Part shown: positions 1 to 49,106 of the stretch, one piece after another
Numbering within the stretch: the stretch's first letter is position 1
Layout: every line of letters starts with the position of its first letter
Assembly (NCBI GenBank): GCA_038213805.1
Contig: JBBQSO010000038.1
Coordinates: 1 to 49,106, forward strand
Length of the DNA: 49,106 nt
Origin: Planctomycetota bacterium
Lineage (GTDB): Bacteria > Planctomycetota > UBA11346
Reading direction: 5' to 3'
Notes under the pieces: model-generated
What the model was told of the DNA's origin: nothing
Database searches by the model: none
Seen by the model: the letters and a program-made list of their open reading frames with translations, nothing else
Program-made: the position numbers and the translations under genes

Positions 1-365
1 GGGCTTCGCCCCCAAACCCCCACGGGCTTTGTCGTGGCTCGTTTTCGCCGGAGCCGGCGAAAACGTGTGCGGATGGGCTCCGCCCATTGTATCCGCCCAC
101 CGCCCCTCGGCGCCCGGTCGCTTACGCTCCGGTTCGAGGAGCGGCCGGTGGCTTCGCCACGGCTTGAGAGTGGGCAGTGCCCCATGTCCAAAACGCGTGA
201 CCATTCACATAACGTTCATGCCCGGGGGCCCCATCGCTTCGCGATGGGGCGGGCGCCGAGGGGCGGTCGGCGGATATAATCGGCGCAGCCGATCCGCCGA
301 CGATGTCGCAGCGCAGCGGAGACATCGAGCCCGACAAAGCCCGTGGGGGTTTGGGGGCAAAGCCC
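1..365. repeat. REP/REPIN- or MITE-like foldback element with nested inverted repeats (left end may be cut by the window)
   Basis: 1-41 is a near-perfect reverse complement of 326-365. 86-116 pairs with 250-280 (29/31). Internal small hairpins include ccccatcgc-ttc-gcgatgggg (229-249). Confidence 0.75.
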
Positions 366-372
366 CCGACTT

Positions 373-993
373 TCAGACAGTCTTGGCGCCGGCCAGGTCC
401 TCGTCGGACGCGCGCGGCTCCTCGCCGGGGCGATGGCGTCGGTGCATGATGAACTCGGTGATCGCCAACATCACCACTGACACCAGGAACACCAGATGCA
501 GGACGATCTGCCACTTCATCTGCTCGTGCTTCTGGTCCATCTGCGCGGCGGTGACGATCGAATCCCCGACCGCGACGTCGCCCACGCTGAGCGATCCGAT
601 CTGGATGAAGGACTGCAGGAGCTGGATGCTCGAGATGCCGATCAGCGATCCGGCGAGCTTGATCTTGATCGAGCCCGGATCGATGTGATCGAGCCAGTCG
701 GGACGGTCAGCGTTGTCGACCAGGTCGAGCTTGCTGACGAACGTGGCATACCCGCCGATGACCACCATGATGATCAGGTTGGCCACCATCACGAAGTCGA
801 TCAGTTCGAGGACGCCGCCGAGGAAGAGTTTGCCGTCCCAGGTGCTGGTGTGCTGGATCAGGTGCCACAGCTCGACCATGAATTTGCAGGTGTATGCGAC
901 CTGCGCGATGATCAGCCCGACGTAGAGGGGGGCCTGGAGCCAGCGGCTCCAGAACACCATGGACTCGATCCCTTGCTCCACCCGCTTGAGCAT
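373..993 (-). CDS. yqhA: YqhA/UPF0114 (TIGR00645) family membrane protein
   Basis: Motifs SRWLQAPLYVGL, VLELIDFVMVANLIIMVVIGGY, KIKLAGSLIGISSIQLL, WQIVLH; start taken at MLKRVEQ. Confidence 0.88.
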   Translation of the reverse strand: MLKRVEQGIESMVFWSRWLQAPLYVGLIIAQVAYTCKFMVELWHLIQHTSTWDGKLFLGGVLELIDFVMVANLIIMVVIGGYATFVSKLDLVDNADRPDWLDHIDPGSIKIKLAGSLIGISSIQLLQSFIQIGSLSVGDVAVGDSIVTAAQMDQKHEQMKWQIVLHLVFLVSVVMLAITEFIMHRRHRPGEEPRASDEDLAGAKTV

Positions 994-1061
994 GCGCCCT
1001 CCCGTCCGAGGCCGCAGTAGATGGCCGGCGGCAAGCAGGGGAAGGCCGCTCATGGCTCATC

Positions 1062-1607
1062 TCAGCCCATGCGGAATACCACCACCGAGATCGCGGTGGC
1101 GACGCCTTCGCCGGGATTCTCGTAGATGTGGCGGCGATGGCCCGGGAACTGCACCAGGCATCCCGCTGGCAGCTCCACCGCTTCCTCCTCGATGCGCACG
1201 ATAGCGGTGCCGGTCATGGTGATGAAGAACTCCTGCGCGCCGAGGGGATGCGGCCTGCCGACCGAGCGGCAGCCGGGCTGCATGGTGACCTGGTGCATGT
1301 GCACGCCCTTGGACGCGATCGGCGATACCAGGCGCGCGACGAAGCGGCCGCCCTCGGCGCGGTACTCCTGCATCTCCTTCGGGGTCACCTTGTAGTGGCG
1401 GTGCTCGGGCGCCGGCGACAGCAGCTCGTCGAGGCTCACCGCCAGCGCTTTGGCCACGGCGACAGCCGTTTGCACGCCGGGATTGCTGCCAGGCTGCTCC
1501 ATGTTCGCGAGCGTTGCGCGTGGCAGCCCGCACAACTCGGCGAGTTCGGCCTGGGTGAGTTTGGCCTGCTTGCGTAGACGGCGCAAGTTGTCGGCGAGGG
1601 CGTCCAT
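1062..1607 (-). CDS. XRE-family HTH regulator with C-terminal cupin domain
   Basis: LADNLRRLRKQAKLTQAELA...NP...VAKALAVSLDELL HTH; cupin HPLGAQEF...HRRHIYEN; GGAGG RBS before ATG 1607. Confidence 0.9.
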   Translation of the reverse strand: MDALADNLRRLRKQAKLTQAELAELCGLPRATLANMEQPGSNPGVQTAVAVAKALAVSLDELLSPAPEHRHYKVTPKEMQEYRAEGGRFVARLVSPIASKGVHMHQVTMQPGCRSVGRPHPLGAQEFFITMTGTAIVRIEEEAVELPAGCLVQFPGHRRHIYENPGEGVATAISVVVFRMG

Positions 1608-1617
1608 GGTGTTCCTC

Positions 1618-1650
1618 CGGAATGACGCCGGCGGTGCCGATGTCATTCCG
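1618..1650. promoter_or_regulatory. Imperfect palindrome between the divergent XRE gene and sodB (candidate operator or RNA hairpin)
   Basis: cggaatgac (1618-1626) and gtcattccg (1642-1650) are perfect arms, with an inner cggc/gccg pair; it abuts the XRE RBS. Confidence 0.4.
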
Positions 1651-1778
1651 AATCTCTGGAAGAATTCCCATATACCAGCAAAAGACGTCGCGATTCCCGC
1701 ATGCTGGGCTTGTGGAGCGGTCTCCGCGCGCCTAGCCTGCGCTCCACCGCCGACGGCGGCAACCTCAGGAGAACGACC

Positions 1779-2369
1779 ATGGCCTTCACCCTTCCCCCGC
1801 TCCCGTACGACAAGGGCGCGCTCGCCCCGCACCTGACCGCGGAGACCCTCGAGTTCCATCACGGCAAGCACCACAACGCCTACGTCGTCAACCTCAACAA
1901 GCTGATCGACGAGAAGAAGGCCGATGGCTCGAAGAGCCTCGAGGACCTGATCAAGACGTCCGAAGGCCCGGTGTTCAACAACGCCGCGCAGATCTGGAAC
2001 CACACCTTCTTCTGGAACTCGATGAAGCCTAAGGGCGGCGGCGAGCCGACCGGCGACATCGCGGCGAGGATCACCAGCGACTTCGGCTCGTTCGCGAAGT
2101 TCAAGGAGGAGTTCACCGCAGCCGCCACCACCCAGTTCGGTTCGGGCTGGGCCTGGCTGGTATCCGAGGGCGGCAAGCTCAAGGTCACCAAGACCGCGAA
2201 TGCCGACCTGCCGATGAAGCACAATCAGACCGCGCTCCTGACCATCGACGTGTGGGAGCACGCCTACTACATCGACTACCGCAATCTGCGCCCGAAGTGG
2301 ATCGAGGTCTTCCTCGGCAACCTGGCCAATTGGGACTTCGCGAACCAGAACCTCGCCAAGGCCAAGTAG
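1779..2369 (+). CDS. sodB: Superoxide dismutase, Fe-type
   Basis: HHGKHH, FNNAAQIWNHTFFW, FGSGWAWL, DVWEHAYY; AAQ and NAD residues indicate Fe rather than Mn specificity; AGGAG RBS. Confidence 0.95.
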   Translation: MAFTLPPLPYDKGALAPHLTAETLEFHHGKHHNAYVVNLNKLIDEKKADGSKSLEDLIKTSEGPVFNNAAQIWNHTFFWNSMKPKGGGEPTGDIAARITSDFGSFAKFKEEFTAAATTQFGSGWAWLVSEGGKLKVTKTANADLPMKHNQTALLTIDVWEHAYYIDYRNLRPKWIEVFLGNLANWDFANQNLAKAK

Positions 2370-2376
2370 CCGCGGG

Positions 2377-2411
2377 TGATGCCCTGGCCGCCGGCTGCGG
2401 CCAGGGCATCA
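2377..2411. terminator. GC-rich hairpin between convergent sodB and TerC genes
   Basis: Perfect 15-bp stem tgatgccctggccgc/gcggccagggcatca with a 5-nt loop; no U-tract. Confidence 0.6.
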
Positions 2412-2478
2412 TCGATTGTCTGCGTCGGACATCGATCGATTCATCGAGTGATTCATCAGAGAAGACCGGCCGCGCGCC

Positions 2479-3534
2479 TCACGGCGCGGAGCCGGTCTCA
2501 TCGTTGGCCCCCGTCCGGATCCGCCGAGCTGGTCTGATGAAGCCGACGGCGAACACCGTCATGACCAGCAGGCTCGAGAACCAACTCTCGAAGTCGAGGA
2601 ACGGCCGATAGTGCAAGTTCCAGTCCGAGAGCGCCTCGTTGTAGGCACGCCGCGCCTGGTGCTCGGCGCGCAGCTGGATCTCGGCGGGCGGATCGCCCGC
2701 GCCTGGTTGGGCGTCGCTGCCACTGCCACTGCCACTGTCGATGCCGCGCGCGCTCTCGCGGCGCAGCCACTCGTCGCGCATGATCGCCAGCGACGGCTGC
2801 TCGGGGGCGACGATGTTGACCACCAACACGCTTCCGATCGCCAGGGGGCGGTGGATGAAGGCTTCGACGGCGGCGCGGTATTCGCCGGCGGTAGCGTAGA
2901 TCGTCCCGACCGGAAGGGGGCGGGATGGGCGCAGCACGTCGATCGGCAGCTCCAGGAGCAACTGCAACCCGATCACCCCGATCGCCACGAAGGCCGCGGC
3001 CTCGAGGCGCGGGAAGCGTTCGAGCAGCCGGACCACTCCCTGGGCCGCATAGCGCATGACCACGATGCCGATGGTGCTGCCCAGGATCAGGATCCACAGC
3101 TTGTCGGACAGTGCGATCGACGCGGCGATCGAGTCCACCGAGAATGCCACGTCGGCGATCTCGACGGCCACCACCGTGCTCCAGAAGGCGTTCAGTCCGA
3201 ACAGTTTCCTGACCGGCCGTGTCTGGTCGGTCTGCGGGCGCAGGAAGTGCGCGATAGCCAGATACAGGAGGTACGCGCCGCCAGCGACCTTCAGGTACCA
3301 GATGCCCATGATCCAGGTGGCCAGCACCAGCGCGGCGATGCGGAAGGCGTAGGCACCGATGATCCCGTAGCCCAGCGCCTTCGTTTGCAGCTCGCGGGGG
3401 AGCTCGCGCACCAGCAGCGCCATCACCACTGCGTTGTCGCACGACAGCAGGCAACTGATCACGATCACGGCGCCCACCACCACCAGATCCGCGGGGCTGG
3501 AGTGATCGAGCTGCAGGTATCCGGTGATATCCAT
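2479..3534 (-). CDS. TerC-family membrane protein with a long soluble insertion
   Basis: LLSCDNAVVMA, AYAFR, GGAYLLYLA, EIADVAFSVDSI, RFPRLE motifs. Confidence 0.88.
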   Translation of the reverse strand: MDITGYLQLDHSSPADLVVVGAVIVISCLLSCDNAVVMALLVRELPRELQTKALGYGIIGAYAFRIAALVLATWIMGIWYLKVAGGAYLLYLAIAHFLRPQTDQTRPVRKLFGLNAFWSTVVAVEIADVAFSVDSIAASIALSDKLWILILGSTIGIVVMRYAAQGVVRLLERFPRLEAAAFVAIGVIGLQLLLELPIDVLRPSRPLPVGTIYATAGEYRAAVEAFIHRPLAIGSVLVVNIVAPEQPSLAIMRDEWLRRESARGIDSGSGSGSDAQPGAGDPPAEIQLRAEHQARRAYNEALSDWNLHYRPFLDFESWFSSLLVMTVFAVGFIRPARRIRTGANDETGSAP

Positions 3535-3646
3535 GCGCCTGCACCCTCGCCTCGCGCGCCATGCTGGTCAAGCACGCCTGGCTCGACCATGCATGGACCA
3601 TGCGTGGCAGTGGCGGCAGGACGGCCCTGCCGTATCCTGCCGCGCC

Positions 3647-4999
3647 ATGGAGCCGCCCGGTGAAGCGATGGTGCGACGGACGGTGCCGCTCGGCGGTGCC
3701 GGCGTGATGCCCGCCGAGCCCGCGGCGGACTTCTCTGATCGCATTTCGGCGCTGCCCTGGTCATCGCCCCGTCGCATCGGCCTGTTGCTACTGCAGGTGG
3801 GGTCGGCCGCGGCGCTGGCGACGGTGCCGCTGCCGATCGCGGCCTGCAACATCTGCCTCGGGGTCGCCGCCGTCGGCGCGCTCATGTGCCGGCCGCCGCT
3901 CCTGCGCCTGCCGGGCTTCGCGTGGGGACTGGCTTTCAGCACCTGGATCGCGGTGAGTGTTCTCACCACCGTCCTCAGCAATGCACATCCCGACCCGATC
4001 CATGGCTATGGCCTGATGTACACCTGGATGGCGCTCTACCTGGGCATGGTGGCCTTCGCCGACCGGCGCGTCCTGGGCTACGCCGTGGTGGGATTCATCG
4101 TCATCATCACGGCGTCGTGCCTGCTCGCCTGCCTGCAGTTCGTCATCGGCTTCGACATCACCAAGGCGCCGCTGCGCATCGATCCCACCAAGCCGCGTTT
4201 CGCCGATGGCCAGGGATTCCAAGGGCTGCGGCTCACCCAGGGCTTCCTGATGTGCGTCGCCCTGCTGTGCCTGCAAGCACCGCTACCGCTGCCACGACTG
4301 ATGCCGCGCTGGGCGCGCGTGGCCGCGACACTCGCGAGCGGCGTGGCCCTGGTACTCAGCCGGGCCCGGCTCGCGTACATCGGCGCGGTGGTAGGCATCT
4401 TCACCTGGTTGGCGATGCGCGGCCGACGCTCGCTGCTGCGGGCGAGCGTCGTCGGGCTGCTCGTCGGCGGCGCGCTGCTGCTGGCGATGTGGTCGATCCA
4501 GCCCGCGAAGTTCCACGCCATGCTGCGCGGCGATGATCAACGCTGGTCGATCTGGCGCACCTCGGCTGCGATCATCGAGGCGCACCCCCTGGTCGGATCC
4601 GGCGGCCCAGAAGCCTACAAGGATCTGTATCGCGAATACTACCCTCGCGTCGTTCCCGACCTGCCCAACGGCTTCGACGACGGCGCCTCGCCGCACGCAC
4701 ATAACAGTTTCCTGTCGATCGCCGCCGAGCACGGCCTGCCAGCGCTCGCGCTCTATCTGGCACTGCTCTGGAGCCTGGCGTGGTGGGCGTTCCGCCGCCG
4801 CGGGCAGGGCCGCGAGCGCGCCCGCCTGGCGAGCGCCCTCATCGCCTCGGCGATCGCGGCGGGCATGTTCGAGAACCTCGCGGGGCATTCGACGCCGGCG
4901 TACGCGCTGTTCCTCGGGCTCGCGGTGGCGTTCAGCGTGCGCGATGAACCGGGAGCGCCCGGAATCCAACGTGAGCATCAAGCCACCGTGCCTGGATGA
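3647..4999 (+). CDS. O-antigen ligase (Wzy_C/WaaL) family membrane protein
   Basis: About 10-12 hydrophobic segments; SRAR, R..IW......I..HPLVGSG and HAHNSFL....EHG motifs. Start uncertain (3647-3707). Confidence 0.85.
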   Translation: MEPPGEAMVRRTVPLGGAGVMPAEPAADFSDRISALPWSSPRRIGLLLLQVGSAAALATVPLPIAACNICLGVAAVGALMCRPPLLRLPGFAWGLAFSTWIAVSVLTTVLSNAHPDPIHGYGLMYTWMALYLGMVAFADRRVLGYAVVGFIVIITASCLLACLQFVIGFDITKAPLRIDPTKPRFADGQGFQGLRLTQGFLMCVALLCLQAPLPLPRLMPRWARVAATLASGVALVLSRARLAYIGAVVGIFTWLAMRGRRSLLRASVVGLLVGGALLLAMWSIQPAKFHAMLRGDDQRWSIWRTSAAIIEAHPLVGSGGPEAYKDLYREYYPRVVPDLPNGFDDGASPHAHNSFLSIAAEHGLPALALYLALLWSLAWWAFRRRGQGRERARLASALIASAIAAGMFENLAGHSTPAYALFLGLAVAFSVRDEPGAPGIQREHQATVPG

Positions 5000-5073
5000 G
5001 CACGTCGAACTGATCTGTACGCGCCAGGAGCCCTTCACGGAGCTCCCTTCATGGAGACAAGGTCCAGGCGCGA

Positions 5074-5694
5074 TCAGAGCAGATCGGCGATGCGACGGAA
5101 TTCGGGCTCCTCGGGGTCGGGGGTGTACGCGGCATCCACGATGCGGCGCGACGACCGGGTTCTCAGCGACTGCGAGAAGGCGCACGTCAAGCGTAGCGAG
5201 GCGCGACGCCGCGCGAGCGGACAGTCAAGCCGATCGCTTGGCGGCTTGCGAGGTCCGCGATTCATCCAAGCCGACAATTTGTGGGCCATGCGCAGAAAGT
5301 CGTCGTAGTGGTCCGGCTTCTGCAGGTAGCCGTCGGCGCCAAGTCGTTCGGACTTGCTCACGTCGCCAGCGAGCTCCGACGAGCTGAGCATGAAGACCGG
5401 GATCATCAGCAACTGGTGGGTGCTGCGCACGTGCATGAGGACGGCGAATCCGTCAGTCCCGGGCATATTGATGTCGAGGATGATCAGGGCAGGGGCGGCC
5501 GCTTCGCCAGCCCCGACGTGCTGGAGGTAGCGTATCGCCTCCGCTCCGCCGCAAGCCGACTGAAGTGAGATCCGGCCGGCGATATCCTTCATCGCCTCGG
5601 CCATCAGGGCGAGGTCGCCGGGATTGTCGTCCACCAGCAGGACCAGGTCGTTCACCGGTGCGAGGACTTCATCAAGGCTGTCGCTGGCGATCAC
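5074..5694 (-). CDS. Single-domain response regulator (Rcp1-like receiver) with C-terminal extension
   Basis: LLVDDNPGD, IILDINMPGTDG, LSSS, GADGYLQKP. Confidence 0.85.
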   Translation of the reverse strand: MIASDSLDEVLAPVNDLVLLVDDNPGDLALMAEAMKDIAGRISLQSACGGAEAIRYLQHVGAGEAAAPALIILDINMPGTDGFAVLMHVRSTHQLLMIPVFMLSSSELAGDVSKSERLGADGYLQKPDHYDDFLRMAHKLSAWMNRGPRKPPSDRLDCPLARRRASLRLTCAFSQSLRTRSSRRIVDAAYTPDPEEPEFRRIADLL

Positions 5695-6011
5695 ACGGGA
5701 CCGTATGCACTGGCCTCACGAATCGTTCCTGCCGAATCGCCACCATTGGACAGCGCCAACTCATGCTCTGTGACGACAGAGCCGCGTAGCGAGTGCGCGA
5801 AGCGGAAAGTCCAGGGCGATGAGCCGACTGCCGCATCTGCAACCAAGGGTATCCCGTGACGATCCGGTGTCGGATTTCCATGTCAGAGGCCGTCCTGGCC
5901 CGACTGGTTGGCGAGAAGGCTCGTGTCAGGTCTGACGGGAGAGGCGAACGGATGTCTCGCATCCAGATAGCGTGGAGTATCTCGCATTCCTCGCCACCCA
6001 TGGACGTTCAC

Positions 6012-6833
6012 ATGCTCCGCTCCCCTGTTTCACCTTCCCTCCTCGCCATCGCTGCGGTCTTCTGCGCCGCATTCGCCAGCTCCGGGTGCGTCCGCGACGA
6101 GGATCCAGGCGAGTCGAGGCCTACCGATCGCCCTCACACGTCCGATGCGGCCCCGGTCACTGCGCCCCGAGCCTCCGGAGACGCGGCAGCTGCCTCGTCT
6201 ACCGCCGATCCGCACGCCGATCCGCACGCCGATAAACGCGCCGACGAAAGCACCGACCCGGCCACTGCTGCGGCTCCCGATTCCGGCGTTGCCCAGGCCA
6301 AGCCGGTCTCGTTCCGGATCCAGGAGCCCTGGGCGTCACATGGCGCCAATGTCCGCGCGAGCCTCGCCTTCGACCAGCCCACCGTGCAGCAGCCTGGGGC
6401 CACAGCCGCCGACACGCCCACAACGGTATATGCCGGACCAAAGGATTTCGGGAAGCTCGTCATCTACCTGCATTGCACGTTCGATACCCACGCCACGGAT
6501 GCGCCCGCCGATGCGACCCACGGCCCCTTGGCGCAGCTGGAGTCCGTCCAGGTGTTCAGCGGCAACGGCGTCACCCCGATCGCCGTGTTCACCCGCGAGC
6601 AGATGACCTACTCGGTGAACAACCAGGCGGGCATCGAACGAGATGGCCGCGGCGCCGTGGTCTCGACCATTGAGCACGTGCGCATCCCGTTCTGGGAACA
6701 TGGCGCCCTGGTTCGCGATCACCATCCCTACGCATTCACCGTCGTCGCCCTCGACCACGACGGCAGGACCATGGCCGCCGAGGAGGTGAAGGGCGACGAA
6801 GCCGTCGATCCGATAACCCCGTGGCAGAGATGA
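6012..6833 (+). CDS. Putative lipoprotein, function unknown
   Basis: Signal peptide with lipobox ASSG-C, Ala/Pro/Asp-rich linker, then a globular domain; start could be 6000. Confidence 0.65.
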   Translation: MLRSPVSPSLLAIAAVFCAAFASSGCVRDEDPGESRPTDRPHTSDAAPVTAPRASGDAAAASSTADPHADPHADKRADESTDPATAAAPDSGVAQAKPVSFRIQEPWASHGANVRASLAFDQPTVQQPGATAADTPTTVYAGPKDFGKLVIYLHCTFDTHATDAPADATHGPLAQLESVQVFSGNGVTPIAVFTREQMTYSVNNQAGIERDGRGAVVSTIEHVRIPFWEHGALVRDHHPYAFTVVALDHDGRTMAAEEVKGDEAVDPITPWQR

Positions 6834-6968
6834 GGGCGAAGCGGAAGGGGACGATGGCTCGAGGGCCGCGTCGGCGGTGGTCGCTGCACTGCGGCATCGC
6901 CATGCCAGCAATCCTGGCGAAGGGTGCGGCAGGTCAGCAGGCTGCGCGCAGCGCAAGCGCGCTGACGG

Positions 6969-8090
6969 TCAATGCGCGAAGGTGCGCACCAGGGTGTACG
7001 ATTGGCCGAGCCGCACCGGAGCGTTGCGGAGGTGCGTCGTCATGGTGCTGCGGCGGGCGCCGCGCATGGCAGGGTCGACCTGGAGCACGCCGCCGACGTA
7101 GTCGCGGTACTGCACCCATTCGTCATCGATGCGCACCATGGCGCCGGGCACCGTGGGCACGCCCTGCACGCCGGCGATCCTGATGTTGGGATTCTGGTCC
7201 TCGATCACGTAGCCGCTCGGGCCATAGCGGCCCGAGGCGAGCGTGACCGAGAAGCGCACGGCCATCGGGAAGGGATCGGGCACGAAGCCCGGCACCGTCT
7301 CGGTGCAGTAGTCGGCTCCCGCGAGAGTCGGCGCGATCTCGATGTTTGCCGTGTCCTTCAGCCAATTGTCGGTGGTCCCGGTGGGGTTCATCGGCTGGCG
7401 GCGGCTGTTGGCGTTGGAGACCCACACGCTGAAATGCAGGCAGTTGCGCGCGATGATCACCGGCTTCGCGCGCAGCAGGCAGTTCGGGAGGGGTACGGGG
7501 GCGGTGGCGCTGACGCCGGACGGATCCTGGAGGGCGAGGTAGCGGTTGACCACGTCGACATTCAGGACGGTCGGCGGGAGCGGCGGATCTCCGGGACCCG
7601 GTTCGTCGTCCTCGCTGGCGATCGGCGAGAGCGCGCGGTAGAGCTGCTCCTCGCGGTGCGGCGAGCCGTCGACCCCGTTGATGACGACGGTGGTCACCCA
7701 GTAGACCGCCAGCTTGCGGGCTTTTTCCCCTGAGATGGTGATCGCGTCCGGATCCGGATCGGTGATCAGGAAGGCAACCGCGCAATTGCCATTGGGAGGA
7801 GTCGCAGCCGGCGGCACCGTGCCGGAGAACAAGCGGCAGCAGAAGAAACCGCCCGCTTTCTCGGGCACCATGCGCTTGAGATCGTCGTCGATGATGCCCA
7901 GGGCCGAGATCGCCTCGTCGGTGGACGCGCGCCCGTATTCCCCGGCACGGAAGACATTGGTCGAGGTCAGCAGGATGGTGACCATCGCCAGCGAGACGAT
8001 GGTGAAGATCAGGATCGAGACCAGGATCTCGGCCAGGGTGAAGCCCGCGCGCGACGAGGCGCGCACCGGATGGGTCAGCAGGCGGGTCAT
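6969..8090 (-). CDS. Prepilin-type N-methyl protein, GspJ/PilW-like minor pseudopilin
   Basis: RAG|FTLAEILVSILIF class III signal; ATGA overlap with the upstream gene. Confidence 0.85.
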   Translation of the reverse strand: MTRLLTHPVRASSRAGFTLAEILVSILIFTIVSLAMVTILLTSTNVFRAGEYGRASTDEAISALGIIDDDLKRMVPEKAGGFFCCRLFSGTVPPAATPPNGNCAVAFLITDPDPDAITISGEKARKLAVYWVTTVVINGVDGSPHREEQLYRALSPIASEDDEPGPGDPPLPPTVLNVDVVNRYLALQDPSGVSATAPVPLPNCLLRAKPVIIARNCLHFSVWVSNANSRRQPMNPTGTTDNWLKDTANIEIAPTLAGADYCTETVPGFVPDPFPMAVRFSVTLASGRYGPSGYVIEDQNPNIRIAGVQGVPTVPGAMVRIDDEWVQYRDYVGGVLQVDPAMRGARRSTMTTHLRNAPVRLGQSYTLVRTFAH

Positions 8091-11000
8091 CGCGACCTCG
8101 AATTCGCCAACACGCGAACAGGAGCGAGGCAGCGCAGTCGCGCCGAGGTGATGGCCGGGCAGCGGCCGGTGGCGTCGGCGAGATCATCGAGCTTCGGCGA
8201 GGGGCCGTTCGCGTACTGCCAGGTGATGCGCATCTCGGCGCCATCCACCGGACGCGCGTCGCGCGTCGACGGCTCGGTGAAGCACATCTCGGCATCCACG
8301 ACGGGAAGGAAGATATTTCCGATCGGGAAGCCCAGCGACAGCTCGACCCCGGTCTGTTGCGACCAGTCCATCGCCGGATACCAGGGCGTGGTTGGGGTGG
8401 CGGGCACGCCTGGGCCCGACCAGATATTCTCATAGGCCAGCGCGCGCGCCTGGACGGTGAAGTAGGAATTGCCAGAGCCGTCGAGGAAGCGGTGGTTCGG
8501 ATCCTCGGTCGCTTCGGCCAGGGACATGGTGCTGTACGGCGCCGGCAGCATGGCGATCCGGGTCTGATCGAAATACGCGCCATAGAGGCTGAAGGGGAAG
8601 CCCACCCAGGCGTAGGAGCGGCTGCGGAAGTGCTCCTTGGTGAGCGCGCCGTTCGGCAGCGCACTCGGCAGGCGTGGCCACCAGCCGATCACGATCGGCT
8701 TGGGGTCCGCGGCCCCGCTCCAGCTGCCGGCGACAGGCGTGTTGTACATGCCGCGCAGCCAGGCGGCGGTGGTGTACTTGCCTTCCTGGGCCATTGGCGA
8801 TCCCACCGGATAGTCGCGGTGGAATTTCGGCCCGATCAACTGGATGACCTCGTTCTTGGCCACCACGCCGGTCGGGTCGCAGAACAGCGCCGCGGGAGCG
8901 AAGAGCGTGCGCGGCTGGATGGGCCCGACGGGGATGGCGTCCTGGAGCGCGAACCAGCTGCCTGCCGTCAGCGCCTCGGCCAGCTGCAGCACCGGCCCGA
9001 CAGGCAGGCGCTTCGCGCTCAGCAGTGGGCGGCGGATCTGGTTGTTGGCCACCAGCGGGCCGTCCGGGATGACGTGGGTGTAGACGCCGGTGTCCACCAC
9101 CAGCAGGCCGCGCCCGACCAGCTTGGCGAACAGGCCGCCGTTCTTCACCTGGTTCTGGTCGGTGGGGTTGGTGGCGTTCTCGGGCAGCAGGTTGTACTTG
9201 CCGGCGATCATCAGCGCGTCGGCATCGCTGAGCTGTTGATAGGCGAAGACCTCGCCATCGATGTCGACCAGGCCCATCTTGCCGTGAGCCCAATCGAACA
9301 GCGGGGTGGTCGCCTGGGCGAACATGCCCAGGTCGGCGGGCAGTACGTTGAGCTTCTCGGCGCCGGACGCATCGAAGAAGCGCTTGATGCCGTTGGTGAC
9401 GACATTGGTACGCGCTGGCGAGCCGGTGCTCAGCTCGTGGCCGTCGATGTTCCCCGGAGCGCCTGCGAGCGGTCCAGCGCAGATGTCGTCGATGGTCAGC
9501 GCTGTCGACACGCCAGCGCCGACGCTCGGGCGTTCGCTGTCCTGGCTGCCGAAGAAGATACGCGCCGAGCTGCCGTCGCCGAGCAGGTAGCCGTCCGCCC
9601 ACAGGTCGAGCCGCGGCAGCTGGCCGCGTGGCTCGTCGATGGCGCTGGTGACGCCGACCGGGGTCTCGCGTGGGGTCAGGTCGCCGCCGCTCCAGCAGGT
9701 GCCACAGAGCAGGTCGTACTTCGCGGCCACGATCGGCGCGGTCCAGGCGCCGCCGGTGAGCACGGGATCGAGCGGTGCCGAGAAGGCGAAGTACTCGTTC
9801 TTCGAATCGATCTGCAGCGGGTCGTTCACCGGCAGGGTCGGCTGGGGGTAGGCATCGGTCGCGGCGTAGCGGATGGCCGCCTGGAAGGGTTTCTCGGTGC
9901 CGGGCAAGACCTTCGGCAGCAGCGTGACCAGATCGCCGGTGGCGACCCAGTGGCCGTGGTTACCCAGTTCGGTCTGGACCGGCAGCACCTGGCTGCCGGC
10001 GGCGAAGATCGACAGGGGGCCGACATAGCTGCCGACCTTGGCGCCGAAGTCGGTCCGTCCGATGCCGCGCGACGAGGTGAGGGGATCGGGCTTGTAGGTG
10101 AAGCCATCGAGGTTCAGGAAGAACCCGGTGGTGGGCGCGATCCCCGCGTCGGCGCCAAGGATGAAGTGGTACTTCACCCATTCGATGCGGCCGGTGGTCT
10201 CCTGCACTTGCAGCAGGAAGGCGTTCGAGCCCACGTAGCTCTGGGTGTAGCGGCCGGCCTCGAGCGGATCGGCGCCCGTGACCGGCATGCCGACGAGTTC
10301 GATGGTCGGCTCGCCCGCATCGGTGCTGAGCACGGTGATCGCGTTGGGCGCGGCGGAGGTCGGGCTGCCGGCCGGCATCACCGGCCAGGTCTCGATGGTC
10401 TGCACTCCGGTCAGTGTGGTGCCAGAGGAGGCGGTGTAGTACCGGAACTCGGTTTGACCTTTGAATGTGATCATCACCACTCCGCCGAGTGGCGGGAAGG
10501 GCACGGGGACGTTGTGGATGGGGATGTCGTCGGTGGTATTCAGACGGCGATCGGGTCCGAAAACCGGCATCTGCGACTTGTCGACCTTGCCCCAGATCTC
10601 CCACGGGTGGGCGCTGCCGATGATCGGATCTCCGCTCGCGAAGTCCTGCTGCAGGGCGCAGCCTCCGCGGTAGATGCGCCCGGTGTCCAGGCCCAGGCGG
10701 TAGCCGCCGGGCACCACCAGCGCGCCGACCAGGTGCTGTTGGATGTTGGGATACTGCTTCAGTGGATCGGCGCCGGTGACGAAGGTGTTCTGCCGCTGCC
10801 CGCGCATGCAATCGTGCAGGTTCGAACCGATGATGGAATCGTAGCGGATGTACTCGTCGTCGATGCGTACGAAACCGCGCGCCGGCAGGAGCTGGGTCAA
10901 CGGGATGCCCATGGGGGTGGTGAGCGCGATGTCGGCGACGTAGAGCGTCATGCTCGCGTCGTTCACGGCATACGGCAGGGGAGTCTGGAGGATCGCGCTG

Positions 11001-13705
11001 GGCAGGGTGAAGTGGTCACCGAGCACGGCGGTGGATCCCACCGCGCGGTGCGCCAGCTCTTGGCCGACGACGCCGTCGAGGATGATGTCCGCGCCTTCGG
11101 CGCGGTCGCTCGCGAGCGCCACCTGCAGGTGGTACCACTGGTTCTGGCGGAAGTGCGGCTTGGTGTCTGATTTCGGCGTGCAGTAGCAGTGCAGGACGCG
11201 GTTGGCCTTGCCGAGGGACGAGAAGCCGAGGAGGTTCGGGTCCTTCGGGCACAACGGTTTCGCGTCGGTCGGGATGAAGAAGCTCGACAGCGAGCGTTCG
11301 TCGATGGTCATCGAGGTGATCGAGGTGACGTTGTCTGGCGGGTAGGTGGTGGCGCCGCCGGGGCTGTAATCGACGTCGTGTTCGGCGCTGGGCGGGGCCA
11401 ACGCCAGGATCAGCATCTCCTTGCTGTCGTCGTAATAGAGCCCGAGGTAGTTCTGGCTGTCGTCGGCGCCCGCGGCCGCCGCGACCTGCCCGAGCTGCGG
11501 GATCGCGTTCGCCACCGGTATGCGCGCTTCGCAGATCGGGATGACGCCGCCGCCGGTCCAGTCGTTCTTGGGTTTGAACCACAAGCTGAGGTGCCGAGAG
11601 GTCAGCTCGTGCGAATCGATGGCCGGGTCGACCGGACGGCGCTCGGTGAGGAAGCCGACGTTGTTCGAGGCAGGCGCGACTGGGAGCGTCTGCCCGTGCA
11701 GCCGGTAGGCGAGATCGGCGCTGAGCTGGTGGTCATAGCCGTCGGGCGTGATGTCGACGGCCGCCGCCGCGGGAGCCACCGGCTTGTACGGCGCGTCGGG
11801 CGTGGCGACGGTGGTGGTGGCGCTGAAGATGTCGGCGTCGAGGGCCATCTTCTCGCCGCCGAACGAGACGCGCCAATCGACGGCGACGTGGGTATTGCGC
11901 AGCTCCTCGACGTTGGGGGCGGTGGCGGCGAGCGCCGCGATGTCGGGCAGCACGCGCGGGCGGATGCCGGAGTCAGCGGTGATGGGTGGAGGAGGCGTGA
12001 CGCCGAGGTCGAGGTCGTCGGGAAAGATCGGCGCGCCCGCGGCGCCGAGGCGGCGCTCGTACGCCGTCGGCCAGGCCTGCATCTGGCTGGCGTAGCGCTG
12101 TGCGATCAGGGTGTGCAGATCGCCCTGGGTGATCCAGCGGCGCTCGAGCAGGTATTCCTGCGGCACCGCCTGGATCACGTCGCGGCGCAGCTCCTGCGCG
12201 GTCTGCCGGCCGAGCACGTCGGTGACGGTGGCGGCGGCTTCGATGGTGAAGATGCCCATCGAGCTGATGCCCAGCGGCGGCTGTTCGTTCGCCACGGTGA
12301 ATGCGGGGGAATTCACGGGCAGGTTCAGCGTGTAGCTGAGGCCGAAGAGGTTGCCGTAGGTCGGTGTCGCGCCGGGCACGGTGAGGAAATGTCCGAGGCT
12401 CGACGGCGGGTTGGCGCCGGCCTGCTGGCCGATGGTGCGCACCACCGAATCGTCGACCGGGGTGCCGCCATCGTCGACGGGCTTCTCGGCCGAACCGTTG
12501 TTCAGGGTCTTGCGCACCACCACCGCCAGCTGGTGGATGTTAAGCGGCGCGGGCGCCTCGATGGCGATGGCCGATCCCACCGCGGCGAACGGATTGGCGA
12601 CGCGATCAGGGACGAACAGGGATTTGCCGTGCACCACCTGTTCGGATTCGCCGGTTTCCGCGATGCCATTGACCATGCCGATGATGTGCGCCTGCGGGGG
12701 AGTCGCATATTGGGTCTCGCTCGCCACCACCGAACCTATGCCCAGCAGCGGATGCTTCGGATCCGGGACGCTGTCGAGCCAGAAGGTGTCGTGGATGGTA
12801 TCGCGCGCGACCACGGTGCCGAGATCGATGAAGCCGTCGCGGCCTTGGCGCGGGTTGTGCAGCGTCAGGTACGGGCGCATGCGCTCGAGCTCGGCGCGGG
12901 TAAGGCGGTGGCGGAACAGCGGGTGCTGCGATTGGGGATTGGCGCGCAGCAGCTGCTCGAGATCGGTGATGCGGCGGTCGGGCAGATTGAAGCGCACGCT
13001 GGCGAGATGCTGGGCGAGCTGGCCGACGGTGTCGGAGTCGTACGGGTATGGCGCTGGCACCACCTCGTTGTCATCCCAGTCGGTGATCCCGAGGGCCGCG
13101 AGGAATTTCTGCCACACCACCGGCCCCATGTCGTTGGGGTCGAGCTTGCCCGCCTCGTCGGTGACGATCGCGCCCAGGTAGGTGCGCTGCTTGGTCTCCG
13201 AAGGCAGGGGAACCGCGTTGTACGCCGTCGGCGTGAGCGGGAAGCCCTCGGGCAATAGTCCGATCGAGCCGTCTCCGTTCGGACCGGCGTCGAGCGGCAC
13301 CACCGCTGCCTTGTAGCCGGCGGGGGTATCGGGATTGATGGGCGCGGCGAATCCTGCCACCGGAGCCCACGGTGCATAAGTCTCGGCGAGGCTGGTCCAC
13401 GCCGCGGTCGGGCTTCCCGGCAGGGCCGCGCGCAGCGACGGGGTCTCGGCATAGGCGGCGATCGCGGTGGCCATGTTGGCCGCGCTGTCGCGCCCGATCT
13501 GCGCGACCTTGCTGTCGGCGAACGAGCGCGTGCCTGCGAGGCTGGAGGACTGCGTGTACAGGAAGGGCAGGCCGAGCAGCAGCAGGGCCGCGAGCAGCAC
13601 CAGGGCGAGGATCAGGGCGGCACCGGAACGTGGCATGTCTGTCCGTGGTATCCGAGGAGAGTCTGGCCGTCGAGGGGCTGGCGGATGAACGTCTGTCCGT
13701 GGCAT
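8087..13705 (-). CDS. Giant (about 1870 aa) GspK/PilX-like pseudopilin with a LamG-like domain and repeated beta modules
   Basis: RSG|AALILALVLL signal lacking E5, as in GspK/PilX; DEAGKLDPN and ITDLEQLL...ERMRPYLT GspK-like motifs; LSLWFKP...WYHLQV...ILDG LamG-like motifs. Start 13714, 13705 or 13636. Confidence 0.75.
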   Translation of the reverse strand: MPRTDVHPPAPRRPDSPRIPRTDMPRSGAALILALVLLAALLLLGLPFLYTQSSSLAGTRSFADSKVAQIGRDSAANMATAIAAYAETPSLRAALPGSPTAAWTSLAETYAPWAPVAGFAAPINPDTPAGYKAAVVPLDAGPNGDGSIGLLPEGFPLTPTAYNAVPLPSETKQRTYLGAIVTDEAGKLDPNDMGPVVWQKFLAALGITDWDDNEVVPAPYPYDSDTVGQLAQHLASVRFNLPDRRITDLEQLLRANPQSQHPLFRHRLTRAELERMRPYLTLHNPRQGRDGFIDLGTVVARDTIHDTFWLDSVPDPKHPLLGIGSVVASETQYATPPQAHIIGMVNGIAETGESEQVVHGKSLFVPDRVANPFAAVGSAIAIEAPAPLNIHQLAVVVRKTLNNGSAEKPVDDGGTPVDDSVVRTIGQQAGANPPSSLGHFLTVPGATPTYGNLFGLSYTLNLPVNSPAFTVANEQPPLGISSMGIFTIEAAATVTDVLGRQTAQELRRDVIQAVPQEYLLERRWITQGDLHTLIAQRYASQMQAWPTAYERRLGAAGAPIFPDDLDLGVTPPPPITADSGIRPRVLPDIAALAATAPNVEELRNTHVAVDWRVSFGGEKMALDADIFSATTTVATPDAPYKPVAPAAAAVDITPDGYDHQLSADLAYRLHGQTLPVAPASNNVGFLTERRPVDPAIDSHELTSRHLSLWFKPKNDWTGGGVIPICEARIPVANAIPQLGQVAAAAGADDSQNYLGLYYDDSKEMLILALAPPSAEHDVDYSPGGATTYPPDNVTSITSMTIDERSLSSFFIPTDAKPLCPKDPNLLGFSSLGKANRVLHCYCTPKSDTKPHFRQNQWYHLQVALASDRAEGADIILDGVVGQELAHRAVGSTAVLGDHFTLPSAILQTPLPYAVNDASMTLYVADIALTTPMGIPLTQLLPARGFVRIDDEYIRYDSIIGSNLHDCMRGQRQNTFVTGADPLKQYPNIQQHLVGALVVPGGYRLGLDTGRIYRGGCALQQDFASGDPIIGSAHPWEIWGKVDKSQMPVFGPDRRLNTTDDIPIHNVPVPFPPLGGVVMITFKGQTEFRYYTASSGTTLTGVQTIETWPVMPAGSPTSAAPNAITVLSTDAGEPTIELVGMPVTGADPLEAGRYTQSYVGSNAFLLQVQETTGRIEWVKYHFILGADAGIAPTTGFFLNLDGFTYKPDPLTSSRGIGRTDFGAKVGSYVGPLSIFAAGSQVLPVQTELGNHGHWVATGDLVTLLPKVLPGTEKPFQAAIRYAATDAYPQPTLPVNDPLQIDSKNEYFAFSAPLDPVLTGGAWTAPIVAAKYDLLCGTCWSGGDLTPRETPVGVTSAIDEPRGQLPRLDLWADGYLLGDGSSARIFFGSQDSERPSVGAGVSTALTIDDICAGPLAGAPGNIDGHELSTGSPARTNVVTNGIKRFFDASGAEKLNVLPADLGMFAQATTPLFDWAHGKMGLVDIDGEVFAYQQLSDADALMIAGKYNLLPENATNPTDQNQVKNGGLFAKLVGRGLLVVDTGVYTHVIPDGPLVANNQIRRPLLSAKRLPVGPVLQLAEALTAGSWFALQDAIPVGPIQPRTLFAPAALFCDPTGVVAKNEVIQLIGPKFHRDYPVGSPMAQEGKYTTAAWLRGMYNTPVAGSWSGAADPKPIVIGWWPRLPSALPNGALTKEHFRSRSYAWVGFPFSLYGAYFDQTRIAMLPAPYSTMSLAEATEDPNHRFLDGSGNSYFTVQARALAYENIWSGPGVPATPTTPWYPAMDWSQQTGVELSLGFPIGNIFLPVVDAEMCFTEPSTRDARPVDGAEMRITWQYANGPSPKLDDLADATGRCPAITSARLRCLAPVRVLANSRSR

Positions 13706-13717
13706 GGAGATCACGGA

Positions 13718-15043
13718 TCAGGGAACCGTGGTGGTCGCGCTGGTGACGACCCCATCGACGCTGAGGTTGACGGTGACCAGCTGGTCTCCGCGCGTGGCGA
13801 CGCCGCCGGACATGGCGAACTTCAGGTCGCTGGTGGCGACGGGAATGGTCGCGGGACTCTCGCCGTAGCTGCTGGCCTGCACATGGCCGTCGGGATGCAC
13901 GGTGATGCGGTAGCTCGCTTGCGGCGTCACGCCAGCCGGGAGGGTGCCGGCGCGGTCGATGGCGAGCCGGTAGAGGCGCGCGTCGTCGATGATGCCGCCC
14001 AGCTCCACTTCCTGATCGGCGACCGGCAGGAGGCTCAGGCTGGTGGGGAACTTGCCGTGGCCGAGGTGGACACTGTCGTCGGTGGCCACGGTCGCGCCCC
14101 TGAGGTAGCCGCCTTCGAAAGGCTTGGCGCCGACCAGCACGCCGTTGCGGTAGAGCTCGAGGCGCTCGCCGTCGTAGAGCATGCCGACCTCGTCCCAGCT
14201 GTCGCCATTCATGGGCGCGGCGATATCGGGACCATCGAACAGCGCGGGCGTGTCGCGGACCGTGCCGGACAGCGTCTCGACCTCGCCGCCAGCGGCCACG
14301 TCGTTGATCGAGCTCACCCACTTCTTGCCGGAGCTCTCGGAGTTCACCCAGCCGAGGATCTCCCAGCAGTCGAAGGTCGGCTCGTATGGCGCCGGCGTGG
14401 TGGGCAGCACCGGCACATGGTCGACGTGCTGGATCTTCCGGCGCAAGCCCTGCAGCACCAAGCCGCAGGTGCACTGGTCCTCGTCGTCGCTGCCGACCAG
14501 GATCAGCGGCACGATCGCCTTGTCGCTCGCCGGACCGGGTTTCACGCTGCACGAGATGTAGAAACCCTCGGTGCGGCCGCGCGCGGTGCGGCGGGCCAGG
14601 CGCTTGGAGCGGTCGAGCGGGATCGGCGCGAGCGAGGTCTTCGGCGGGCCGGTCAGACTGGTGAGGCCCTTGCCGGAACGACCGATCAGCACCGAGAACT
14701 GTGGCGGGATCGCGGTCTCCTCGAAGGTCTCGTTCCACAGCATCAGCTGGCTGACGCCGAGCACCGAGCGATCGGTCTGGCTGATCTCGATGGTCACCGG
14801 AGTGCCCGAGCTGCGTGCGGCGTGGCGGGCTTGCCGCACCACGTCGGCGACCATGTGCTCGGTGCCCACCAGGGCGTTGACACGCGGGGTGTGCAGGATC
14901 GCGCCGATCGAGATGCCCATGAAGATCATGATGATGCCGATCACCACCAGCAGCTCGATCAGCGTGAAGCCCCCGCCCAGCCGCGTGGCTGTGGATGGCG
15001 CCCTTCGCAGAGTGACCGGTCCGCTGCGCATGGGCCGGATCAC
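13718..15043 (-). CDS. Prepilin-type GspH/FimT-like protein with LamG/ConA-like domain
   Basis: GG|FTLIELLVVIGII; VRQARHAA; WDEVGMLYDGERLELYRNG and GIIDDARLY LamG motifs. GTG at 15043 overlaps the upstream stop (ATG alternative at 15031). Confidence 0.82.
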   Translation of the reverse strand: MIRPMRSGPVTLRRAPSTATRLGGGFTLIELLVVIGIIMIFMGISIGAILHTPRVNALVGTEHMVADVVRQARHAARSSGTPVTIEISQTDRSVLGVSQLMLWNETFEETAIPPQFSVLIGRSGKGLTSLTGPPKTSLAPIPLDRSKRLARRTARGRTEGFYISCSVKPGPASDKAIVPLILVGSDDEDQCTCGLVLQGLRRKIQHVDHVPVLPTTPAPYEPTFDCWEILGWVNSESSGKKWVSSINDVAAGGEVETLSGTVRDTPALFDGPDIAAPMNGDSWDEVGMLYDGERLELYRNGVLVGAKPFEGGYLRGATVATDDSVHLGHGKFPTSLSLLPVADQEVELGGIIDDARLYRLAIDRAGTLPAGVTPQASYRITVHPDGHVQASSYGESPATIPVATSDLKFAMSGGVATRGDQLVTVNLSVDGVVTSATTTVP

Positions 15044-15579
15044 TGCTTCCAATTGGTGATGTCGTCGGTGTCTTTGTCGCCGTGCTGGTCGATCTCGTCG
15101 GCGCTGGCCGACCAGATCTGGAACGAATCCGGATGTGGCGGCGCGTCGGTGTCGATGGCGATCGGCGCTCCGGCGAGGTACGGATAATACTTCACCGGCC
15201 GGTAGCGCAGGACCTTGACCTTCCACGGGTCCAGCAGCGAATAGCCGGTCACGCCGAACGGATCGCGATCGGACTTGGCGAGCAGCGGGAGAAGTTCACC
15301 GGCGACGGCCACCCAATCGCTCTCGCTGATGGTGTCGGCGGTCTTCGGGGTGGCGGCTGGCATCAGCGTGGACTTGATCAGGAGGCTGTCGGGGTAGTCG
15401 CCATTGAGCAGGCGGTAGTGCTCGCAGGCGACGGTCACCTGCGCGATCTGGCTCCGGCACCTGGTCTTCATCGCCTGTTTCTTCACCATGTTCATGGCGG
15501 GAAACAGCATGCCGAGCAGGATCATGATGATCCCGATCACCACCAGCAACTCCATCAACGTGAAACCCTTGCGCGTCAT
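15040..15579 (-). CDS. GspG-like (type II secretion) pseudopilin
   Basis: KG|FTLMELLVVIGII; YRLLNGDYP, LDPW and FQIWSASAD...DDITNW GspG C-terminal pattern; GGAG RBS. Confidence 0.85.
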   Translation of the reverse strand: MTRKGFTLMELLVVIGIIMILLGMLFPAMNMVKKQAMKTRCRSQIAQVTVACEHYRLLNGDYPDSLLIKSTLMPAATPKTADTISESDWVAVAGELLPLLAKSDRDPFGVTGYSLLDPWKVKVLRYRPVKYYPYLAGAPIAIDTDAPPHPDSFQIWSASADEIDQHGDKDTDDITNWKQ

Positions 15580-15789
15580 GCCGGCTCCAGGGGATGTTCT
15601 ACCGCATCTCAGCCGTGGCGTTGCCCACCAGCACCCTGGCATGACACCACCGAAGGCATTTGGGCGCAAGTACTTCGGGATGAGACGCACGGGTCTTGTA
15701 ACGTCCGGACAGGATTATTGGCGTGGTCAACCGAGTCGATGGTTGCGAGGGGAGGCCTTGCCGGCGATCGGGCGCGATGGCCTCGATGG

Positions 15790-18700
15790 CTATTCGTCGC
15801 CTTCCTCGAAGCAGACCAGCTGCCCAGCCTTGGTGGGCACGAACACTCGGCCGTCGTACGCCAACACGCCGCCCACCGCGGCGCCGCCGACATCGGCCTT
15901 CCAACGCTCGCTGCCGGTCAGCGGATCCAGGCAGTGCAGCAGACCCTTGCCATCGGCGATATAGACGCCGTGCGCGCCGATGGCGGGGGACCCGGGCAGG
16001 GTGCCCAAGCTGCCCTGGGCGGGGAAGCGCCAGAGCAGCTGGCCCGGGTGCGCGAGATCGATCGCCACGATGCGCCCCTCGGCGACCGAGACGAATGCGA
16101 CCGGCTGGCCGGGGAGCAGCACGGGTGTCGATGGCGAGGTGCCGTCGATCGGCCAGGCCGCGACGACGCGCTTGCTGTCCGGCACGTTGCGGTCGCAGTC
16201 GAACGCCATGACCACGCCGGACATGTCGCTGACCATCAGCGAGTCGCGGTCTGCGACCTTGGCCTTGACCAGCTTGCCGATGAGATCGCCGCGGGATTGC
16301 AGGGTGTAGAGCTTGCGCGGCGGGCTGAGCTCGGTGATCTCGGAGATGTCGTAGGCGATCAGGCTGGTGCCGGCGGGCACGTACAGGATCGACATCCCGG
16401 CGGGATGGTCGACGAATGGAGCGCCGGTGATGTCGGCGTCGGACGCCAGCTTGGGATAGGCGCGCGTCGCGCCGGTGGGGTCGACCTCGATGATCTGCAG
16501 GCCAGCTTTGATGGTCGCCGCGAACACCAGCAGCTGGCCGGGCTTGATCTCGTGCTCCTGGACCCACAGGTGGCCGTTGAGGCGGTCCTGGGCGTTCAAG
16601 GACTGCGGCCACTGCCACAGCCGCACGCGGCTGTTGAGATCCACCGCGAAGACGTGGTCGTCGAGCACCGCGTAGGCGCGATCCTGGTAGACGAACGGCG
16701 CGACGGTGAATTCGGCGATGTTGTTCGGGAACTTCACCTCGCGGTTCGCACCCAGCACCGGGTCGATCATCTCGAGGGTGCCCTTGTCGGTGCCGAGCAG
16801 CACCAGCTTCTGGGCGACGATGGGGCGGGTGGCTGAGGCTCCCGACAGGTCGGTGCGCCAGCGCCAACCGCGTGAAAGCGAGACCACGGCCTGGGTCTTG
16901 CGTCCCTTCACGTCGATTGAGAACTTCTGCGGCGAGAATCCCGGACGCGAGGCCTCGACCGTGACCGATTCGTTGACCCGGTAGGTGATCCGCTCCGACC
17001 AGCTGCCGCGCTTGCCAGCGGGCGCCGAAACACGGCTCTCCTCGGCTCCTGGCCGCTTGATCGAGAGCTGCACGCGGTTGCTGTCCATCTGCAGGGTGAA
17101 GGGCAGCTCGAGCGTCGCGTAGTAGTCGCCGACGGTGCGGCCTGAGGCCTCCTTGGCCAGCGTCGCAAGCTCGTCCACCTGGGTGAAGGTCGCCTGGTCG
17201 TCGCCACGGTTGGCGGCGTCGGCGGCGAGCTTCCCGAGGTCGTGGGCCATCTCGAGCTCGATAGAGAGCACGCGGGCGCGGGCCTTGTCGGCCCACTGCT
17301 CGCCCTGGCCGGTGGCGGCGCGCCGGAAGGCGGTGAGCACCTCGTGCTTCGATCCGTTCTGTTCATAGCGCTGGGCGCGCTCGTAGAGCTTCTGCGCGCT
17401 CTTGGATGCGTCGGACCATTCGGCCATCGAGCGCGTGTAGTCCTCGCGCAGCGAGGCGGGCAGATCCTTACGGTCGAGGATGGTCTGGAGGATGGCGATG
17501 GCGCCGTCCCAATTGAGGTTGTTCCAGAGGCTCTCGGCCTCTTTCATCTTCGTCGATACCTGCGATTTGATGCGCTCGAAGTGGATGGCCTCGAGGATGG
17601 TGTCGGCGTTCGAGGCCGACTGGGTGTTCTGGTACTTCACCTTCATCTCGCCGATGATGGCCTCGGCCTCTTCGTACTTGCCGGCTTCGCGCGCGGCGTC
17701 GGCGCGTTGGAACTCGAGGCCGGCGCGCGCTTCGAAGTCCTTCTCGATCTGCGTGCGGCGCTCCTCGAGGCGGCGGCTGACCTCGGAGTTGGTCCCGTAC
17801 TTGGTCTTGAGATCGTCGAGCTCCTCGAGCAGTTGGAGATGGCGGCCGGACTGCATGCCACTGGTGAGAGTGGCCTCGAAGTCGTTGACCTTGCTCTCGC
17901 CGTACTGCTTGATGACGTGCCCGTGGTAATATTCCCAGCCGAAGACCATGGCGGTGGCCGCGAGCGCGACGATCGCGACGTAGACCAGGATGCGCGCCGC
18001 CTTGCTGGTCTTGATTGCCTCTGAATTCTGCGCATGGCCGAGGACCTGGTCCTTGACGTTGTTGTACTTGCAGTCGGCATCGAGGATCGCGCGCAGCGTA
18101 TCCAGCGCCTTCTTCGGCCGCTCGCCGGTGAGCAGGGCATGCCACAGCGATTTGTATTCCACCACCGCGTTCTCGGTCTGGCCCTCGAGCAGGTACGCAC
18201 GCGCCAGGTAGCGGTGCGGTTCTGGGGAACGCGGCAGGAGATTCTTGGCGCGATGGCAGGCGTCGATGGCGCGCGGCAGATCCTTGCGCGCGAGGTAGGT
18301 CTGCGCGGCGGTAGCGTACGAGGCGGCGGCGGGTTCGACTTGGCCGAGCTCGGCCTGGATCTGGCCGCGCTCGAAATGCAGATCCGGATCGTCGGGCGAC
18401 AGGTTGATGACGGTGTCGAGATCGGCGAGCGCGTTGGGCAGATCGCCCTGGTCCTGCGCCATCTGGATGAGTTCGAGGTACAGCTCGACCGCGCGCGGGG
18501 CCTGGTTGAGCTTCACGCAGCACTCGGCGAGAGGGCGCATCACCTCGGGGATCGGGGCTTGGCGGATGGCGTTGTCGAGCAGCTCCTTGGCCTGCTGCAT
18601 GTCGCCCTGCTGCATCAGCGAGACGGCGTCGTCCACCACCTCCTGGGCGGTCTTCGGCCGCGCAACGCCAGCGAGGACGAGCTGGGCGACGATCGCGAAG

Positions 18701-19380
18701 GTGTCGAAGCGGGTGACGCCGACGGACATGGCGATGGCATTCAGCGAGTGGCGCCCGTCGAGGTAGCGCAGCACCTTGAGCATCTCGGGGTCGGTCTGCA
18801 CGTTCTTGAGATTGGCGCGGCCATCGTTGTCGACGATGTACAGGGCATCGGGGTCGGTGATGACCTCGCGGATGCGTTTCCACTCGTCCATGCGGCGCGT
18901 GGCTTCCATCACCAGCTGCGTGGTCTGCACCATCGCGTTGCCCATCGCCACCACGTCGAGTGAGGTCAACTCCTGGACTGGCGCGCCGTCGATGAAGGTG
19001 AAGTCGCCTTCTTGCCATTCGAACACCGGGCACACCAGCTCCTCGATGCACCACGCGCTCATCTCGTCGAGTTCGTAGTCCGCCACCGCTCCGGACGACA
19101 GCACCAGATCCCTCAGCGGTTGGTTCGAGGCGCGCAGCTGCTGGCTGAGTTCGTCGGCCTTCTCGGCAGCGAGCTGGCCCTTGTGCACCATGGCATCGAG
19201 CAGGTACGGACGGTTGTTCACCACGGGCGCCGAGCACATGGCGATCTGGCCCTGGTCGAAATAGATGTGCACGCTCGTCACCGGCCCGGACACCGCGAGC
19301 GTCCCGGTCTGCCGATTCATGTTCAGCGTCTGGAAGATGTCAGTCAGGTTGACAGAGCTGAGCTGGCCTTGGAAGCCCAT
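15790..19380 (-). CDS. DUF4388 (PATAN-like) + TPR + TM + PQQ/BamB-like beta-propeller protein
   Basis: GQLSSVNLTDIFQTL...TGTL...IYFDQG...FEWQEGDFTF...MEATRRMDEW; TPR helices; TM ILVYVAIVALAATAMVFGW; C-terminal WRF/LHCLDPLTGSERW propeller repeats. Confidence 0.85.
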   Translation of the reverse strand: MGFQGQLSSVNLTDIFQTLNMNRQTGTLAVSGPVTSVHIYFDQGQIAMCSAPVVNNRPYLLDAMVHKGQLAAEKADELSQQLRASNQPLRDLVLSSGAVADYELDEMSAWCIEELVCPVFEWQEGDFTFIDGAPVQELTSLDVVAMGNAMVQTTQLVMEATRRMDEWKRIREVITDPDALYIVDNDGRANLKNVQTDPEMLKVLRYLDGRHSLNAIAMSVGVTRFDTFAIVAQLVLAGVARPKTAQEVVDDAVSLMQQGDMQQAKELLDNAIRQAPIPEVMRPLAECCVKLNQAPRAVELYLELIQMAQDQGDLPNALADLDTVINLSPDDPDLHFERGQIQAELGQVEPAAASYATAAQTYLARKDLPRAIDACHRAKNLLPRSPEPHRYLARAYLLEGQTENAVVEYKSLWHALLTGERPKKALDTLRAILDADCKYNNVKDQVLGHAQNSEAIKTSKAARILVYVAIVALAATAMVFGWEYYHGHVIKQYGESKVNDFEATLTSGMQSGRHLQLLEELDDLKTKYGTNSEVSRRLEERRTQIEKDFEARAGLEFQRADAAREAGKYEEAEAIIGEMKVKYQNTQSASNADTILEAIHFERIKSQVSTKMKEAESLWNNLNWDGAIAILQTILDRKDLPASLREDYTRSMAEWSDASKSAQKLYERAQRYEQNGSKHEVLTAFRRAATGQGEQWADKARARVLSIELEMAHDLGKLAADAANRGDDQATFTQVDELATLAKEASGRTVGDYYATLELPFTLQMDSNRVQLSIKRPGAEESRVSAPAGKRGSWSERITYRVNESVTVEASRPGFSPQKFSIDVKGRKTQAVVSLSRGWRWRTDLSGASATRPIVAQKLVLLGTDKGTLEMIDPVLGANREVKFPNNIAEFTVAPFVYQDRAYAVLDDHVFAVDLNSRVRLWQWPQSLNAQDRLNGHLWVQEHEIKPGQLLVFAATIKAGLQIIEVDPTGATRAYPKLASDADITGAPFVDHPAGMSILYVPAGTSLIAYDISEITELSPPRKLYTLQSRGDLIGKLVKAKVADRDSLMVSDMSGVVMAFDCDRNVPDSKRVVAAWPIDGTSPSTPVLLPGQPVAFVSVAEGRIVAIDLAHPGQLLWRFPAQGSLGTLPGSPAIGAHGVYIADGKGLLHCLDPLTGSERWKADVGGAAVGGVLAYDGRVFVPTKAGQLVCFEEGDE

Positions 19381-19688
19381 CGGTGTATCCGAGTGTCGGT
19401 GTGAGCGGGAAAAGCGCGAGCGGCGTGCTTGGAAGGATACACCAGACTAGGCGGGAAACCCAGTAGGGTAAGCGCTTTCCAACCCCGCGAGGGCCATCGG
19501 GCGGGTGATCCACCGCGGTCGTTTCGCACGTCGGTCGCGAGCGCGGCCGTTCCGCTCATTCCAGATGTGGACGGGCGCGTTCACGCCGAGTGGCGGACCC
19601 TGGCACCGCGATGAGAAAACGTCCGGAATCGATCCTCGCTCACGTTCCCTCCGCCTCCGGCTGACGACGACGGATGACGGACGCTGAT

Positions 19689-20204
19689 TTAGAGATTGCC
19701 GAACAGCGAGTCGAGCTGGTCCTTCATCGCTTCCGAGAATCCGGCGCCCAGGGTCTGCTGCTGATCGCTCGGGGCGCGCTTCGACGCTTCGACGAGGACT
19801 CCTTCGAGCTGGGTCGAGAGCTCCTTGCACAGCACTTGGATCATTCCCGGCTTCACCTGGCTCGAGAACACGCAGACCTGGAGAGTGCGCTCGCCGAGCA
19901 GGGTGATGTGGATGCTCTGGCCCGTGCCTTGATGGAACAGGACGCGGAACTCCTTCTCTCCGAGCAGCCTGGCGACCTCGCGCGTCGAGGCGAAACTACC
20001 CGCGACGAGCGCGGCGAGAGCGCTGGAATCGTGGCTCTGGTGGAATCCCTGACGGGCCACCATGTGGCCTTCCTGGTCGATGAGCAGGGCGGATTGCGCG
20101 TTGGCCTTCTTCACGAAAGCGAGCAGGACGCCATTGATCTTGTCGATGTCGGCGGCGTAAAAGACCAGTCGCCGCAACTTCAGGGCCTCGTTTTCGCTGA
20201 CCAT
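19689..20204 (-). CDS. mglB: MglB-type roadblock/LC7 GTPase-activating protein
   Basis: LVFY..DIDKIN...ANAQSALLIDQEG...SSALAALVAGSFASTREVARLLGEKEFRVLFHQG...LDSLF closely follows Myxococcus MglB; TAATG overlap with mglA. Confidence 0.9.
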   Translation of the reverse strand: MVSENEALKLRRLVFYAADIDKINGVLLAFVKKANAQSALLIDQEGHMVARQGFHQSHDSSALAALVAGSFASTREVARLLGEKEFRVLFHQGTGQSIHITLLGERTLQVCVFSSQVKPGMIQVLCKELSTQLEGVLVEASKRAPSDQQQTLGAGFSEAMKDQLDSLFGNL

Positions 20205-21787
20205 TACGGGCTCCCCGCCGGGGTCGTGGCTGGAGGAGCCGCTGGAGGCTCGGCGACCGGCGTGTTCACGGGTGCCGGAGTCGGTGCTGGTGCTTCCTGA
20301 GCCGGGGTGGCGGCGGGGGCGGCAGCGACCGGGGGAGCAGGTGACGGCGTAGGCGCGGCGGCGGGAGCCGGAGTCGGCGGGGTGGCGGCTACCGGAGCTG
20401 CCGCGGTCGGAGCCGCGGCGATGGGAGCGGTGGCGGCCGGAGCCGCCACCGCCGGCGCGTCGGGGAGGACGGGCGCAGGGGTATGCGCCACCGGCGCTGC
20501 TGGGGTCGTTGGCGCGCTGGCCACCGGCTCGGCCGAGCTCGCCATGGGCAGGGCAGCGGAATGGGCCTGCGATTCGCCCATGAACATGCGCTGCATGTTC
20601 GGCGGCAGCTGGGCGCGTACCGCCGGGACGAACATGCACAGGATGAAGAGGATGATGATGGCGATGACCAGGAAGATCAGGACCAGCAACATGGCGCGGA
20701 CGGCTCCGCCGCCCGACTTGTTCTCTTGGTAACGGCGCAGATTGGGATCGGTCGAACCGAGATCCGGATTGGCACCGGCGGCACGCTTGTCGATAGCCGG
20801 CGGCTTGGCCTTGGCGAGATGCTTGTCCTTGGGGCTGAGGTCCTCGGGTGGGGGCACCACCGCGTTGCCTCCCGCCGGAGTCGGCGTGTAGTTCGGGCGT
20901 GGCGGCACGCCTTGCGAGCGCGGAGGCACCACGGGAACGCCGCGTTCAGAACCAGGGCGCCCTTGGATCTGCGTGGCTGGGGCGGCCGGGCGTTGGGGAA
21001 GGCGCTGCTGACCGAGCGGAGTGGTCGAGGTGCCTTGCGGGAGTTGCTGGGGTACCTGCGGGCGCTGCGCGACGCCGGTGGGCACGCCCGCCTGCATCGG
21101 CGGCAGCTTGTTGGCGCCGCTCGGGCTCTGTACCGGCACGCCCTGCGAGGGACTCTTGCCTTCGAGATTGGTGGCTGTGCGCCGGCGGGTGGACGCCGGC
21201 GCATGCTCCTTGTTGAGCTTCTCGATCACCAGGCGGCTGATCTCCTTGAGGGTGGCGAACACGCCCTTGCCCTCGCGCGCGACGCCCTCGAACACCGGAG
21301 CGTTCATCGGGTTCATCTGCGCGTTCATGTCGGGGATCGACATCGCCGTCGGCAGATCGCGCTTGTTGTATTGGAGGACCACCGGCACGTCGTCGAGGGT
21401 GAGACCCATCTCGGCGAGATTGTCGCGCAGATTCTGCAGCGATTCGAGGTTCTCCGGCATCTTCTCGGGAGACGAGTCGGCGACGAAGATCACTCCGTCC
21501 ACACCTTGGAGCACCAGTTTGCGGGTGGCGTTGTAATAGATCTGCCCAGGCACGGTGTAGAGCTGGAACTTGGTGCGCATGCCGGCGACCTGCCCGAGAT
21601 CGAGCGGAAGGAAGTCGAAGTACAGCGTGCGGTCGGTCTCGGTGGCGATCGACACCATTTCGCCGACGGCGTCTTTCGGCGCCTTCTTATGGATGATCTC
21701 GAGATTGGTCGTCTTCCCGGACATGCCTGGTCCGTAGAAGACGACTTTGCAACTCACTTCGCGTTGGCCGAAATTGATCTGAACCAT
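20204..21787 (-). CDS. mglA: MglA-family small GTPase fused to a Pro/Gln linker, TM helix and Pro/Ala-rich tail
   Basis: CKVVFYGPGMSGKTTN, TETDRTLYFDFLP, YTVPGQ, QYNKRDL in the first ~195 aa; TM AMLLVLIFLVIAIIILFILCMFV. Confidence 0.93.
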   Translation of the reverse strand: MVQINFGQREVSCKVVFYGPGMSGKTTNLEIIHKKAPKDAVGEMVSIATETDRTLYFDFLPLDLGQVAGMRTKFQLYTVPGQIYYNATRKLVLQGVDGVIFVADSSPEKMPENLESLQNLRDNLAEMGLTLDDVPVVLQYNKRDLPTAMSIPDMNAQMNPMNAPVFEGVAREGKGVFATLKEISRLVIEKLNKEHAPASTRRRTATNLEGKSPSQGVPVQSPSGANKLPPMQAGVPTGVAQRPQVPQQLPQGTSTTPLGQQRLPQRPAAPATQIQGRPGSERGVPVVPPRSQGVPPRPNYTPTPAGGNAVVPPPEDLSPKDKHLAKAKPPAIDKRAAGANPDLGSTDPNLRRYQENKSGGGAVRAMLLVLIFLVIAIIILFILCMFVPAVRAQLPPNMQRMFMGESQAHSAALPMASSAEPVASAPTTPAAPVAHTPAPVLPDAPAVAAPAATAPIAAAPTAAAPVAATPPTPAPAAAPTPSPAPPVAAAPAATPAQEAPAPTPAPVNTPVAEPPAAPPATTPAGSP

Positions 21788-21827
21788 GGGTTGTCCGATG
21801 CGTGGGGGGTCGGCGGTCCGGCGTGCG

Positions 21828-22181
21828 TCAGGTCGCCAACGTCAGGCGCTGAGTGATGCGTTCGACGAAAGGCTTGGTCTCCAGCTGGAGCAGGGCGAGA
21901 TTCGCCGACGGATCGATGACGATCGCGAGGAACGCCGGGCCGGTGGAGAGCACGACGATGCCGCCCAGCTCCGAGGCGGCGTTGAACGCGGCGAGCTTGC
22001 CGAGCTGGTAGTTGGAGCAGATCTTGTTGGTGCCCTCGAGCAGGTTGCCGATCGAGGCCGCGAGCTGGTTCTCGTCGGTGCCCTGGCGCAGGGCGGATGC
22101 CATGACCAGGCCCTCTCCGGAGACCAGCATGGTGCCGCCCACGCCGCGCACGCGATTGAGCTGTTGCAGGAGGTCGTTCAT
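21828..22181 (-). CDS. Roadblock/LC7 domain protein
   Basis: LNRVRGVGGTMLVSGEGLVMAS...LAA...ANLALLQLE; 117 aa; TGATG overlap. Confidence 0.85.
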   Translation of the reverse strand: MNDLLQQLNRVRGVGGTMLVSGEGLVMASALRQGTDENQLAASIGNLLEGTNKICSNYQLGKLAAFNAASELGGIVVLSTGPAFLAIVIDPSANLALLQLETKPFVERITQRLTLAT

Positions 22182-23041
22182 CAGGCGGCCCCGAGGTCGA
22201 TGAGGGTCTGGCGGGCGCGCAGCTCGAGCATGGCCGGACGGACCGTGACATCGGCGAGCACCACCACGCTGAATGCGCGATCGCGCTGGAAGGTGAGCAC
22301 CTGTCCGGCTCCGCCGGTCAGCGCCCAGGTCGAGAGCTTCTCGATGCCGACCACGGTCAGCGCCGCTTGGGCCGATCGGGCGACGTCCGCCGACAGCGCG
22401 GCGAGCAGCTCGTCCTGGCCGGCGGCGAGATTCTTGGTCACGACCACGCGGCCGTGCATGTCCACCACCAGGGCCCCGCGCACTCCGGGCTCTGCGCACA
22501 GCGCATCGAGTGTCGCGGTGCGCGAGCCCGTGGAGGCCTTGATCGCGGTGGTCATGGGACCCTGGAACGGCATCAGGGGTTCATTCCCGAGCGAGCTCTT
22601 GCCAGCGGCGCCAGCGGCCGCGGCTGGCGAGGGGGCGATGCCGTGGGCCTTCTCGAGTTCGGCGATCTTGGCGGTGGCGGCGGCATCGTTCGGCTTGATC
22701 GCGAGCACCTGCCTCAGGTTCGCGATCGCCTTCGGCACGTCCTTGTCGAAGACCATCATGTCCGCGAGCAGCATGTAGCCGTTGACGCTGCGCGGGTCGC
22801 GCTCGATGCCGGTCTGCAGCAGCTTCAGGGCGTCGTCGCGCTTGCCGCGAGACGACTCGATCTCGGCCAGGATGACGTAGGCCTGGCCGTTGCGAGGGAA
22901 CTCCTTCATGCAGCGGCGGCACACCTGCTCGGCCTCGTCGTTGCCACCCGCATTGCGGGCAAGCTCGGCAAGCCGGTTGTAGAGGGAGGCGGAGGGGAAA
23001 TTCTCCACCTTCTTGCGCAGGCGTTCGAGTTCTGATTCCAC
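22181..23041 (-). CDS. TPR + roadblock/LC7 fusion protein
   Basis: N-terminal TPRs (P.ASLYNRLAE...P.N..AYVILA...P.D); C-terminal PGVRGALVVDMHGRVV...LAAL roadblock domain. Confidence 0.82.
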   Translation of the reverse strand: MESELERLRKKVENFPSASLYNRLAELARNAGGNDEAEQVCRRCMKEFPRNGQAYVILAEIESSRGKRDDALKLLQTGIERDPRSVNGYMLLADMMVFDKDVPKAIANLRQVLAIKPNDAAATAKIAELEKAHGIAPSPAAAAGAAGKSSLGNEPLMPFQGPMTTAIKASTGSRTATLDALCAEPGVRGALVVDMHGRVVVTKNLAAGQDELLAALSADVARSAQAALTVVGIEKLSTWALTGGAGQVLTFQRDRAFSVVVLADVTVRPAMLELRARQTLIDLGAA

Positions 23042-23441
23042 CCGCGTGGTCTCCTGGTGGCGATGCGCACCGATCCGGCACGCCGGCCATGGTCGGCCGA
23101 TGCCGAGCTTTCCATAGCGCTCCCAGGCAGGAGGTGCCCGAGCAAATAGCGCCTAGGATTCGGCTTACACCTGCTCTCTACATAGTGACGGGATGGCGAG
23201 CAGTCAAGGCGACTTGTCAGTTCGGGCTCGGATGCGGAGCGCATGCGTGCCTATTTCCGACCGTCTCGTCCAAGTGAATGCAACCGATGAATCAAAGCGA
23301 TGGCGCCGGCGCCGACTCGTCGGACTCGTCGGATCTGTCAGTGAGGTGTCCCGCTGTCCCGCTGGTCGACCGCCGAACCGCGCGCGTGCCAGCCGGTGCA
23401 ACACATCTTCCCATTGCCATCTCCGGAGCATCCTCCGTCGC

Positions 23442-24338
23442 GTGCGCGAACTGATCTTCATCGTCAACGCCGAGAGCGGCGGCAGGCGCGGCAGGTGGTT
23501 GATGAAGCATTTGCGCACGCTGTTTCCAGAGGATCGGGTGCTGCCCCTGGCGGGGGTCGACATCGATCGGGCGATCCGACGCAGCCGGGACGAGGACGGG
23601 GCAGTGGTCGCCTGTGGCGGCGATGGCACGGCTGCCTGCGTGCTCGAGGCCTCGTGGCGCGCTGGTGGATCGGTGCCCATCGGCATCGTTCCTCTGGGCA
23701 CCGGCAACGATCTCGCACGCAGCATGGGCTGCCGATCCAGTGGCGGCTTGGTGTTCTCGGCATTGCGCGCGGGAGTCCCGCGCCGCATCGACCGGTGGGT
23801 ACTGCGCGCTCCCGAGGGGGCTCGGCATCCCGAACGCGCCTGGTTCAACTACCTCAGCGTCGGCTACGATGCACGCGTAGCGCACCGTTTCCACGCGCTG
23901 CGGCGGCATCATCCCGCCATGTTCCGCTCGCCGACGGTGAACAAGGTGCTCTACGGGATGGTCTCGCTAGGTGAGCGGGGCGGCCCAGTCGCGGGCGCGG
24001 TGCGACTGCATGCCGCCGGCCCGATCGCGGTGCCGGCCTGGTCGGGGGCGGTGGTGCTGGCGAACATCGCCAGCTACGCAGGCGGGACCCGGCTCGGGTC
24101 GGGCATCCTACCCGACGACGGATCGCTCGACGCCTTCGCGCTGCCTGCCGGCCTGGCGATGGGCCTGGCGATGGGCGGGATCCGCCGTGCCCACCGGCTC
24201 GGCGCGCATCGCCGCGTCGACATGCACATCCTCCACGCGGTGGCGATGCAGATCGATGGCGAGCCGCTCATCGCTGGGCCAGGCCACTACCGAGTGATCC
24301 ATGGCGGGACCGTCCAGGTGCTGGTCCCGCCAAGCTGA
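23442..24338 (+). CDS. Diacylglycerol/lipid kinase family protein (eukaryotic DGK-like)
   Basis: IVNAESGG, ACGGDGT, PLGTGNDLAR, NYLSVGYDA, NIASYAGG, QIDGEP; GTG start inferred. Confidence 0.88.
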   Translation: MRELIFIVNAESGGRRGRWLMKHLRTLFPEDRVLPLAGVDIDRAIRRSRDEDGAVVACGGDGTAACVLEASWRAGGSVPIGIVPLGTGNDLARSMGCRSSGGLVFSALRAGVPRRIDRWVLRAPEGARHPERAWFNYLSVGYDARVAHRFHALRRHHPAMFRSPTVNKVLYGMVSLGERGGPVAGAVRLHAAGPIAVPAWSGAVVLANIASYAGGTRLGSGILPDDGSLDAFALPAGLAMGLAMGGIRRAHRLGAHRRVDMHILHAVAMQIDGEPLIAGPGHYRVIHGGTVQVLVPPS

Positions 24339-24339
24339 T

Positions 24340-24363
24340 CATCAGCCCATCAGCCCATCAGCC
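24340..24363. repeat. Short tandem repeat (catcagcc)x3
   Basis: Directly after the DGK stop codon. Confidence 0.6.
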
Positions 24364-24444
24364 CTCGACCGACCGATCGATCGACCTATGGGGCTCATCG
24401 GCCACAGCGTTGCGCATGGGCCCGATCCCGTGGTATCCTCGTGG

Positions 24445-27400
24445 ATGGACCAGCCTGAGGCAGGGACCTCGTCCCCACGGGCCGGCCCGGGCGATAGCGA
24501 TACTCGCGCGACCGGTCCATACGGACGAACGGTGTCGGCGGAGCAGTTCAGCGCCGCCGGCGTGGAACCGCTGGCCACACCGCCCGCCGGCGCGGACTGG
24601 CCGAGGCTCAACGGCATCAACGTGACGCGCCGCCTGCGCCGTGGCGGCACGTCCTCGGCGGATGGCGACGCGCGTTTCCAGGTCGAGAGCCTGCTGGGCG
24701 TCGGAGCGACCGGCGAGGTCTATTCCGTCCTCGATCGCAACTTGCGTCGGCAGGTCGCCATCAAGGTGCTCAACCGCGAATTGATCGACGATCACGACCA
24801 GGTCACCGGGTTCGTGGACGAGGCGCGCATCACCGCCTCGCTCCAGCATCCGAACGTGCTGCCCGTGCACGAGATCGACGTCACCGAGGAGGGCCAGCCG
24901 TACTTCAGCATGAGCCGCATCGAAGGCTGCTCGCTCGGCTCGGTCATCGCCCAGTCCTCACCCGGCGCCAGGCACGCCAAGATCGCCACCGCCAACTCGG
25001 TGGTCAGTACCATCCTCGCGGTCTGCCACGCCATCTCGTATGCGCATCACCAGAAATTGGTGCACCAGGACATCAAGCCCGACAACATCATGCTCGGCGA
25101 TTTCGGCGAGGTGCTGGTGCTCGACTGGGGGAGCGCGGTGCGCATGGATGCCGATGGCAAGGTGCGGACCCGGATCTACGGCACGCCGCTGTACATGAGT
25201 CCCGAGCAGGCGCGGCGGGAGCATTCGGACGCGACCAGCGACATCTACTGCATCGGCGCCACCCTCTTCCACGCCTTGACCCTGAGGCTGCCGATCTGGT
25301 CGGATGATTCGGAGGCGTTCTGGAACATGAAGCGGCGAGGCGATATCGCGCCGCCCGACGAGGCCGAGCGGGCGGCGATGCCGGCTGAGCTGCTCGAGAT
25401 CGCGCTCAAGGCGATGGCTCCGGTGTCCGGCGACCGCTATCCCGCTCTCGAGGCCATGCTGCGCGACCTCGAGCGCTTCCAGGCCGGTCTCGCGGTCAGC
25501 GTGCATCGCGATTCCCTGTGGCGCCGCTTCAGGCGCTGGCACAGACGCAACGCCAAGGTGTTCTGGATCTCCGCGGCGGCCGCGTCGCTGGTTGCCGCGG
25601 CCGCGGGGGTAGTCGCCATCGACAAAATCAAGGAACTCACGGTCTGGCGTCCGGTCTGCATCGAGGACTTCTCCAGGCCGGCGGAAGCGCTGGCCGAACA
25701 CTGGGTCGGTCGCTACCGGACCGACAACTCCAATATGACCTTCTTCGATGCGCCGCTCACCGACGGCGATTTCTTCACCGTCCACGATGGCGCGCTCCAC
25801 GTCGCCACCGACAAGCCAGTGCCGAAGCTCGGCAACCGCAAACCCATCGTCGACGTCGCGTATGTGCCGGGCCTACGCGGCAACATCCGCGTCGAATGGG
25901 ACTACTCGTCAGAGCTGAACAACCGCAATTTCAACTGTTTCATGGCCGGCAGGAACCGCGAGGACGGCTTCACCTTCCATGTCGGAGGCTTCGGCGATCC
26001 CTCCAGCGTGGTGCTGACCAAGGGGAACAACTACATCCATCTGGTCCACGACATCTGTCCGAGTCCGCTCGCAGTCGGCAGGGTGTACCGCTTCGCGATG
26101 GAGCACGAGGATCGCCACGTGCGCCTGTTCATCGACGGCCATCGCGTCGTCGACTACATCGACGCCGAGGACTTCGGCAGTGCCATCGAGCAGAGCTTCG
26201 GCTTCGACTCCTATTCGGACTCGCGACTGGTGATCGACAACGTCAAGGTCTACCACCAGTCCCTGGCGCAGCGCATCTCGCCGATCCAGGTCGGCGACCG
26301 CTTCTTCCAGCTCCAGCAGTATGAGGAGGCAGAGCGGCAATACGCCGAGATCGCCGCGTCGTATCCCGGTACCAGCCTCAGACCGCAGGCGCTGTTCAAG
26401 CTCGGCATCTGCGCTTCGCGCCGGAATCACCGCGAGGATGCCGAGCGCAAGCTGGCGGATTTCGAGAAGGAGTACCAGGGCCACGAGCTGGTGCCGTTCT
26501 CCATGTACGAACGCCTAGCGCTCGCCCGGGCCGGGAAGTCCGAGGAGGCGGTGGCGCGCATCCGTTCAGGGCTCATCGCATTCAAGGGTCATCCCATCCT
26601 GCGCCAGGTGCTGATCGAGATCGGGCAGGAGCAGCTGCCGATGCTGCGCGCCACGCCCGCCGTGGTGTTCGGGGATCTCCCATATCCCGAGGACATCGTG
26701 CGGCGCATCGAGGAGGAGTACGCCGTGCTTGAGCGGTGGGCGAAGGATTATGGGACTTCGCTCGACAAGAATCCGTTCACCAGCTCCGCCCCGGAAGTGC
26801 TGGAGCGCTACGGCGATTACGCCTTCATCTTCGCGCATTGCGCGGAACAGGAGAGCATCGTCGCGCGTGCGCTGATGCGCATGGGACGTTTCGAGGAGGT
26901 GATCAGGCGTTTCCCGAAGGATTCCGGCCACCGCGCCCAGGCGCTGAACAACCTCGGACGATTCGACGAGGCCTTGGCGTTGCCGGGACTGCCCACCGGC
27001 GATCTCGAGTGGACCCTGTTCCTCAGCGGCGACATCGCCCGGCTCGAAGCCGAGCAGCCATCCGCGTGGGCGTTGAACCGGATGAAGTCCCGCGCTGGGC
27101 GTGGGTCCGAGGTCCTCGCCGTCGTGCAGAGTCCGTCGAACGAGTTCGAATTCGGCTACACGCAGCGGGCAGAGGCCCTGATCGCACTCGGCCGCGCCGA
27201 CGAGGTACTGCGGGACTACCACCATCCCGCCGCTCACGCTCGCGCGTTGGTGGCCTTGAAGCGTTACGAGGAAGCGATCGTGGCGAATCCCGCGGACACG
27301 GTCGCGTGCCCGATGGCCGGGCTGGGGATCTTCATCGACGGCAATGCGCAGCGCTGGCGAGAAATCCAGGCGGTCCTGGATCGCCTGCAGCCCAATCTCG

Positions 27401-27789
27401 ACGATGACGATGTCGAATTCTCGGGCTACCTGATGGCTCCGGTCCTGCGCGCCATTTCCGGCGAAGCCGTGGATCCGAGGCAGGCGTATGCGCGCGTGCT
27501 GCGGGACATGAAGGAGACCTTCTGCCAGCGCCTGTGGCATACCGCCGCCTACATCGCGGGCGACATCGACGAACAGCGCTTCAGGGAACAGCCGAACCGC
27601 ACCAGCCTCGACACCAGGCTGCTGCTGGCCAGGGCCCTGCGCGCCGAGCTCCATGGCGACCGCGCGCAGGCGCTGGAATGCTACACCGCCTATTCGGCGC
27701 TCCCCCCATGGAAGCGGTCGTGCAGCGATTGCGAGGAGATGTTCCGTGCCTGGCGGCTCCAAGCGCTCGCCGTCCAGGCGGCTCGATGA
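24445..27789 (+). CDS. Membrane Ser/Thr (Hanks) kinase with lectin-like and TPR extracytoplasmic domains, paralogue 1
   Basis: LGVGATGEV, VAIK, HQDIKPDN, DWG, GTPLYMSPEQ, SDIY; TM after RRWHRR; ConA-like beta region, then TPRs. Confidence 0.92.
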   Translation: MDQPEAGTSSPRAGPGDSDTRATGPYGRTVSAEQFSAAGVEPLATPPAGADWPRLNGINVTRRLRRGGTSSADGDARFQVESLLGVGATGEVYSVLDRNLRRQVAIKVLNRELIDDHDQVTGFVDEARITASLQHPNVLPVHEIDVTEEGQPYFSMSRIEGCSLGSVIAQSSPGARHAKIATANSVVSTILAVCHAISYAHHQKLVHQDIKPDNIMLGDFGEVLVLDWGSAVRMDADGKVRTRIYGTPLYMSPEQARREHSDATSDIYCIGATLFHALTLRLPIWSDDSEAFWNMKRRGDIAPPDEAERAAMPAELLEIALKAMAPVSGDRYPALEAMLRDLERFQAGLAVSVHRDSLWRRFRRWHRRNAKVFWISAAAASLVAAAAGVVAIDKIKELTVWRPVCIEDFSRPAEALAEHWVGRYRTDNSNMTFFDAPLTDGDFFTVHDGALHVATDKPVPKLGNRKPIVDVAYVPGLRGNIRVEWDYSSELNNRNFNCFMAGRNREDGFTFHVGGFGDPSSVVLTKGNNYIHLVHDICPSPLAVGRVYRFAMEHEDRHVRLFIDGHRVVDYIDAEDFGSAIEQSFGFDSYSDSRLVIDNVKVYHQSLAQRISPIQVGDRFFQLQQYEEAERQYAEIAASYPGTSLRPQALFKLGICASRRNHREDAERKLADFEKEYQGHELVPFSMYERLALARAGKSEEAVARIRSGLIAFKGHPILRQVLIEIGQEQLPMLRATPAVVFGDLPYPEDIVRRIEEEYAVLERWAKDYGTSLDKNPFTSSAPEVLERYGDYAFIFAHCAEQESIVARALMRMGRFEEVIRRFPKDSGHRAQALNNLGRFDEALALPGLPTGDLEWTLFLSGDIARLEAEQPSAWALNRMKSRAGRGSEVLAVVQSPSNEFEFGYTQRAEALIALGRADEVLRDYHHPAAHARALVALKRYEEAIVANPADTVACPMAGLGIFIDGNAQRWREIQAVLDRLQPNLDDDDVEFSGYLMAPVLRAISGEAVDPRQAYARVLRDMKETFCQRLWHTAAYIAGDIDEQRFREQPNRTSLDTRLLLARALRAELHGDRAQALECYTAYSALPPWKRSCSDCEEMFRAWRLQALAVQAAR

Positions 27790-30700
27790 CGGCCGACCCG
27801 GGGACCTCCGGCGCGGACGGTGCCGCGCTCGCGGCGCGGGCCCGCACCCAGTCCGCCGAGGAATTCGGCCAGGATCGGTCGGGCCCGCGAGGGCCGGACG
27901 AGCCGCCTGGATCTCCGCGGTTGAACACCAGCAGGACTAGGCGCCGGGTTCCAGATGGCCTGGGTCAGGCGGCCGCCGGAGGCGAGCGCTTTCGCGTCGA
28001 GGAGCTCCTCGGCATGGGCGCGACCGGCCAGGTGTATTCGGTGCTCGACCGCAACCTCGAACGCCTGGTGGCCGTGAAAGTGCTGAATCCCGAGTTGGTG
28101 GGTAGCGCCGAGGATGTCGGCGGCTTCGTCGAGGAAGCGAGGATCACCGCCTCATTGCAGCACCCGAACGTGTTGCCGGTGTACGAGATGGACGTCACCG
28201 ACGAGGGCCAGCCGTACTTCAGCATGAGCCGCATCGCCGGCGTCTCCCTAGGCGCGGCAATCGCCGCTTCGACGCCCGAGCGGCGGCATGCTAAACTCCC
28301 ATCGTTCAACGCCATCGTCAGCATCATGATCGACGTCTGCAACGCCGTCTCGTATGCGCATCACCAGGGCATCGTGCATCAGGATATCAAACCCGACAAT
28401 ATCATGCTCGGCGATTTCGGAGAGGTACTGGTCTTGGATTGGGGGAGCGCGGTGCGAGTCGACGCGCAGGGAAAGATCACCGCGCGCATCTACGGGACGC
28501 CGCTGTACATGAGCCCGGAACAGGCCCGCAACGAGTTCGCGGACCGTTCGAGCGATGTGTACGGGATCGGCGCGACCCTCTTCCACGCGCTCACCCTGCG
28601 CCTGCCGACCTGGTCCGACGATCCGGACAAGTTCTGGGAGATGAAGCGCGGAGCGAGAATCCGGCTACCGGATGAGCAGGAAAGGCGGGCGCTGCCGGCT
28701 GAACTGCTGGAGATCTCGATCAAAGCGCTGGCTCCATCACCCGCTGGTCGATATGCCTCGGTCGACGCGCTGCGCCGCGATCTCGAGCACTACCAGGCAG
28801 GTCTCGCGGTCAGCGTGCACCGCGATTCACCGTGGCGCCGGTTCCGGCGCTGGCACCGCCGAAACGGCAAAGTGTTCTGGTCGGCCGCTGCGTCGATCAT
28901 CGCGTTGGCTGGCGCCGGCGCGTATGTATGGCAGGAAAAGGGAAAGGAGAGATCTGGGTGGCAAGAGGTGGCGCGAGAGGACTTCGAAAGCGCATCGCTC
29001 GGAGAACTCTCGAATCGCTGGACTGGTCGGGTGAAATCCGCGAGCAAACTGGACGCCCAATTCGAGTCGATCGAGATCACCGACAGGGGGCTATTTCGAG
29101 TTGGAGGCGGAACCTTCACAATGCTCAGCAATGGCACACTGCTCGATGTGGCCTGGCGGCATCGCCTGCGCGGCAACATCCGAGTCGCCTGGGACTACCG
29201 CTGCGTAGGCCGGAACCGCGATCTGAACTGCTTCATTGGCGGCGACGACCGCGATGGTGGATTCACCTTTCACATCGGGGGTTTCGGCGAAGCGGGCAGC
29301 TGCGCGCTGACCAAGGGCGATTTCCGCAACCTCGTGAACCTGGTCTTCGTCAGCGGCCGCGAGCCGTTGGCCCCCGATCGCTGGTACCGTTTCGCGATGG
29401 AACGCCAGGACCGCCATGTCCGCCTGTCGGTCGATGGCGAGACCGTCATCGATTACATCGATGCCGAGAACTTCGGCGGTGGTATCGGCCAGTCCTTCGG
29501 ATTCGACACCTACGGGACGAATCAGCTCGATATCGACAACGTGGTCGTGAGCCATCAGCCGTTGGCGCAGAAGATCTCGCCCATGGAAGTCGGCGACCGG
29601 CTATACCAGCTCAAGGACTACGCTGAGGCGGCGGTGCAATACCGCGAGATCCTCGAAGCCTATCCCGATACCGATCTCGCTCCGATCGCGCTCTTCCGAC
29701 TCGCGGTGTCCGATCTCAAGGCCGGACTGGCGGATGACGGCATGGCCCTGCTCGAACGCTTCGCGCTTGAGCATCCGCGGCACGAGTTGGCGCCCTTTGC
29801 CATGTACGAGCGGCTCGAGCATGCTCTGAAGGTTTCCGATGCGACATTGGCGGCCAAGCTGCGCGCGCAGCTGAAGGCGTTCTCGGGACATCCCATCCTT
29901 CGCCAGGTCCTGATGGAGATGGGAGCGGAGCGGCTTCCCGCACTCGAACCCCGGATCATCCGCGAGCTGGGCGATTCACTCTATGCCGACGACATCGTCG
30001 AGATCATCCGGCGCAACCAGGACGAATTGCAGGGCTGGGCGGACGCCTACGGATCGACGCTCGACAAGAATCCGTTCATGCTCAAGTCGTATCCGGTCCT
30101 CGAGCGCATGGGCGCATACCAGCGCATCCTCGATACGTGCCCGGGTCACGAGAGTGTATTCCTGGCGCATGCCCTGTTCCACCAGGGACGTTTCCAGGAG
30201 GTCGTCGCCCGCTTCCCGCTAGACCTCCATATCGTCGCCCAGGCCATGCGCGAGATGGGCAAGTCGAGGGAGATCGCCTACGATGCACGCTTCTCCACCG
30301 AGGATCGCCTGTACGCGCTGGACAACATCGGGGATTATGCAGCGATCCGTGCCGAAGACCCGCGCCATTGGCTGCTCGACGATGACGCGTTGAGAGCAGG
30401 ACATTTCCAGGAATTCCTGGACGCCCATCCGGTCGAAACGAATAGGGCGGATTTCGGATCGACTCAGCGCTCATGGGCGCTCCTCGGGCTGCGCCGCTAC
30501 GATCAGGTGCTCGCCGAGTATTCCCATGGGTCCCCGCGCGCCCGCGCGCTGATCGGCCTTGGCCGATTCGAGGACGCGCTGCGTGCGGCGCCCTTCGATT
30601 CCGGATGCTGCGCCACGATCGCATTGGCCTATTTCCGCAAGGGCGACCCCGACGGCTGCTCCCGCGTGCTCGCCAGGTTCGCGCGCGCACAGCCCGACAT

Positions 30701-31121
30701 GGAGGACGGCAATCAGATGTTCGCACGTTGGCTCATGCCGGCGCTGCTCGAGCGCATCGGCGGGGCGAGGGTGGACGCGCGTGTGGCGTACGCGCACATC
30801 ATCGCTTCGCTGAAGCACGTATACGGCCAGCGCCTGTGGCATCTGGCGGCATTCATCGCTGGCGACATCGATGAGCCGGCGTTCATGGCCCAGCCGGCCC
30901 AGCTGAGGGTGCGGGCTCAGCTGCTCTTCGGCCGTGGCCTGCACCACGAATTCGCCGGAGAGGCCGCGGCAGCGGCCGACTGCTACCGCGAATACCTCGC
31001 GCTGCCGTCTTTCGACCGGCGGCCAAGCGAAGTCGAGGCGATCTTCATGCGCACACGGATCGACAGCGCCGAGCATCCGGCAGGGTGGATCCCATCGGAT
31101 CCACCTGTGCTCGTGCCCTGA
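27786..31121 (+). CDS. Membrane Ser/Thr kinase, paralogue 2
   Basis: Same motifs and collinear with paralogue 1; ATGA overlap. Confidence 0.92.
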   Translation: MTADPGTSGADGAALAARARTQSAEEFGQDRSGPRGPDEPPGSPRLNTSRTRRRVPDGLGQAAAGGERFRVEELLGMGATGQVYSVLDRNLERLVAVKVLNPELVGSAEDVGGFVEEARITASLQHPNVLPVYEMDVTDEGQPYFSMSRIAGVSLGAAIAASTPERRHAKLPSFNAIVSIMIDVCNAVSYAHHQGIVHQDIKPDNIMLGDFGEVLVLDWGSAVRVDAQGKITARIYGTPLYMSPEQARNEFADRSSDVYGIGATLFHALTLRLPTWSDDPDKFWEMKRGARIRLPDEQERRALPAELLEISIKALAPSPAGRYASVDALRRDLEHYQAGLAVSVHRDSPWRRFRRWHRRNGKVFWSAAASIIALAGAGAYVWQEKGKERSGWQEVAREDFESASLGELSNRWTGRVKSASKLDAQFESIEITDRGLFRVGGGTFTMLSNGTLLDVAWRHRLRGNIRVAWDYRCVGRNRDLNCFIGGDDRDGGFTFHIGGFGEAGSCALTKGDFRNLVNLVFVSGREPLAPDRWYRFAMERQDRHVRLSVDGETVIDYIDAENFGGGIGQSFGFDTYGTNQLDIDNVVVSHQPLAQKISPMEVGDRLYQLKDYAEAAVQYREILEAYPDTDLAPIALFRLAVSDLKAGLADDGMALLERFALEHPRHELAPFAMYERLEHALKVSDATLAAKLRAQLKAFSGHPILRQVLMEMGAERLPALEPRIIRELGDSLYADDIVEIIRRNQDELQGWADAYGSTLDKNPFMLKSYPVLERMGAYQRILDTCPGHESVFLAHALFHQGRFQEVVARFPLDLHIVAQAMREMGKSREIAYDARFSTEDRLYALDNIGDYAAIRAEDPRHWLLDDDALRAGHFQEFLDAHPVETNRADFGSTQRSWALLGLRRYDQVLAEYSHGSPRARALIGLGRFEDALRAAPFDSGCCATIALAYFRKGDPDGCSRVLARFARAQPDMEDGNQMFARWLMPALLERIGGARVDARVAYAHIIASLKHVYGQRLWHLAAFIAGDIDEPAFMAQPAQLRVRAQLLFGRGLHHEFAGEAAAAADCYREYLALPSFDRRPSEVEAIFMRTRIDSAEHPAGWIPSDPPVLVP

Positions 31122-31139
31122 CGCCGCGGAGCGGGCTGA

Positions 31140-33509
31140 TCACCAGCCTGACATCTTCTCTGGATCGATCGACATCAGGAATTCGACGTTGGTGCGGAAG
31201 TTCTTGAGCTTCGAGCGCATGAACTCCACCGCGTCCTGGCCATTGCGGTCGGCCAGGAACTTGCGCAGCGCCCACACGCGCTTGAGCTCCTCGGGATCCT
31301 TGATCAGCAGCTCGTCCTTGCGCGTGCCCGACTGGGCGCAGTCGACCGCGGGGAAGACCCGCCGATTCGCCAAGCGCCGGTCGAGGACCAGCTCCATGTT
31401 GCCGGTGCCCTTGAACTCCTCGAAGATCACCGTGTCCATCAAGGATCCGGTATCGACGATAGCGGTGGCGAGGATGGTGAGCGAGCCGCCATCCTCGATC
31501 TTGCGCGCCGCGCCGAAGAACTGCTTGGGCTTGATCAGCGCGTTCGAGTCGATGCCGCCCGAGAGGATGCGGCCCGAGTTCGGCGCCATGGTGTTGTAGG
31601 CGCGCGCCAGGCGCGTCACCGAGTCGAGCAGGATGACCACGTCCTTGCCGCGCTCGACCAGGCGCTTGGCCTTGTTGATCGTGGTCTCGGCGACCTGGAC
31701 GTGGCGGCTGGCCGGCTGGTCGAAGGTCGAGGAGATGACCTCGCCCTTCACCGAGCGCTCCATGTCCGTCACTTCCTCTGGGCGCTCGTCAACCAGCAGG
31801 ACCATGAGGATGACCTCAGGGTTGTTGGTGGTGATCACCTTGGCGATCTTCTGCAGGTAGACCGTCTTGCCGCACTTGGGCTGGGCGACGATCAGGCCGC
31901 GCTGGCCCTTGCCGATCGGACAAGCCAGATCGAAGATGCGCAGGCTGATGTCGGTCGGGTCGTTGGGCAGCTCCATGAACAGGCGTTCAAAGGCATGCAA
32001 CGGCACGAGGTGCTCGAAGTCCTGGTACGGGCTGCGCTTGTTCTCCGGCTCGCCCATGACCTCGTGGATCATCAGCAGCTGCGGGCACTTCTCGTTGCCG
32101 CGCGGGGCGCGGGATACGCCCTTGACGAGCATGCCGGACTTAAGGCCGAAACGACGCAGCTGTTGACCGGTGATGAAGGTGTCGGTGTTGACGGCGTGGT
32201 ACTGGTTGAGCGGACTGCGCACGTAGCCGTGCTGATCCTTGTACAGCTCCATGTAGCCCTCGAAGACGATCTCATCCTGGCGCCCGCAGGCGATGCGGCG
32301 CAGAATCTCGGCGATGAGGTCGTGCTTCTTCAACCACTTCACGTCACGCACTTCCATCTTCTCGGCCTCGGCCTGCAGCTCGGGCAGCTTCTTCACCAGA
32401 TAGCTGTTGAGCTCGACCTTGACCGGCGGCCGCTCGGGCTGCTGGAACTGCTGGTTGCCCTGTTGATTGCCCTGCTGATTGCCCTGCTGATTGCCCTGCT
32501 GATTGCCGTTCTGCTGACGCGGATTCTGGAACTGGGGGCGCTGGCCGTGCTGGGGCTGCGGCTGGCCCTGCGGGCCCTGCGGCATCGGCTGGCTCTGCGG
32601 CTGCTGACCCTGCGGCTCGGCGTCATCGCCGTTGTCGGCTGCAGGCGGGCCGGCCGGGCCGACCGGGCCGCGCTTGAGGCTGGCGAGGTCGACGCCGAGC
32701 TGCTTGGCCAGGATGACTTTGGCGTAGAGCCCAAGCTGATCCTCGTTGCCCTGGTTGTTCACCGCCAGGCTGCACTTCTTGCGCCGTTCATCGGCGCTGC
32801 CCAGGGCGGTCTCACGACGCGCCAGTTCGTCCTCGTCCCAGCCACGGGCCAGCACGCGCTCGGCGCGCTGCTCACGCGGGGCGTAGACGTAGACCGTGCC
32901 GGTGCACAGGTCGTTGACGCCGAGCTCATGCAACAGGGCGCAGTCGAGCACGACGAAGGCTCCGGCCCGACCGACCGCCTCACGGACGCGGCGGGTCAGC
33001 TCGGGGTGGACGATGCGGTTGAGCGCCTGGGTCGCCTCGGCGCTCTCGAAAGCGGCGGCGGACAGCTTGTGCCGGTCGACCGAGCCCTCGGCGCCGATGA
33101 TCGCATCGCCGAAGCGGCTGGCGAGTTCGCGCTTCACCTGCATCTGCTCGATGACCTCATGGCCAAGGACGTCGGCCTCGACGTTGCGGGCGCCGAGCTG
33201 GACCAGGGCGCGGGCCAGCGCGCTCTTGCCAGCGCCGGGCTCGCCGGTCACGCCGATGACCACACGCTTACCAGGCGGGACCGCCAGCGGATTGGCCGGA
33301 TCGGCCGGGCGCGGGGTCTCGGCGGGCTGCTCCTCGGCGGCAGGCTCTGGCGCCGGGGGCGGTGGCGTCGCTTCAGCGACCGGAGCGGCGACGGCAGCCG
33401 GCGGGGCGGCCTGCGCAGGTTCCTCAGCGGCTGGGGCGGCCTCGCTGCGGCGGCGGGGCGGACGGCCGCGGCGCTTGGGGGTGTCGGAGGCGTGGGACTT
33501 GTCGGGCAT
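31140..33509 (-). CDS. rho: Dephospho-CoA kinase (CoaE) - transcription termination factor Rho fusion
   Basis: CoaE motifs IGVTGEPGAGKS, EADVLGH, LNRIVHP, DCALLHE; Rho motifs PIGKGQRGLIV, GKT, DERPEEVTDM, DSVTRLARAYN, EEFKGTGNME; single open frame. Confidence 0.93.
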   Translation of the reverse strand: MPDKSHASDTPKRRGRPPRRRSEAAPAAEEPAQAAPPAAVAAPVAEATPPPPAPEPAAEEQPAETPRPADPANPLAVPPGKRVVIGVTGEPGAGKSALARALVQLGARNVEADVLGHEVIEQMQVKRELASRFGDAIIGAEGSVDRHKLSAAAFESAEATQALNRIVHPELTRRVREAVGRAGAFVVLDCALLHELGVNDLCTGTVYVYAPREQRAERVLARGWDEDELARRETALGSADERRKKCSLAVNNQGNEDQLGLYAKVILAKQLGVDLASLKRGPVGPAGPPAADNGDDAEPQGQQPQSQPMPQGPQGQPQPQHGQRPQFQNPRQQNGNQQGNQQGNQQGNQQGNQQFQQPERPPVKVELNSYLVKKLPELQAEAEKMEVRDVKWLKKHDLIAEILRRIACGRQDEIVFEGYMELYKDQHGYVRSPLNQYHAVNTDTFITGQQLRRFGLKSGMLVKGVSRAPRGNEKCPQLLMIHEVMGEPENKRSPYQDFEHLVPLHAFERLFMELPNDPTDISLRIFDLACPIGKGQRGLIVAQPKCGKTVYLQKIAKVITTNNPEVILMVLLVDERPEEVTDMERSVKGEVISSTFDQPASRHVQVAETTINKAKRLVERGKDVVILLDSVTRLARAYNTMAPNSGRILSGGIDSNALIKPKQFFGAARKIEDGGSLTILATAIVDTGSLMDTVIFEEFKGTGNMELVLDRRLANRRVFPAVDCAQSGTRKDELLIKDPEELKRVWALRKFLADRNGQDAVEFMRSKLKNFRTNVEFLMSIDPEKMSGW
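32448..32507 (-). repeat. 12-bp coding tandem repeat x5 encoding (GNQQ)5 in the Rho linker
   Basis: ctgctgattgcc units; two are slightly degenerate. Confidence 0.9.
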
Positions 33510-33517
33510 GTGGGGTC

Positions 33518-36169
33518 TCAGGAGACGTCGAGCCAGGTGCGACCGTTGCGCGCCTCGGCGACGAGGGGGACGGCGAAGGCGGCGGCGCCGCGCATCGCGT
33601 TGGTGAGGGCCTCGGCGGCCTGCGCGGCCAAGGCTTCGGGAGCTTCGATGATGAGTTCGTCGTGGACCTGCAGCACCAGGCGGGCGCCGGGCGGCAGCAG
33701 CGGAGGCAGGGCGAGCATGGCGCGCTTGATCAGGTCGGCGGCCGAGCCCTGGATGGTCGAGTTGACGGCGACGCGTTCGGCGGCGAGCCGGTCGTTGCGG
33801 TTGCCCGAAGCCAGACCGGGCACATAGCGGCGACGGCCGCTGATGGTGCGGGCGTAGCCGATCCGGGCAGCCTCGGCGACAGTGGTGGCGATGTAGTCGC
33901 GCACCGAGCCAAAGCGGGCGAAGTAGCCGTCGATGAACTCCTGCGCCTCCTTCCGCGCGATGCCCAGCTGCTGGGCCAGACCGAAGGCAGTCTGGCCGTA
34001 GATGATGCCGAAGTTCACCGCCTTGGCGGCGTTGCGCTGCTGTGGCGTGACATGCGCCGGGTCGATGCCGGCGACCTGCGCCGCGACGTGGCGGTGGATG
34101 TCGGCGCCGGCGGCGAAGGCGGCGTTCAGTGCCGGATCACCGGACAACTCGGCGAGCACGCGCAGCTCGATCTGCGAATAGTCGGCGGCGATCAGCAGAT
34201 GCCCGGGCGCGGCCGAGAAGGCGGCGCGGATCTCGCGGCCAAGGTCGGACTTCTTGGGGATGTTCTGCAGGTTGGGCTGGTCGCTGGAGAGGCGGCCGGT
34301 CTCGGCGCCGGTCTGGCGGAAGTGGCTGTGGATGCGGCCGTCGGCGGCGATGAAGCCGGGCAACTTGGCGACGTAGGTGTTCAGCAGCTTCGACAGCATG
34401 CGGTGCTGCAGGATCAGGTCGGGCAGTTCGTGCTGGTGGCGCAGCACCTCCAGCACACTGGCGTCGGTGCTGGGACCGCTCTTGGTCTTCGTCACCACCG
34501 GCAGACCGAGCTTGCCGAAGAGCAGTTCGCCGACCTGCTTGGGACTTGCCGGGTTGAAGTCCGGCCCGGTCTGGCGGCGGATGTCCTTCATCACTTGGTC
34601 GAGATAGCTGGCGAGGTGCGTCTCGCTGGCGGCGAGGGCGGCCCGGTCGACGGCGAGGCCGGCGCGCTCCATGTCGGCCAGCACCAGCGCCAGCGGCACC
34701 TCCTGCTGACGGTACACGGTCAGCAGGTCGAGTTCCGTCAGCTTGCCTTCCAGCAGCTGGGCCAGCCGCCAGGTCGACTGGGCATCCTCGCAGGCGTAGC
34801 GCGCGACCTTGTCGGGATCGGCGTCGGCCATGGTCTGGCCGAGGATGAAGGTGGCGACGTCGCTGGTCGGGATCTTGCGCTCGCCGAGAAAGAGCAACGC
34901 GAGATGGTCGAGGTCGTGGCTTTCGCGCCCCGGATCGAGCAGCCACGAGGCCAGCATGGTGTCGCCGTCGTAGCCGCGCACCGGCGTGCCGGCGGCGGAC
35001 AGCATCTGCTGGTCGAACTTGATGTTCTGTCCGACCTTGCCGATGCGGGCGTCGGCAAGCAGGCGCGACAGCGGTTCGACGATGCGCGCCCACGGCACGA
35101 TCTCGCCGGCCGGGCCAAGCAGCGGCAGCCAGGCAGCGCCGGTGCCACCGTGCTCGCCGCAGGCGAACGACACTCCGACCAGGCGCGCAGTCAGCGGATC
35201 GAGGCCGGTGGTCTCGGTGTCGACGGCGAAGCGGCCGGCGCGGGCCAGACGCTCGCAGTAGGCGGGGAAGCTGTCGGCGGTCAGGGTCTCGTAGACCGCG
35301 CCATCGCTGGCCGCCTTGGGCTCGGCCTTGGGGGTGAAGCGCACCACCTGGAAGCCGAGGCGCTCGAACGGGGCGCTGTCGGCTGGGCTGGCGCGATCCA
35401 TCGCCAGGGCATCCAACGATGGCACCGCGGGCACGTCGACCAGGGTGATCAGCCGGCGGGTCAACTCGGCCTTGGGGACGAAGGCGGCAAGGTTCTCCGC
35501 CAGCTTGCCCTTGTGGGTGGCGGCGAGGATGGCCTCCAGCGTGCCGTGCTCGGCGAGCAGCTTCGCCGCCGTCTTCGGCCCGACGCCAGTGACGCCCGGC
35601 ACGTTGTCGGCGGTGTCGCCGATCAGACAGAGGTAGTCGACGACCTGGGCCGGCGTGATGCCCTTCTCGGCGAACAGCTCGGCTGGACCGCGCTCCTGCT
35701 GCTTGATCGCGTCGTAGGTGCGCACGCGCTCGGAGATGACCTGGTCGACGTCCTTGTCGCGGGTGTACAGGCGCACGTCCAGATCGGCGGCATGGCCGAG
35801 CCGCGCGTAGGTGAACAGCACGTCGTCGGCCTCGTAGCCGGGGATGCGCACCACCGGCACATGCATGGCCGCCAGGATCTCAAGCACATCGGGGATCTGC
35901 TTGACCAACGGCTCGGGCATCGGATCGCGGTGCGCCTTGTAGGGCGGGAAGATCTCGTTGCGGAAGCTGTCGGCGGCGGCGTCAAACACGCACACCAGAT
36001 GGGTGACCCGCTGATCCGCCTTCAGCTCGCGGACGAGGTTGGCGAAGGCGTAGGTGACGCCTGTGGGATGCCCGTTCGGCCCCGACAACGGCGGCATGCC
36101 GAAGTGGTAACGGTAGGCGTAATAATGGCCGTCTATGACGGCGAGAAGGGGCCGGGTGGCCTCGGACAT
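33518..36169 (-). CDS. polA: DNA polymerase I
   Basis: 5' nuclease YKAHR, EADD, GDTADN; 3'-5' exo DTET, QNIKFD, YACED; polymerase ADYSQIELR, KAVNFGIIYG, QVHDE. Confidence 0.97.
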   Translation of the reverse strand: MSEATRPLLAVIDGHYYAYRYHFGMPPLSGPNGHPTGVTYAFANLVRELKADQRVTHLVCVFDAAADSFRNEIFPPYKAHRDPMPEPLVKQIPDVLEILAAMHVPVVRIPGYEADDVLFTYARLGHAADLDVRLYTRDKDVDQVISERVRTYDAIKQQERGPAELFAEKGITPAQVVDYLCLIGDTADNVPGVTGVGPKTAAKLLAEHGTLEAILAATHKGKLAENLAAFVPKAELTRRLITLVDVPAVPSLDALAMDRASPADSAPFERLGFQVVRFTPKAEPKAASDGAVYETLTADSFPAYCERLARAGRFAVDTETTGLDPLTARLVGVSFACGEHGGTGAAWLPLLGPAGEIVPWARIVEPLSRLLADARIGKVGQNIKFDQQMLSAAGTPVRGYDGDTMLASWLLDPGRESHDLDHLALLFLGERKIPTSDVATFILGQTMADADPDKVARYACEDAQSTWRLAQLLEGKLTELDLLTVYRQQEVPLALVLADMERAGLAVDRAALAASETHLASYLDQVMKDIRRQTGPDFNPASPKQVGELLFGKLGLPVVTKTKSGPSTDASVLEVLRHQHELPDLILQHRMLSKLLNTYVAKLPGFIAADGRIHSHFRQTGAETGRLSSDQPNLQNIPKKSDLGREIRAAFSAAPGHLLIAADYSQIELRVLAELSGDPALNAAFAAGADIHRHVAAQVAGIDPAHVTPQQRNAAKAVNFGIIYGQTAFGLAQQLGIARKEAQEFIDGYFARFGSVRDYIATTVAEAARIGYARTISGRRRYVPGLASGNRNDRLAAERVAVNSTIQGSAADLIKRAMLALPPLLPPGARLVLQVHDELIIEAPEALAAQAAEALTNAMRGAAAFAVPLVAEARNGRTWLDVS

Positions 36170-36391
36170 GCTGGGACCGATGGGAAATGCTGGCCGGGCG
36201 ATGAACGCCACCACGCCTGCGATGTAGGAACCTATGCGCCTACCGTGGGGGCGTCAATGCGAAGGTTGGAGCGCCGGCACTCCTAGGGATGACCTGGTAC
36301 CAGACCTCGTGCGCGGTATCCTGACCACTGATGACCCCAACCGCGTCGCCTACCGGCTGGGTGCTGTTCCGGCCCTGGTTTCCGGCCTGAC

Positions 36392-37087
36392 ATGGCCGTG
36401 TTCCTGCGCGCCGTCTGGCGCCACCTGGCGATGGCGAGCTGGCCGGTCGACCCGCAGCTGCTGCAGCCGCTGGTCCCGGCCGGCACCGAACTCGATGACC
36501 ACGACGGGCAGACCTACGCCAGCCTGGTCGGCTTCCGCTTCCTCGCCACCCGCCTACGCGGCGTGGCCATACCCTGGCATCGCGGCTTTGACGAGATCAA
36601 CCTGCGCTTCTACCTCCGCCGCCGCGGTACCGACGGCGTGCAGCGCGGGGTGGGCTTCGTCCGCGAATTCGTCCCCCGGCACGCCATCGCCTGGGTGGCC
36701 CGCCTAGCCTACAACGAACCGTATCGCGCCGTACCGATGACCAGTCGCATCGACGGCGACGCTGTCACCTACCGCTGGCGGCAATCGCGCTGGAACACCC
36801 TGCGGCTGAACGCGCCCGCAGGCTGGGCGGTGCCCAATCCCACCAGCCGTGATGGCTGGATTGCCGAACATTACTGGGGCTGGACGCGCCAGCGTGATGG
36901 CGGCACCGTCGCCTACCGCGTCGAGCATCCGGCCTGGCGCATCCGGCCGGCCACCGACGTCACCATCGACGCCGATCTGGCGGCAAGCTATGGCGCACCC
37001 TGGGCCGCCGCCTTGGCCGGCCCGCCGGCGTCGGCCTTCATCGCCGAGGGATCCGCCGTCACCGTCGGCATGCCGCAGCGGCTGTAG
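36392..37087 (+). CDS. DUF2071/YqjF family protein
   Basis: FLRAVWRHL...P.GTELD...SLVGF...FDEINLRFY...EHYWG...YRVEHPAW. Confidence 0.85.
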   Translation: MAVFLRAVWRHLAMASWPVDPQLLQPLVPAGTELDDHDGQTYASLVGFRFLATRLRGVAIPWHRGFDEINLRFYLRRRGTDGVQRGVGFVREFVPRHAIAWVARLAYNEPYRAVPMTSRIDGDAVTYRWRQSRWNTLRLNAPAGWAVPNPTSRDGWIAEHYWGWTRQRDGGTVAYRVEHPAWRIRPATDVTIDADLAASYGAPWAAALAGPPASAFIAEGSAVTVGMPQRL

Positions 37088-37233
37088 TTGGCCCCGAGCT
37101 TCCCGGCCAGCGGCTCGGCGCAAATCGTCGTCGGCTGCCACTGCCGCAGCAGTCCGGCCGTCTCCGCGCGCCACGCAGTTCATGGTTTGCATCATCGATC
37201 CGTGGTCGGCATGGTTCGCGCCAGGGAGCCGTC

Positions 37234-37779
37234 ATGTCCACATCCACGACCAGCATCGCCACCGCCCAGACCCTCGCCACCCGTGCCCATGCCGGCCAGC
37301 AGCGCGATGACATCGGCGATCCATACATCGTGCATCCAACGCGGGTGGCCGCCCGACTGGCCCGACGCTTCCCCGACGAGGCGGCGCTAACCGCCGCCGG
37401 CTGGTGCCACGACGTCATCGAGGACTGCCCGCAGATCGCCCGTGACGAACTGCGCGCCGCCATCGGTGACGATGCCTTCGCCATCGTCTGCGAAATAACC
37501 AACCCCAGCAAGCAGCACGCGGAGCGACCACGGGCCGAGCGCAAGGCGATGGACCGGGCGCACATCGCCACGATCAGCCGCCGGGCGCGCTGCCTCAAGC
37601 TGGCCGACCGCGCCGACAACCTGCGCGATGGATGCGCCTGCCCGGACAAGGAGTGGCTCGCCACCTACGTCCGCGAGTCGCGCCTGCTTGCCGAAGCCCT
37701 GCGCGGCACCGACCCCGAACTGGAGCAGGACCTCCAGGCCGCCCTCGCCGCCGCGGCTCAGGCCGCTGGCATCGACTGA
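37234..37779 (+). CDS. HD-domain protein (Mesh1/small alarmone hydrolase-like, HD_4)
   Basis: HAGQQR...PYIVHP..VA, HDVIED, KLADRADN; GGAG RBS. Confidence 0.85.
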   Translation: MSTSTTSIATAQTLATRAHAGQQRDDIGDPYIVHPTRVAARLARRFPDEAALTAAGWCHDVIEDCPQIARDELRAAIGDDAFAIVCEITNPSKQHAERPRAERKAMDRAHIATISRRARCLKLADRADNLRDGCACPDKEWLATYVRESRLLAEALRGTDPELEQDLQAALAAAAQAAGID

Positions 37780-37788
37780 ACCAGAGCC

Positions 37789-37887
37789 TCCCACATCACC
37801 ATCCAGGGAGCCGCGCCGATCAAGGCGTGGGTCCACGGTATGCCGATCGCGGACGACACCGGCGCGCTGGTGACCCTAGAAAACGCA
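37789..37887 (+). pseudogene. Possible 5' remnant of rtcB (RNA ligase)
   Basis: Translates as SHITIQGAAPIKAWVHGMPIADDTGALVTLENA, resembling the RtcB N-terminus (APVKMWTKGVPVEADARQQLINTA); no start codon, truncated. Confidence 0.35.
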
Positions 37888-38000
37888 GATGAACAGGAGG
37901 ACCAGAGATACCAGAGATACCAGAGGTAGAGGCTGGGGGTTATGGTTCGCTAGCAGATTCCACATTTGGTGGCACTGACGTCGCAGCACAAACTCTTTCC

Positions 38001-38072
38001 CACTCTGGTCACTCTGGTCACTCTGGTCACTCTGGTCACTCTGGTCACTCTGGTCACTCTGGTCACTCTGGT
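38001..38072. repeat. 9-bp tandem repeat (cactctggt)x8
   Basis: Perfect array; three inverted related units (accagagat x2, accagaggt) at 37901-37927. Confidence 0.95.
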
Positions 38073-38172
38073 ACTCAGTGTGAATCCCATTGCCGATTTT
38101 AGGGCGACAGTGCGTGGTCGATCGCAGACCTAAGGGGTTGCCTCGCGGCGCAGATGGCCAGCCACGCGGCCA

Positions 38173-38802
38173 GTGCACTCCTACGCCGTCATCGACTTTG
38201 AGGCCACCGGCCTTGGCCCGCCGGGAGACAGCATCATCGAGGTCGGGGCCGTGCTGGTCCAGGACGGCGTCATCGCCGGGACGTTCAGCGAGTTGATGGA
38301 CCCGGGGTTTCGCATCCCGCCGTTCATCACCTCGCTGACCGGCATCAGCAACGCCATGCTGCGTGGCCGGCCCAGACCGGAAGCGGTGATGCCGCGATTG
38401 CGCGACTTCCTCGGCGATCACGTGTGCATTGCGCACAATGCCGGCTTCGACCGCCGTTTCCTCGAAGCCGAGATGGTCATCGCGGGGCAATGCCACAAAC
38501 GTGCGTTCCTCTGCTCGATGCTGCTCTCGCGTCGGCTGTTCCCGGACGCCGACAGCCACAAGCTGGGCGCGCTGATGCATCTGCTCGACCTGGAGATGCC
38601 GGCCGGCATGCAGGCGCACCGCGCCCTGGCCGACGCCCTGGTGACGGTCGCGCTGTGGCAGCGGCTGATCGCCGAACTGCGCGAGCGCCTAGGCGGCCGC
38701 CAACCCGACCAGGCCCTGGTGGCGGCGGTCTGCCGGAAGCCCAAGGCGGCGGTCTGCAGCTACCTCGCGGCCATCGCGGGCTCGCCGAACGTCCCGGTCT
38801 GA
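38173..38802 (+). CDS. DEDDh 3'-5' exonuclease (DnaQ/Pol III epsilon-like)
   Basis: IDFEATG, AHNAGFD, HRALADA. Confidence 0.9.
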   Translation: MHSYAVIDFEATGLGPPGDSIIEVGAVLVQDGVIAGTFSELMDPGFRIPPFITSLTGISNAMLRGRPRPEAVMPRLRDFLGDHVCIAHNAGFDRRFLEAEMVIAGQCHKRAFLCSMLLSRRLFPDADSHKLGALMHLLDLEMPAGMQAHRALADALVTVALWQRLIAELRERLGGRQPDQALVAAVCRKPKAAVCSYLAAIAGSPNVPV

Positions 38803-38808
38803 CTCCGC

Positions 38809-39750
38809 TCAGCCGCCCAGCTTGCCGGCCTGTTCGGCGTAGTAGCCGTCCGGATGCTTCTTCAGGAACGCCTCAACCATCTTGGCGAATCGCGGGTCGG
38901 TGCGGCTGGCTGGCGGGATAGCGATGAGCTTCTGATACTCCTTGCCGATTGCATAGCCCGGATCCTTGCGCAGCTCCGTGGCGCGATCCTGGTAGGTCTT
39001 GTAGGCATCATGCCCCCGGTAGGCGGCAGCCATGACATCAGCTAGACGCCAGGCGCCGTAGCTGTCACCGGCGGTGGCGAGGCTGTCGATGGTCTTGTCC
39101 TGCTCGCCCTGCCAGGCGGTGAGGTACTCGCTGGTGGTCTTCGCCGCCTCCGAGTCGAGTTTGGCCAGGGCCTTCAGCGCACTGCCAACCTTGCCGGCCT
39201 CCGCCTGCCGCTCGAGCGTCACCACCTTGGGATCGGTCGATGGCCTGGCGAAGCGCGGCACCGGCGGGAACGATGGCTTCACCTTGGCCAACAGCCCGGT
39301 GATGATCTTCTCCTCGAGCGCAGCGGGATGCCCATGCCAGGCGATCCGCCCCTCGGGATCAAGGATGAATACATGCGGGATGCCGGTCACGCCCCAGGAT
39401 GTGCCGATCTCGTCGCCAACAGTGATCAGGTAGGGGATGGGCGTGGTCTTGACGAACTCTTCCAGTCCCCGGCTGCTTTCATCGGTGTGACCGATGACCA
39501 CCAAGCCCTGGTCGGCGTATTCCTCGTGCAGCTTGCGGATGTGTGGAATCGCCGCCTTGCACGGCCCGCACCAGGTGGCCCAGAAGTCGATCAGCACGAC
39601 CTTGCCGAGAAAGGACTCCAGCTTGACCGGACCCGTACCGGCCGGGTTGTTCAAGGTGCGCTTGACCACCAGGTCGGGCGGGAAGGTACCGACGGCGGCT
39701 TCGCCGGCGGCGAGGACGAAGGCGAGGCAGCAGAGGGCAAACAGGCGCAT
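38809..39750 (-). CDS. Exported TlpA-like redoxin with helical C-terminal domain
   Basis: Signal peptide; GKVVLIDFWATWCGPC; GIPHVFILD; GGAG RBS. Confidence 0.9.
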   Translation of the reverse strand: MRLFALCCLAFVLAAGEAAVGTFPPDLVVKRTLNNPAGTGPVKLESFLGKVVLIDFWATWCGPCKAAIPHIRKLHEEYADQGLVVIGHTDESSRGLEEFVKTTPIPYLITVGDEIGTSWGVTGIPHVFILDPEGRIAWHGHPAALEEKIITGLLAKVKPSFPPVPRFARPSTDPKVVTLERQAEAGKVGSALKALAKLDSEAAKTTSEYLTAWQGEQDKTIDSLATAGDSYGAWRLADVMAAAYRGHDAYKTYQDRATELRKDPGYAIGKEYQKLIAIPPASRTDPRFAKMVEAFLKKHPDGYYAEQAGKLGG

Positions 39751-39826
39751 GTAGACTCCGTGACCACTGACGCTATCTCGCGACCGTCCACCGGACAACC
39801 GGCACTGGGCCAGCCTGCGGCGCCGA

Positions 39827-40210
39827 TCAGGCGGCCGACGCGGACACCCGTGCCCGGCGGGCGGCGATAAACGAACGGATGGCGAGGATGAGGAAGCCGG
39901 CGCACAACACACAGGTCAGGCTGCGGGCAATCACGGCCAGCGGCCGCACGACTTCGCCGCCAGCGAGCAGGGTCGGCAGAGTCACCAGCCCACCAACGCT
40001 GCCGGCGATGCCGAGCAGGGCCAGCATGGCCGCGCCGTGCATGGCATGCTTGCGCAGGCCGGAACGCAGGGCGAGCAGACCCGCGATGAGGAAGAGGCCG
40101 CCAAGCGCCGCCGGAATCAGCATCGTCAGACTGGGGGAATCGCTCAGGCCTCGGCTGACCACACCCAAGACGATAAGCAGGACGGCGAGGACGATGGTGA
40201 TCAAGGGCAT
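39827..40210 (-). CDS. Small four-TM membrane protein
   Basis: Four hydrophobic helices, RKHAMH motif, RSFIAARR tail. Confidence 0.75.
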   Translation of the reverse strand: MPLITIVLAVLLIVLGVVSRGLSDSPSLTMLIPAALGGLFLIAGLLALRSGLRKHAMHGAAMLALLGIAGSVGGLVTLPTLLAGGEVVRPLAVIARSLTCVLCAGFLILAIRSFIAARRARVSASAA

Positions 40211-40272
40211 GGTCGCAGCGTGGACAGCGGCCGCGCCGACGAAGCGGCACCTGGGCCGGCCTCCACGCCCGG

Positions 40273-41181
40273 CTATTCTCCTATCAACTCGGAGATCGGT
40301 TTCCCCGTGGTCGGCAGCTCAACACCGATCAGCCGCGCGACGGTGGCGGCGAGGTCGAGTAGGTCGTGATGCGCATTCACCACCGTCCCCGGCTTGATCC
40401 CGGCGCCCAGGGCGAGCAACTCGACCTTGTGGCAGCCGGCACAGTCGTCGCCGTGATTACGGAAGCCATCCTTCACCCCGTCGAGGTGACGGCCATGGTC
40501 GTTGGTGATAAACAGCACGGTCTTGCCGGCATAGGCCGGGTCGGTGCTGAGGAACTCCCACAACCGGCCGATCAGCGCATCGCTGCTGCGGATGCCCTGC
40601 AGGTAGGCCTCCCATTTCCCGGAGTGGCCGGACGAGTCCGGCTCCTTAAAGTTGCTCAGCAGCAGGCGCGGGTGGTGCTCGCGCAGCACCGCCAGCAGGC
40701 GCTCGTAGGTCGCGGCGTCCTCACGGTAGCCAGAGCCGTTGCCGGCCTTGCCGCAATCGGTGCCGCACTGGAAGCGGCCATGCCAGGCCGGATCGACGGT
40801 GTCGGACAGGATGGCCAGCTTGTCCTTCGAGGTCACCAGCCAGGCGGTCTCCGGCGCGGCCCCACTGGTCTGCAGCCAGCGCTGGAACAGCGACGGGCTG
40901 CGCGGCAGCTCGCGCCCGCTGTTGTTGATGTCCTGGTACACGCCGGTGGCCAAGGCGGTGTGGCCAGCGTTGGTGTAGGTCGGGCCGTCGTTCGCGAAAT
41001 CGCTGAACCAGGCGCCCTGCGCCCGCAGCGCGGCACGCGCCGGGATGTTGGCGAGGGTCGGATCGCCCCAGGTCTCGCTCCAGCGCGGGCCGTCGACGAC
41101 GGCGACGATGACGTGCTCGACGGTGGCCGCGGACGCCAGGGCGGACAGGCAGACGAAGCAGAGGACGAGAAGGTGTCGCAT
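40273..41181 (-). CDS. Exported alkaline phosphatase/sulfatase superfamily protein
   Basis: VVDGPR, T.AGH...ATG, EPDSSGH, TNDHGR. Confidence 0.85.
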   Translation of the reverse strand: MRHLLVLCFVCLSALASAATVEHVIVAVVDGPRWSETWGDPTLANIPARAALRAQGAWFSDFANDGPTYTNAGHTALATGVYQDINNSGRELPRSPSLFQRWLQTSGAAPETAWLVTSKDKLAILSDTVDPAWHGRFQCGTDCGKAGNGSGYREDAATYERLLAVLREHHPRLLLSNFKEPDSSGHSGKWEAYLQGIRSSDALIGRLWEFLSTDPAYAGKTVLFITNDHGRHLDGVKDGFRNHGDDCAGCHKVELLALGAGIKPGTVVNAHHDLLDLAATVARLIGVELPTTGKPISELIGE

Positions 41182-41271
41182 GGCCGCAGCATGCGCGCCT
41201 GATCCGACGGGAAAGCCCGGTTCCAGTCAATCGCTCCTGGGCATCGCAGTCGCCGCCGCTAGCGTGCCGCC

Positions 41272-42873
41272 ATGCTGTCCATCCTCTTCTTCTCCGTCCT
41301 CGCCATCATCGCCCTCGGCGCCGCCGTGGTCGTCGCCGGCCTGCCGCGCCCGGCGCGCGTCGCCCTGGTGGTGATGTCCGGCCTGCTCCTCCTCATCGGC
41401 TTCCTCATCGGCTCGTCCGTGGTCATCGCCGCCGATAAGACCGGCGTGGTGATGAAGCACTTCGGCACCCCGCTGCCGCCAGGCTCGATCATCGCCCGCA
41501 ATGGCGAGCAGGGTCCGCAGGCAATGATCCTGGGACCCGGCTGGCACTTCGGCTACATCCCCTTCATGTACGAAGTCAGCGAGGTCGACGTCGCACTGAT
41601 CGAGCACAACAAGCTTGGCTTCATCACCGCCAAGGACGGCAAGCCGCTGCCCGATGGCGAGATCTTCGCGCCCCTGTGGGCTTCGACCACCGACCTGCTC
41701 GACCCCGAGACCTTCCTGTCCAAGGACGGCTGCCGCGGGCCGCAGGCCACCGTGCTGACCCCCGGCACCTATCGCTACAACCCCAACCTGCATGACATCA
41801 AGACGATCGACGCCCTGAACATCCCGCCCGGCACTGTGGCGGTGATCACCGCCCGCACCGGCACCCAGCCGCCCGCAGGCGGCATGCTGGTCAACGGCGT
41901 CCCGCTGGTGCCCAAGGGCTGCCGTGGCATCTGGCTGGAGCCACTGCCGCCCGGCGCCTACTACCTGAACACCCAGGCCTATGCCCCAACCCTGATCAAG
42001 ACCATCCAGCGCGTCTACACCTACCAGCAGGCCCAGACCCGCTCGACAACCTCGAAGACGGCCACCGCCTCCGGCAACGACTGGTCGGTGACGGTGCGCT
42101 CGAAGGATGGCTTCTCCTTCCCCATCGACGTCCGCGTCGGCTGCGCCGTCGAGGCCAAGGACGCGCCCTACCTGGTCGCGCTGCTCGGCGATCCCGACAA
42201 GCGGGTCAAGGACGAACAAGAGGACGAGGAGCTCGAGGTGCTTGAGGCCAAGGTCATCCTGCCAGCCGTGCGGGCCATCTTCCGCAACGTCACCGAGACG
42301 ATGAACGCCCTGGAGTTCGTCGACAGACGCAGCTCGATCGAGAAGGAAGCGACCGAGCGCATGCGCGTCGAGTTGGCCAAGTTCCACGTCACCTGCGACG
42401 GCGTCTACGTCGGCAACATCCACCTCGATTCGTCAGAGGCCGGACGCATGCTGATCGCCACGCAGACCGACCGCGAGGTGGCGGTAAACCAGCAGATACT
42501 CTACGCCGAGCAGCGGAAGGCCCAGGAGTCGCGCGCTGCCTTCGTCAAGGCGCAAGAGGACGCCGAGCAGCAGCGCAACCTCGCCCAGGCGACCTTCGCG
42601 GTACAGGTGCAAGAGCAGCAGGCCCTGGCCCGCGCCGCCGAGGCCAAGGGCGAGAGCGACTACCAGATCATCACCGGCGAGGGGCGCGCCAAGGCTTACC
42701 GTGCCATGGTCGAGGCTCTCGGCCGCGAGCAGGTCGCGCAGTTGGAAATGCTCAAGCTGGTCGCCGAGGGCAAGATCCAGATCACCCCGCAGGTCATGGT
42801 ACAGGGCGGCGGCGGACTGATGGACGCCCTGGCCGGCACCCTGCTGCGACAGAACCTCAAGCCGGAGAAGTGA
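41272..42873 (+). CDS. SPFH/band-7 (flotillin-like) membrane protein
   Basis: Two N-terminal TMs, repeated G.Q...L.PG modules, VRSKDGF.FPIDV, coiled-coil tail. Confidence 0.85.
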   Translation: MLSILFFSVLAIIALGAAVVVAGLPRPARVALVVMSGLLLLIGFLIGSSVVIAADKTGVVMKHFGTPLPPGSIIARNGEQGPQAMILGPGWHFGYIPFMYEVSEVDVALIEHNKLGFITAKDGKPLPDGEIFAPLWASTTDLLDPETFLSKDGCRGPQATVLTPGTYRYNPNLHDIKTIDALNIPPGTVAVITARTGTQPPAGGMLVNGVPLVPKGCRGIWLEPLPPGAYYLNTQAYAPTLIKTIQRVYTYQQAQTRSTTSKTATASGNDWSVTVRSKDGFSFPIDVRVGCAVEAKDAPYLVALLGDPDKRVKDEQEDEELEVLEAKVILPAVRAIFRNVTETMNALEFVDRRSSIEKEATERMRVELAKFHVTCDGVYVGNIHLDSSEAGRMLIATQTDREVAVNQQILYAEQRKAQESRAAFVKAQEDAEQQRNLAQATFAVQVQEQQALARAAEAKGESDYQIITGEGRAKAYRAMVEALGREQVAQLEMLKLVAEGKIQITPQVMVQGGGGLMDALAGTLLRQNLKPEK

Positions 42874-42876
42874 CGC

Positions 42877-42999
42877 ATGCGGCTGATCCTGTTCGTCTCA
42901 GTGCTGGCCGTCCTGGCGTGCATCCTCGTGCTGGTCGCGGTGATCGCCGCCGGCCGGCGCAAGGACGGCTCGCGGCCGCGCGATGATCATCGCAATTGA
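42877..42999 (+). CDS. 40-aa single-TM small protein
   Basis: MRLILFVSVLAVLACILVLVAVIAAGRRKDGSRPRDDHRN; GGAG RBS; starts 3 nt after the SPFH stop. Confidence 0.55.
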   Translation: MRLILFVSVLAVLACILVLVAVIAAGRRKDGSRPRDDHRN

Positions 43000-43002
43000 C
43001 GG

Positions 43003-44754
43003 TTAGACCCCCTCCAGCAACGACGTCTGCCGCATGCCCTGCTCGGTACCCAGGACGCGGTCGACCAGGGCCTGGGCTTCGGCGACGTACCAGGCTCGGT
43101 CGATGACGGATACATCGCAGGCGGCCGGATCATCGAGCGGCACCGCGTGCGCTGCGACGGTGGAGCGCGACTTCCCGTCAGCCAGCTGCACGATCGGCTG
43201 ACCGCTCCGCCCGACCACCCAGCGCACCACGGCGGTATCGACCTCACGACCACCCCAGCTGAGATCACGGGCGCGACGCCACATGGCGAAATCTGCAGGG
43301 GCGACTGCTGCGGCAACAACTGCGGCGATAGCTCGACCATGCACCAGATGCTCGAGCGCGGCACGGGCGACGATCGGGGCGGCAGCGCGGCGGCTGGCGT
43401 CCTCATCATCGCCGCCGGCGAATCGTCCCTTGGTCTTGGCCACCGTCCCGTCAGCACCGAGGGCGATGTAGTCGTTGACCGACGTGCGCCACAACCGGCG
43501 GTAGGGCGTGCGCTCCAGCGACAGGCCTGTCTCGGCCTCCCACGCAGCAGCGGCGGTCTCGACCGGACCGCGCACCACCACGCCGTCGGTGTTGGCCGAG
43601 ACCAGTCGACCGCCGGCGCAGAGCACCCCGTCGATCAGCTGCAGCAGGCGTAGCTGGCCGGTGAGCACGACGCGCAGGGCGTCGGGCGGCGAAAACAGTC
43701 CGCTGCGCCGGTTGCCGAGCTGGCCATAGAGACTGTTGATCACCAGCTTCAGCGCCAGGCTGGCGACCTGGTCGCCGGCGCGCTTGGCAGCGAGACGCTG
43801 GCGCAGCAGATCGCCAATCCGGGCCGGGAAGTCGGGCAGCTGCGGCGGCGCGATGCCGTCGCCGGCGATCAACGAGGGATAGTACGACGCAACATCGAGA
43901 TCGAGCAGCGGCCCTTCCACCACCCCGGGCTGATCCGCCGAATGCAGGCCGCCAACGCCGCAGGACAGCTCCACGCCATCGACCGCCTGGTGCCAACCGG
44001 CCGCTGGCCGCAGCGACAAATGGCCGCGCTCGTTCCACGACACGGTACCATCGAGGATCGAGCGCATCGCCGCACCGACATCGTCCCGCCGGGCGTGGAA
44101 CCGGCCTGGGTCGCGCAGCAGTTGCCGCACCGGCAGCATCGCGGGCTCGACCGCCCGACGTACCTGATCGCGCCGCAACCCTTGCAACACCACCAGCTCG
44201 GCAAGCAGGCCGGTGCTCGCCAACCAGGCAGCATCCCCGATCCACGGATGCGCCGCCAACAAGCGTTCACGCACGCGCAGTTCGCGCTGCTGACCGGCGG
44301 CGAGGACGGCGAGACTGGCGGCCTGCCGCAGCGGGTCGGCGCCTGGCAGGGCCAGCCCGGCCCGACAGCAGGCGGCGTCCGCATCGCCCACCAGCACGCC
44401 GAGGTCGATGGTACGGCGCCAGCGGCGGGCGAGGCGCGGCAGGGCCTGCACCGCCTCGCGGGTCGGCGGCCATGGTCCGACCAGGGCCCGCTGCGCTGCC
44501 GGCGCAGCGGCGGCCAGGCCGGCGAGGAGCCGCTCGCCATCCCAGGGCGACAACTCACCCGGCGCCAGCGTCCATACATCGAGCCGGGGATCATCGAGCA
44601 GCTCCGCCGCCACCGGCCAGGGCAGCAGTCGCGTGCGGCCACCAGCGTACACGGCGCAGCCGTCGGGAGTGGGCAGGACAACGGCCTGGTCGGACACGGA
44701 CAGCCAGGGTGCGATCCGGCGTCGCGCGCCAAGCTCCGCTAACGTCCGCGCCAC
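43003..44754 (-). CDS. Family-B DNA polymerase, phage-type, with degenerate exonuclease region
   Basis: GGLHS, motif A DVASYYPS, motif B KLVINSLYG, motif C SANTDG, VNDYIA, KTKG, IDRAWY; C-terminal QTSLL. Start uncertain. Confidence 0.88.
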   Translation of the reverse strand: MARTLAELGARRRIAPWLSVSDQAVVLPTPDGCAVYAGGRTRLLPWPVAAELLDDPRLDVWTLAPGELSPWDGERLLAGLAAAAPAAQRALVGPWPPTREAVQALPRLARRWRRTIDLGVLVGDADAACCRAGLALPGADPLRQAASLAVLAAGQQRELRVRERLLAAHPWIGDAAWLASTGLLAELVVLQGLRRDQVRRAVEPAMLPVRQLLRDPGRFHARRDDVGAAMRSILDGTVSWNERGHLSLRPAAGWHQAVDGVELSCGVGGLHSADQPGVVEGPLLDLDVASYYPSLIAGDGIAPPQLPDFPARIGDLLRQRLAAKRAGDQVASLALKLVINSLYGQLGNRRSGLFSPPDALRVVLTGQLRLLQLIDGVLCAGGRLVSANTDGVVVRGPVETAAAAWEAETGLSLERTPYRRLWRTSVNDYIALGADGTVAKTKGRFAGGDDEDASRRAAAPIVARAALEHLVHGRAIAAVVAAAVAPADFAMWRRARDLSWGGREVDTAVVRWVVGRSGQPIVQLADGKSRSTVAAHAVPLDDPAACDVSVIDRAWYVAEAQALVDRVLGTEQGMRQTSLLEGV

Positions 44755-45596
44755 CAGCCCGGCGTGTGGCCGAAGGTGGTGCGGAAGGCATGGACGAAAT
44801 GGCTGGCGGTGGCGAAGCCGACCAGCGCGGCGACCTCGCCCACCGGACGGGTGCCAGAGCGCAGCAGCACCTCGGCATGGCGGAGCCGTTCGCGGCGCCG
44901 CCAGGCCGCCGGCGCCAGACCGGTGCGACGGCGGAACAGTCGTGTCAGATGCTCACGGCTGACCCCGCAAGTTTTAGCCACATCCGCGATATCGATCGAT
45001 CGGTCGAGATGCCGTCCGAGGATCGCCGAGGCCTGTTCGACGAGGTCGCGCTGCGGATCCGCCTGCTCGCCGCAGCCGGCCGCCAGGGCGCACAGCAGGT
45101 CGCAGGCGATCTGCGCCGAGGCGGCCACCGCGAGCCGGCGATGGCGCATGCCCGACCCCTCGGCCAGCCGCACCAGCCGATCGATCGCCGGAAGCTCCGG
45201 GTCGACAGGCAAGACGTGCCCGTGGGCGGCGATCAGGTCGTCGGCCATGGCCAGGGCAGCGGCGCCGCCGATGTTGGCATAGACGAAAGTCCACGGTTCC
45301 GGCGAATCATGTGCGGCCGCATAGCGCACCTGCTGGCCGAAGCGGAAGACCAGGCAGCGCCCGCGCGGCAGCGGCGTCCCCGGACCGCGCTGCTGCTGGC
45401 CCGTCCACACCGTGCCGCAGCCGGCGAGGGTGACCTGAACCGCGATGTGGTCGGGGGTGCGGCCGATCGCGGTATGCCGGTAGCGGCCCGGTCGGCCGGA
45501 TTCGCGGACGACGCAGGCGAGCACCGGCAGGCCACCACGATGGTCGACGCTGGAAAACAGAACGCCGGCAAGTGCCGACCCGCGCGTATCGATCAC
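44739..45596 (-). CDS. AraC-family transcriptional regulator
   Basis: VAKTCGVSREHLTRLFR...GFATASHFVHAFR..FG.TP double HTH. Confidence 0.92.
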   Translation of the reverse strand: MIDTRGSALAGVLFSSVDHRGGLPVLACVVRESGRPGRYRHTAIGRTPDHIAVQVTLAGCGTVWTGQQQRGPGTPLPRGRCLVFRFGQQVRYAAAHDSPEPWTFVYANIGGAAALAMADDLIAAHGHVLPVDPELPAIDRLVRLAEGSGMRHRRLAVAASAQIACDLLCALAAGCGEQADPQRDLVEQASAILGRHLDRSIDIADVAKTCGVSREHLTRLFRRRTGLAPAAWRRRERLRHAEVLLRSGTRPVGEVAALVGFATASHFVHAFRTTFGHTPGWWRGR

Positions 45597-45660
45597 ACTG
45601 ACGACATTAACATGCCGTCGCCGCGATGGGAGTGGCGTTGCGCGACGCTAGACTGCGGTC

Positions 45661-47436
45661 ATGAGCACCGCGTCCCTGCCGCCTCCCCTCGAACTCCTCG
45701 GCCTGCGCATCGGGGCCGAGGGTGATCCGGGTCCGTTCGCCGTCGAGGTCATCGCCCACCACCTAGCTGATGGTCTCGCCGAGATCGAACTTAGGCTGCA
45801 GGCCGCGACCACCGCCCCGCCGCCGGACCTCGTCCTGCGGCTATCCATGGACGGTGCCGGGATCAGCCACATCTGGCGTCCGGACGCCTGCGGTTCAAAA
45901 GGCATCTGCGGCGGCGGCCGCACGCTGACCGCGCGCGCCGCCACCCAGGCGCCGATCCTCTGCCTGCATGGCATCGACGGCGTAAGTCGGCTGTGCCTGG
46001 CCAACGCCGACGCCACACACGGCAGTGCGCTGTCCTGCCATATCCGCGAGGAGGACTGCCGACTCTACGCTACGCTCAAGCCGTTCCTCGCCGGACGCGC
46101 CCCGGGCACCGCCTTCACCGCTCGGCTGCGGCTGGACCGGCGAGCCCAGCCCTGGCACGCGGCCGTGCAGGCGGTGTCAGCCTGGTGGGAGGCGATGCCT
46201 GGGCACGCCCCGCTGCCAGTACCGGCGGCCGGTCTGGAGGCGATGTACTCGACCTGGTACAGCTTCCACCAGGCGGTCGATCCGCAGCCGGTGCTGGAGG
46301 AATGTCGGCTCGCCCGCGCCCTCGGCTGCACCGCGGTGATCCTCGACGACGGCTGGCAGACCCGCGACACCGCACGCGGCTACGCCTTCGCCGGGGACTG
46401 GCAGCCGGAACGGATGGGCGACATGGCCGCCTTCGTGCGCCAAGTACACGATCTCGGTCTGCACCTGCTGCTGTGGTACGCGGTTCCCCTGATCGGCTAC
46501 CGCACCGACGCCTTCGCCCGCTTCGAGCACTGCCTGCTGCGTCGCGATGACGGTCTCGGCTGCGGCATCCTCGACCCGCGCTATCCTGAAGTACGCAGCT
46601 TCCTGGCCGATCTCTACGAACGCCAGCTCATCGCCTGGGACCTCGACGGGGTCAAGCTCGACTTCATCGACACCATGCAGCCGAGCGCGGAAATGCCCCT
46701 GGGGCCCGGCGACGGACGCGACATCGGTGATCTCGACGAGGCGGTCGACGCGCTGATGAAGGGCATCGCCGCCCGTCTGCGCGCCGTCCGCCCGGATGTC
46801 CTCATCGAATTCCGCCAGAGCTACACCGGGCCGATGATGCGCACCTACGGCAATCTCTTCCGCGCCGGCGACTGCCCCTACGACGCTGCCGCCAACCGCG
46901 AGCGGACCGTAACCATCCGCATGCTCTGCGGGACCACCGCGACGCACGCCGACATGTTGATGTGGAGTCCGAGCGACAGACCCGAAGTCGCTGCCCGTCA
47001 GCTGCTGGCGGTGCTCTTCGCGGTGCCGCAGGTCTCGGTGCTGATCGGGAGACTGGATCCCGGCCAACGGGCCATGCTCGCCTTCTGGCTGGAGTGGTGG
47101 CGCCAGCACCGCGACACCCTGCTGCATGGGAAACTGACCGCCGAGGAGCCGGAGGCGCACTATCCGCTGGTGGTCGCAAGCACGGCCACCGAGACGGTGA
47201 TGGCTGCGTATGCCGATCGACCGCTGCGACCGACCGGGGGACTGCCCGCATGCCTCTGGCTGGTCAACGCCACGGCCCGCGATGAACTGCTGTTAGTGCT
47301 CGACACCGACGCCGGCGAACGCCAGGTGCTGGTCCGGGACTGCCAGGGGACGGTCATCGCCGACAACCGTCGACGGCTTGGTGCGGGCGCGCACCGCCTG
47401 GCCGTCCCGCCCAGCGGGGTGGTGCAGATCGCATAG
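45661..47436 (+). CDS. Glycoside hydrolase family 36 (alpha-galactosidase-like)
   Basis: YSTWYS, ILDDGWQ, GVKLDF (nucleophile), FRAGD (acid/base). Confidence 0.88.
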   Translation: MSTASLPPPLELLGLRIGAEGDPGPFAVEVIAHHLADGLAEIELRLQAATTAPPPDLVLRLSMDGAGISHIWRPDACGSKGICGGGRTLTARAATQAPILCLHGIDGVSRLCLANADATHGSALSCHIREEDCRLYATLKPFLAGRAPGTAFTARLRLDRRAQPWHAAVQAVSAWWEAMPGHAPLPVPAAGLEAMYSTWYSFHQAVDPQPVLEECRLARALGCTAVILDDGWQTRDTARGYAFAGDWQPERMGDMAAFVRQVHDLGLHLLLWYAVPLIGYRTDAFARFEHCLLRRDDGLGCGILDPRYPEVRSFLADLYERQLIAWDLDGVKLDFIDTMQPSAEMPLGPGDGRDIGDLDEAVDALMKGIAARLRAVRPDVLIEFRQSYTGPMMRTYGNLFRAGDCPYDAAANRERTVTIRMLCGTTATHADMLMWSPSDRPEVAARQLLAVLFAVPQVSVLIGRLDPGQRAMLAFWLEWWRQHRDTLLHGKLTAEEPEAHYPLVVASTATETVMAAYADRPLRPTGGLPACLWLVNATARDELLLVLDTDAGERQVLVRDCQGTVIADNRRRLGAGAHRLAVPPSGVVQIA

Positions 47437-47526
47437 CCGAGCAGGCTATCTGCTAGGGACATCGCTGATATACGCGAGGAGGGGCTGGCCCCGCCACAAC
47501 GGGTCCTATATTGGCCTCCCACACAG

Positions 47527-47964
47527 ATGGATACGTCAGCTGTAAGTCATTTGTCTAACGACAGCTATGGGGTCTGGGCTAGCGTTGCTGCGATTGCCCT
47601 GCTCGCCGTCGCCGTGGTCGGTGGGGCACTGTTCATCGTCCGTCTGGTCACCCGCGTGGTCGACCGCATCGCCGACAGCAAGCAACGCCTGACCACCTAC
47701 GAGTGCGGCGAGGCGCCGGTCGGCTCGGCGTGGTTCCGTTTCAACAACCGCTTCACCATCGTCGCGCTGACCTTCCTCATCTTCGACGTCGAACTCGCCC
47801 TGCTGTGGCCAATCCTGCCGCGCTGCCTCGACTGGATCGGCAATGGCAACGTGCTGATCGTCTTCATCGAGATCACCGCCTTCGCCGCCACGCTGGCCGT
47901 CGGCCTGGCCTGGGTCGCCGCCAGTGGCGGCTTCGTGTGGGACCGGAAGGTGTCCGATGACTGA
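47527..47964 (+). CDS. nuoA: NADH-quinone oxidoreductase subunit A
   Basis: YECGE.P.G, FLIFDVE..LL.P, three TMs. Confidence 0.92.
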   Translation: MDTSAVSHLSNDSYGVWASVAAIALLAVAVVGGALFIVRLVTRVVDRIADSKQRLTTYECGEAPVGSAWFRFNNRFTIVALTFLIFDVELALLWPILPRCLDWIGNGNVLIVFIEITAFAATLAVGLAWVAASGGFVWDRKVSDD

Positions 47965-48517
47965 TGTCGGCAAACCCGGAAACAGTGTCGACGAACAAGT
48001 CGTCACCACGGCGGTCGATGAATTTCTCGCCTGGGGCAAGGAGAACTCGTTGTTCTACCTGCTCTTCGCCACCGCCTGCTGCGGCATCGAACTGATGCAG
48101 ACCGGCGGGCCACGCTACGACGTCGACCGCCTGGGCATGATCCCGCGCGCCACGCCACGGCAGGCCGACCTGATGATCGTCGCCGGCACCATCACCCACA
48201 AGATGGCCAGTCGCGTGCGCACCCTGTGGGAGCAGATGACCGAACCGCGCTGGGTGGTGTCGATGGGATCGTGCGCCAACAGCGGTGGACCGTTCAGCAA
48301 GTGGAGCTACTCGGTACTCAACGGCGTCGACAAGTACGTGCCGGTCGACGTCTACATCCCCGGCTGCCCGCCGCGGCCCGAGGCGCTGATCGACGGCGTC
48401 ATGGCGCTGCGCGAGCGGGTACGCAAGTATCGCACGTTGGGCGTGCGCGATCGCGATCCGCATGTCGTACAGGGCAGCGACTGCGCCTTCGGCTCGCATC
48501 CGGGGAAGCCGACGTGA
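47957..48517 (+). CDS. nuoB: NADH-quinone oxidoreductase subunit B
   Basis: ACCGIE, PRQADLMIVAGT, GSCANSGG, PGCPPRPE. Confidence 0.95.
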   Translation: MTDVGKPGNSVDEQVVTTAVDEFLAWGKENSLFYLLFATACCGIELMQTGGPRYDVDRLGMIPRATPRQADLMIVAGTITHKMASRVRTLWEQMTEPRWVVSMGSCANSGGPFSKWSYSVLNGVDKYVPVDVYIPGCPPRPEALIDGVMALRERVRKYRTLGVRDRDPHVVQGSDCAFGSHPGKPT

Positions 48518-49106
48518 GCGCACTGGACGTGACCGCCATCGTCGAACGCATTCAGACGTCCGTGCCCACCGTCGAGGCACGGACCAGCGACAACGGTCAG
48601 CCATGGCTGCTGGTGCCCCCCGGTGACCTGCTGCACACCGCCACGCTGCTGCGCGACGATCCGGCCCTGCGCTTTGACAGCCTCAGCGACCTGACCGGCT
48701 GGGACCTGCAGAAGTATCCGGCGACCCCGCCAAGCAGCGACATCGCCGTCGTCTACTACCTGCACAGCCTGACGCATCGCCACCACCTGACGCTGAAGGT
48801 CCTGGCGCCGCGCGAGGCCTGCACCGTACCCAGCGTCGGCGGCATCTGGCCGGTGGGGATCTACTTCGAACGCGAGGTCTTCGACCTGCTCGGCGTCGTC
48901 TTCGCCGGCCACGCCACGCTCAAGCGCATCATGCTGCCAGACGACTGGCTGGGCCATCCGCTGCGCAAGGACTACGTCTATCCGGACGCCTACAACGGTA
49001 TTCCGCACCTGCGCGACGGTCAGAAGTTCGAGAACGTCCCCCCGCCCCCCCCGCCCCCCCCGGATGTCCAGGGTCCAGACCCCGAAACCCGAAACCCGAA
49101 ACCCGA
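48514..49106 (+). CDS. nuoC: NADH-quinone oxidoreductase subunit C (runs off the window)
   Basis: GTGA overlap; EREVFDLLGV.F.GH..LKRIM..DDW.GHPLRKDY; no stop before the window end. Confidence 0.92.
   Translation, partial: MSALDVTAIVERIQTSVPTVEARTSDNGQPWLLVPPGDLLHTATLLRDDPALRFDSLSDLTGWDLQKYPATPPSSDIAVVYYLHSLTHRHHLTLKVLAPREACTVPSVGGIWPVGIYFEREVFDLLGVVFAGHATLKRIMLPDDWLGHPLRKDYVYPDAYNGIPHLRDGQKFENVPPPPPPPPDVQGPDPETRNPKP
49079..49106. repeat. 7-bp tandem repeat (acccgaa) about x4 after a poly-C-rich tract
   Basis: Seen at the window end. Confidence 0.7.

What the first reader, a model, noticed from the sequence alone, without database searches (positions are those of the whole stretch)
6969..23041. 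Candidate new system: Mgl GTPase switch linked to a lectin-tipped pseudopilus through a DUF4388 trans-envelope protein
Seen: nine co-oriented genes, several translationally coupled, in the order TPR-roadblock, roadblock, MglA-TM, MglB, DUF4388-TPR-TM-propeller, GspG-, GspH-, GspK- and GspJ-like. Known: MglA/MglB set polarity for type IV pili and gliding in Myxococcus, MglA acts in Bdellovibrio prey invasion through TPR partners, and DUF4388 often co-occurs with MglAB. Inference: a GTPase-localised type IV filament/T2SS-like adhesion, motility or predation apparatus in a non-myxobacterial, probably planctomycete, host. No secretin, ATPase, platform protein or peptidase is in the window, so these would be encoded elsewhere.
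Basis: partly seen in the sequence, partly recalled or inferred. Interest (0 to 1): 0.85.

Follow-up and report, generated by a model that had tools for sequence, protein, structure and literature searches.

The report
GTPase-switched pseudopilus gene cluster in Planctomycetota
An uncultured group of planctomycete bacteria keeps a membrane-anchored Ras-like on/off switch, a membrane-spanning adaptor protein and four pilus-building proteins (one of them giant) side by side, which suggests a switch-controlled adhesive fibre of a kind not yet described.

Summary
Nine co-oriented minus-strand genes lie at 6969-23041:
- a TPR-Roadblock protein and a Roadblock protein;
- a true MglA with a C-terminal membrane anchor, and MglB;
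- a 1196-aa PATAN(DUF4388)-TPR-TM-beta-propeller protein;
- four pilin-like proteins: GspG-like, GspH-like with a LamG/ConA-like module, a Pfam-dark 1849-aa protein with a GspK-like head, and a GspJ-like protein.

Three junctions overlap.

The adaptor protein has full-length orthologues in 42 loci of uncultured Planctomycetota, down to 37% identity. Of 23 loci informative on both sides, 13 keep both flanking blocks, 3 only the Mgl block, 4 only the pilin block and 3 neither. The full arrangement lies on both sides of the deepest split of the adaptor tree.

In four Zixibacteria loci the same PATAN/TPR/Roadblock/MglA/MglB module sits directly upstream of pilB-pilT-pilC. This independently ties the module to type IV filament motors.

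No motor, platform, secretin or peptidase is near the cluster in any planctomycete locus.

Binding, transcription and function remain inferred. The one complex prediction gave no verdict.

Verdict: a real, conserved cluster and a new variant of the known Mgl/PATAN-type IV filament theme. I found no description of it in print.

The parts
22181..23041 (-). Gene A: TPR repeats (residues ~12-135) plus a C-terminal Roadblock/LC7 domain (~178-285), 286 aa
   Evidence: Pfam TPR_14 5.6e-11 and Robl_LC7 7e-6. Profile of 11 orthologues hits PDB Roadblock 7yh1_D at 3.8e-6. Orthologues were found in 15 loci.
21828..22181 (-). Gene B: single-domain Roadblock/LC7 protein, 117 aa. Its ATG overlaps the stop of A by 1 nt (TGATG).
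   Evidence: Translation, junction. Profile of 11 orthologues hits PDB Roadblock proteins, 7f8m_A at 4.2e-11. No Pfam hit for the single sequence.
20204..21787 (-). Gene C: MglA GTPase domain (1-~195), Pro/Ala/Gly/Gln-rich linker (~196-355), conserved juxtamembrane motif, one transmembrane segment, and an Ala/Pro-rich tail of 132 aa; 527 aa in all
   Evidence: PDB MglA 3t12_A at 1.6e-76. P-loop, R53, TVPGQ (T78, Q82) and NKRD are invariant in 14 orthologues. Hydrophobic segment and composition.
20600..20719 (-). Hydrophobic (transmembrane) segment of MglA, residues 357-396
   Evidence: Kyte-Doolittle scan. A similar segment is present in 15 of 15 complete planctomycete orthologues and in 114 of the 120 best long-form MglA homologues.
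19689..20204 (-). Gene D: MglB (Roadblock GAP), 171 aa. Its ATG overlaps the stop of C by 1 nt (TAATG).
   Evidence: PDB MglB 6h5b_B at 5.8e-24. Pfam Robl_LC7 3.3e-11. Junction.
19381..19688 (-). 308-nt spacer between MglB and the PATAN protein
   Evidence: Sequence. No promoter-like or terminator-like site there and no Rfam match. The same spacer is only 8-24 nt in 10 of 21 related loci.
15790..19380 (-). Gene E: PATAN/DUF4388 (4-168), TPR (~240-400), one transmembrane segment (459-484), helical region, and C-terminal PQQ-type beta-propeller (~850-1196); 1196 aa in all
   Evidence: Pfam DUF4388 1.5e-23, TPR_9 2.2e-14, PQQ_2 5.5e-20. Hydrophobic segment. 115 homologues, nearly all 1175-1276 aa with the same domains.
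15583..15789 (-). 207-nt spacer between the PATAN protein and the first pilin gene
   Evidence: Sequence. No consensus promoter or terminator. The spacer is 44-305 nt in 19 related loci, median 194.
15040..15582 (-). Gene F: GspG-like (major-type) pseudopilin, 180 aa, with class III signal G|FTLMELLVV
   Evidence: Pfam N_methyl 3.2e-6 and T2SSG 1.1e-3. NCBIfam gspG 3.5e-14, 53 bits against a cut-off of 88.85.
13718..15031 (-). Gene G: GspH-like pilin module fused to a LamG/ConA-like jelly-roll module, 437 aa, G|FTLIELLVV
   Evidence: Across 16 orthologues: N_methyl in 16, Laminin_G_3 in 6 (best 7.2e-8), GspH in 4 (best 8.3e-4). AF2 model pLDDT 71.8. Foldseek finds only low-TM jelly-roll neighbours.
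8087..13636 (-). Gene H: giant pilin-like protein, 1849 aa. N-terminal helix without Glu5 (G|AALILAL), GspK-like head (~1-500), and about 1300 further residues with no known domain.
   Evidence: Start at M27 as in P0118. No Pfam family in any of 14 members. AF2 model of residues 1-520: pLDDT 80.3, pTM 0.84. Best PDB neighbours are XcpX/GspK chains: 9a1f_T (E 3.2e-3, TM target 0.59), 6utu, 5vtm. The family has 261 representatives at E<=1e-3.
6969..8090 (-). Gene I: GspJ-like pilin, 373 aa, G|FTLAEILV. Its ATG overlaps the stop of H (ATGA).
   Evidence: Pfam N_methyl 4.5e-5. NCBIfam gspJ 2e-5 over residues 15-77, below its cut-off. Junction. Orthologues in 8 further loci.
23193..24338 (+). Possible accessory: divergently transcribed lipid-kinase-like gene (DAGK_cat plus DAGK_acc)
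   Evidence: Pfam. A homologue on the opposite strand lies upstream of gene A in 13 of the 15 loci that hold gene A. Its role is unknown.

Best explanation
This is a lineage-specific, conserved gene cluster of uncultured Planctomycetota. It couples a Ras-like GTPase switch to the building blocks of a type IV filament (T2SS-like pseudopilus or pilus).

Proposed mechanism:
1. MglA is tethered to the cytoplasmic membrane by a C-terminal helix on a ~160-residue flexible linker and cycles between GDP and GTP. The MglB dimer is its GAP, as in Thermus and Myxococcus. The TPR-Roadblock protein A and the Roadblock protein B form a second Roadblock pair that acts as co-regulator or scaffold.
2. MglA-GTP docks on the strongly conserved cytoplasmic PATAN-TPR half of protein E. 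The PATAN domain in turn contacts a PilB/GspE-type assembly ATPase encoded elsewhere, as PATAN regulators do in Synechocystis.
3. The periplasmic helical and beta-propeller half of E positions or primes the pilin tip complex.
4. The GspK-like giant H (cap), the GspJ-like I and the GspH-like, LamG-bearing G prime polymerisation of the GspG-like subunit F. The result is a fibre with a very large, probably ligand-binding tip, assembled only where and when the switch is on.

Shown: gene content, homologies, membrane anchors, conserved linkage, and the cross-phylum link of the module to pilB-pilT-pilC.

Inferred: every binding step, the direction of control, co-transcription, whether the fibre is periplasmic or surface-exposed, and its ligand.
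For: Identity of the parts: see the parts list.

Catalytic residues of MglA are invariant in 14 orthologues.

Linkage:
- E orthologues were found in 42 loci, one genome per species.
- 23 of 34 loci informative upstream have the Mgl block.
- 20 of 29 loci with at least 2 kb downstream, or with a detected F, have the pilin block.
- Of the 23 two-sided loci, 13 have both blocks.
- The 'both' state lies on both sides of the midpoint root of the E tree (33 rows).
- E stays with either block when the cluster is split: 3 loci keep Mgl plus E and 4 keep E plus pilins. This is what one expects of a hub.

Spacing: the MglB-E spacer is 8-24 nt in 10 of 21 loci.

Conservation: about 70% of E's invariant columns lie in the cytoplasmic 39% of the protein.

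Independent support:
- In 4 of 4 Zixibacteria loci the order is DUF4388, TPR, Roadblock, Roadblock, long MglA, MglB, PilB, PilT, PilC, PilS. Pfam was run on L054; the ATPase motif is present in all four.
- One Actinomycetota-labelled locus (L077) has Roadblock, DUF4388, a GTPase-like protein, PilB and PilT.

Literature:
- PATAN equals DUF4388; PATAN regulators bind PilB1; PATAN is sometimes fused to GspE_N; mglAB often neighbours PATAN genes (passages of 10.1101/2021.06.11.447907).
- MglA groups 1 and 5 are occasionally near PATAN genes (passages of PMC4316618).
- Modular pilins, including a ConA-like lectin pilin, are probably tip-exposed (passages of PMC8179133).
Against: - The blocks are separable. 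10 of 23 two-sided loci lack one or both blocks next to E, and unrelated housekeeping genes sit in their place.
- The E-F spacer is long (207 nt here, median 194), so the pilin genes may have their own promoter.
- No T4F motor, platform, secretin or peptidase lies within about 10 kb in any of the 42 planctomycete loci. Only an ATPase Walker-A motif and a peptidase motif were scanned there; Pfam was run on the window's flanks and on parts of 9 loci.
- The five Gemmatimonadota loci have the Mgl/PATAN module without any T4F gene, so the module is not always tied to filaments.
- A GspI-like subunit is missing.
- All pseudopilin hits are below the curated family cut-offs.
- The GspK-like fold match is modest (E 3.2e-3, TM on the query 0.36).
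Confidence: 0.5

Rival explanations
1. Neighbours by descent, not partners. The Mgl/Roadblock/PATAN genes form a polarity or envelope-signalling module with some other output (for example cell division or budding, or another machine). The four pilin genes are just the minor-pilin set of the cell's general T2SS or type IV pilus, and they happen to lie downstream.
For: - The blocks are separated in 10 of 23 two-sided loci.
- The E-F spacers are long.
- The Gemmatimonadota module lacks T4F genes.
- The 2014 survey found variable neighbourhoods for MglA groups 1, 4 and 5 (passages of PMC4316618).
Against: - The arrangement persists from 68% down to 37% adaptor identity and on both sides of the deepest split.
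- E stays with the pilins when the Mgl block is absent (L004, L013, L021, L034).
- The same module abuts pilB-pilT-pilC in another phylum.
Confidence: 0.2
2. The cluster is switch-controlled, but the output is secretion rather than an adhesive or motility fibre. F-I would form a short periplasmic T2SS-type pseudopilus (piston) that pushes cargo through a secretin. E would play the part of the GspL/M/C-type link between ATPase and periplasm.
For: - The pilin set looks like T2SS (G, H, K, J types) rather than like type IVa pilins.
- The best structural neighbour of the head of H is a T2SS pseudopilin.
Against: - A 1849-aa cap protein and a LamG-bearing subunit are hard to fit into a periplasmic piston. 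Modular pilins are thought to present ligand-binding modules on filaments (passages of PMC8179133).
- There is no GspI, and no neighbouring gspC/D/E/F/L/M.
Confidence: 0.15
3. Not a filament at all. The pilin-like proteins are membrane-anchored periplasmic or surface proteins that are never polymerised. E with MglA would form a transmembrane sensing complex in which the propeller and the LamG module detect an envelope or polysaccharide cue.
For: - No assembly machinery is nearby.
- No solved relative was found for most of H.
- Many pilin-like paralogues in this superphylum have no known function (recalled, not tested).
Against: - Three proteins keep the canonical G|FTLxE processing and assembly motif across species. 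This motif is only needed for prepilin-peptidase processing and filament packing.
- A major-type subunit F is always present with G.
Confidence: 0.1

Closest known systems
Myxococcus xanthus polarity module (MglA, MglB, MglC, RomR/RomX, RomY) acting on type IVa pili through the TPR protein SgmX, and on gliding through the bitopic protein GltJ
   Same: A true MglA with its Roadblock GAP MglB, further Roadblock proteins, TPR effectors, and a membrane protein whose cytoplasmic domain could receive MglA-GTP. The output is a type IV filament. Sources: abstracts in the listings; PDB matches.
   Different: - MglA here is membrane-anchored, so it cannot shuttle through the cytoplasm.
- No RomR or RomX gene is in the cluster.
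- The putative effector is a PATAN-TPR-TM-propeller fusion.
- The neighbouring genes are T2SS-like pseudopilins, not pilB or pilT.
Cyanobacterial PATAN-REC response regulators (PixG, PixE, LsiR and others) that bind the pilus extension ATPase PilB1
   Same: The PATAN (DUF4388) domain and a link to the type IV pilus motor (passages of 10.1101/2021.06.11.447907).
   Different: There is no receiver domain. PATAN is fused to TPR, a membrane span and a periplasmic propeller. Control would come from a GTPase rather than from phosphorylation.
Zixibacteria cluster found here (L050, L054, L056, L061): DUF4388, TPR, Roadblock, Roadblock, long MglA, MglB, PilB, PilT, PilC, PilS
   Same: The same module in the same order: TPR/Roadblock, Roadblock, MglA (51-61% identity over the GTPase domain), MglB, plus a DUF4388 protein.
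   Different: - It is linked to motor genes rather than pilin genes.
- The DUF4388 protein is a separate 399-aa protein in which Pfam sees only DUF4388.
- MglA is long but has no hydrophobic segment.
Type II secretion pseudopilus GspG-H-I-J-K (Xcp of Pseudomonas aeruginosa)
   Same: - A major G-type subunit.
- An H-type subunit.
- A cap-type subunit without Glu5 whose head resembles XcpX.
- A J-type N-terminus.
- Class III signal peptides.

   Different: - No GspI.
- The K-like protein is about six times longer than the 295-residue XcpX-like chain 9a1f_T, the best structural match.
- The H-like protein carries a LamG module.
- None reaches a curated family cut-off.
- The genes do not sit in a gsp operon.
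Modular type IV pilins (for example Streptococcus sanguinis PilC with a ConA-like lectin module and PilB with a vWA module)
   Same: A pilin module with a grafted ligand-binding module, as in G and probably H (passages of PMC8179133).
   Different: These are diderm, T2SS-like subunits. H has a far larger extension with no known domain.
NCBIfam 'Verru_Chthon cassette' pilin-like proteins (TIGR02596 protein D)
   Same: G and F give weak hits to cassette protein D (9.2e-6 and 9.5e-4). As I recall, the cassette is a four-gene set of pilin-like proteins with one very large member in Verrucomicrobia. That description is recalled and was not seen in any call.
   Different: The scores are far below the cut-off (25.9 against 70 bits). 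H matches no NCBIfam model. No paper on the cassette was found.

Membership tests
MglA family of Ras-like GTPases | Sequence match to solved MglA over the whole G domain | tested here: met
   3t12_A at E 1.6e-76 over residues 2-190; M. xanthus MglA 6h17_A at 1.2e-71.
MglA family of Ras-like GTPases | Thr in place of Asp in the G3 motif (TVPGQ), intrinsic Arg53, catalytic Gln82 | tested here: met
   R53, T78 and Q82 are invariant in 14 orthologues. The Thr78 peculiarity is stated in the abstract of PMC3000849 (listing).
MglA family of Ras-like GTPases | Single-domain soluble protein of about 195 aa | tested here: not met
   The protein is 527 aa with a linker, one hydrophobic segment and a tail, conserved in 15 of 15 complete orthologues.
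MglB (Roadblock GAP) | Roadblock fold, match to solved MglB, and a gene coupled to mglA | tested here: met
   6h5b_B at 5.8e-24. Its start overlaps the stop of mglA. GAP activity was not tested.
PATAN / DUF4388 domain proteins | Pfam PF14332 above the gathering score | tested here: met
   83.5 bits against a cut-off of 25, covering the whole profile, residues 4-168.
PatA-type response regulators | PATAN followed by a receiver domain | tested here: not met
   No Response_reg hit in E.
T2SS pseudopilin set GspGHIJK | Class III signal peptide (G|F-T-L-x-E) in the G, H and J types; cap subunit without Glu5 | tested here: met
   F, G and I carry G|FTL(M/I/A)E, and H has G|AALILAL.
T2SS pseudopilin set GspGHIJK | Each subunit reaches the curated equivalog score | tested here: not met
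   gspG 53 against 88.85 bits; gspH 21.2 against 80; gspJ 24.5 against 64.85; H has no hit.
T2SS pseudopilin set GspGHIJK | A GspI subunit is present | tested here: not met
   There are only four pilin-type N-termini in the cluster, and no room for a further gene between F and I.
T2SS pseudopilin set GspGHIJK | Encoded with gspD/E/F/O | tested here: not met
   None among the 24 flanking ORFs. No T2SSE Walker-A or peptidase motif in the window or the 42 planctomycete loci. The rest of the genome could not be read.
GspK (T2SS cap pseudopilin) | Pilin fold with an inserted alpha-domain; Pfam T2SSK | tested here: inconclusive
   Pfam gives 0 hits in 14 of 14 members, and the profile search against PDB sequences finds nothing. 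The AF2 model of residues 1-520 has XcpX chains as its best PDB neighbours: 9a1f_T (E 3.2e-3, probability 1.00, TM target 0.59), 6utu, 5vtm.
LamG / ConA-like lectin superfamily (module of G) | Pfam Laminin_G_3 and a jelly-roll fold | tested here: inconclusive
   The window protein scores E 7.1e-4, 20.2 bits against a cut-off of 27.6. Six of 16 orthologues match, best 7.2e-8. The Foldseek top hits are proteins with a lectin-like jelly roll, but TM is only 0.2-0.3. Sugar binding is not testable here.
Type IVa minor-pilin/PilY1 priming complex | A non-pilin PilY1 with a C-terminal propeller, plus four minor pilins | tested here: not met
   Pfam found no PilY1-type domain or any other family in H, and only the families listed in F, G and I. 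The large protein itself has a pilin-type N-terminus.

The most novel reading that the evidence does not exclude
The cluster is the regulatory and fibre-forming core of an undescribed class of type IV filament machine, restricted to an uncultured planctomycete lineage. In it, a membrane-tethered Ras-like GTPase and a PATAN transmembrane adaptor replace the usual alignment and polarity components. They gate assembly of a fibre capped by a 200-kDa GspK-like protein and carrying a lectin-like subunit. This might be the kind of fibre that planctomycetes are thought to use to catch and pull in polysaccharides. That last link is recalled from the literature on crateriform structures and was not examined here.
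Probability: 0.12. Interest if true: 0.85.

Novelty: new variant of a known kind. Interest (0 to 1): 0.6.

Why it matters
MglA/MglB is the best-studied bacterial small-GTPase polarity switch, but almost all mechanism comes from Myxococcus, where MglA is soluble and oscillates between the poles.

Here the same GTPase, with fully conserved catalytic residues, is permanently membrane-anchored. The anchored form is common in metagenomes: 114 of the 120 best long homologues have the hydrophobic segment. It is genetically tied to a PATAN protein that spans the membrane and to pilin genes.

If the coupling is real, three things follow:
- It would show how a Ras-like switch can gate a type IV filament directly at the membrane.
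- It would give the PATAN domain a role outside cyanobacteria.
- It would assign a first function to a Pfam-dark family of giant pilin-like proteins (261 representatives) in a phylum whose surface fibres are poorly understood.

The Zixibacteria arrangement, with the module next to pilB-pilT-pilC, makes the idea testable in more than one phylum.

Tried and rejected
- Complex prediction of MglA(1-200) with E(1-460), GTP and Mg gave no verdict (score 0.00, controls not run). It counts neither for nor against binding.
- Profile-profile comparison of H with G found only the shared N-terminal helix. So a LamG module in H, hinted at by Atlas rows at 0.90 and 0.77 with Laminin_G_3 on 19% of members, is not supported.
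- H against I gave only a weak shared motif (E 3.1e-3, probability 10%).
- A profile of H against PDB sequences found nothing meaningful. The same holds for I.
- B against MglB by hhalign was weak (probability 4.5%). B was settled by the PDB profile search instead.
- The word-based homologue search for H found only 4 proteins. The exhaustive search was needed.
- Promoter and terminator scan: 0 promoter-like sites, and terminator-like sites at the level of the shuffles, with none in the two spacers.
- Rfam: only two chance-level rows.
- The response regulator downstream (5074-5694) was considered as a tenth member and rejected. It has no counterpart in other loci, and in L010 and L015 the gene after I is a TerC homologue.
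- Cluster-member names for H relatives could not be fetched because the database was switched off.
- No paper was found on the 'Verru_Chthon cassette'.
- Literature searches that found no description of this cluster: DUF4388 plus MglA; Planctomycetes plus MglA; Planctomycetes plus pseudopilin plus type II secretion; DUF4388 alone; MglA plus pseudopilin; MglA plus transmembrane helix and related terms.
- The supplementary table of PMC4316618 has 57 PATAN entries and no planctomycete (one of its four files was not searchable).

Full report
**Observation**

The window is 65-72% G+C. Between 6969 and 23041 the minus strand carries nine consecutive genes. Seven long frames have third-position G+C of 0.80-0.89. 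The other two, B and D, are shorter genes in frames that my filter did not list, and I placed them by translation.

- A: TPR plus Roadblock.
- B: Roadblock, seen only with a profile of 11 orthologues (7f8m_A, 4.2e-11).
- C: MglA.
- D: MglB.
- E: DUF4388, TPR, PQQ-type propeller.
- F: GspG-like.
- G: pilin N-terminus plus a weak Laminin_G_3 hit.
- H: a giant protein with no family.
- I: GspJ-like N-terminus.

They hold no consensus promoter, terminator or Rfam element.

Kyte-Doolittle scans give exactly one hydrophobic segment in C (residues 357-396) and one in E (459-484). F, G, H and I each have one at the extreme N-terminus.

The database version of H starts at M27, giving 1849 aa.

The 24 other ORFs of the window that I scanned encode housekeeping or unrelated proteins. 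They include no secretin, secretion ATPase, platform protein or prepilin peptidase.

**The GTPase module**

C matches solved MglA proteins over the whole G domain (Thermus 3t12_A 1.6e-76, Myxococcus 6h17_A 1.2e-71). In an alignment of 14 orthologues the P-loop, Arg53, the MglA-specific TVPGQ motif (Thr78, Gln82) and NKRD are invariant. The enzyme is therefore very probably active.

What is unusual is the rest of the protein:
- a 160-residue Pro/Ala/Gly/Gln-rich linker;
- a conserved juxtamembrane motif;
- one membrane helix;
- an Ala/Pro-rich tail of 132 residues, which should be periplasmic.

A hydrophobic segment after the G domain is present in 15 of 15 complete planctomycete orthologues; five partial ones were left out. 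It is also present in 114 of the 120 best long-form homologues, all 120 of which carry TVPGQ.

It is absent from the four long Zixibacteria MglAs and from the five Gemmatimonadota MglAs of 199-216 aa.

The 2014 survey of prokaryotic Ras-like GTPases names no Planctomycetes among the MglA lineages in the passages I read. Its searchable supplementary files have 57 PATAN entries and no planctomycete (one file was not searchable).

**The adaptor E**

E has 115 homologues in the word-indexed protein collection, nearly all 1175-1276 aa with the same Pfam set. The few that carry names are labelled Planctomycetes or Planctomycetota.

In an 18-sequence alignment roughly 70% of the invariant columns fall in the first 463 residues, that is PATAN, a helical region and TPR. 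The basic residues before the hydrophobic segment, and the PQQ-type propeller after it, fit an N-in, C-out bitopic protein. This topology is inferred from the sequence and was not predicted by a dedicated tool.

'Trans-envelope' is therefore too strong. What is shown is one span with about 710 residues beyond it.

**Conservation of the linkage**

A pattern scan of one genome per species returned 77 loci. Forty-two encode a full or cut orthologue of E at 37-84% identity. All of them are metagenome-assembled genomes labelled Planctomycetota or sub-groups, apart from two labelled only 'bacterium'. One (L001) is the window's own contig.

I located the other eight genes with tblastn and with HMMs built from the orthologues found in the same loci.

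- Upstream: 34 loci have at least 560 nt of sequence before E, and 23 of them have the Mgl block.
- Downstream: 20 loci have the pilin block, and 9 with at least 2.3 kb of sequence do not. L011, with only 725 nt, is left open.
- Of the 23 loci informative on both sides:
  - 13 have both blocks (L001, 2, 7, 9, 10, 17, 23, 25, 27, 30, 31, 35, 39);
  - 3 have only Mgl (L019, L020, L040);
  - 4 have only pilins (L004, L013, L021, L034);
  - 3 have neither (L005, L033, L036).

In the split loci the neighbours are unrelated genes: ABC transporter, UvrA, glycogen phosphorylase, aminotransferase and so on. The separations are therefore real rearrangements and not missed homologues.

I built a FastTree of 33 E sequences, leaving out nine loci in which E is cut. 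It places the 'both' state on both sides of the midpoint root: L025, L027 and L030 on one side, and L001, L002, L031, L035 and others on the other. The split states concentrate in one 16-row clade. The nine-gene arrangement is thus most simply ancestral to the family and has been broken several times. The root is not inferred, and FastTree support is only local.

The MglB-E spacer is 8-24 nt in 10 of 21 loci (median 55). The E-F spacer is 44-305 nt (median 194, n=19). Mgl and E therefore look co-transcribed in many relatives, whereas the pilin genes may have their own promoter.

The cluster ends at I. In L010 and L015 the next gene is a TerC homologue, and the response regulator at 5074-5694 has no counterpart elsewhere.

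**Independent evidence from other phyla**

The scan also returned distant DUF4388 proteins.

In four of four Zixibacteria loci the order is DUF4388 protein, a small ORF, a TPR protein, a Roadblock protein, a second Roadblock protein, long MglA, MglB. This is followed at once by PilB (T2SSE plus MshEN), PilT, PilC (T2SSF) and a PilS-like protein. Pfam was run on L054; the HMM hits and ATPase motifs are present in all four.

One Actinomycetota-labelled locus (L077) has Roadblock, DUF4388, a GTPase-like protein, PilB and PilT.

Five Gemmatimonadota loci have the module (TPR, Roadblock, MglB, MglA, a PATAN-TPR protein) with a double DnaA-like ATPase and no filament gene.

So the module of two Roadblock proteins, MglA, MglB and a PATAN protein is old and crosses phyla. 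In some lineages it is physically tied to type IV filament motors, and in this planctomycete lineage it is tied to pilins.

This fits the published statements that:
- PATAN regulators bind PilB1;
- PATAN is sometimes fused to the GspE N-terminal domain;
- mglAB often neighbours PATAN genes.

These come from passages of 10.1101/2021.06.11.447907 and of PMC4316618.

**The pilin block**

F, G and I keep the canonical G|FTLxE prepilin motif in the window and in relatives.

- F resembles GspG along its length. This includes the C-terminal part read by eye, but by score the match covers only the N-terminal 66 residues.
- G is a GspH-like pilin module (GspH Pfam in 4 of 16 orthologues) with a LamG/ConA-like module (6 of 16, best 7.2e-8; the window's own copy 7.1e-4, below the cut-off).
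  - Its AF2 model (pLDDT 71.8) is a long N-terminal helix followed by beta-sandwiches.
  - The Foldseek neighbours are proteins with a lectin-like jelly roll, at TM only 0.2-0.3 and 6-10% identity. That supports the fold class and nothing more.
- H has a pilin-type helix without Glu5.
  - It has conserved motifs (IEDExGKLDPN, LTRAELERLRPYLT) that resemble GspK motifs as I recall them.
  - It has no Pfam family in any of 14 members.
  - The AF2 model of residues 1-520, from 68 sequences, is confident (pLDDT 80.3, pTM 0.84).
  - Its best PDB neighbours are the GspK orthologue XcpX in three entries: 9a1f_T (E 3.2e-3, TM on target 0.59), 6utu and 5vtm.
  - An exhaustive HMM search with the head found 261 representatives (101 at 1e-30 or better). 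The full-length ones are mostly 1600-2000 aa, and no ordinary GspK-sized relatives appear among the best 150.
  - The remaining 1300 residues are unexplained.
- I is GspJ-like only at its N-terminus.
- A GspI-type subunit is missing.

Modular pilins with lectin or other binding modules, and GspK as a modular cap, are described in PMC8179133 (passages).

**Interpretation**

The best-supported reading is a GTPase-gated type IV filament system. E is the hub between a membrane-tethered MglA/MglB/Roadblock switch, an assembly ATPase encoded elsewhere, and a tip complex of H, I and G that primes F.

Shown: the parts, their conservation and their linkage. Inferred: all contacts.

My one complex prediction returned no verdict. 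I could not read the rest of any genome, so the motor remains unidentified. Whether the fibre is a periplasmic pseudopilus or an external pilus, and what it binds, is open.

The main rival is that the blocks are merely syntenic. It draws on the 10 split loci, the long E-F spacer and the Gemmatimonadota loci.

**Novelty**

The general theme, MglAB plus PATAN near type IV pilus functions, is in print as a hint. Lectin-bearing modular pilins are also known.

In six literature searches I found no description of any of the following:
- a membrane-anchored MglA;
- a PATAN-TPR-TM-propeller protein;
- the giant GspK-like family;
- their conserved nine-gene arrangement in Planctomycetota;
- the Zixibacteria module-pilBTC arrangement.

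The library lacks most subscription journals, so this is absence from what was searched. I rate it a new variant of a known kind, with moderate to high interest.

**Left unchecked**

- Cluster-member names could not be fetched.
- Supplements of bioRxiv preprints were not available.
- One supplementary file of PMC4316618 could not be searched.

Noticed in passing
window 23193-24338 (+): A lipid-kinase-like gene with both DAGK_cat and the DAGK accessory domain, which as I recall is otherwise mostly eukaryotic, lies divergently 151 nt upstream of gene A. A homologue in the same position and orientation is present in 13 of the 15 loci that hold gene A. It may belong to the system.
   Followed up: partly
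window 24301-27789 and 27534-31121 (+): Two large Ser/Thr protein kinase genes, one with TPR, follow the lipid kinase. In M. xanthus the mglBA operon is divergent from masABK, whose kinase MasK and membrane partners interact with each other, and MasA/MasB interact with PilA (passages of PMC3546991). Kinase homologues are near E in only a few other loci (L006, L019, L020).
   Followed up: partly
window 31140-33509 (-): One 789-aa ORF carries a dephospho-CoA kinase (CoaE) domain at residues 84-255 followed by complete Rho termination factor domains at 373-727. This is either a CoaE-Rho fusion or two genes read through in one frame.
   Followed up: no
window 20720-20860 (-), MglA residues ~310-356: A conserved motif just before the membrane helix of MglA (consensus DKHLAKAKPP...DLGATDPNLKRYQ), set in an otherwise poorly conserved linker. 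H323, L324, K326, P329, T346, P348, L350 and Y353 are invariant in 14 orthologues. It may be a docking site.
   Followed up: no
window 7000-7150 (I, residues ~313-360) and H residues ~915-950 and ~1451-1470: H (twice or more) and I share a short motif of the form hVRIxDE(W/Y)IxY ... RGxRxT ... H. The hhalign support is weak (E 3.1e-3, probability 10%; consensus lines).
   Followed up: partly
window 5856-6833 (+): A 325-aa ORF with third-position G+C of 0.78, between the cluster and the response regulator, has no Pfam or NCBIfam family.
   Followed up: no
L013, L019, L020, L025, L027: Records whose titles name Candidatus Kuenenia or Brocadiaceae. L013 and L019 have 73% and 69% G+C, far above what I recall for Kuenenia (about 41%, recalled). 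Their E proteins nest among unclassified Planctomycetota. The taxonomic labels look unreliable.
   Followed up: no
L043, L045, L047, L048, L053 (Gemmatimonadota-labelled): The Mgl module here is TPR, Roadblock, MglB, MglA, then a 650-aa protein with two DnaA-type AAA domains, then a PATAN-TPR protein of 539 aa. This is a different and unexplained partner for the same module. Pfam was run on L043 only.
   Followed up: partly
L044 316-5837: A second, distant planctomycete version has an E-like protein (22% identity) followed by a TPR protein, a Roadblock protein and MglA (65% identity), so E precedes the Mgl genes here. The contig is too short to see whether pilin genes follow.
   Followed up: no
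L005 1066-2523: A phage-integrase-family gene lies just upstream of E in a locus that has lost both flanking blocks. This may be a trace of the rearrangement.
   Followed up: no

Follow-up and report, generated by a model that had tools for sequence, protein, structure and literature searches.

The window, by which we mean the whole stretch of 49,106 nucleotides analysed here, carries on its minus strand a gene cluster that includes an extended MglA-type GTPase. The genes of this cluster, the segments of the GTPase and the evidence on which each assignment rests are as follows.

22181..23041, minus strand: first gene of the cluster, TPR and Roadblock protein of 286 aa (Pfam TPR families; Robl_LC7 at residues 178-236)
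21828..22154, minus strand: small Roadblock/LC7 protein of 108 aa, directly upstream of mglA (Pfam Robl_LC7, 6.6e-07)
20204..21787, minus strand: mglA-TM, the whole ORF of 527 aa with the stop codon included in the span; orthologous ORFs in related loci have 388-527 aa
21200..21787, minus strand: group-1 MglA G domain, residues 1-196 (match to solved MglA structures, E=1.6e-76)
20708..21199, minus strand: basic, disordered Pro/Ala/Gly/Gln linker, residues 197-360 (AF2, composition, alignment A1)
20708..20842, minus strand: conserved pre-helix block inside the linker, residues ~316-360 (A1, dN/dS of 0.12-0.28, AF2)
20627..20707, minus strand: single predicted transmembrane helix, residues 361-387 (Kyte-Doolittle 3.68, AF2, codon GC)
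20579..20626, minus strand: conserved post-helix motif PAVRAQLPPNMQRMFM, residues 388-403 (A1, motif counts in homologues, AF2)
20207..20578, minus strand: low-complexity Ala/Pro/Thr tail, predicted to be periplasmic, residues 404-527 (composition; no predicted structure)
19689..20204, minus strand: mglB, 171 aa (Pfam Robl_LC7; full-length MglB match)
15790..19380, minus strand: predicted bitopic protein of 1196 aa with a PATAN domain (DUF4388), TPR repeats, a hydrophobic helix at residues 464-482 and a C-terminal PQQ/BamB-like beta-propeller

The stop codon of mglA and the start codon of mglB share one base (ccgTAATGgtc), and the mglB product matches M. xanthus MglB (6h5b_B) over its full length including the C-terminal helix (E=6e-24). 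This gene lies downstream of mglA in 43 of 55 loci and in 18 of 20 loci sampled across the phylum. The 108-aa protein matches only generic Roadblock proteins by structure; its gene is found upstream in 50 of the 55 loci, and the TPR-Roadblock gene is present in 51. The gene encoding the 1196-aa protein, whose domains were assigned by Pfam and whose helix was called from a hydrophobic window, adjoins the operon in only 24/55 loci and is thus not an obligatory partner; it is absent downstream in at least ten loci that offer room for it. PATAN-domain genes are described in the accessible text of PMC4316618 as occasional neighbours of group 1 and group 5 MglA. A prepilin-like cassette also adjoins the cluster. 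Scanning positions 15000-23600 for promoters and terminators gave no promoter-like element and four terminator-like ones, all on the plus strand and not above the level of shuffled sequences, and our search of sequencing runs found no RNA run with the region.

The mglA-TM ORF starts with ATG and contains no internal stop. Residues 2-193 align end to end with MglA of Thermus thermophilus (3t12_A, E=1.6e-76), and the Myxococcus xanthus structures 6h17, 5ymx and 6hjh are matched with E values of about 1e-71. The motifs GPGMSGKTT, DRT (R53), TVPGQ (T78, Q82) and NKRD can be read directly in the sequence. R53, T54 and T78-V-P-G-Q82 are invariant in alignment A1, which comprises 33 sequences, while the RT and TVPGQ motifs occur in all 150 nearest cluster representatives. 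G domains of orthologues are 78-96 % identical, with dN/dS values of 0.03-0.08. Purifying selection on this complete domain is very strong, and the domain is predicted to be catalytically intact. In the AF2 model, which has a mean pLDDT of 60 overall, the P-loop/switch I region (residues 23-61) falls below 50, probably because the underlying alignment is shallow and nearly identical.

These features correspond to group 1 MglA as defined by Wuichet and Sogaard-Andersen (2014, PMC4316618), whose definition includes an arginine finger beside the G2 threonine. The window protein combines a Ras-like G domain carrying the G1-G5 motifs with an intrinsic arginine finger (R53) adjoining the conserved G2 threonine, a G3 motif that reads TVPGQ in place of DxxGQ, and an MglB (Roadblock) gene as genomic neighbour. 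It departs from group 1 in size, as the same text gives ~150-240 aa as the working criterion of its survey for these single-domain proteins and counts 39 MglA-clade proteins of more than 240 aa. With 527 aa, 331 of which lie beyond the G domain, we therefore term the protein a variant rather than a plain group 1 member.

The MglA/MglB systems of M. xanthus and T. thermophilus share with the window protein the G domain over its whole length, the arginine finger beside the G2 threonine, TVPGQ, the residue numbering (R53, T78, Q82) and an mglB gene directly downstream. They differ in that their MglA is soluble and has 195-197 aa, with no counterpart to the linker, helix and tail, whereas the window cluster contains two further Roadblock genes upstream of mglA. 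The premise of a soluble MglA of about 195 aa, from which the original prediction started, holds only for the proteins studied so far; of the 150 nearest cluster representatives, 3 are shorter than 260 aa.

Many homologues carry the JGI name 'signal recognition particle receptor subunit beta'. SR-beta is likewise a membrane-anchored small Arf-like GTPase; it is eukaryotic, has its anchor at the N terminus and lacks the MglA arginine finger and TVPGQ. The C-terminal anchor, the MglA-specific motifs and the weak Pfam Arf match of only 29 bits, against 261 bits for solved MglA structures, led us to reject this assignment, and we regard the label as annotation carry-over.

Beyond the G domain, the linker comprises 164 aa and opens with a conserved EHAPAxxRRRT patch in which R202 is invariant (A1). 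Residues 197-345 consist of 20 % Pro, 11 % Ala, 10 % Gly and 9 % Gln with a net charge of +11, and AF2 assigns no secondary structure to residues 205-345, mostly at pLDDT below 50. The block preceding the helix has the consensus KDKHLAKAKPP...LGxTDPNLRRYQ...GGG (A1) and contains a short AF2 helix at residues 348-354; of the 114 homologues with the helix, 103 carry a KHLxKxKP-like and 96 a TDPxLKRY-like motif. The predicted transmembrane helix that follows is the only stretch of the protein with a hydrophobic window of 2.0 or more, its best 19-aa Kyte-Doolittle window reaching 3.68. Helix calls throughout come from our own Kyte-Doolittle script, supplemented for the window protein by AF2, which models a helix at residues 361-386 with pLDDT 86-92. 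Its codons show a GC2 of 0.19 and a GC3 of 1.0. Inside the helix dN/dS is ~0.5-1.3, calculated from only 26 codons with saturated dS, hence constraint appears to act on composition and not on sequence. The low-complexity alignments make dN/dS unreliable for linker and tail, while the conserved block before the helix gives 0.12-0.28; the segments flanking the helix are, as judged from such substitution patterns, under purifying selection in this frame.

Downstream of the helix lie another 140 aa. V387 and P395 are nearly invariant (A1), and AF2 places a helix at residues 396-403, within the post-helix motif. The last 117 aa consist of 38 % Ala, 30 % Pro and 11 % Thr, have no AF2 structure and end in ...PPATTPAGSP, a C terminus that lacks a MinD-type amphipathic membrane-targeting sequence. 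A profile search of the protein detected no Pfam or NCBIfam domain in linker or tail. Charges next to the helix show no local bias, as the 15 aa before it contain three K/R and two D/E (net +1) and the 15 aa after it two R (net +2); R364, at the start of the helix segment, is a fourth basic residue. Since the protein has no signal peptide and its G domain is cytoplasmic, it is predicted to be bitopic, in an N-in orientation that places the tail in the periplasm. The original prediction of an intact MglA domain running in frame through a linker, a transmembrane segment and a Pro/Ala/Thr tail up to mglB is borne out by the 527-aa ORF, the matches to solved structures and the TAATG overlap. Its figures were close as well, with a linker of ~165 aa (now 164), a transmembrane segment at 20625-20700 (now 20627-20707) and a tail of ~130 aa (now 140).

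It had further proposed searching MglA homologues for C-terminal transmembrane segments, and such segments prove widespread. The helix is present in 114 of the 120 best database homologues, the remaining six having 308-374 aa, and all 24 genomes of the same family contain a match. Across the phylum, the G domain is found at E<=1e-30 in 118 of 201 Planctomycetota genomes, the open frames that contain it mostly measuring 300-530 aa. Among 20 hand-picked genomes from different families, all 18 complete ORFs combine G domain, linker and C-terminal helix, and all 18 linkers are basic, with net charges of +3 to +21. The window's own genome, which is 90 % complete, holds the window gene, a second gene built in the same way and a fusion of G domain and kinase; no further short soluble MglA was found in it. 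The design of linker plus C-terminal helix is, by this survey of predicted proteins, phylum-wide in Planctomycetota.

A different C terminus occurs in a sister clade, in which a basic amphipathic sequence of the KKKGFFxRLFxK type closes the protein (44 of the 150 nearest representatives); one of these clusters is named Zixibacteria by NCBI. Their group 1 G domain is 57-68 % identical and is likewise followed by a long disordered linker and a C-terminal membrane-binding element. In contrast to the transmembrane helix, this anchor is a peripheral basic/aromatic motif resembling that of MinD, and the two types form nearly separate clades. Helix and amphipathic end require two changes on the G-domain tree, compared to 30-34 in the first five of 200 label shuffles, and the amphipathic end would represent an independent, convergent membrane anchor.

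The part of the protein that varies most among relatives is the tail, and it bears on how the anchor should be read. It was originally proposed that the Pro/Ala/Thr segment forms an extended periplasmic stalk, perhaps glycosylated or reaching the wall or outer membrane, that pins the switch to a fixed site. Within the window's family the tail is indeed mostly long (5-160 aa among close homologues, median 81 aa, at least 25 aa in 107/114), its Ala/Pro/Thr composition is kept and a conserved motif follows the helix. However, its sequence and length are poorly conserved, Pfam detects no wall-binding or other domain in it, and 16 of the 18 complete ORFs taken from other Planctomycetota families stop 2-10 aa past the helix, so the ancestral design would work without a stalk. 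A stalk as the core of the design is not upheld by these lengths; the long tail and the conserved motifs flanking the helix appear to be family-specific additions. Fixed-site signalling in place of oscillation does not follow either, because a single-pass anchor can still diffuse laterally in the membrane. We consider such a pinning stalk distinctly unlikely. Tail-anchored inner-membrane proteins carry a C-terminal helix with about 30 aa or fewer beyond it, a description that fits the 16 short-tailed orthologues and not the window protein with its 140 aa.

The helix might also act as an internal signal-anchor that is cut by signal peptidase I after V-R-[A/G/S], releasing the tail and leaving a tail-anchored MglA. 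Cleavage by this enzyme follows the -3/-1 rule, and a P.VR[AGS] motif directly past the helix, with a small residue at -1, V at -3 and Pro a few residues upstream, occurs in 63 of the 114 helix-bearing homologues. Yet 24 of them carry an AVRP variant and 26 neither form, and the hydrophobic stretch of ~26 residues is long for a cleaved signal, which makes processing of this kind very unlikely. More improbable still is that the helix serves as a sorting or processing signal of the PEP-CTERM/exosortase type or as a protein-protein interaction helix in an otherwise soluble or exported protein. The C-terminal position and the short tails of many relatives give a superficial likeness, but the protein begins with the MglA fold instead of an N-terminal signal peptide, A1 shows no PEP or LPXTG-type motif ahead of the helix, and the residues leading up to the helix are basic, which fits a cytoplasmic side. 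With signal peptide and motif both absent, we rejected a PEP-CTERM-like sorting signal.

The sequence comes from a metagenome bin of 180 contigs, in which a lost stop or a frameshift could have fused mglA to a downstream membrane-protein gene, and a lost stop near 21200 had been named as the point to check. None was found. Of 44 complete orthologous ORFs, 42 continue in this frame, across linkers that differ in length, as far as the hydrophobic helix (loci L001-L054; the 54 fetched loci include several duplicates of one place, and distinct complete sequences number 34). Shorter versions exist at L035 (220 aa) and L045 (328 aa), which lack the helix and appear truncated or rearranged. The fused frame is also kept in the homologues and in the ORFs of other families counted above, some of the latter from genomes assembled into 1-8 contigs. 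Run X1, possibly the source sample, yields a contig over 19600-21268 and run X2 contigs over 20235-21230, all with 0 differences, and no indel is listed for the contigs of four runs from one study, three of them besides X1. Taken with the purifying selection past the G domain, the orthologue conservation and indel-free contigs lead us to reject an assembly artefact, whose probability is next to negligible.

We therefore consider it likely that the locus encodes a Planctomycetota form of the MglA/MglB switch, in which a predicted intact group 1 MglA resides permanently at the cytoplasmic membrane. The helix would cross the inner membrane, leaving the G domain in the cytoplasm and the tail on the periplasmic side, and the linker would let the G domain sweep a shell ~10 nm deep beneath the membrane. 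There it would cycle between GDP and GTP, MglB serving as its GAP by way of the intrinsic Arg53/Gln82 mechanism, and in the GTP state it would recruit effectors close to the membrane. For the two additional Roadblock proteins, a role as co-regulators or as a docking platform is likely. Guessing from gene position, the PATAN-TPR-TM-beta-propeller protein is a candidate input receptor in this lineage and the prepilin-like cassette a candidate output. The tether would confine the switch to two dimensions, as the hypervariable region and lipid anchor do in eukaryotic Ras/Rab/Rho.

That comparison concerns design logic, with G domain, flexible variable linker and C-terminal membrane anchor in common, and is meant as an analogy with no claim of homology. 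Unlike the prenyl or palmitoyl groups of Ras/Rab, the anchor of the window protein is a protein helix, so that a GDI-type extraction cycle would not be possible, and the linker is about ten times longer. Closer to bacteria, the actinobacterial conservons CvnA-D also encode an MglA-family GTPase and a Roadblock protein together with a membrane sensor (accessible text of PMC4316618 and PMC13343842), and their GTPase has been proposed as the output of membrane signalling. According to the same passages they differ in using a group 2 MglA (no arginine finger, GTPGQ), a histidine-kinase sensor and a soluble GTPase. Our literature search did not find a membrane-anchored or planctomycetal MglA, although Table S2 of PMC4316618 may list long planctomycetal sequences among the 39 MglA-clade proteins of more than 240 aa. 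Papers that mention both MglA and planctomycetes (including PMC11135422, PMC3791482 and PMC3495828) describe no such form in their accessible parts. The protein is a real and apparently undescribed variant of a known switch and a further member of its family.

A more far-reaching interpretation, which we offer tentatively and regard as rather unlikely, takes the five-gene set of TPR-Roadblock protein, Roadblock protein, tethered MglA, MglB and bitopic PATAN-TPR-beta-propeller protein as a self-contained receptor/G-protein cascade of the inner membrane. The periplasmic propeller sensor would switch the leashed GTPase via a Roadblock platform, similar to Ragulator/Rag, and the GTPase would position a pilus-like machine or the budding pole, while the post-helix motif and spacer tail might detect periplasmic partners or be held in place by them. 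More broadly, on this reading the combination of variable linker and C-terminal anchor, a design thought to have arisen with eukaryotic Rab/Ras, would be old in bacteria and would have been invented there repeatedly.

The gain from the window itself is modest, namely a further family member with a lineage-specific long tail. Mechanistic work on MglA assumes that the protein is small and soluble and that polarity switches as it detaches from the poles and binds to them again. Planctomycetota, a phylum with unusual cell biology that includes FtsZ-independent budding (accessible text of PMC4990742 and PMC4910669), instead encode an MglA predicted to be unable to leave the membrane, and other phyla appear to achieve membrane attachment via a different anchor. 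Assumptions on what an "MglA module" does beyond Myxococcus would need to change accordingly. The tethered MglA would offer a prokaryotic parallel to lipid-anchored Ras/Rab, one open to direct test given the genetic tools available for some planctomycetes (accessible text of PMC4910669 and PMC5394234).

The mglA-TM gene is a single unbroken open reading frame of 527 aa (window 20204-21787, minus strand), and the coordinates and lengths of the original prediction agree with our analysis to within about ten residues. Residues 2-193 align with whole solved MglA proteins without notable gaps, Thermus thermophilus 3t12_A being matched at E=1.6e-76 and the Myxococcus xanthus structures 6h17, 5ymx and 6hjh at E~1e-71. 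It has the P-loop (GPGMSGKTT), the arginine finger beside the G2 threonine (D-R53-T54), a G3 motif specific to MglA (T78-V-P-G-Q82) and NKRD, none of which varies across an alignment of 33 homologues. A survey classifying prokaryotic Ras-like GTPases defines group 1 by the arginine finger and TVPGQ, and places in it the proteins studied in Myxococcus, Bdellovibrio and Thermus (PMC4316618). Judged by its motifs and its coupling to mglB, mglA-TM is a group-1 MglA, differing from the criteria of that survey solely in size, which is given there as a single domain of 150-240 aa. Long proteins of this kind would therefore have been set aside in that survey, in which 39 of 488 MglA-clade sequences exceed 240 aa. 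The weak Arf/Ras signal, the only one Pfam gives for mglA-TM, and the name 'SRP receptor subunit beta' that JGI attaches to many homologues stem from the absence of a model made for MglA rather than from a different identity.

Past residue 196, the frame stays open through four parts. The linker starts with a short basic patch (EHAPAxxRRRT), whose R202 is unvaried in the alignment, and continues as a Pro/Ala/Gly/Gln-rich stretch with a net charge of +11, for which AlphaFold2 predicts no secondary structure (pLDDT mostly <50). A hydrophobic stretch follows at residues 361-387, with a top 19-aa Kyte-Doolittle window of 3.68, a predicted helix at 361-386 (pLDDT 86-92) and a codon GC content of 19 % at second and 100 % at third positions. 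Directly past the helix lies a short conserved motif (PAVRAQLPP...), and the final 117-aa run of the tail consists of 38 % Ala, 30 % Pro and 11 % Thr. Codon comparison with five orthologues gave dN/dS values of 0.03-0.08 in the G domain and 0.12-0.28 in the block preceding the helix. Given a nearly saturated dS and the unreliability of aligning low-complexity sequence, weight can be placed on these two values but not on those of the linker (0.26-0.77) or the tail (0.15-0.60). The frame of many orthologues closes 11 bases inside mglB (window 20204-20260 region), with ...EGANGQ/K or ...HGQ as the last residues; the conservation of this end is probably due to the start region of mglB, which it overlaps, and not to a tail function.

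Such an extension could have arisen from a stop codon lost in assembly, a point already raised with the original prediction. We fetched 55 related loci, several being the same place obtained twice, of which 54 begin with the G domain; 44 of these hold a complete ORF (34 distinct sequences), while the other 10 run off the contig. Despite widely differing linker lengths, 42 of the 44 reach a C-terminal hydrophobic helix in frame. L035 (220 aa) and L045 (328 aa) do not; both lie on short contigs and look truncated or rearranged, since unrelated sequence follows their early stop. Of 8000 database proteins scored, 6113 (289-923 aa) matched at E<=0.001. Just one strong hydrophobic window, close to the C-terminus, is present in 114 of the 120 best, the remaining six being helix-less proteins of 308-374 aa. 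We also compared window 19600-22200 with contigs from four public runs of one study, one of them possibly the source sample. A single contig extends over 19600-21268 and further ones take in 20235-21230, all with zero differences, and no inserted or missing letters are listed over the compared region, where cover is fragmented over the G domain. An assembly artefact is rejected on account of the frame shared by orthologues, the identical public-run contigs and the low dN/dS before the helix.

The anchored form is widespread in the phylum. All 24 same-family genomes contain a match, and the G domain was found at E<=1e-30 in 118 of 201 sampled phylum genomes (each at least 85 % complete), mostly inside open frames of 300-530 aa. 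From the phylum list we hand-picked 20 genomes spread over family codes, nearly closed ones included. All 18 complete ORFs from this set show a disordered linker, in every case of net positive charge (+3 to +21), and a C-terminal hydrophobic helix, the other two running off the contig; an MglB-like gene lies directly downstream in 18 of the 20. In full-text searches of the literature we came across no account of an MglA that is membrane-anchored or planctomycetal.

In the window, mglA-TM is the third gene of a tight same-strand set with the following surroundings.

23193-24338, plus strand: diacylglycerol-kinase-like lipid kinase (DAGK_cat and DAGK_acc), divergent from the operon and in the same position in >30 related loci
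22181-23041, minus strand: TPR and Roadblock protein, gene present in 51 of 55 loci
21828-22154, minus strand: 108-aa Roadblock protein, matching generic Roadblock structures only, in 50 of 55 loci
directly after mglA-TM, minus strand: mglB, 171 aa, full-length match to M. xanthus MglB 6h5b_B (E=6e-24), in 43 of 55 loci
after a 308-base gap behind mglB, minus strand: 1196-aa PATAN protein with N-terminal PATAN/DUF4388, TPR repeats, hydrophobic helix 464-482 and a C-terminal PQQ/BamB-like beta-propeller
13718-15226, minus strand: prepilin-like gene, 502 aa, with a weak prepilin-type N-terminal methylation motif, recurring downstream in 9 other loci
8087-13714, minus strand: gene for an 1875-aa protein with one hydrophobic helix at the N-terminus and no match to any family, recurring downstream in 4 other loci
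6969-8090, minus strand: prepilin-like gene, 373 aa, the only one of the three to pass the Pfam N_methyl cut-off
5074-5694: response regulator, next after the three-gene cassette

The last base of the mglA-TM TAA stop is the first base of the mglB ATG, and the match of MglB to 6h5b_B includes the C-terminal helix. The PATAN gene adjoins the operon in 24 of 55 loci and is missing from at least 10 of the 55 where enough downstream DNA is present; the survey mentions PATAN genes in the vicinity of some mglA genes of groups 1 and 5 (PMC4316618). The genes at 6969-15226 form a putative pilus- or pseudopilus-like cassette, whose GspH-, GspJ- and 'Verru_Chthon cassette D'-like matches lie far below cut-offs. 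Elsewhere in the window, a 789-aa ORF (31140-33509, minus strand) joins dephospho-CoA kinase (CoaE) with Rho RNA-binding and ATPase domains, representing either a CoaE-Rho fusion or a start called too far upstream.

The window's genome, 90 % complete, contains three MglA-type G domains, and the G-domain query found no short soluble MglA in it. A second complete five-gene set (TPR-Roadblock, Roadblock, 455-aa MglA-TM, MglB, PATAN receptor) is located on contig C55 (L059:5480-12200, plus strand), with a G domain 95 % identical and partners 43-73 % identical to those of the window. Other members of the genus carry one operon copy each, and the second set represents a true paralogue of the operon or else belongs to the contig of a co-binned relative. 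The third G domain, MglA-like and 46 % identical, forms the N-terminus of a 1477-aa protein on contig C9 (L060:2623-7056, minus strand), followed by a Ser/Thr kinase domain and ~900 aa without Pfam matches, an arrangement similar to that of Roco/LRRK proteins. Counterparts occur in the family's other genomes as open frames of 1113-1561 aa.

An exhaustive G-domain search over 1.84 billion cluster representatives returned 2288 at E<=1e-30, and the 150 best all carry the arginine-finger and TVPGQ motifs. Among these 150, 57 possess one C-terminal helix, past which a median of 5 aa remain, and 44 have no helix but a basic, Phe/Leu-containing amphipathic end (e.g. KKKGFFKRLFG; KKKGFFxRLFxK type), counted by a regular expression of which P0245 looks like a false match while at least six more in the 'other' class look alike by eye; a further 46 end in other ways, and 3 fall below 260 aa. 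Long forms are over-represented at 50 % identity clustering because their linkers diverge fast, so these counts are not natural frequencies. We take the amphipathic end to resemble the membrane-targeting sequence of MinD; one cluster of this type carries the NCBI name Zixibacteria, and in proteins P0138-P0263 a conserved (M/L)(Y/F)FTSV(D/N)TDR...P(V/I)NPK block is often located ahead of the end. On a FastTree of 140 G domains, omitting 11 rows that were too short or unmatched by the P-loop pattern, helix and amphipathic types require 2 changes, compared with 30-34 when labels were shuffled (the first 5 of 200 shuffles). As related proteins share labels, the most this tree shows is that anchor type is clade-specific. 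Two further kinds of end were seen in long MglA relatives (P0228, P0248, P0254, P0261, P0262, P0202, P0161 and P0244, P0257-P0259, P0264, P0265), namely acidic stretches in which hydrophobic-(D/E)-x-P-(F/Y) motifs recur (DFNPF, DFDPY, IELRPY) or a beta-strand-like segment (VPVxLxxxQLxxGxxLxLxI), possibly representing further unrecognised C-terminal modules.

In mglA-TM, an intact and very strongly constrained group-1 MglA domain is joined through a basic, disordered linker to a conserved, predicted membrane helix in the C-terminal part, and a cognate MglB is encoded alongside. The G domain would be cytoplasmic, with the helix crossing the inner membrane and the tail in the periplasm. MglB would act as GAP via the intrinsic Arg53/Gln82 mechanism, such as the survey's account of Thermus MglA describes (PMC4316618). 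The tether would keep the switch in a thin sub-membrane layer, favouring encounters with membrane-bound regulators and effectors, while the extra Roadblock proteins may serve as co-regulators or a docking platform. Based on gene position and the link between MglA and type IV pili reported in Myxococcus, the PATAN receptor-like protein is a candidate input and the prepilin-like cassette a candidate output. A single-pass anchor excludes a Myxococcus-style cycle of release and rebinding through the cytoplasm. It still permits relocation by lateral diffusion, so the fixed-site signalling originally proposed does not follow. The design is akin to that of eukaryotic Ras, Rab and Rho, held on membranes by a variable C-terminal region and a lipid anchor; the C-terminal extension of these is argued in PMC10933270 to have arisen during eukaryogenesis.

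The long tail, also part of the original prediction, is present in the window protein and its close relatives (median 81 aa, range 5-160), but does not belong to the core. In 16 of the 18 complete ORFs from the hand-picked genomes only 2-10 residues follow the helix, which by prediction is a classical tail anchor. The helix-bearing close homologues further share KHLxKxKP-like (103/114) and TDPxLKRY-like (96/114) motifs and, past the helix, P.VR[AGS] (63/114), all absent from the distant ones. That the conserved V-R-[A/G/S] is a signal-peptidase site releasing the tail is a speculative and very improbable reading. Given the short distant tails and the long, motif-bearing ones of close relatives, the predicted membrane anchor is the conserved core and the long, predicted periplasmic tail a lineage-specific elaboration; what is new from the window protein is this lineage-specific tail together with the motifs flanking the helix.
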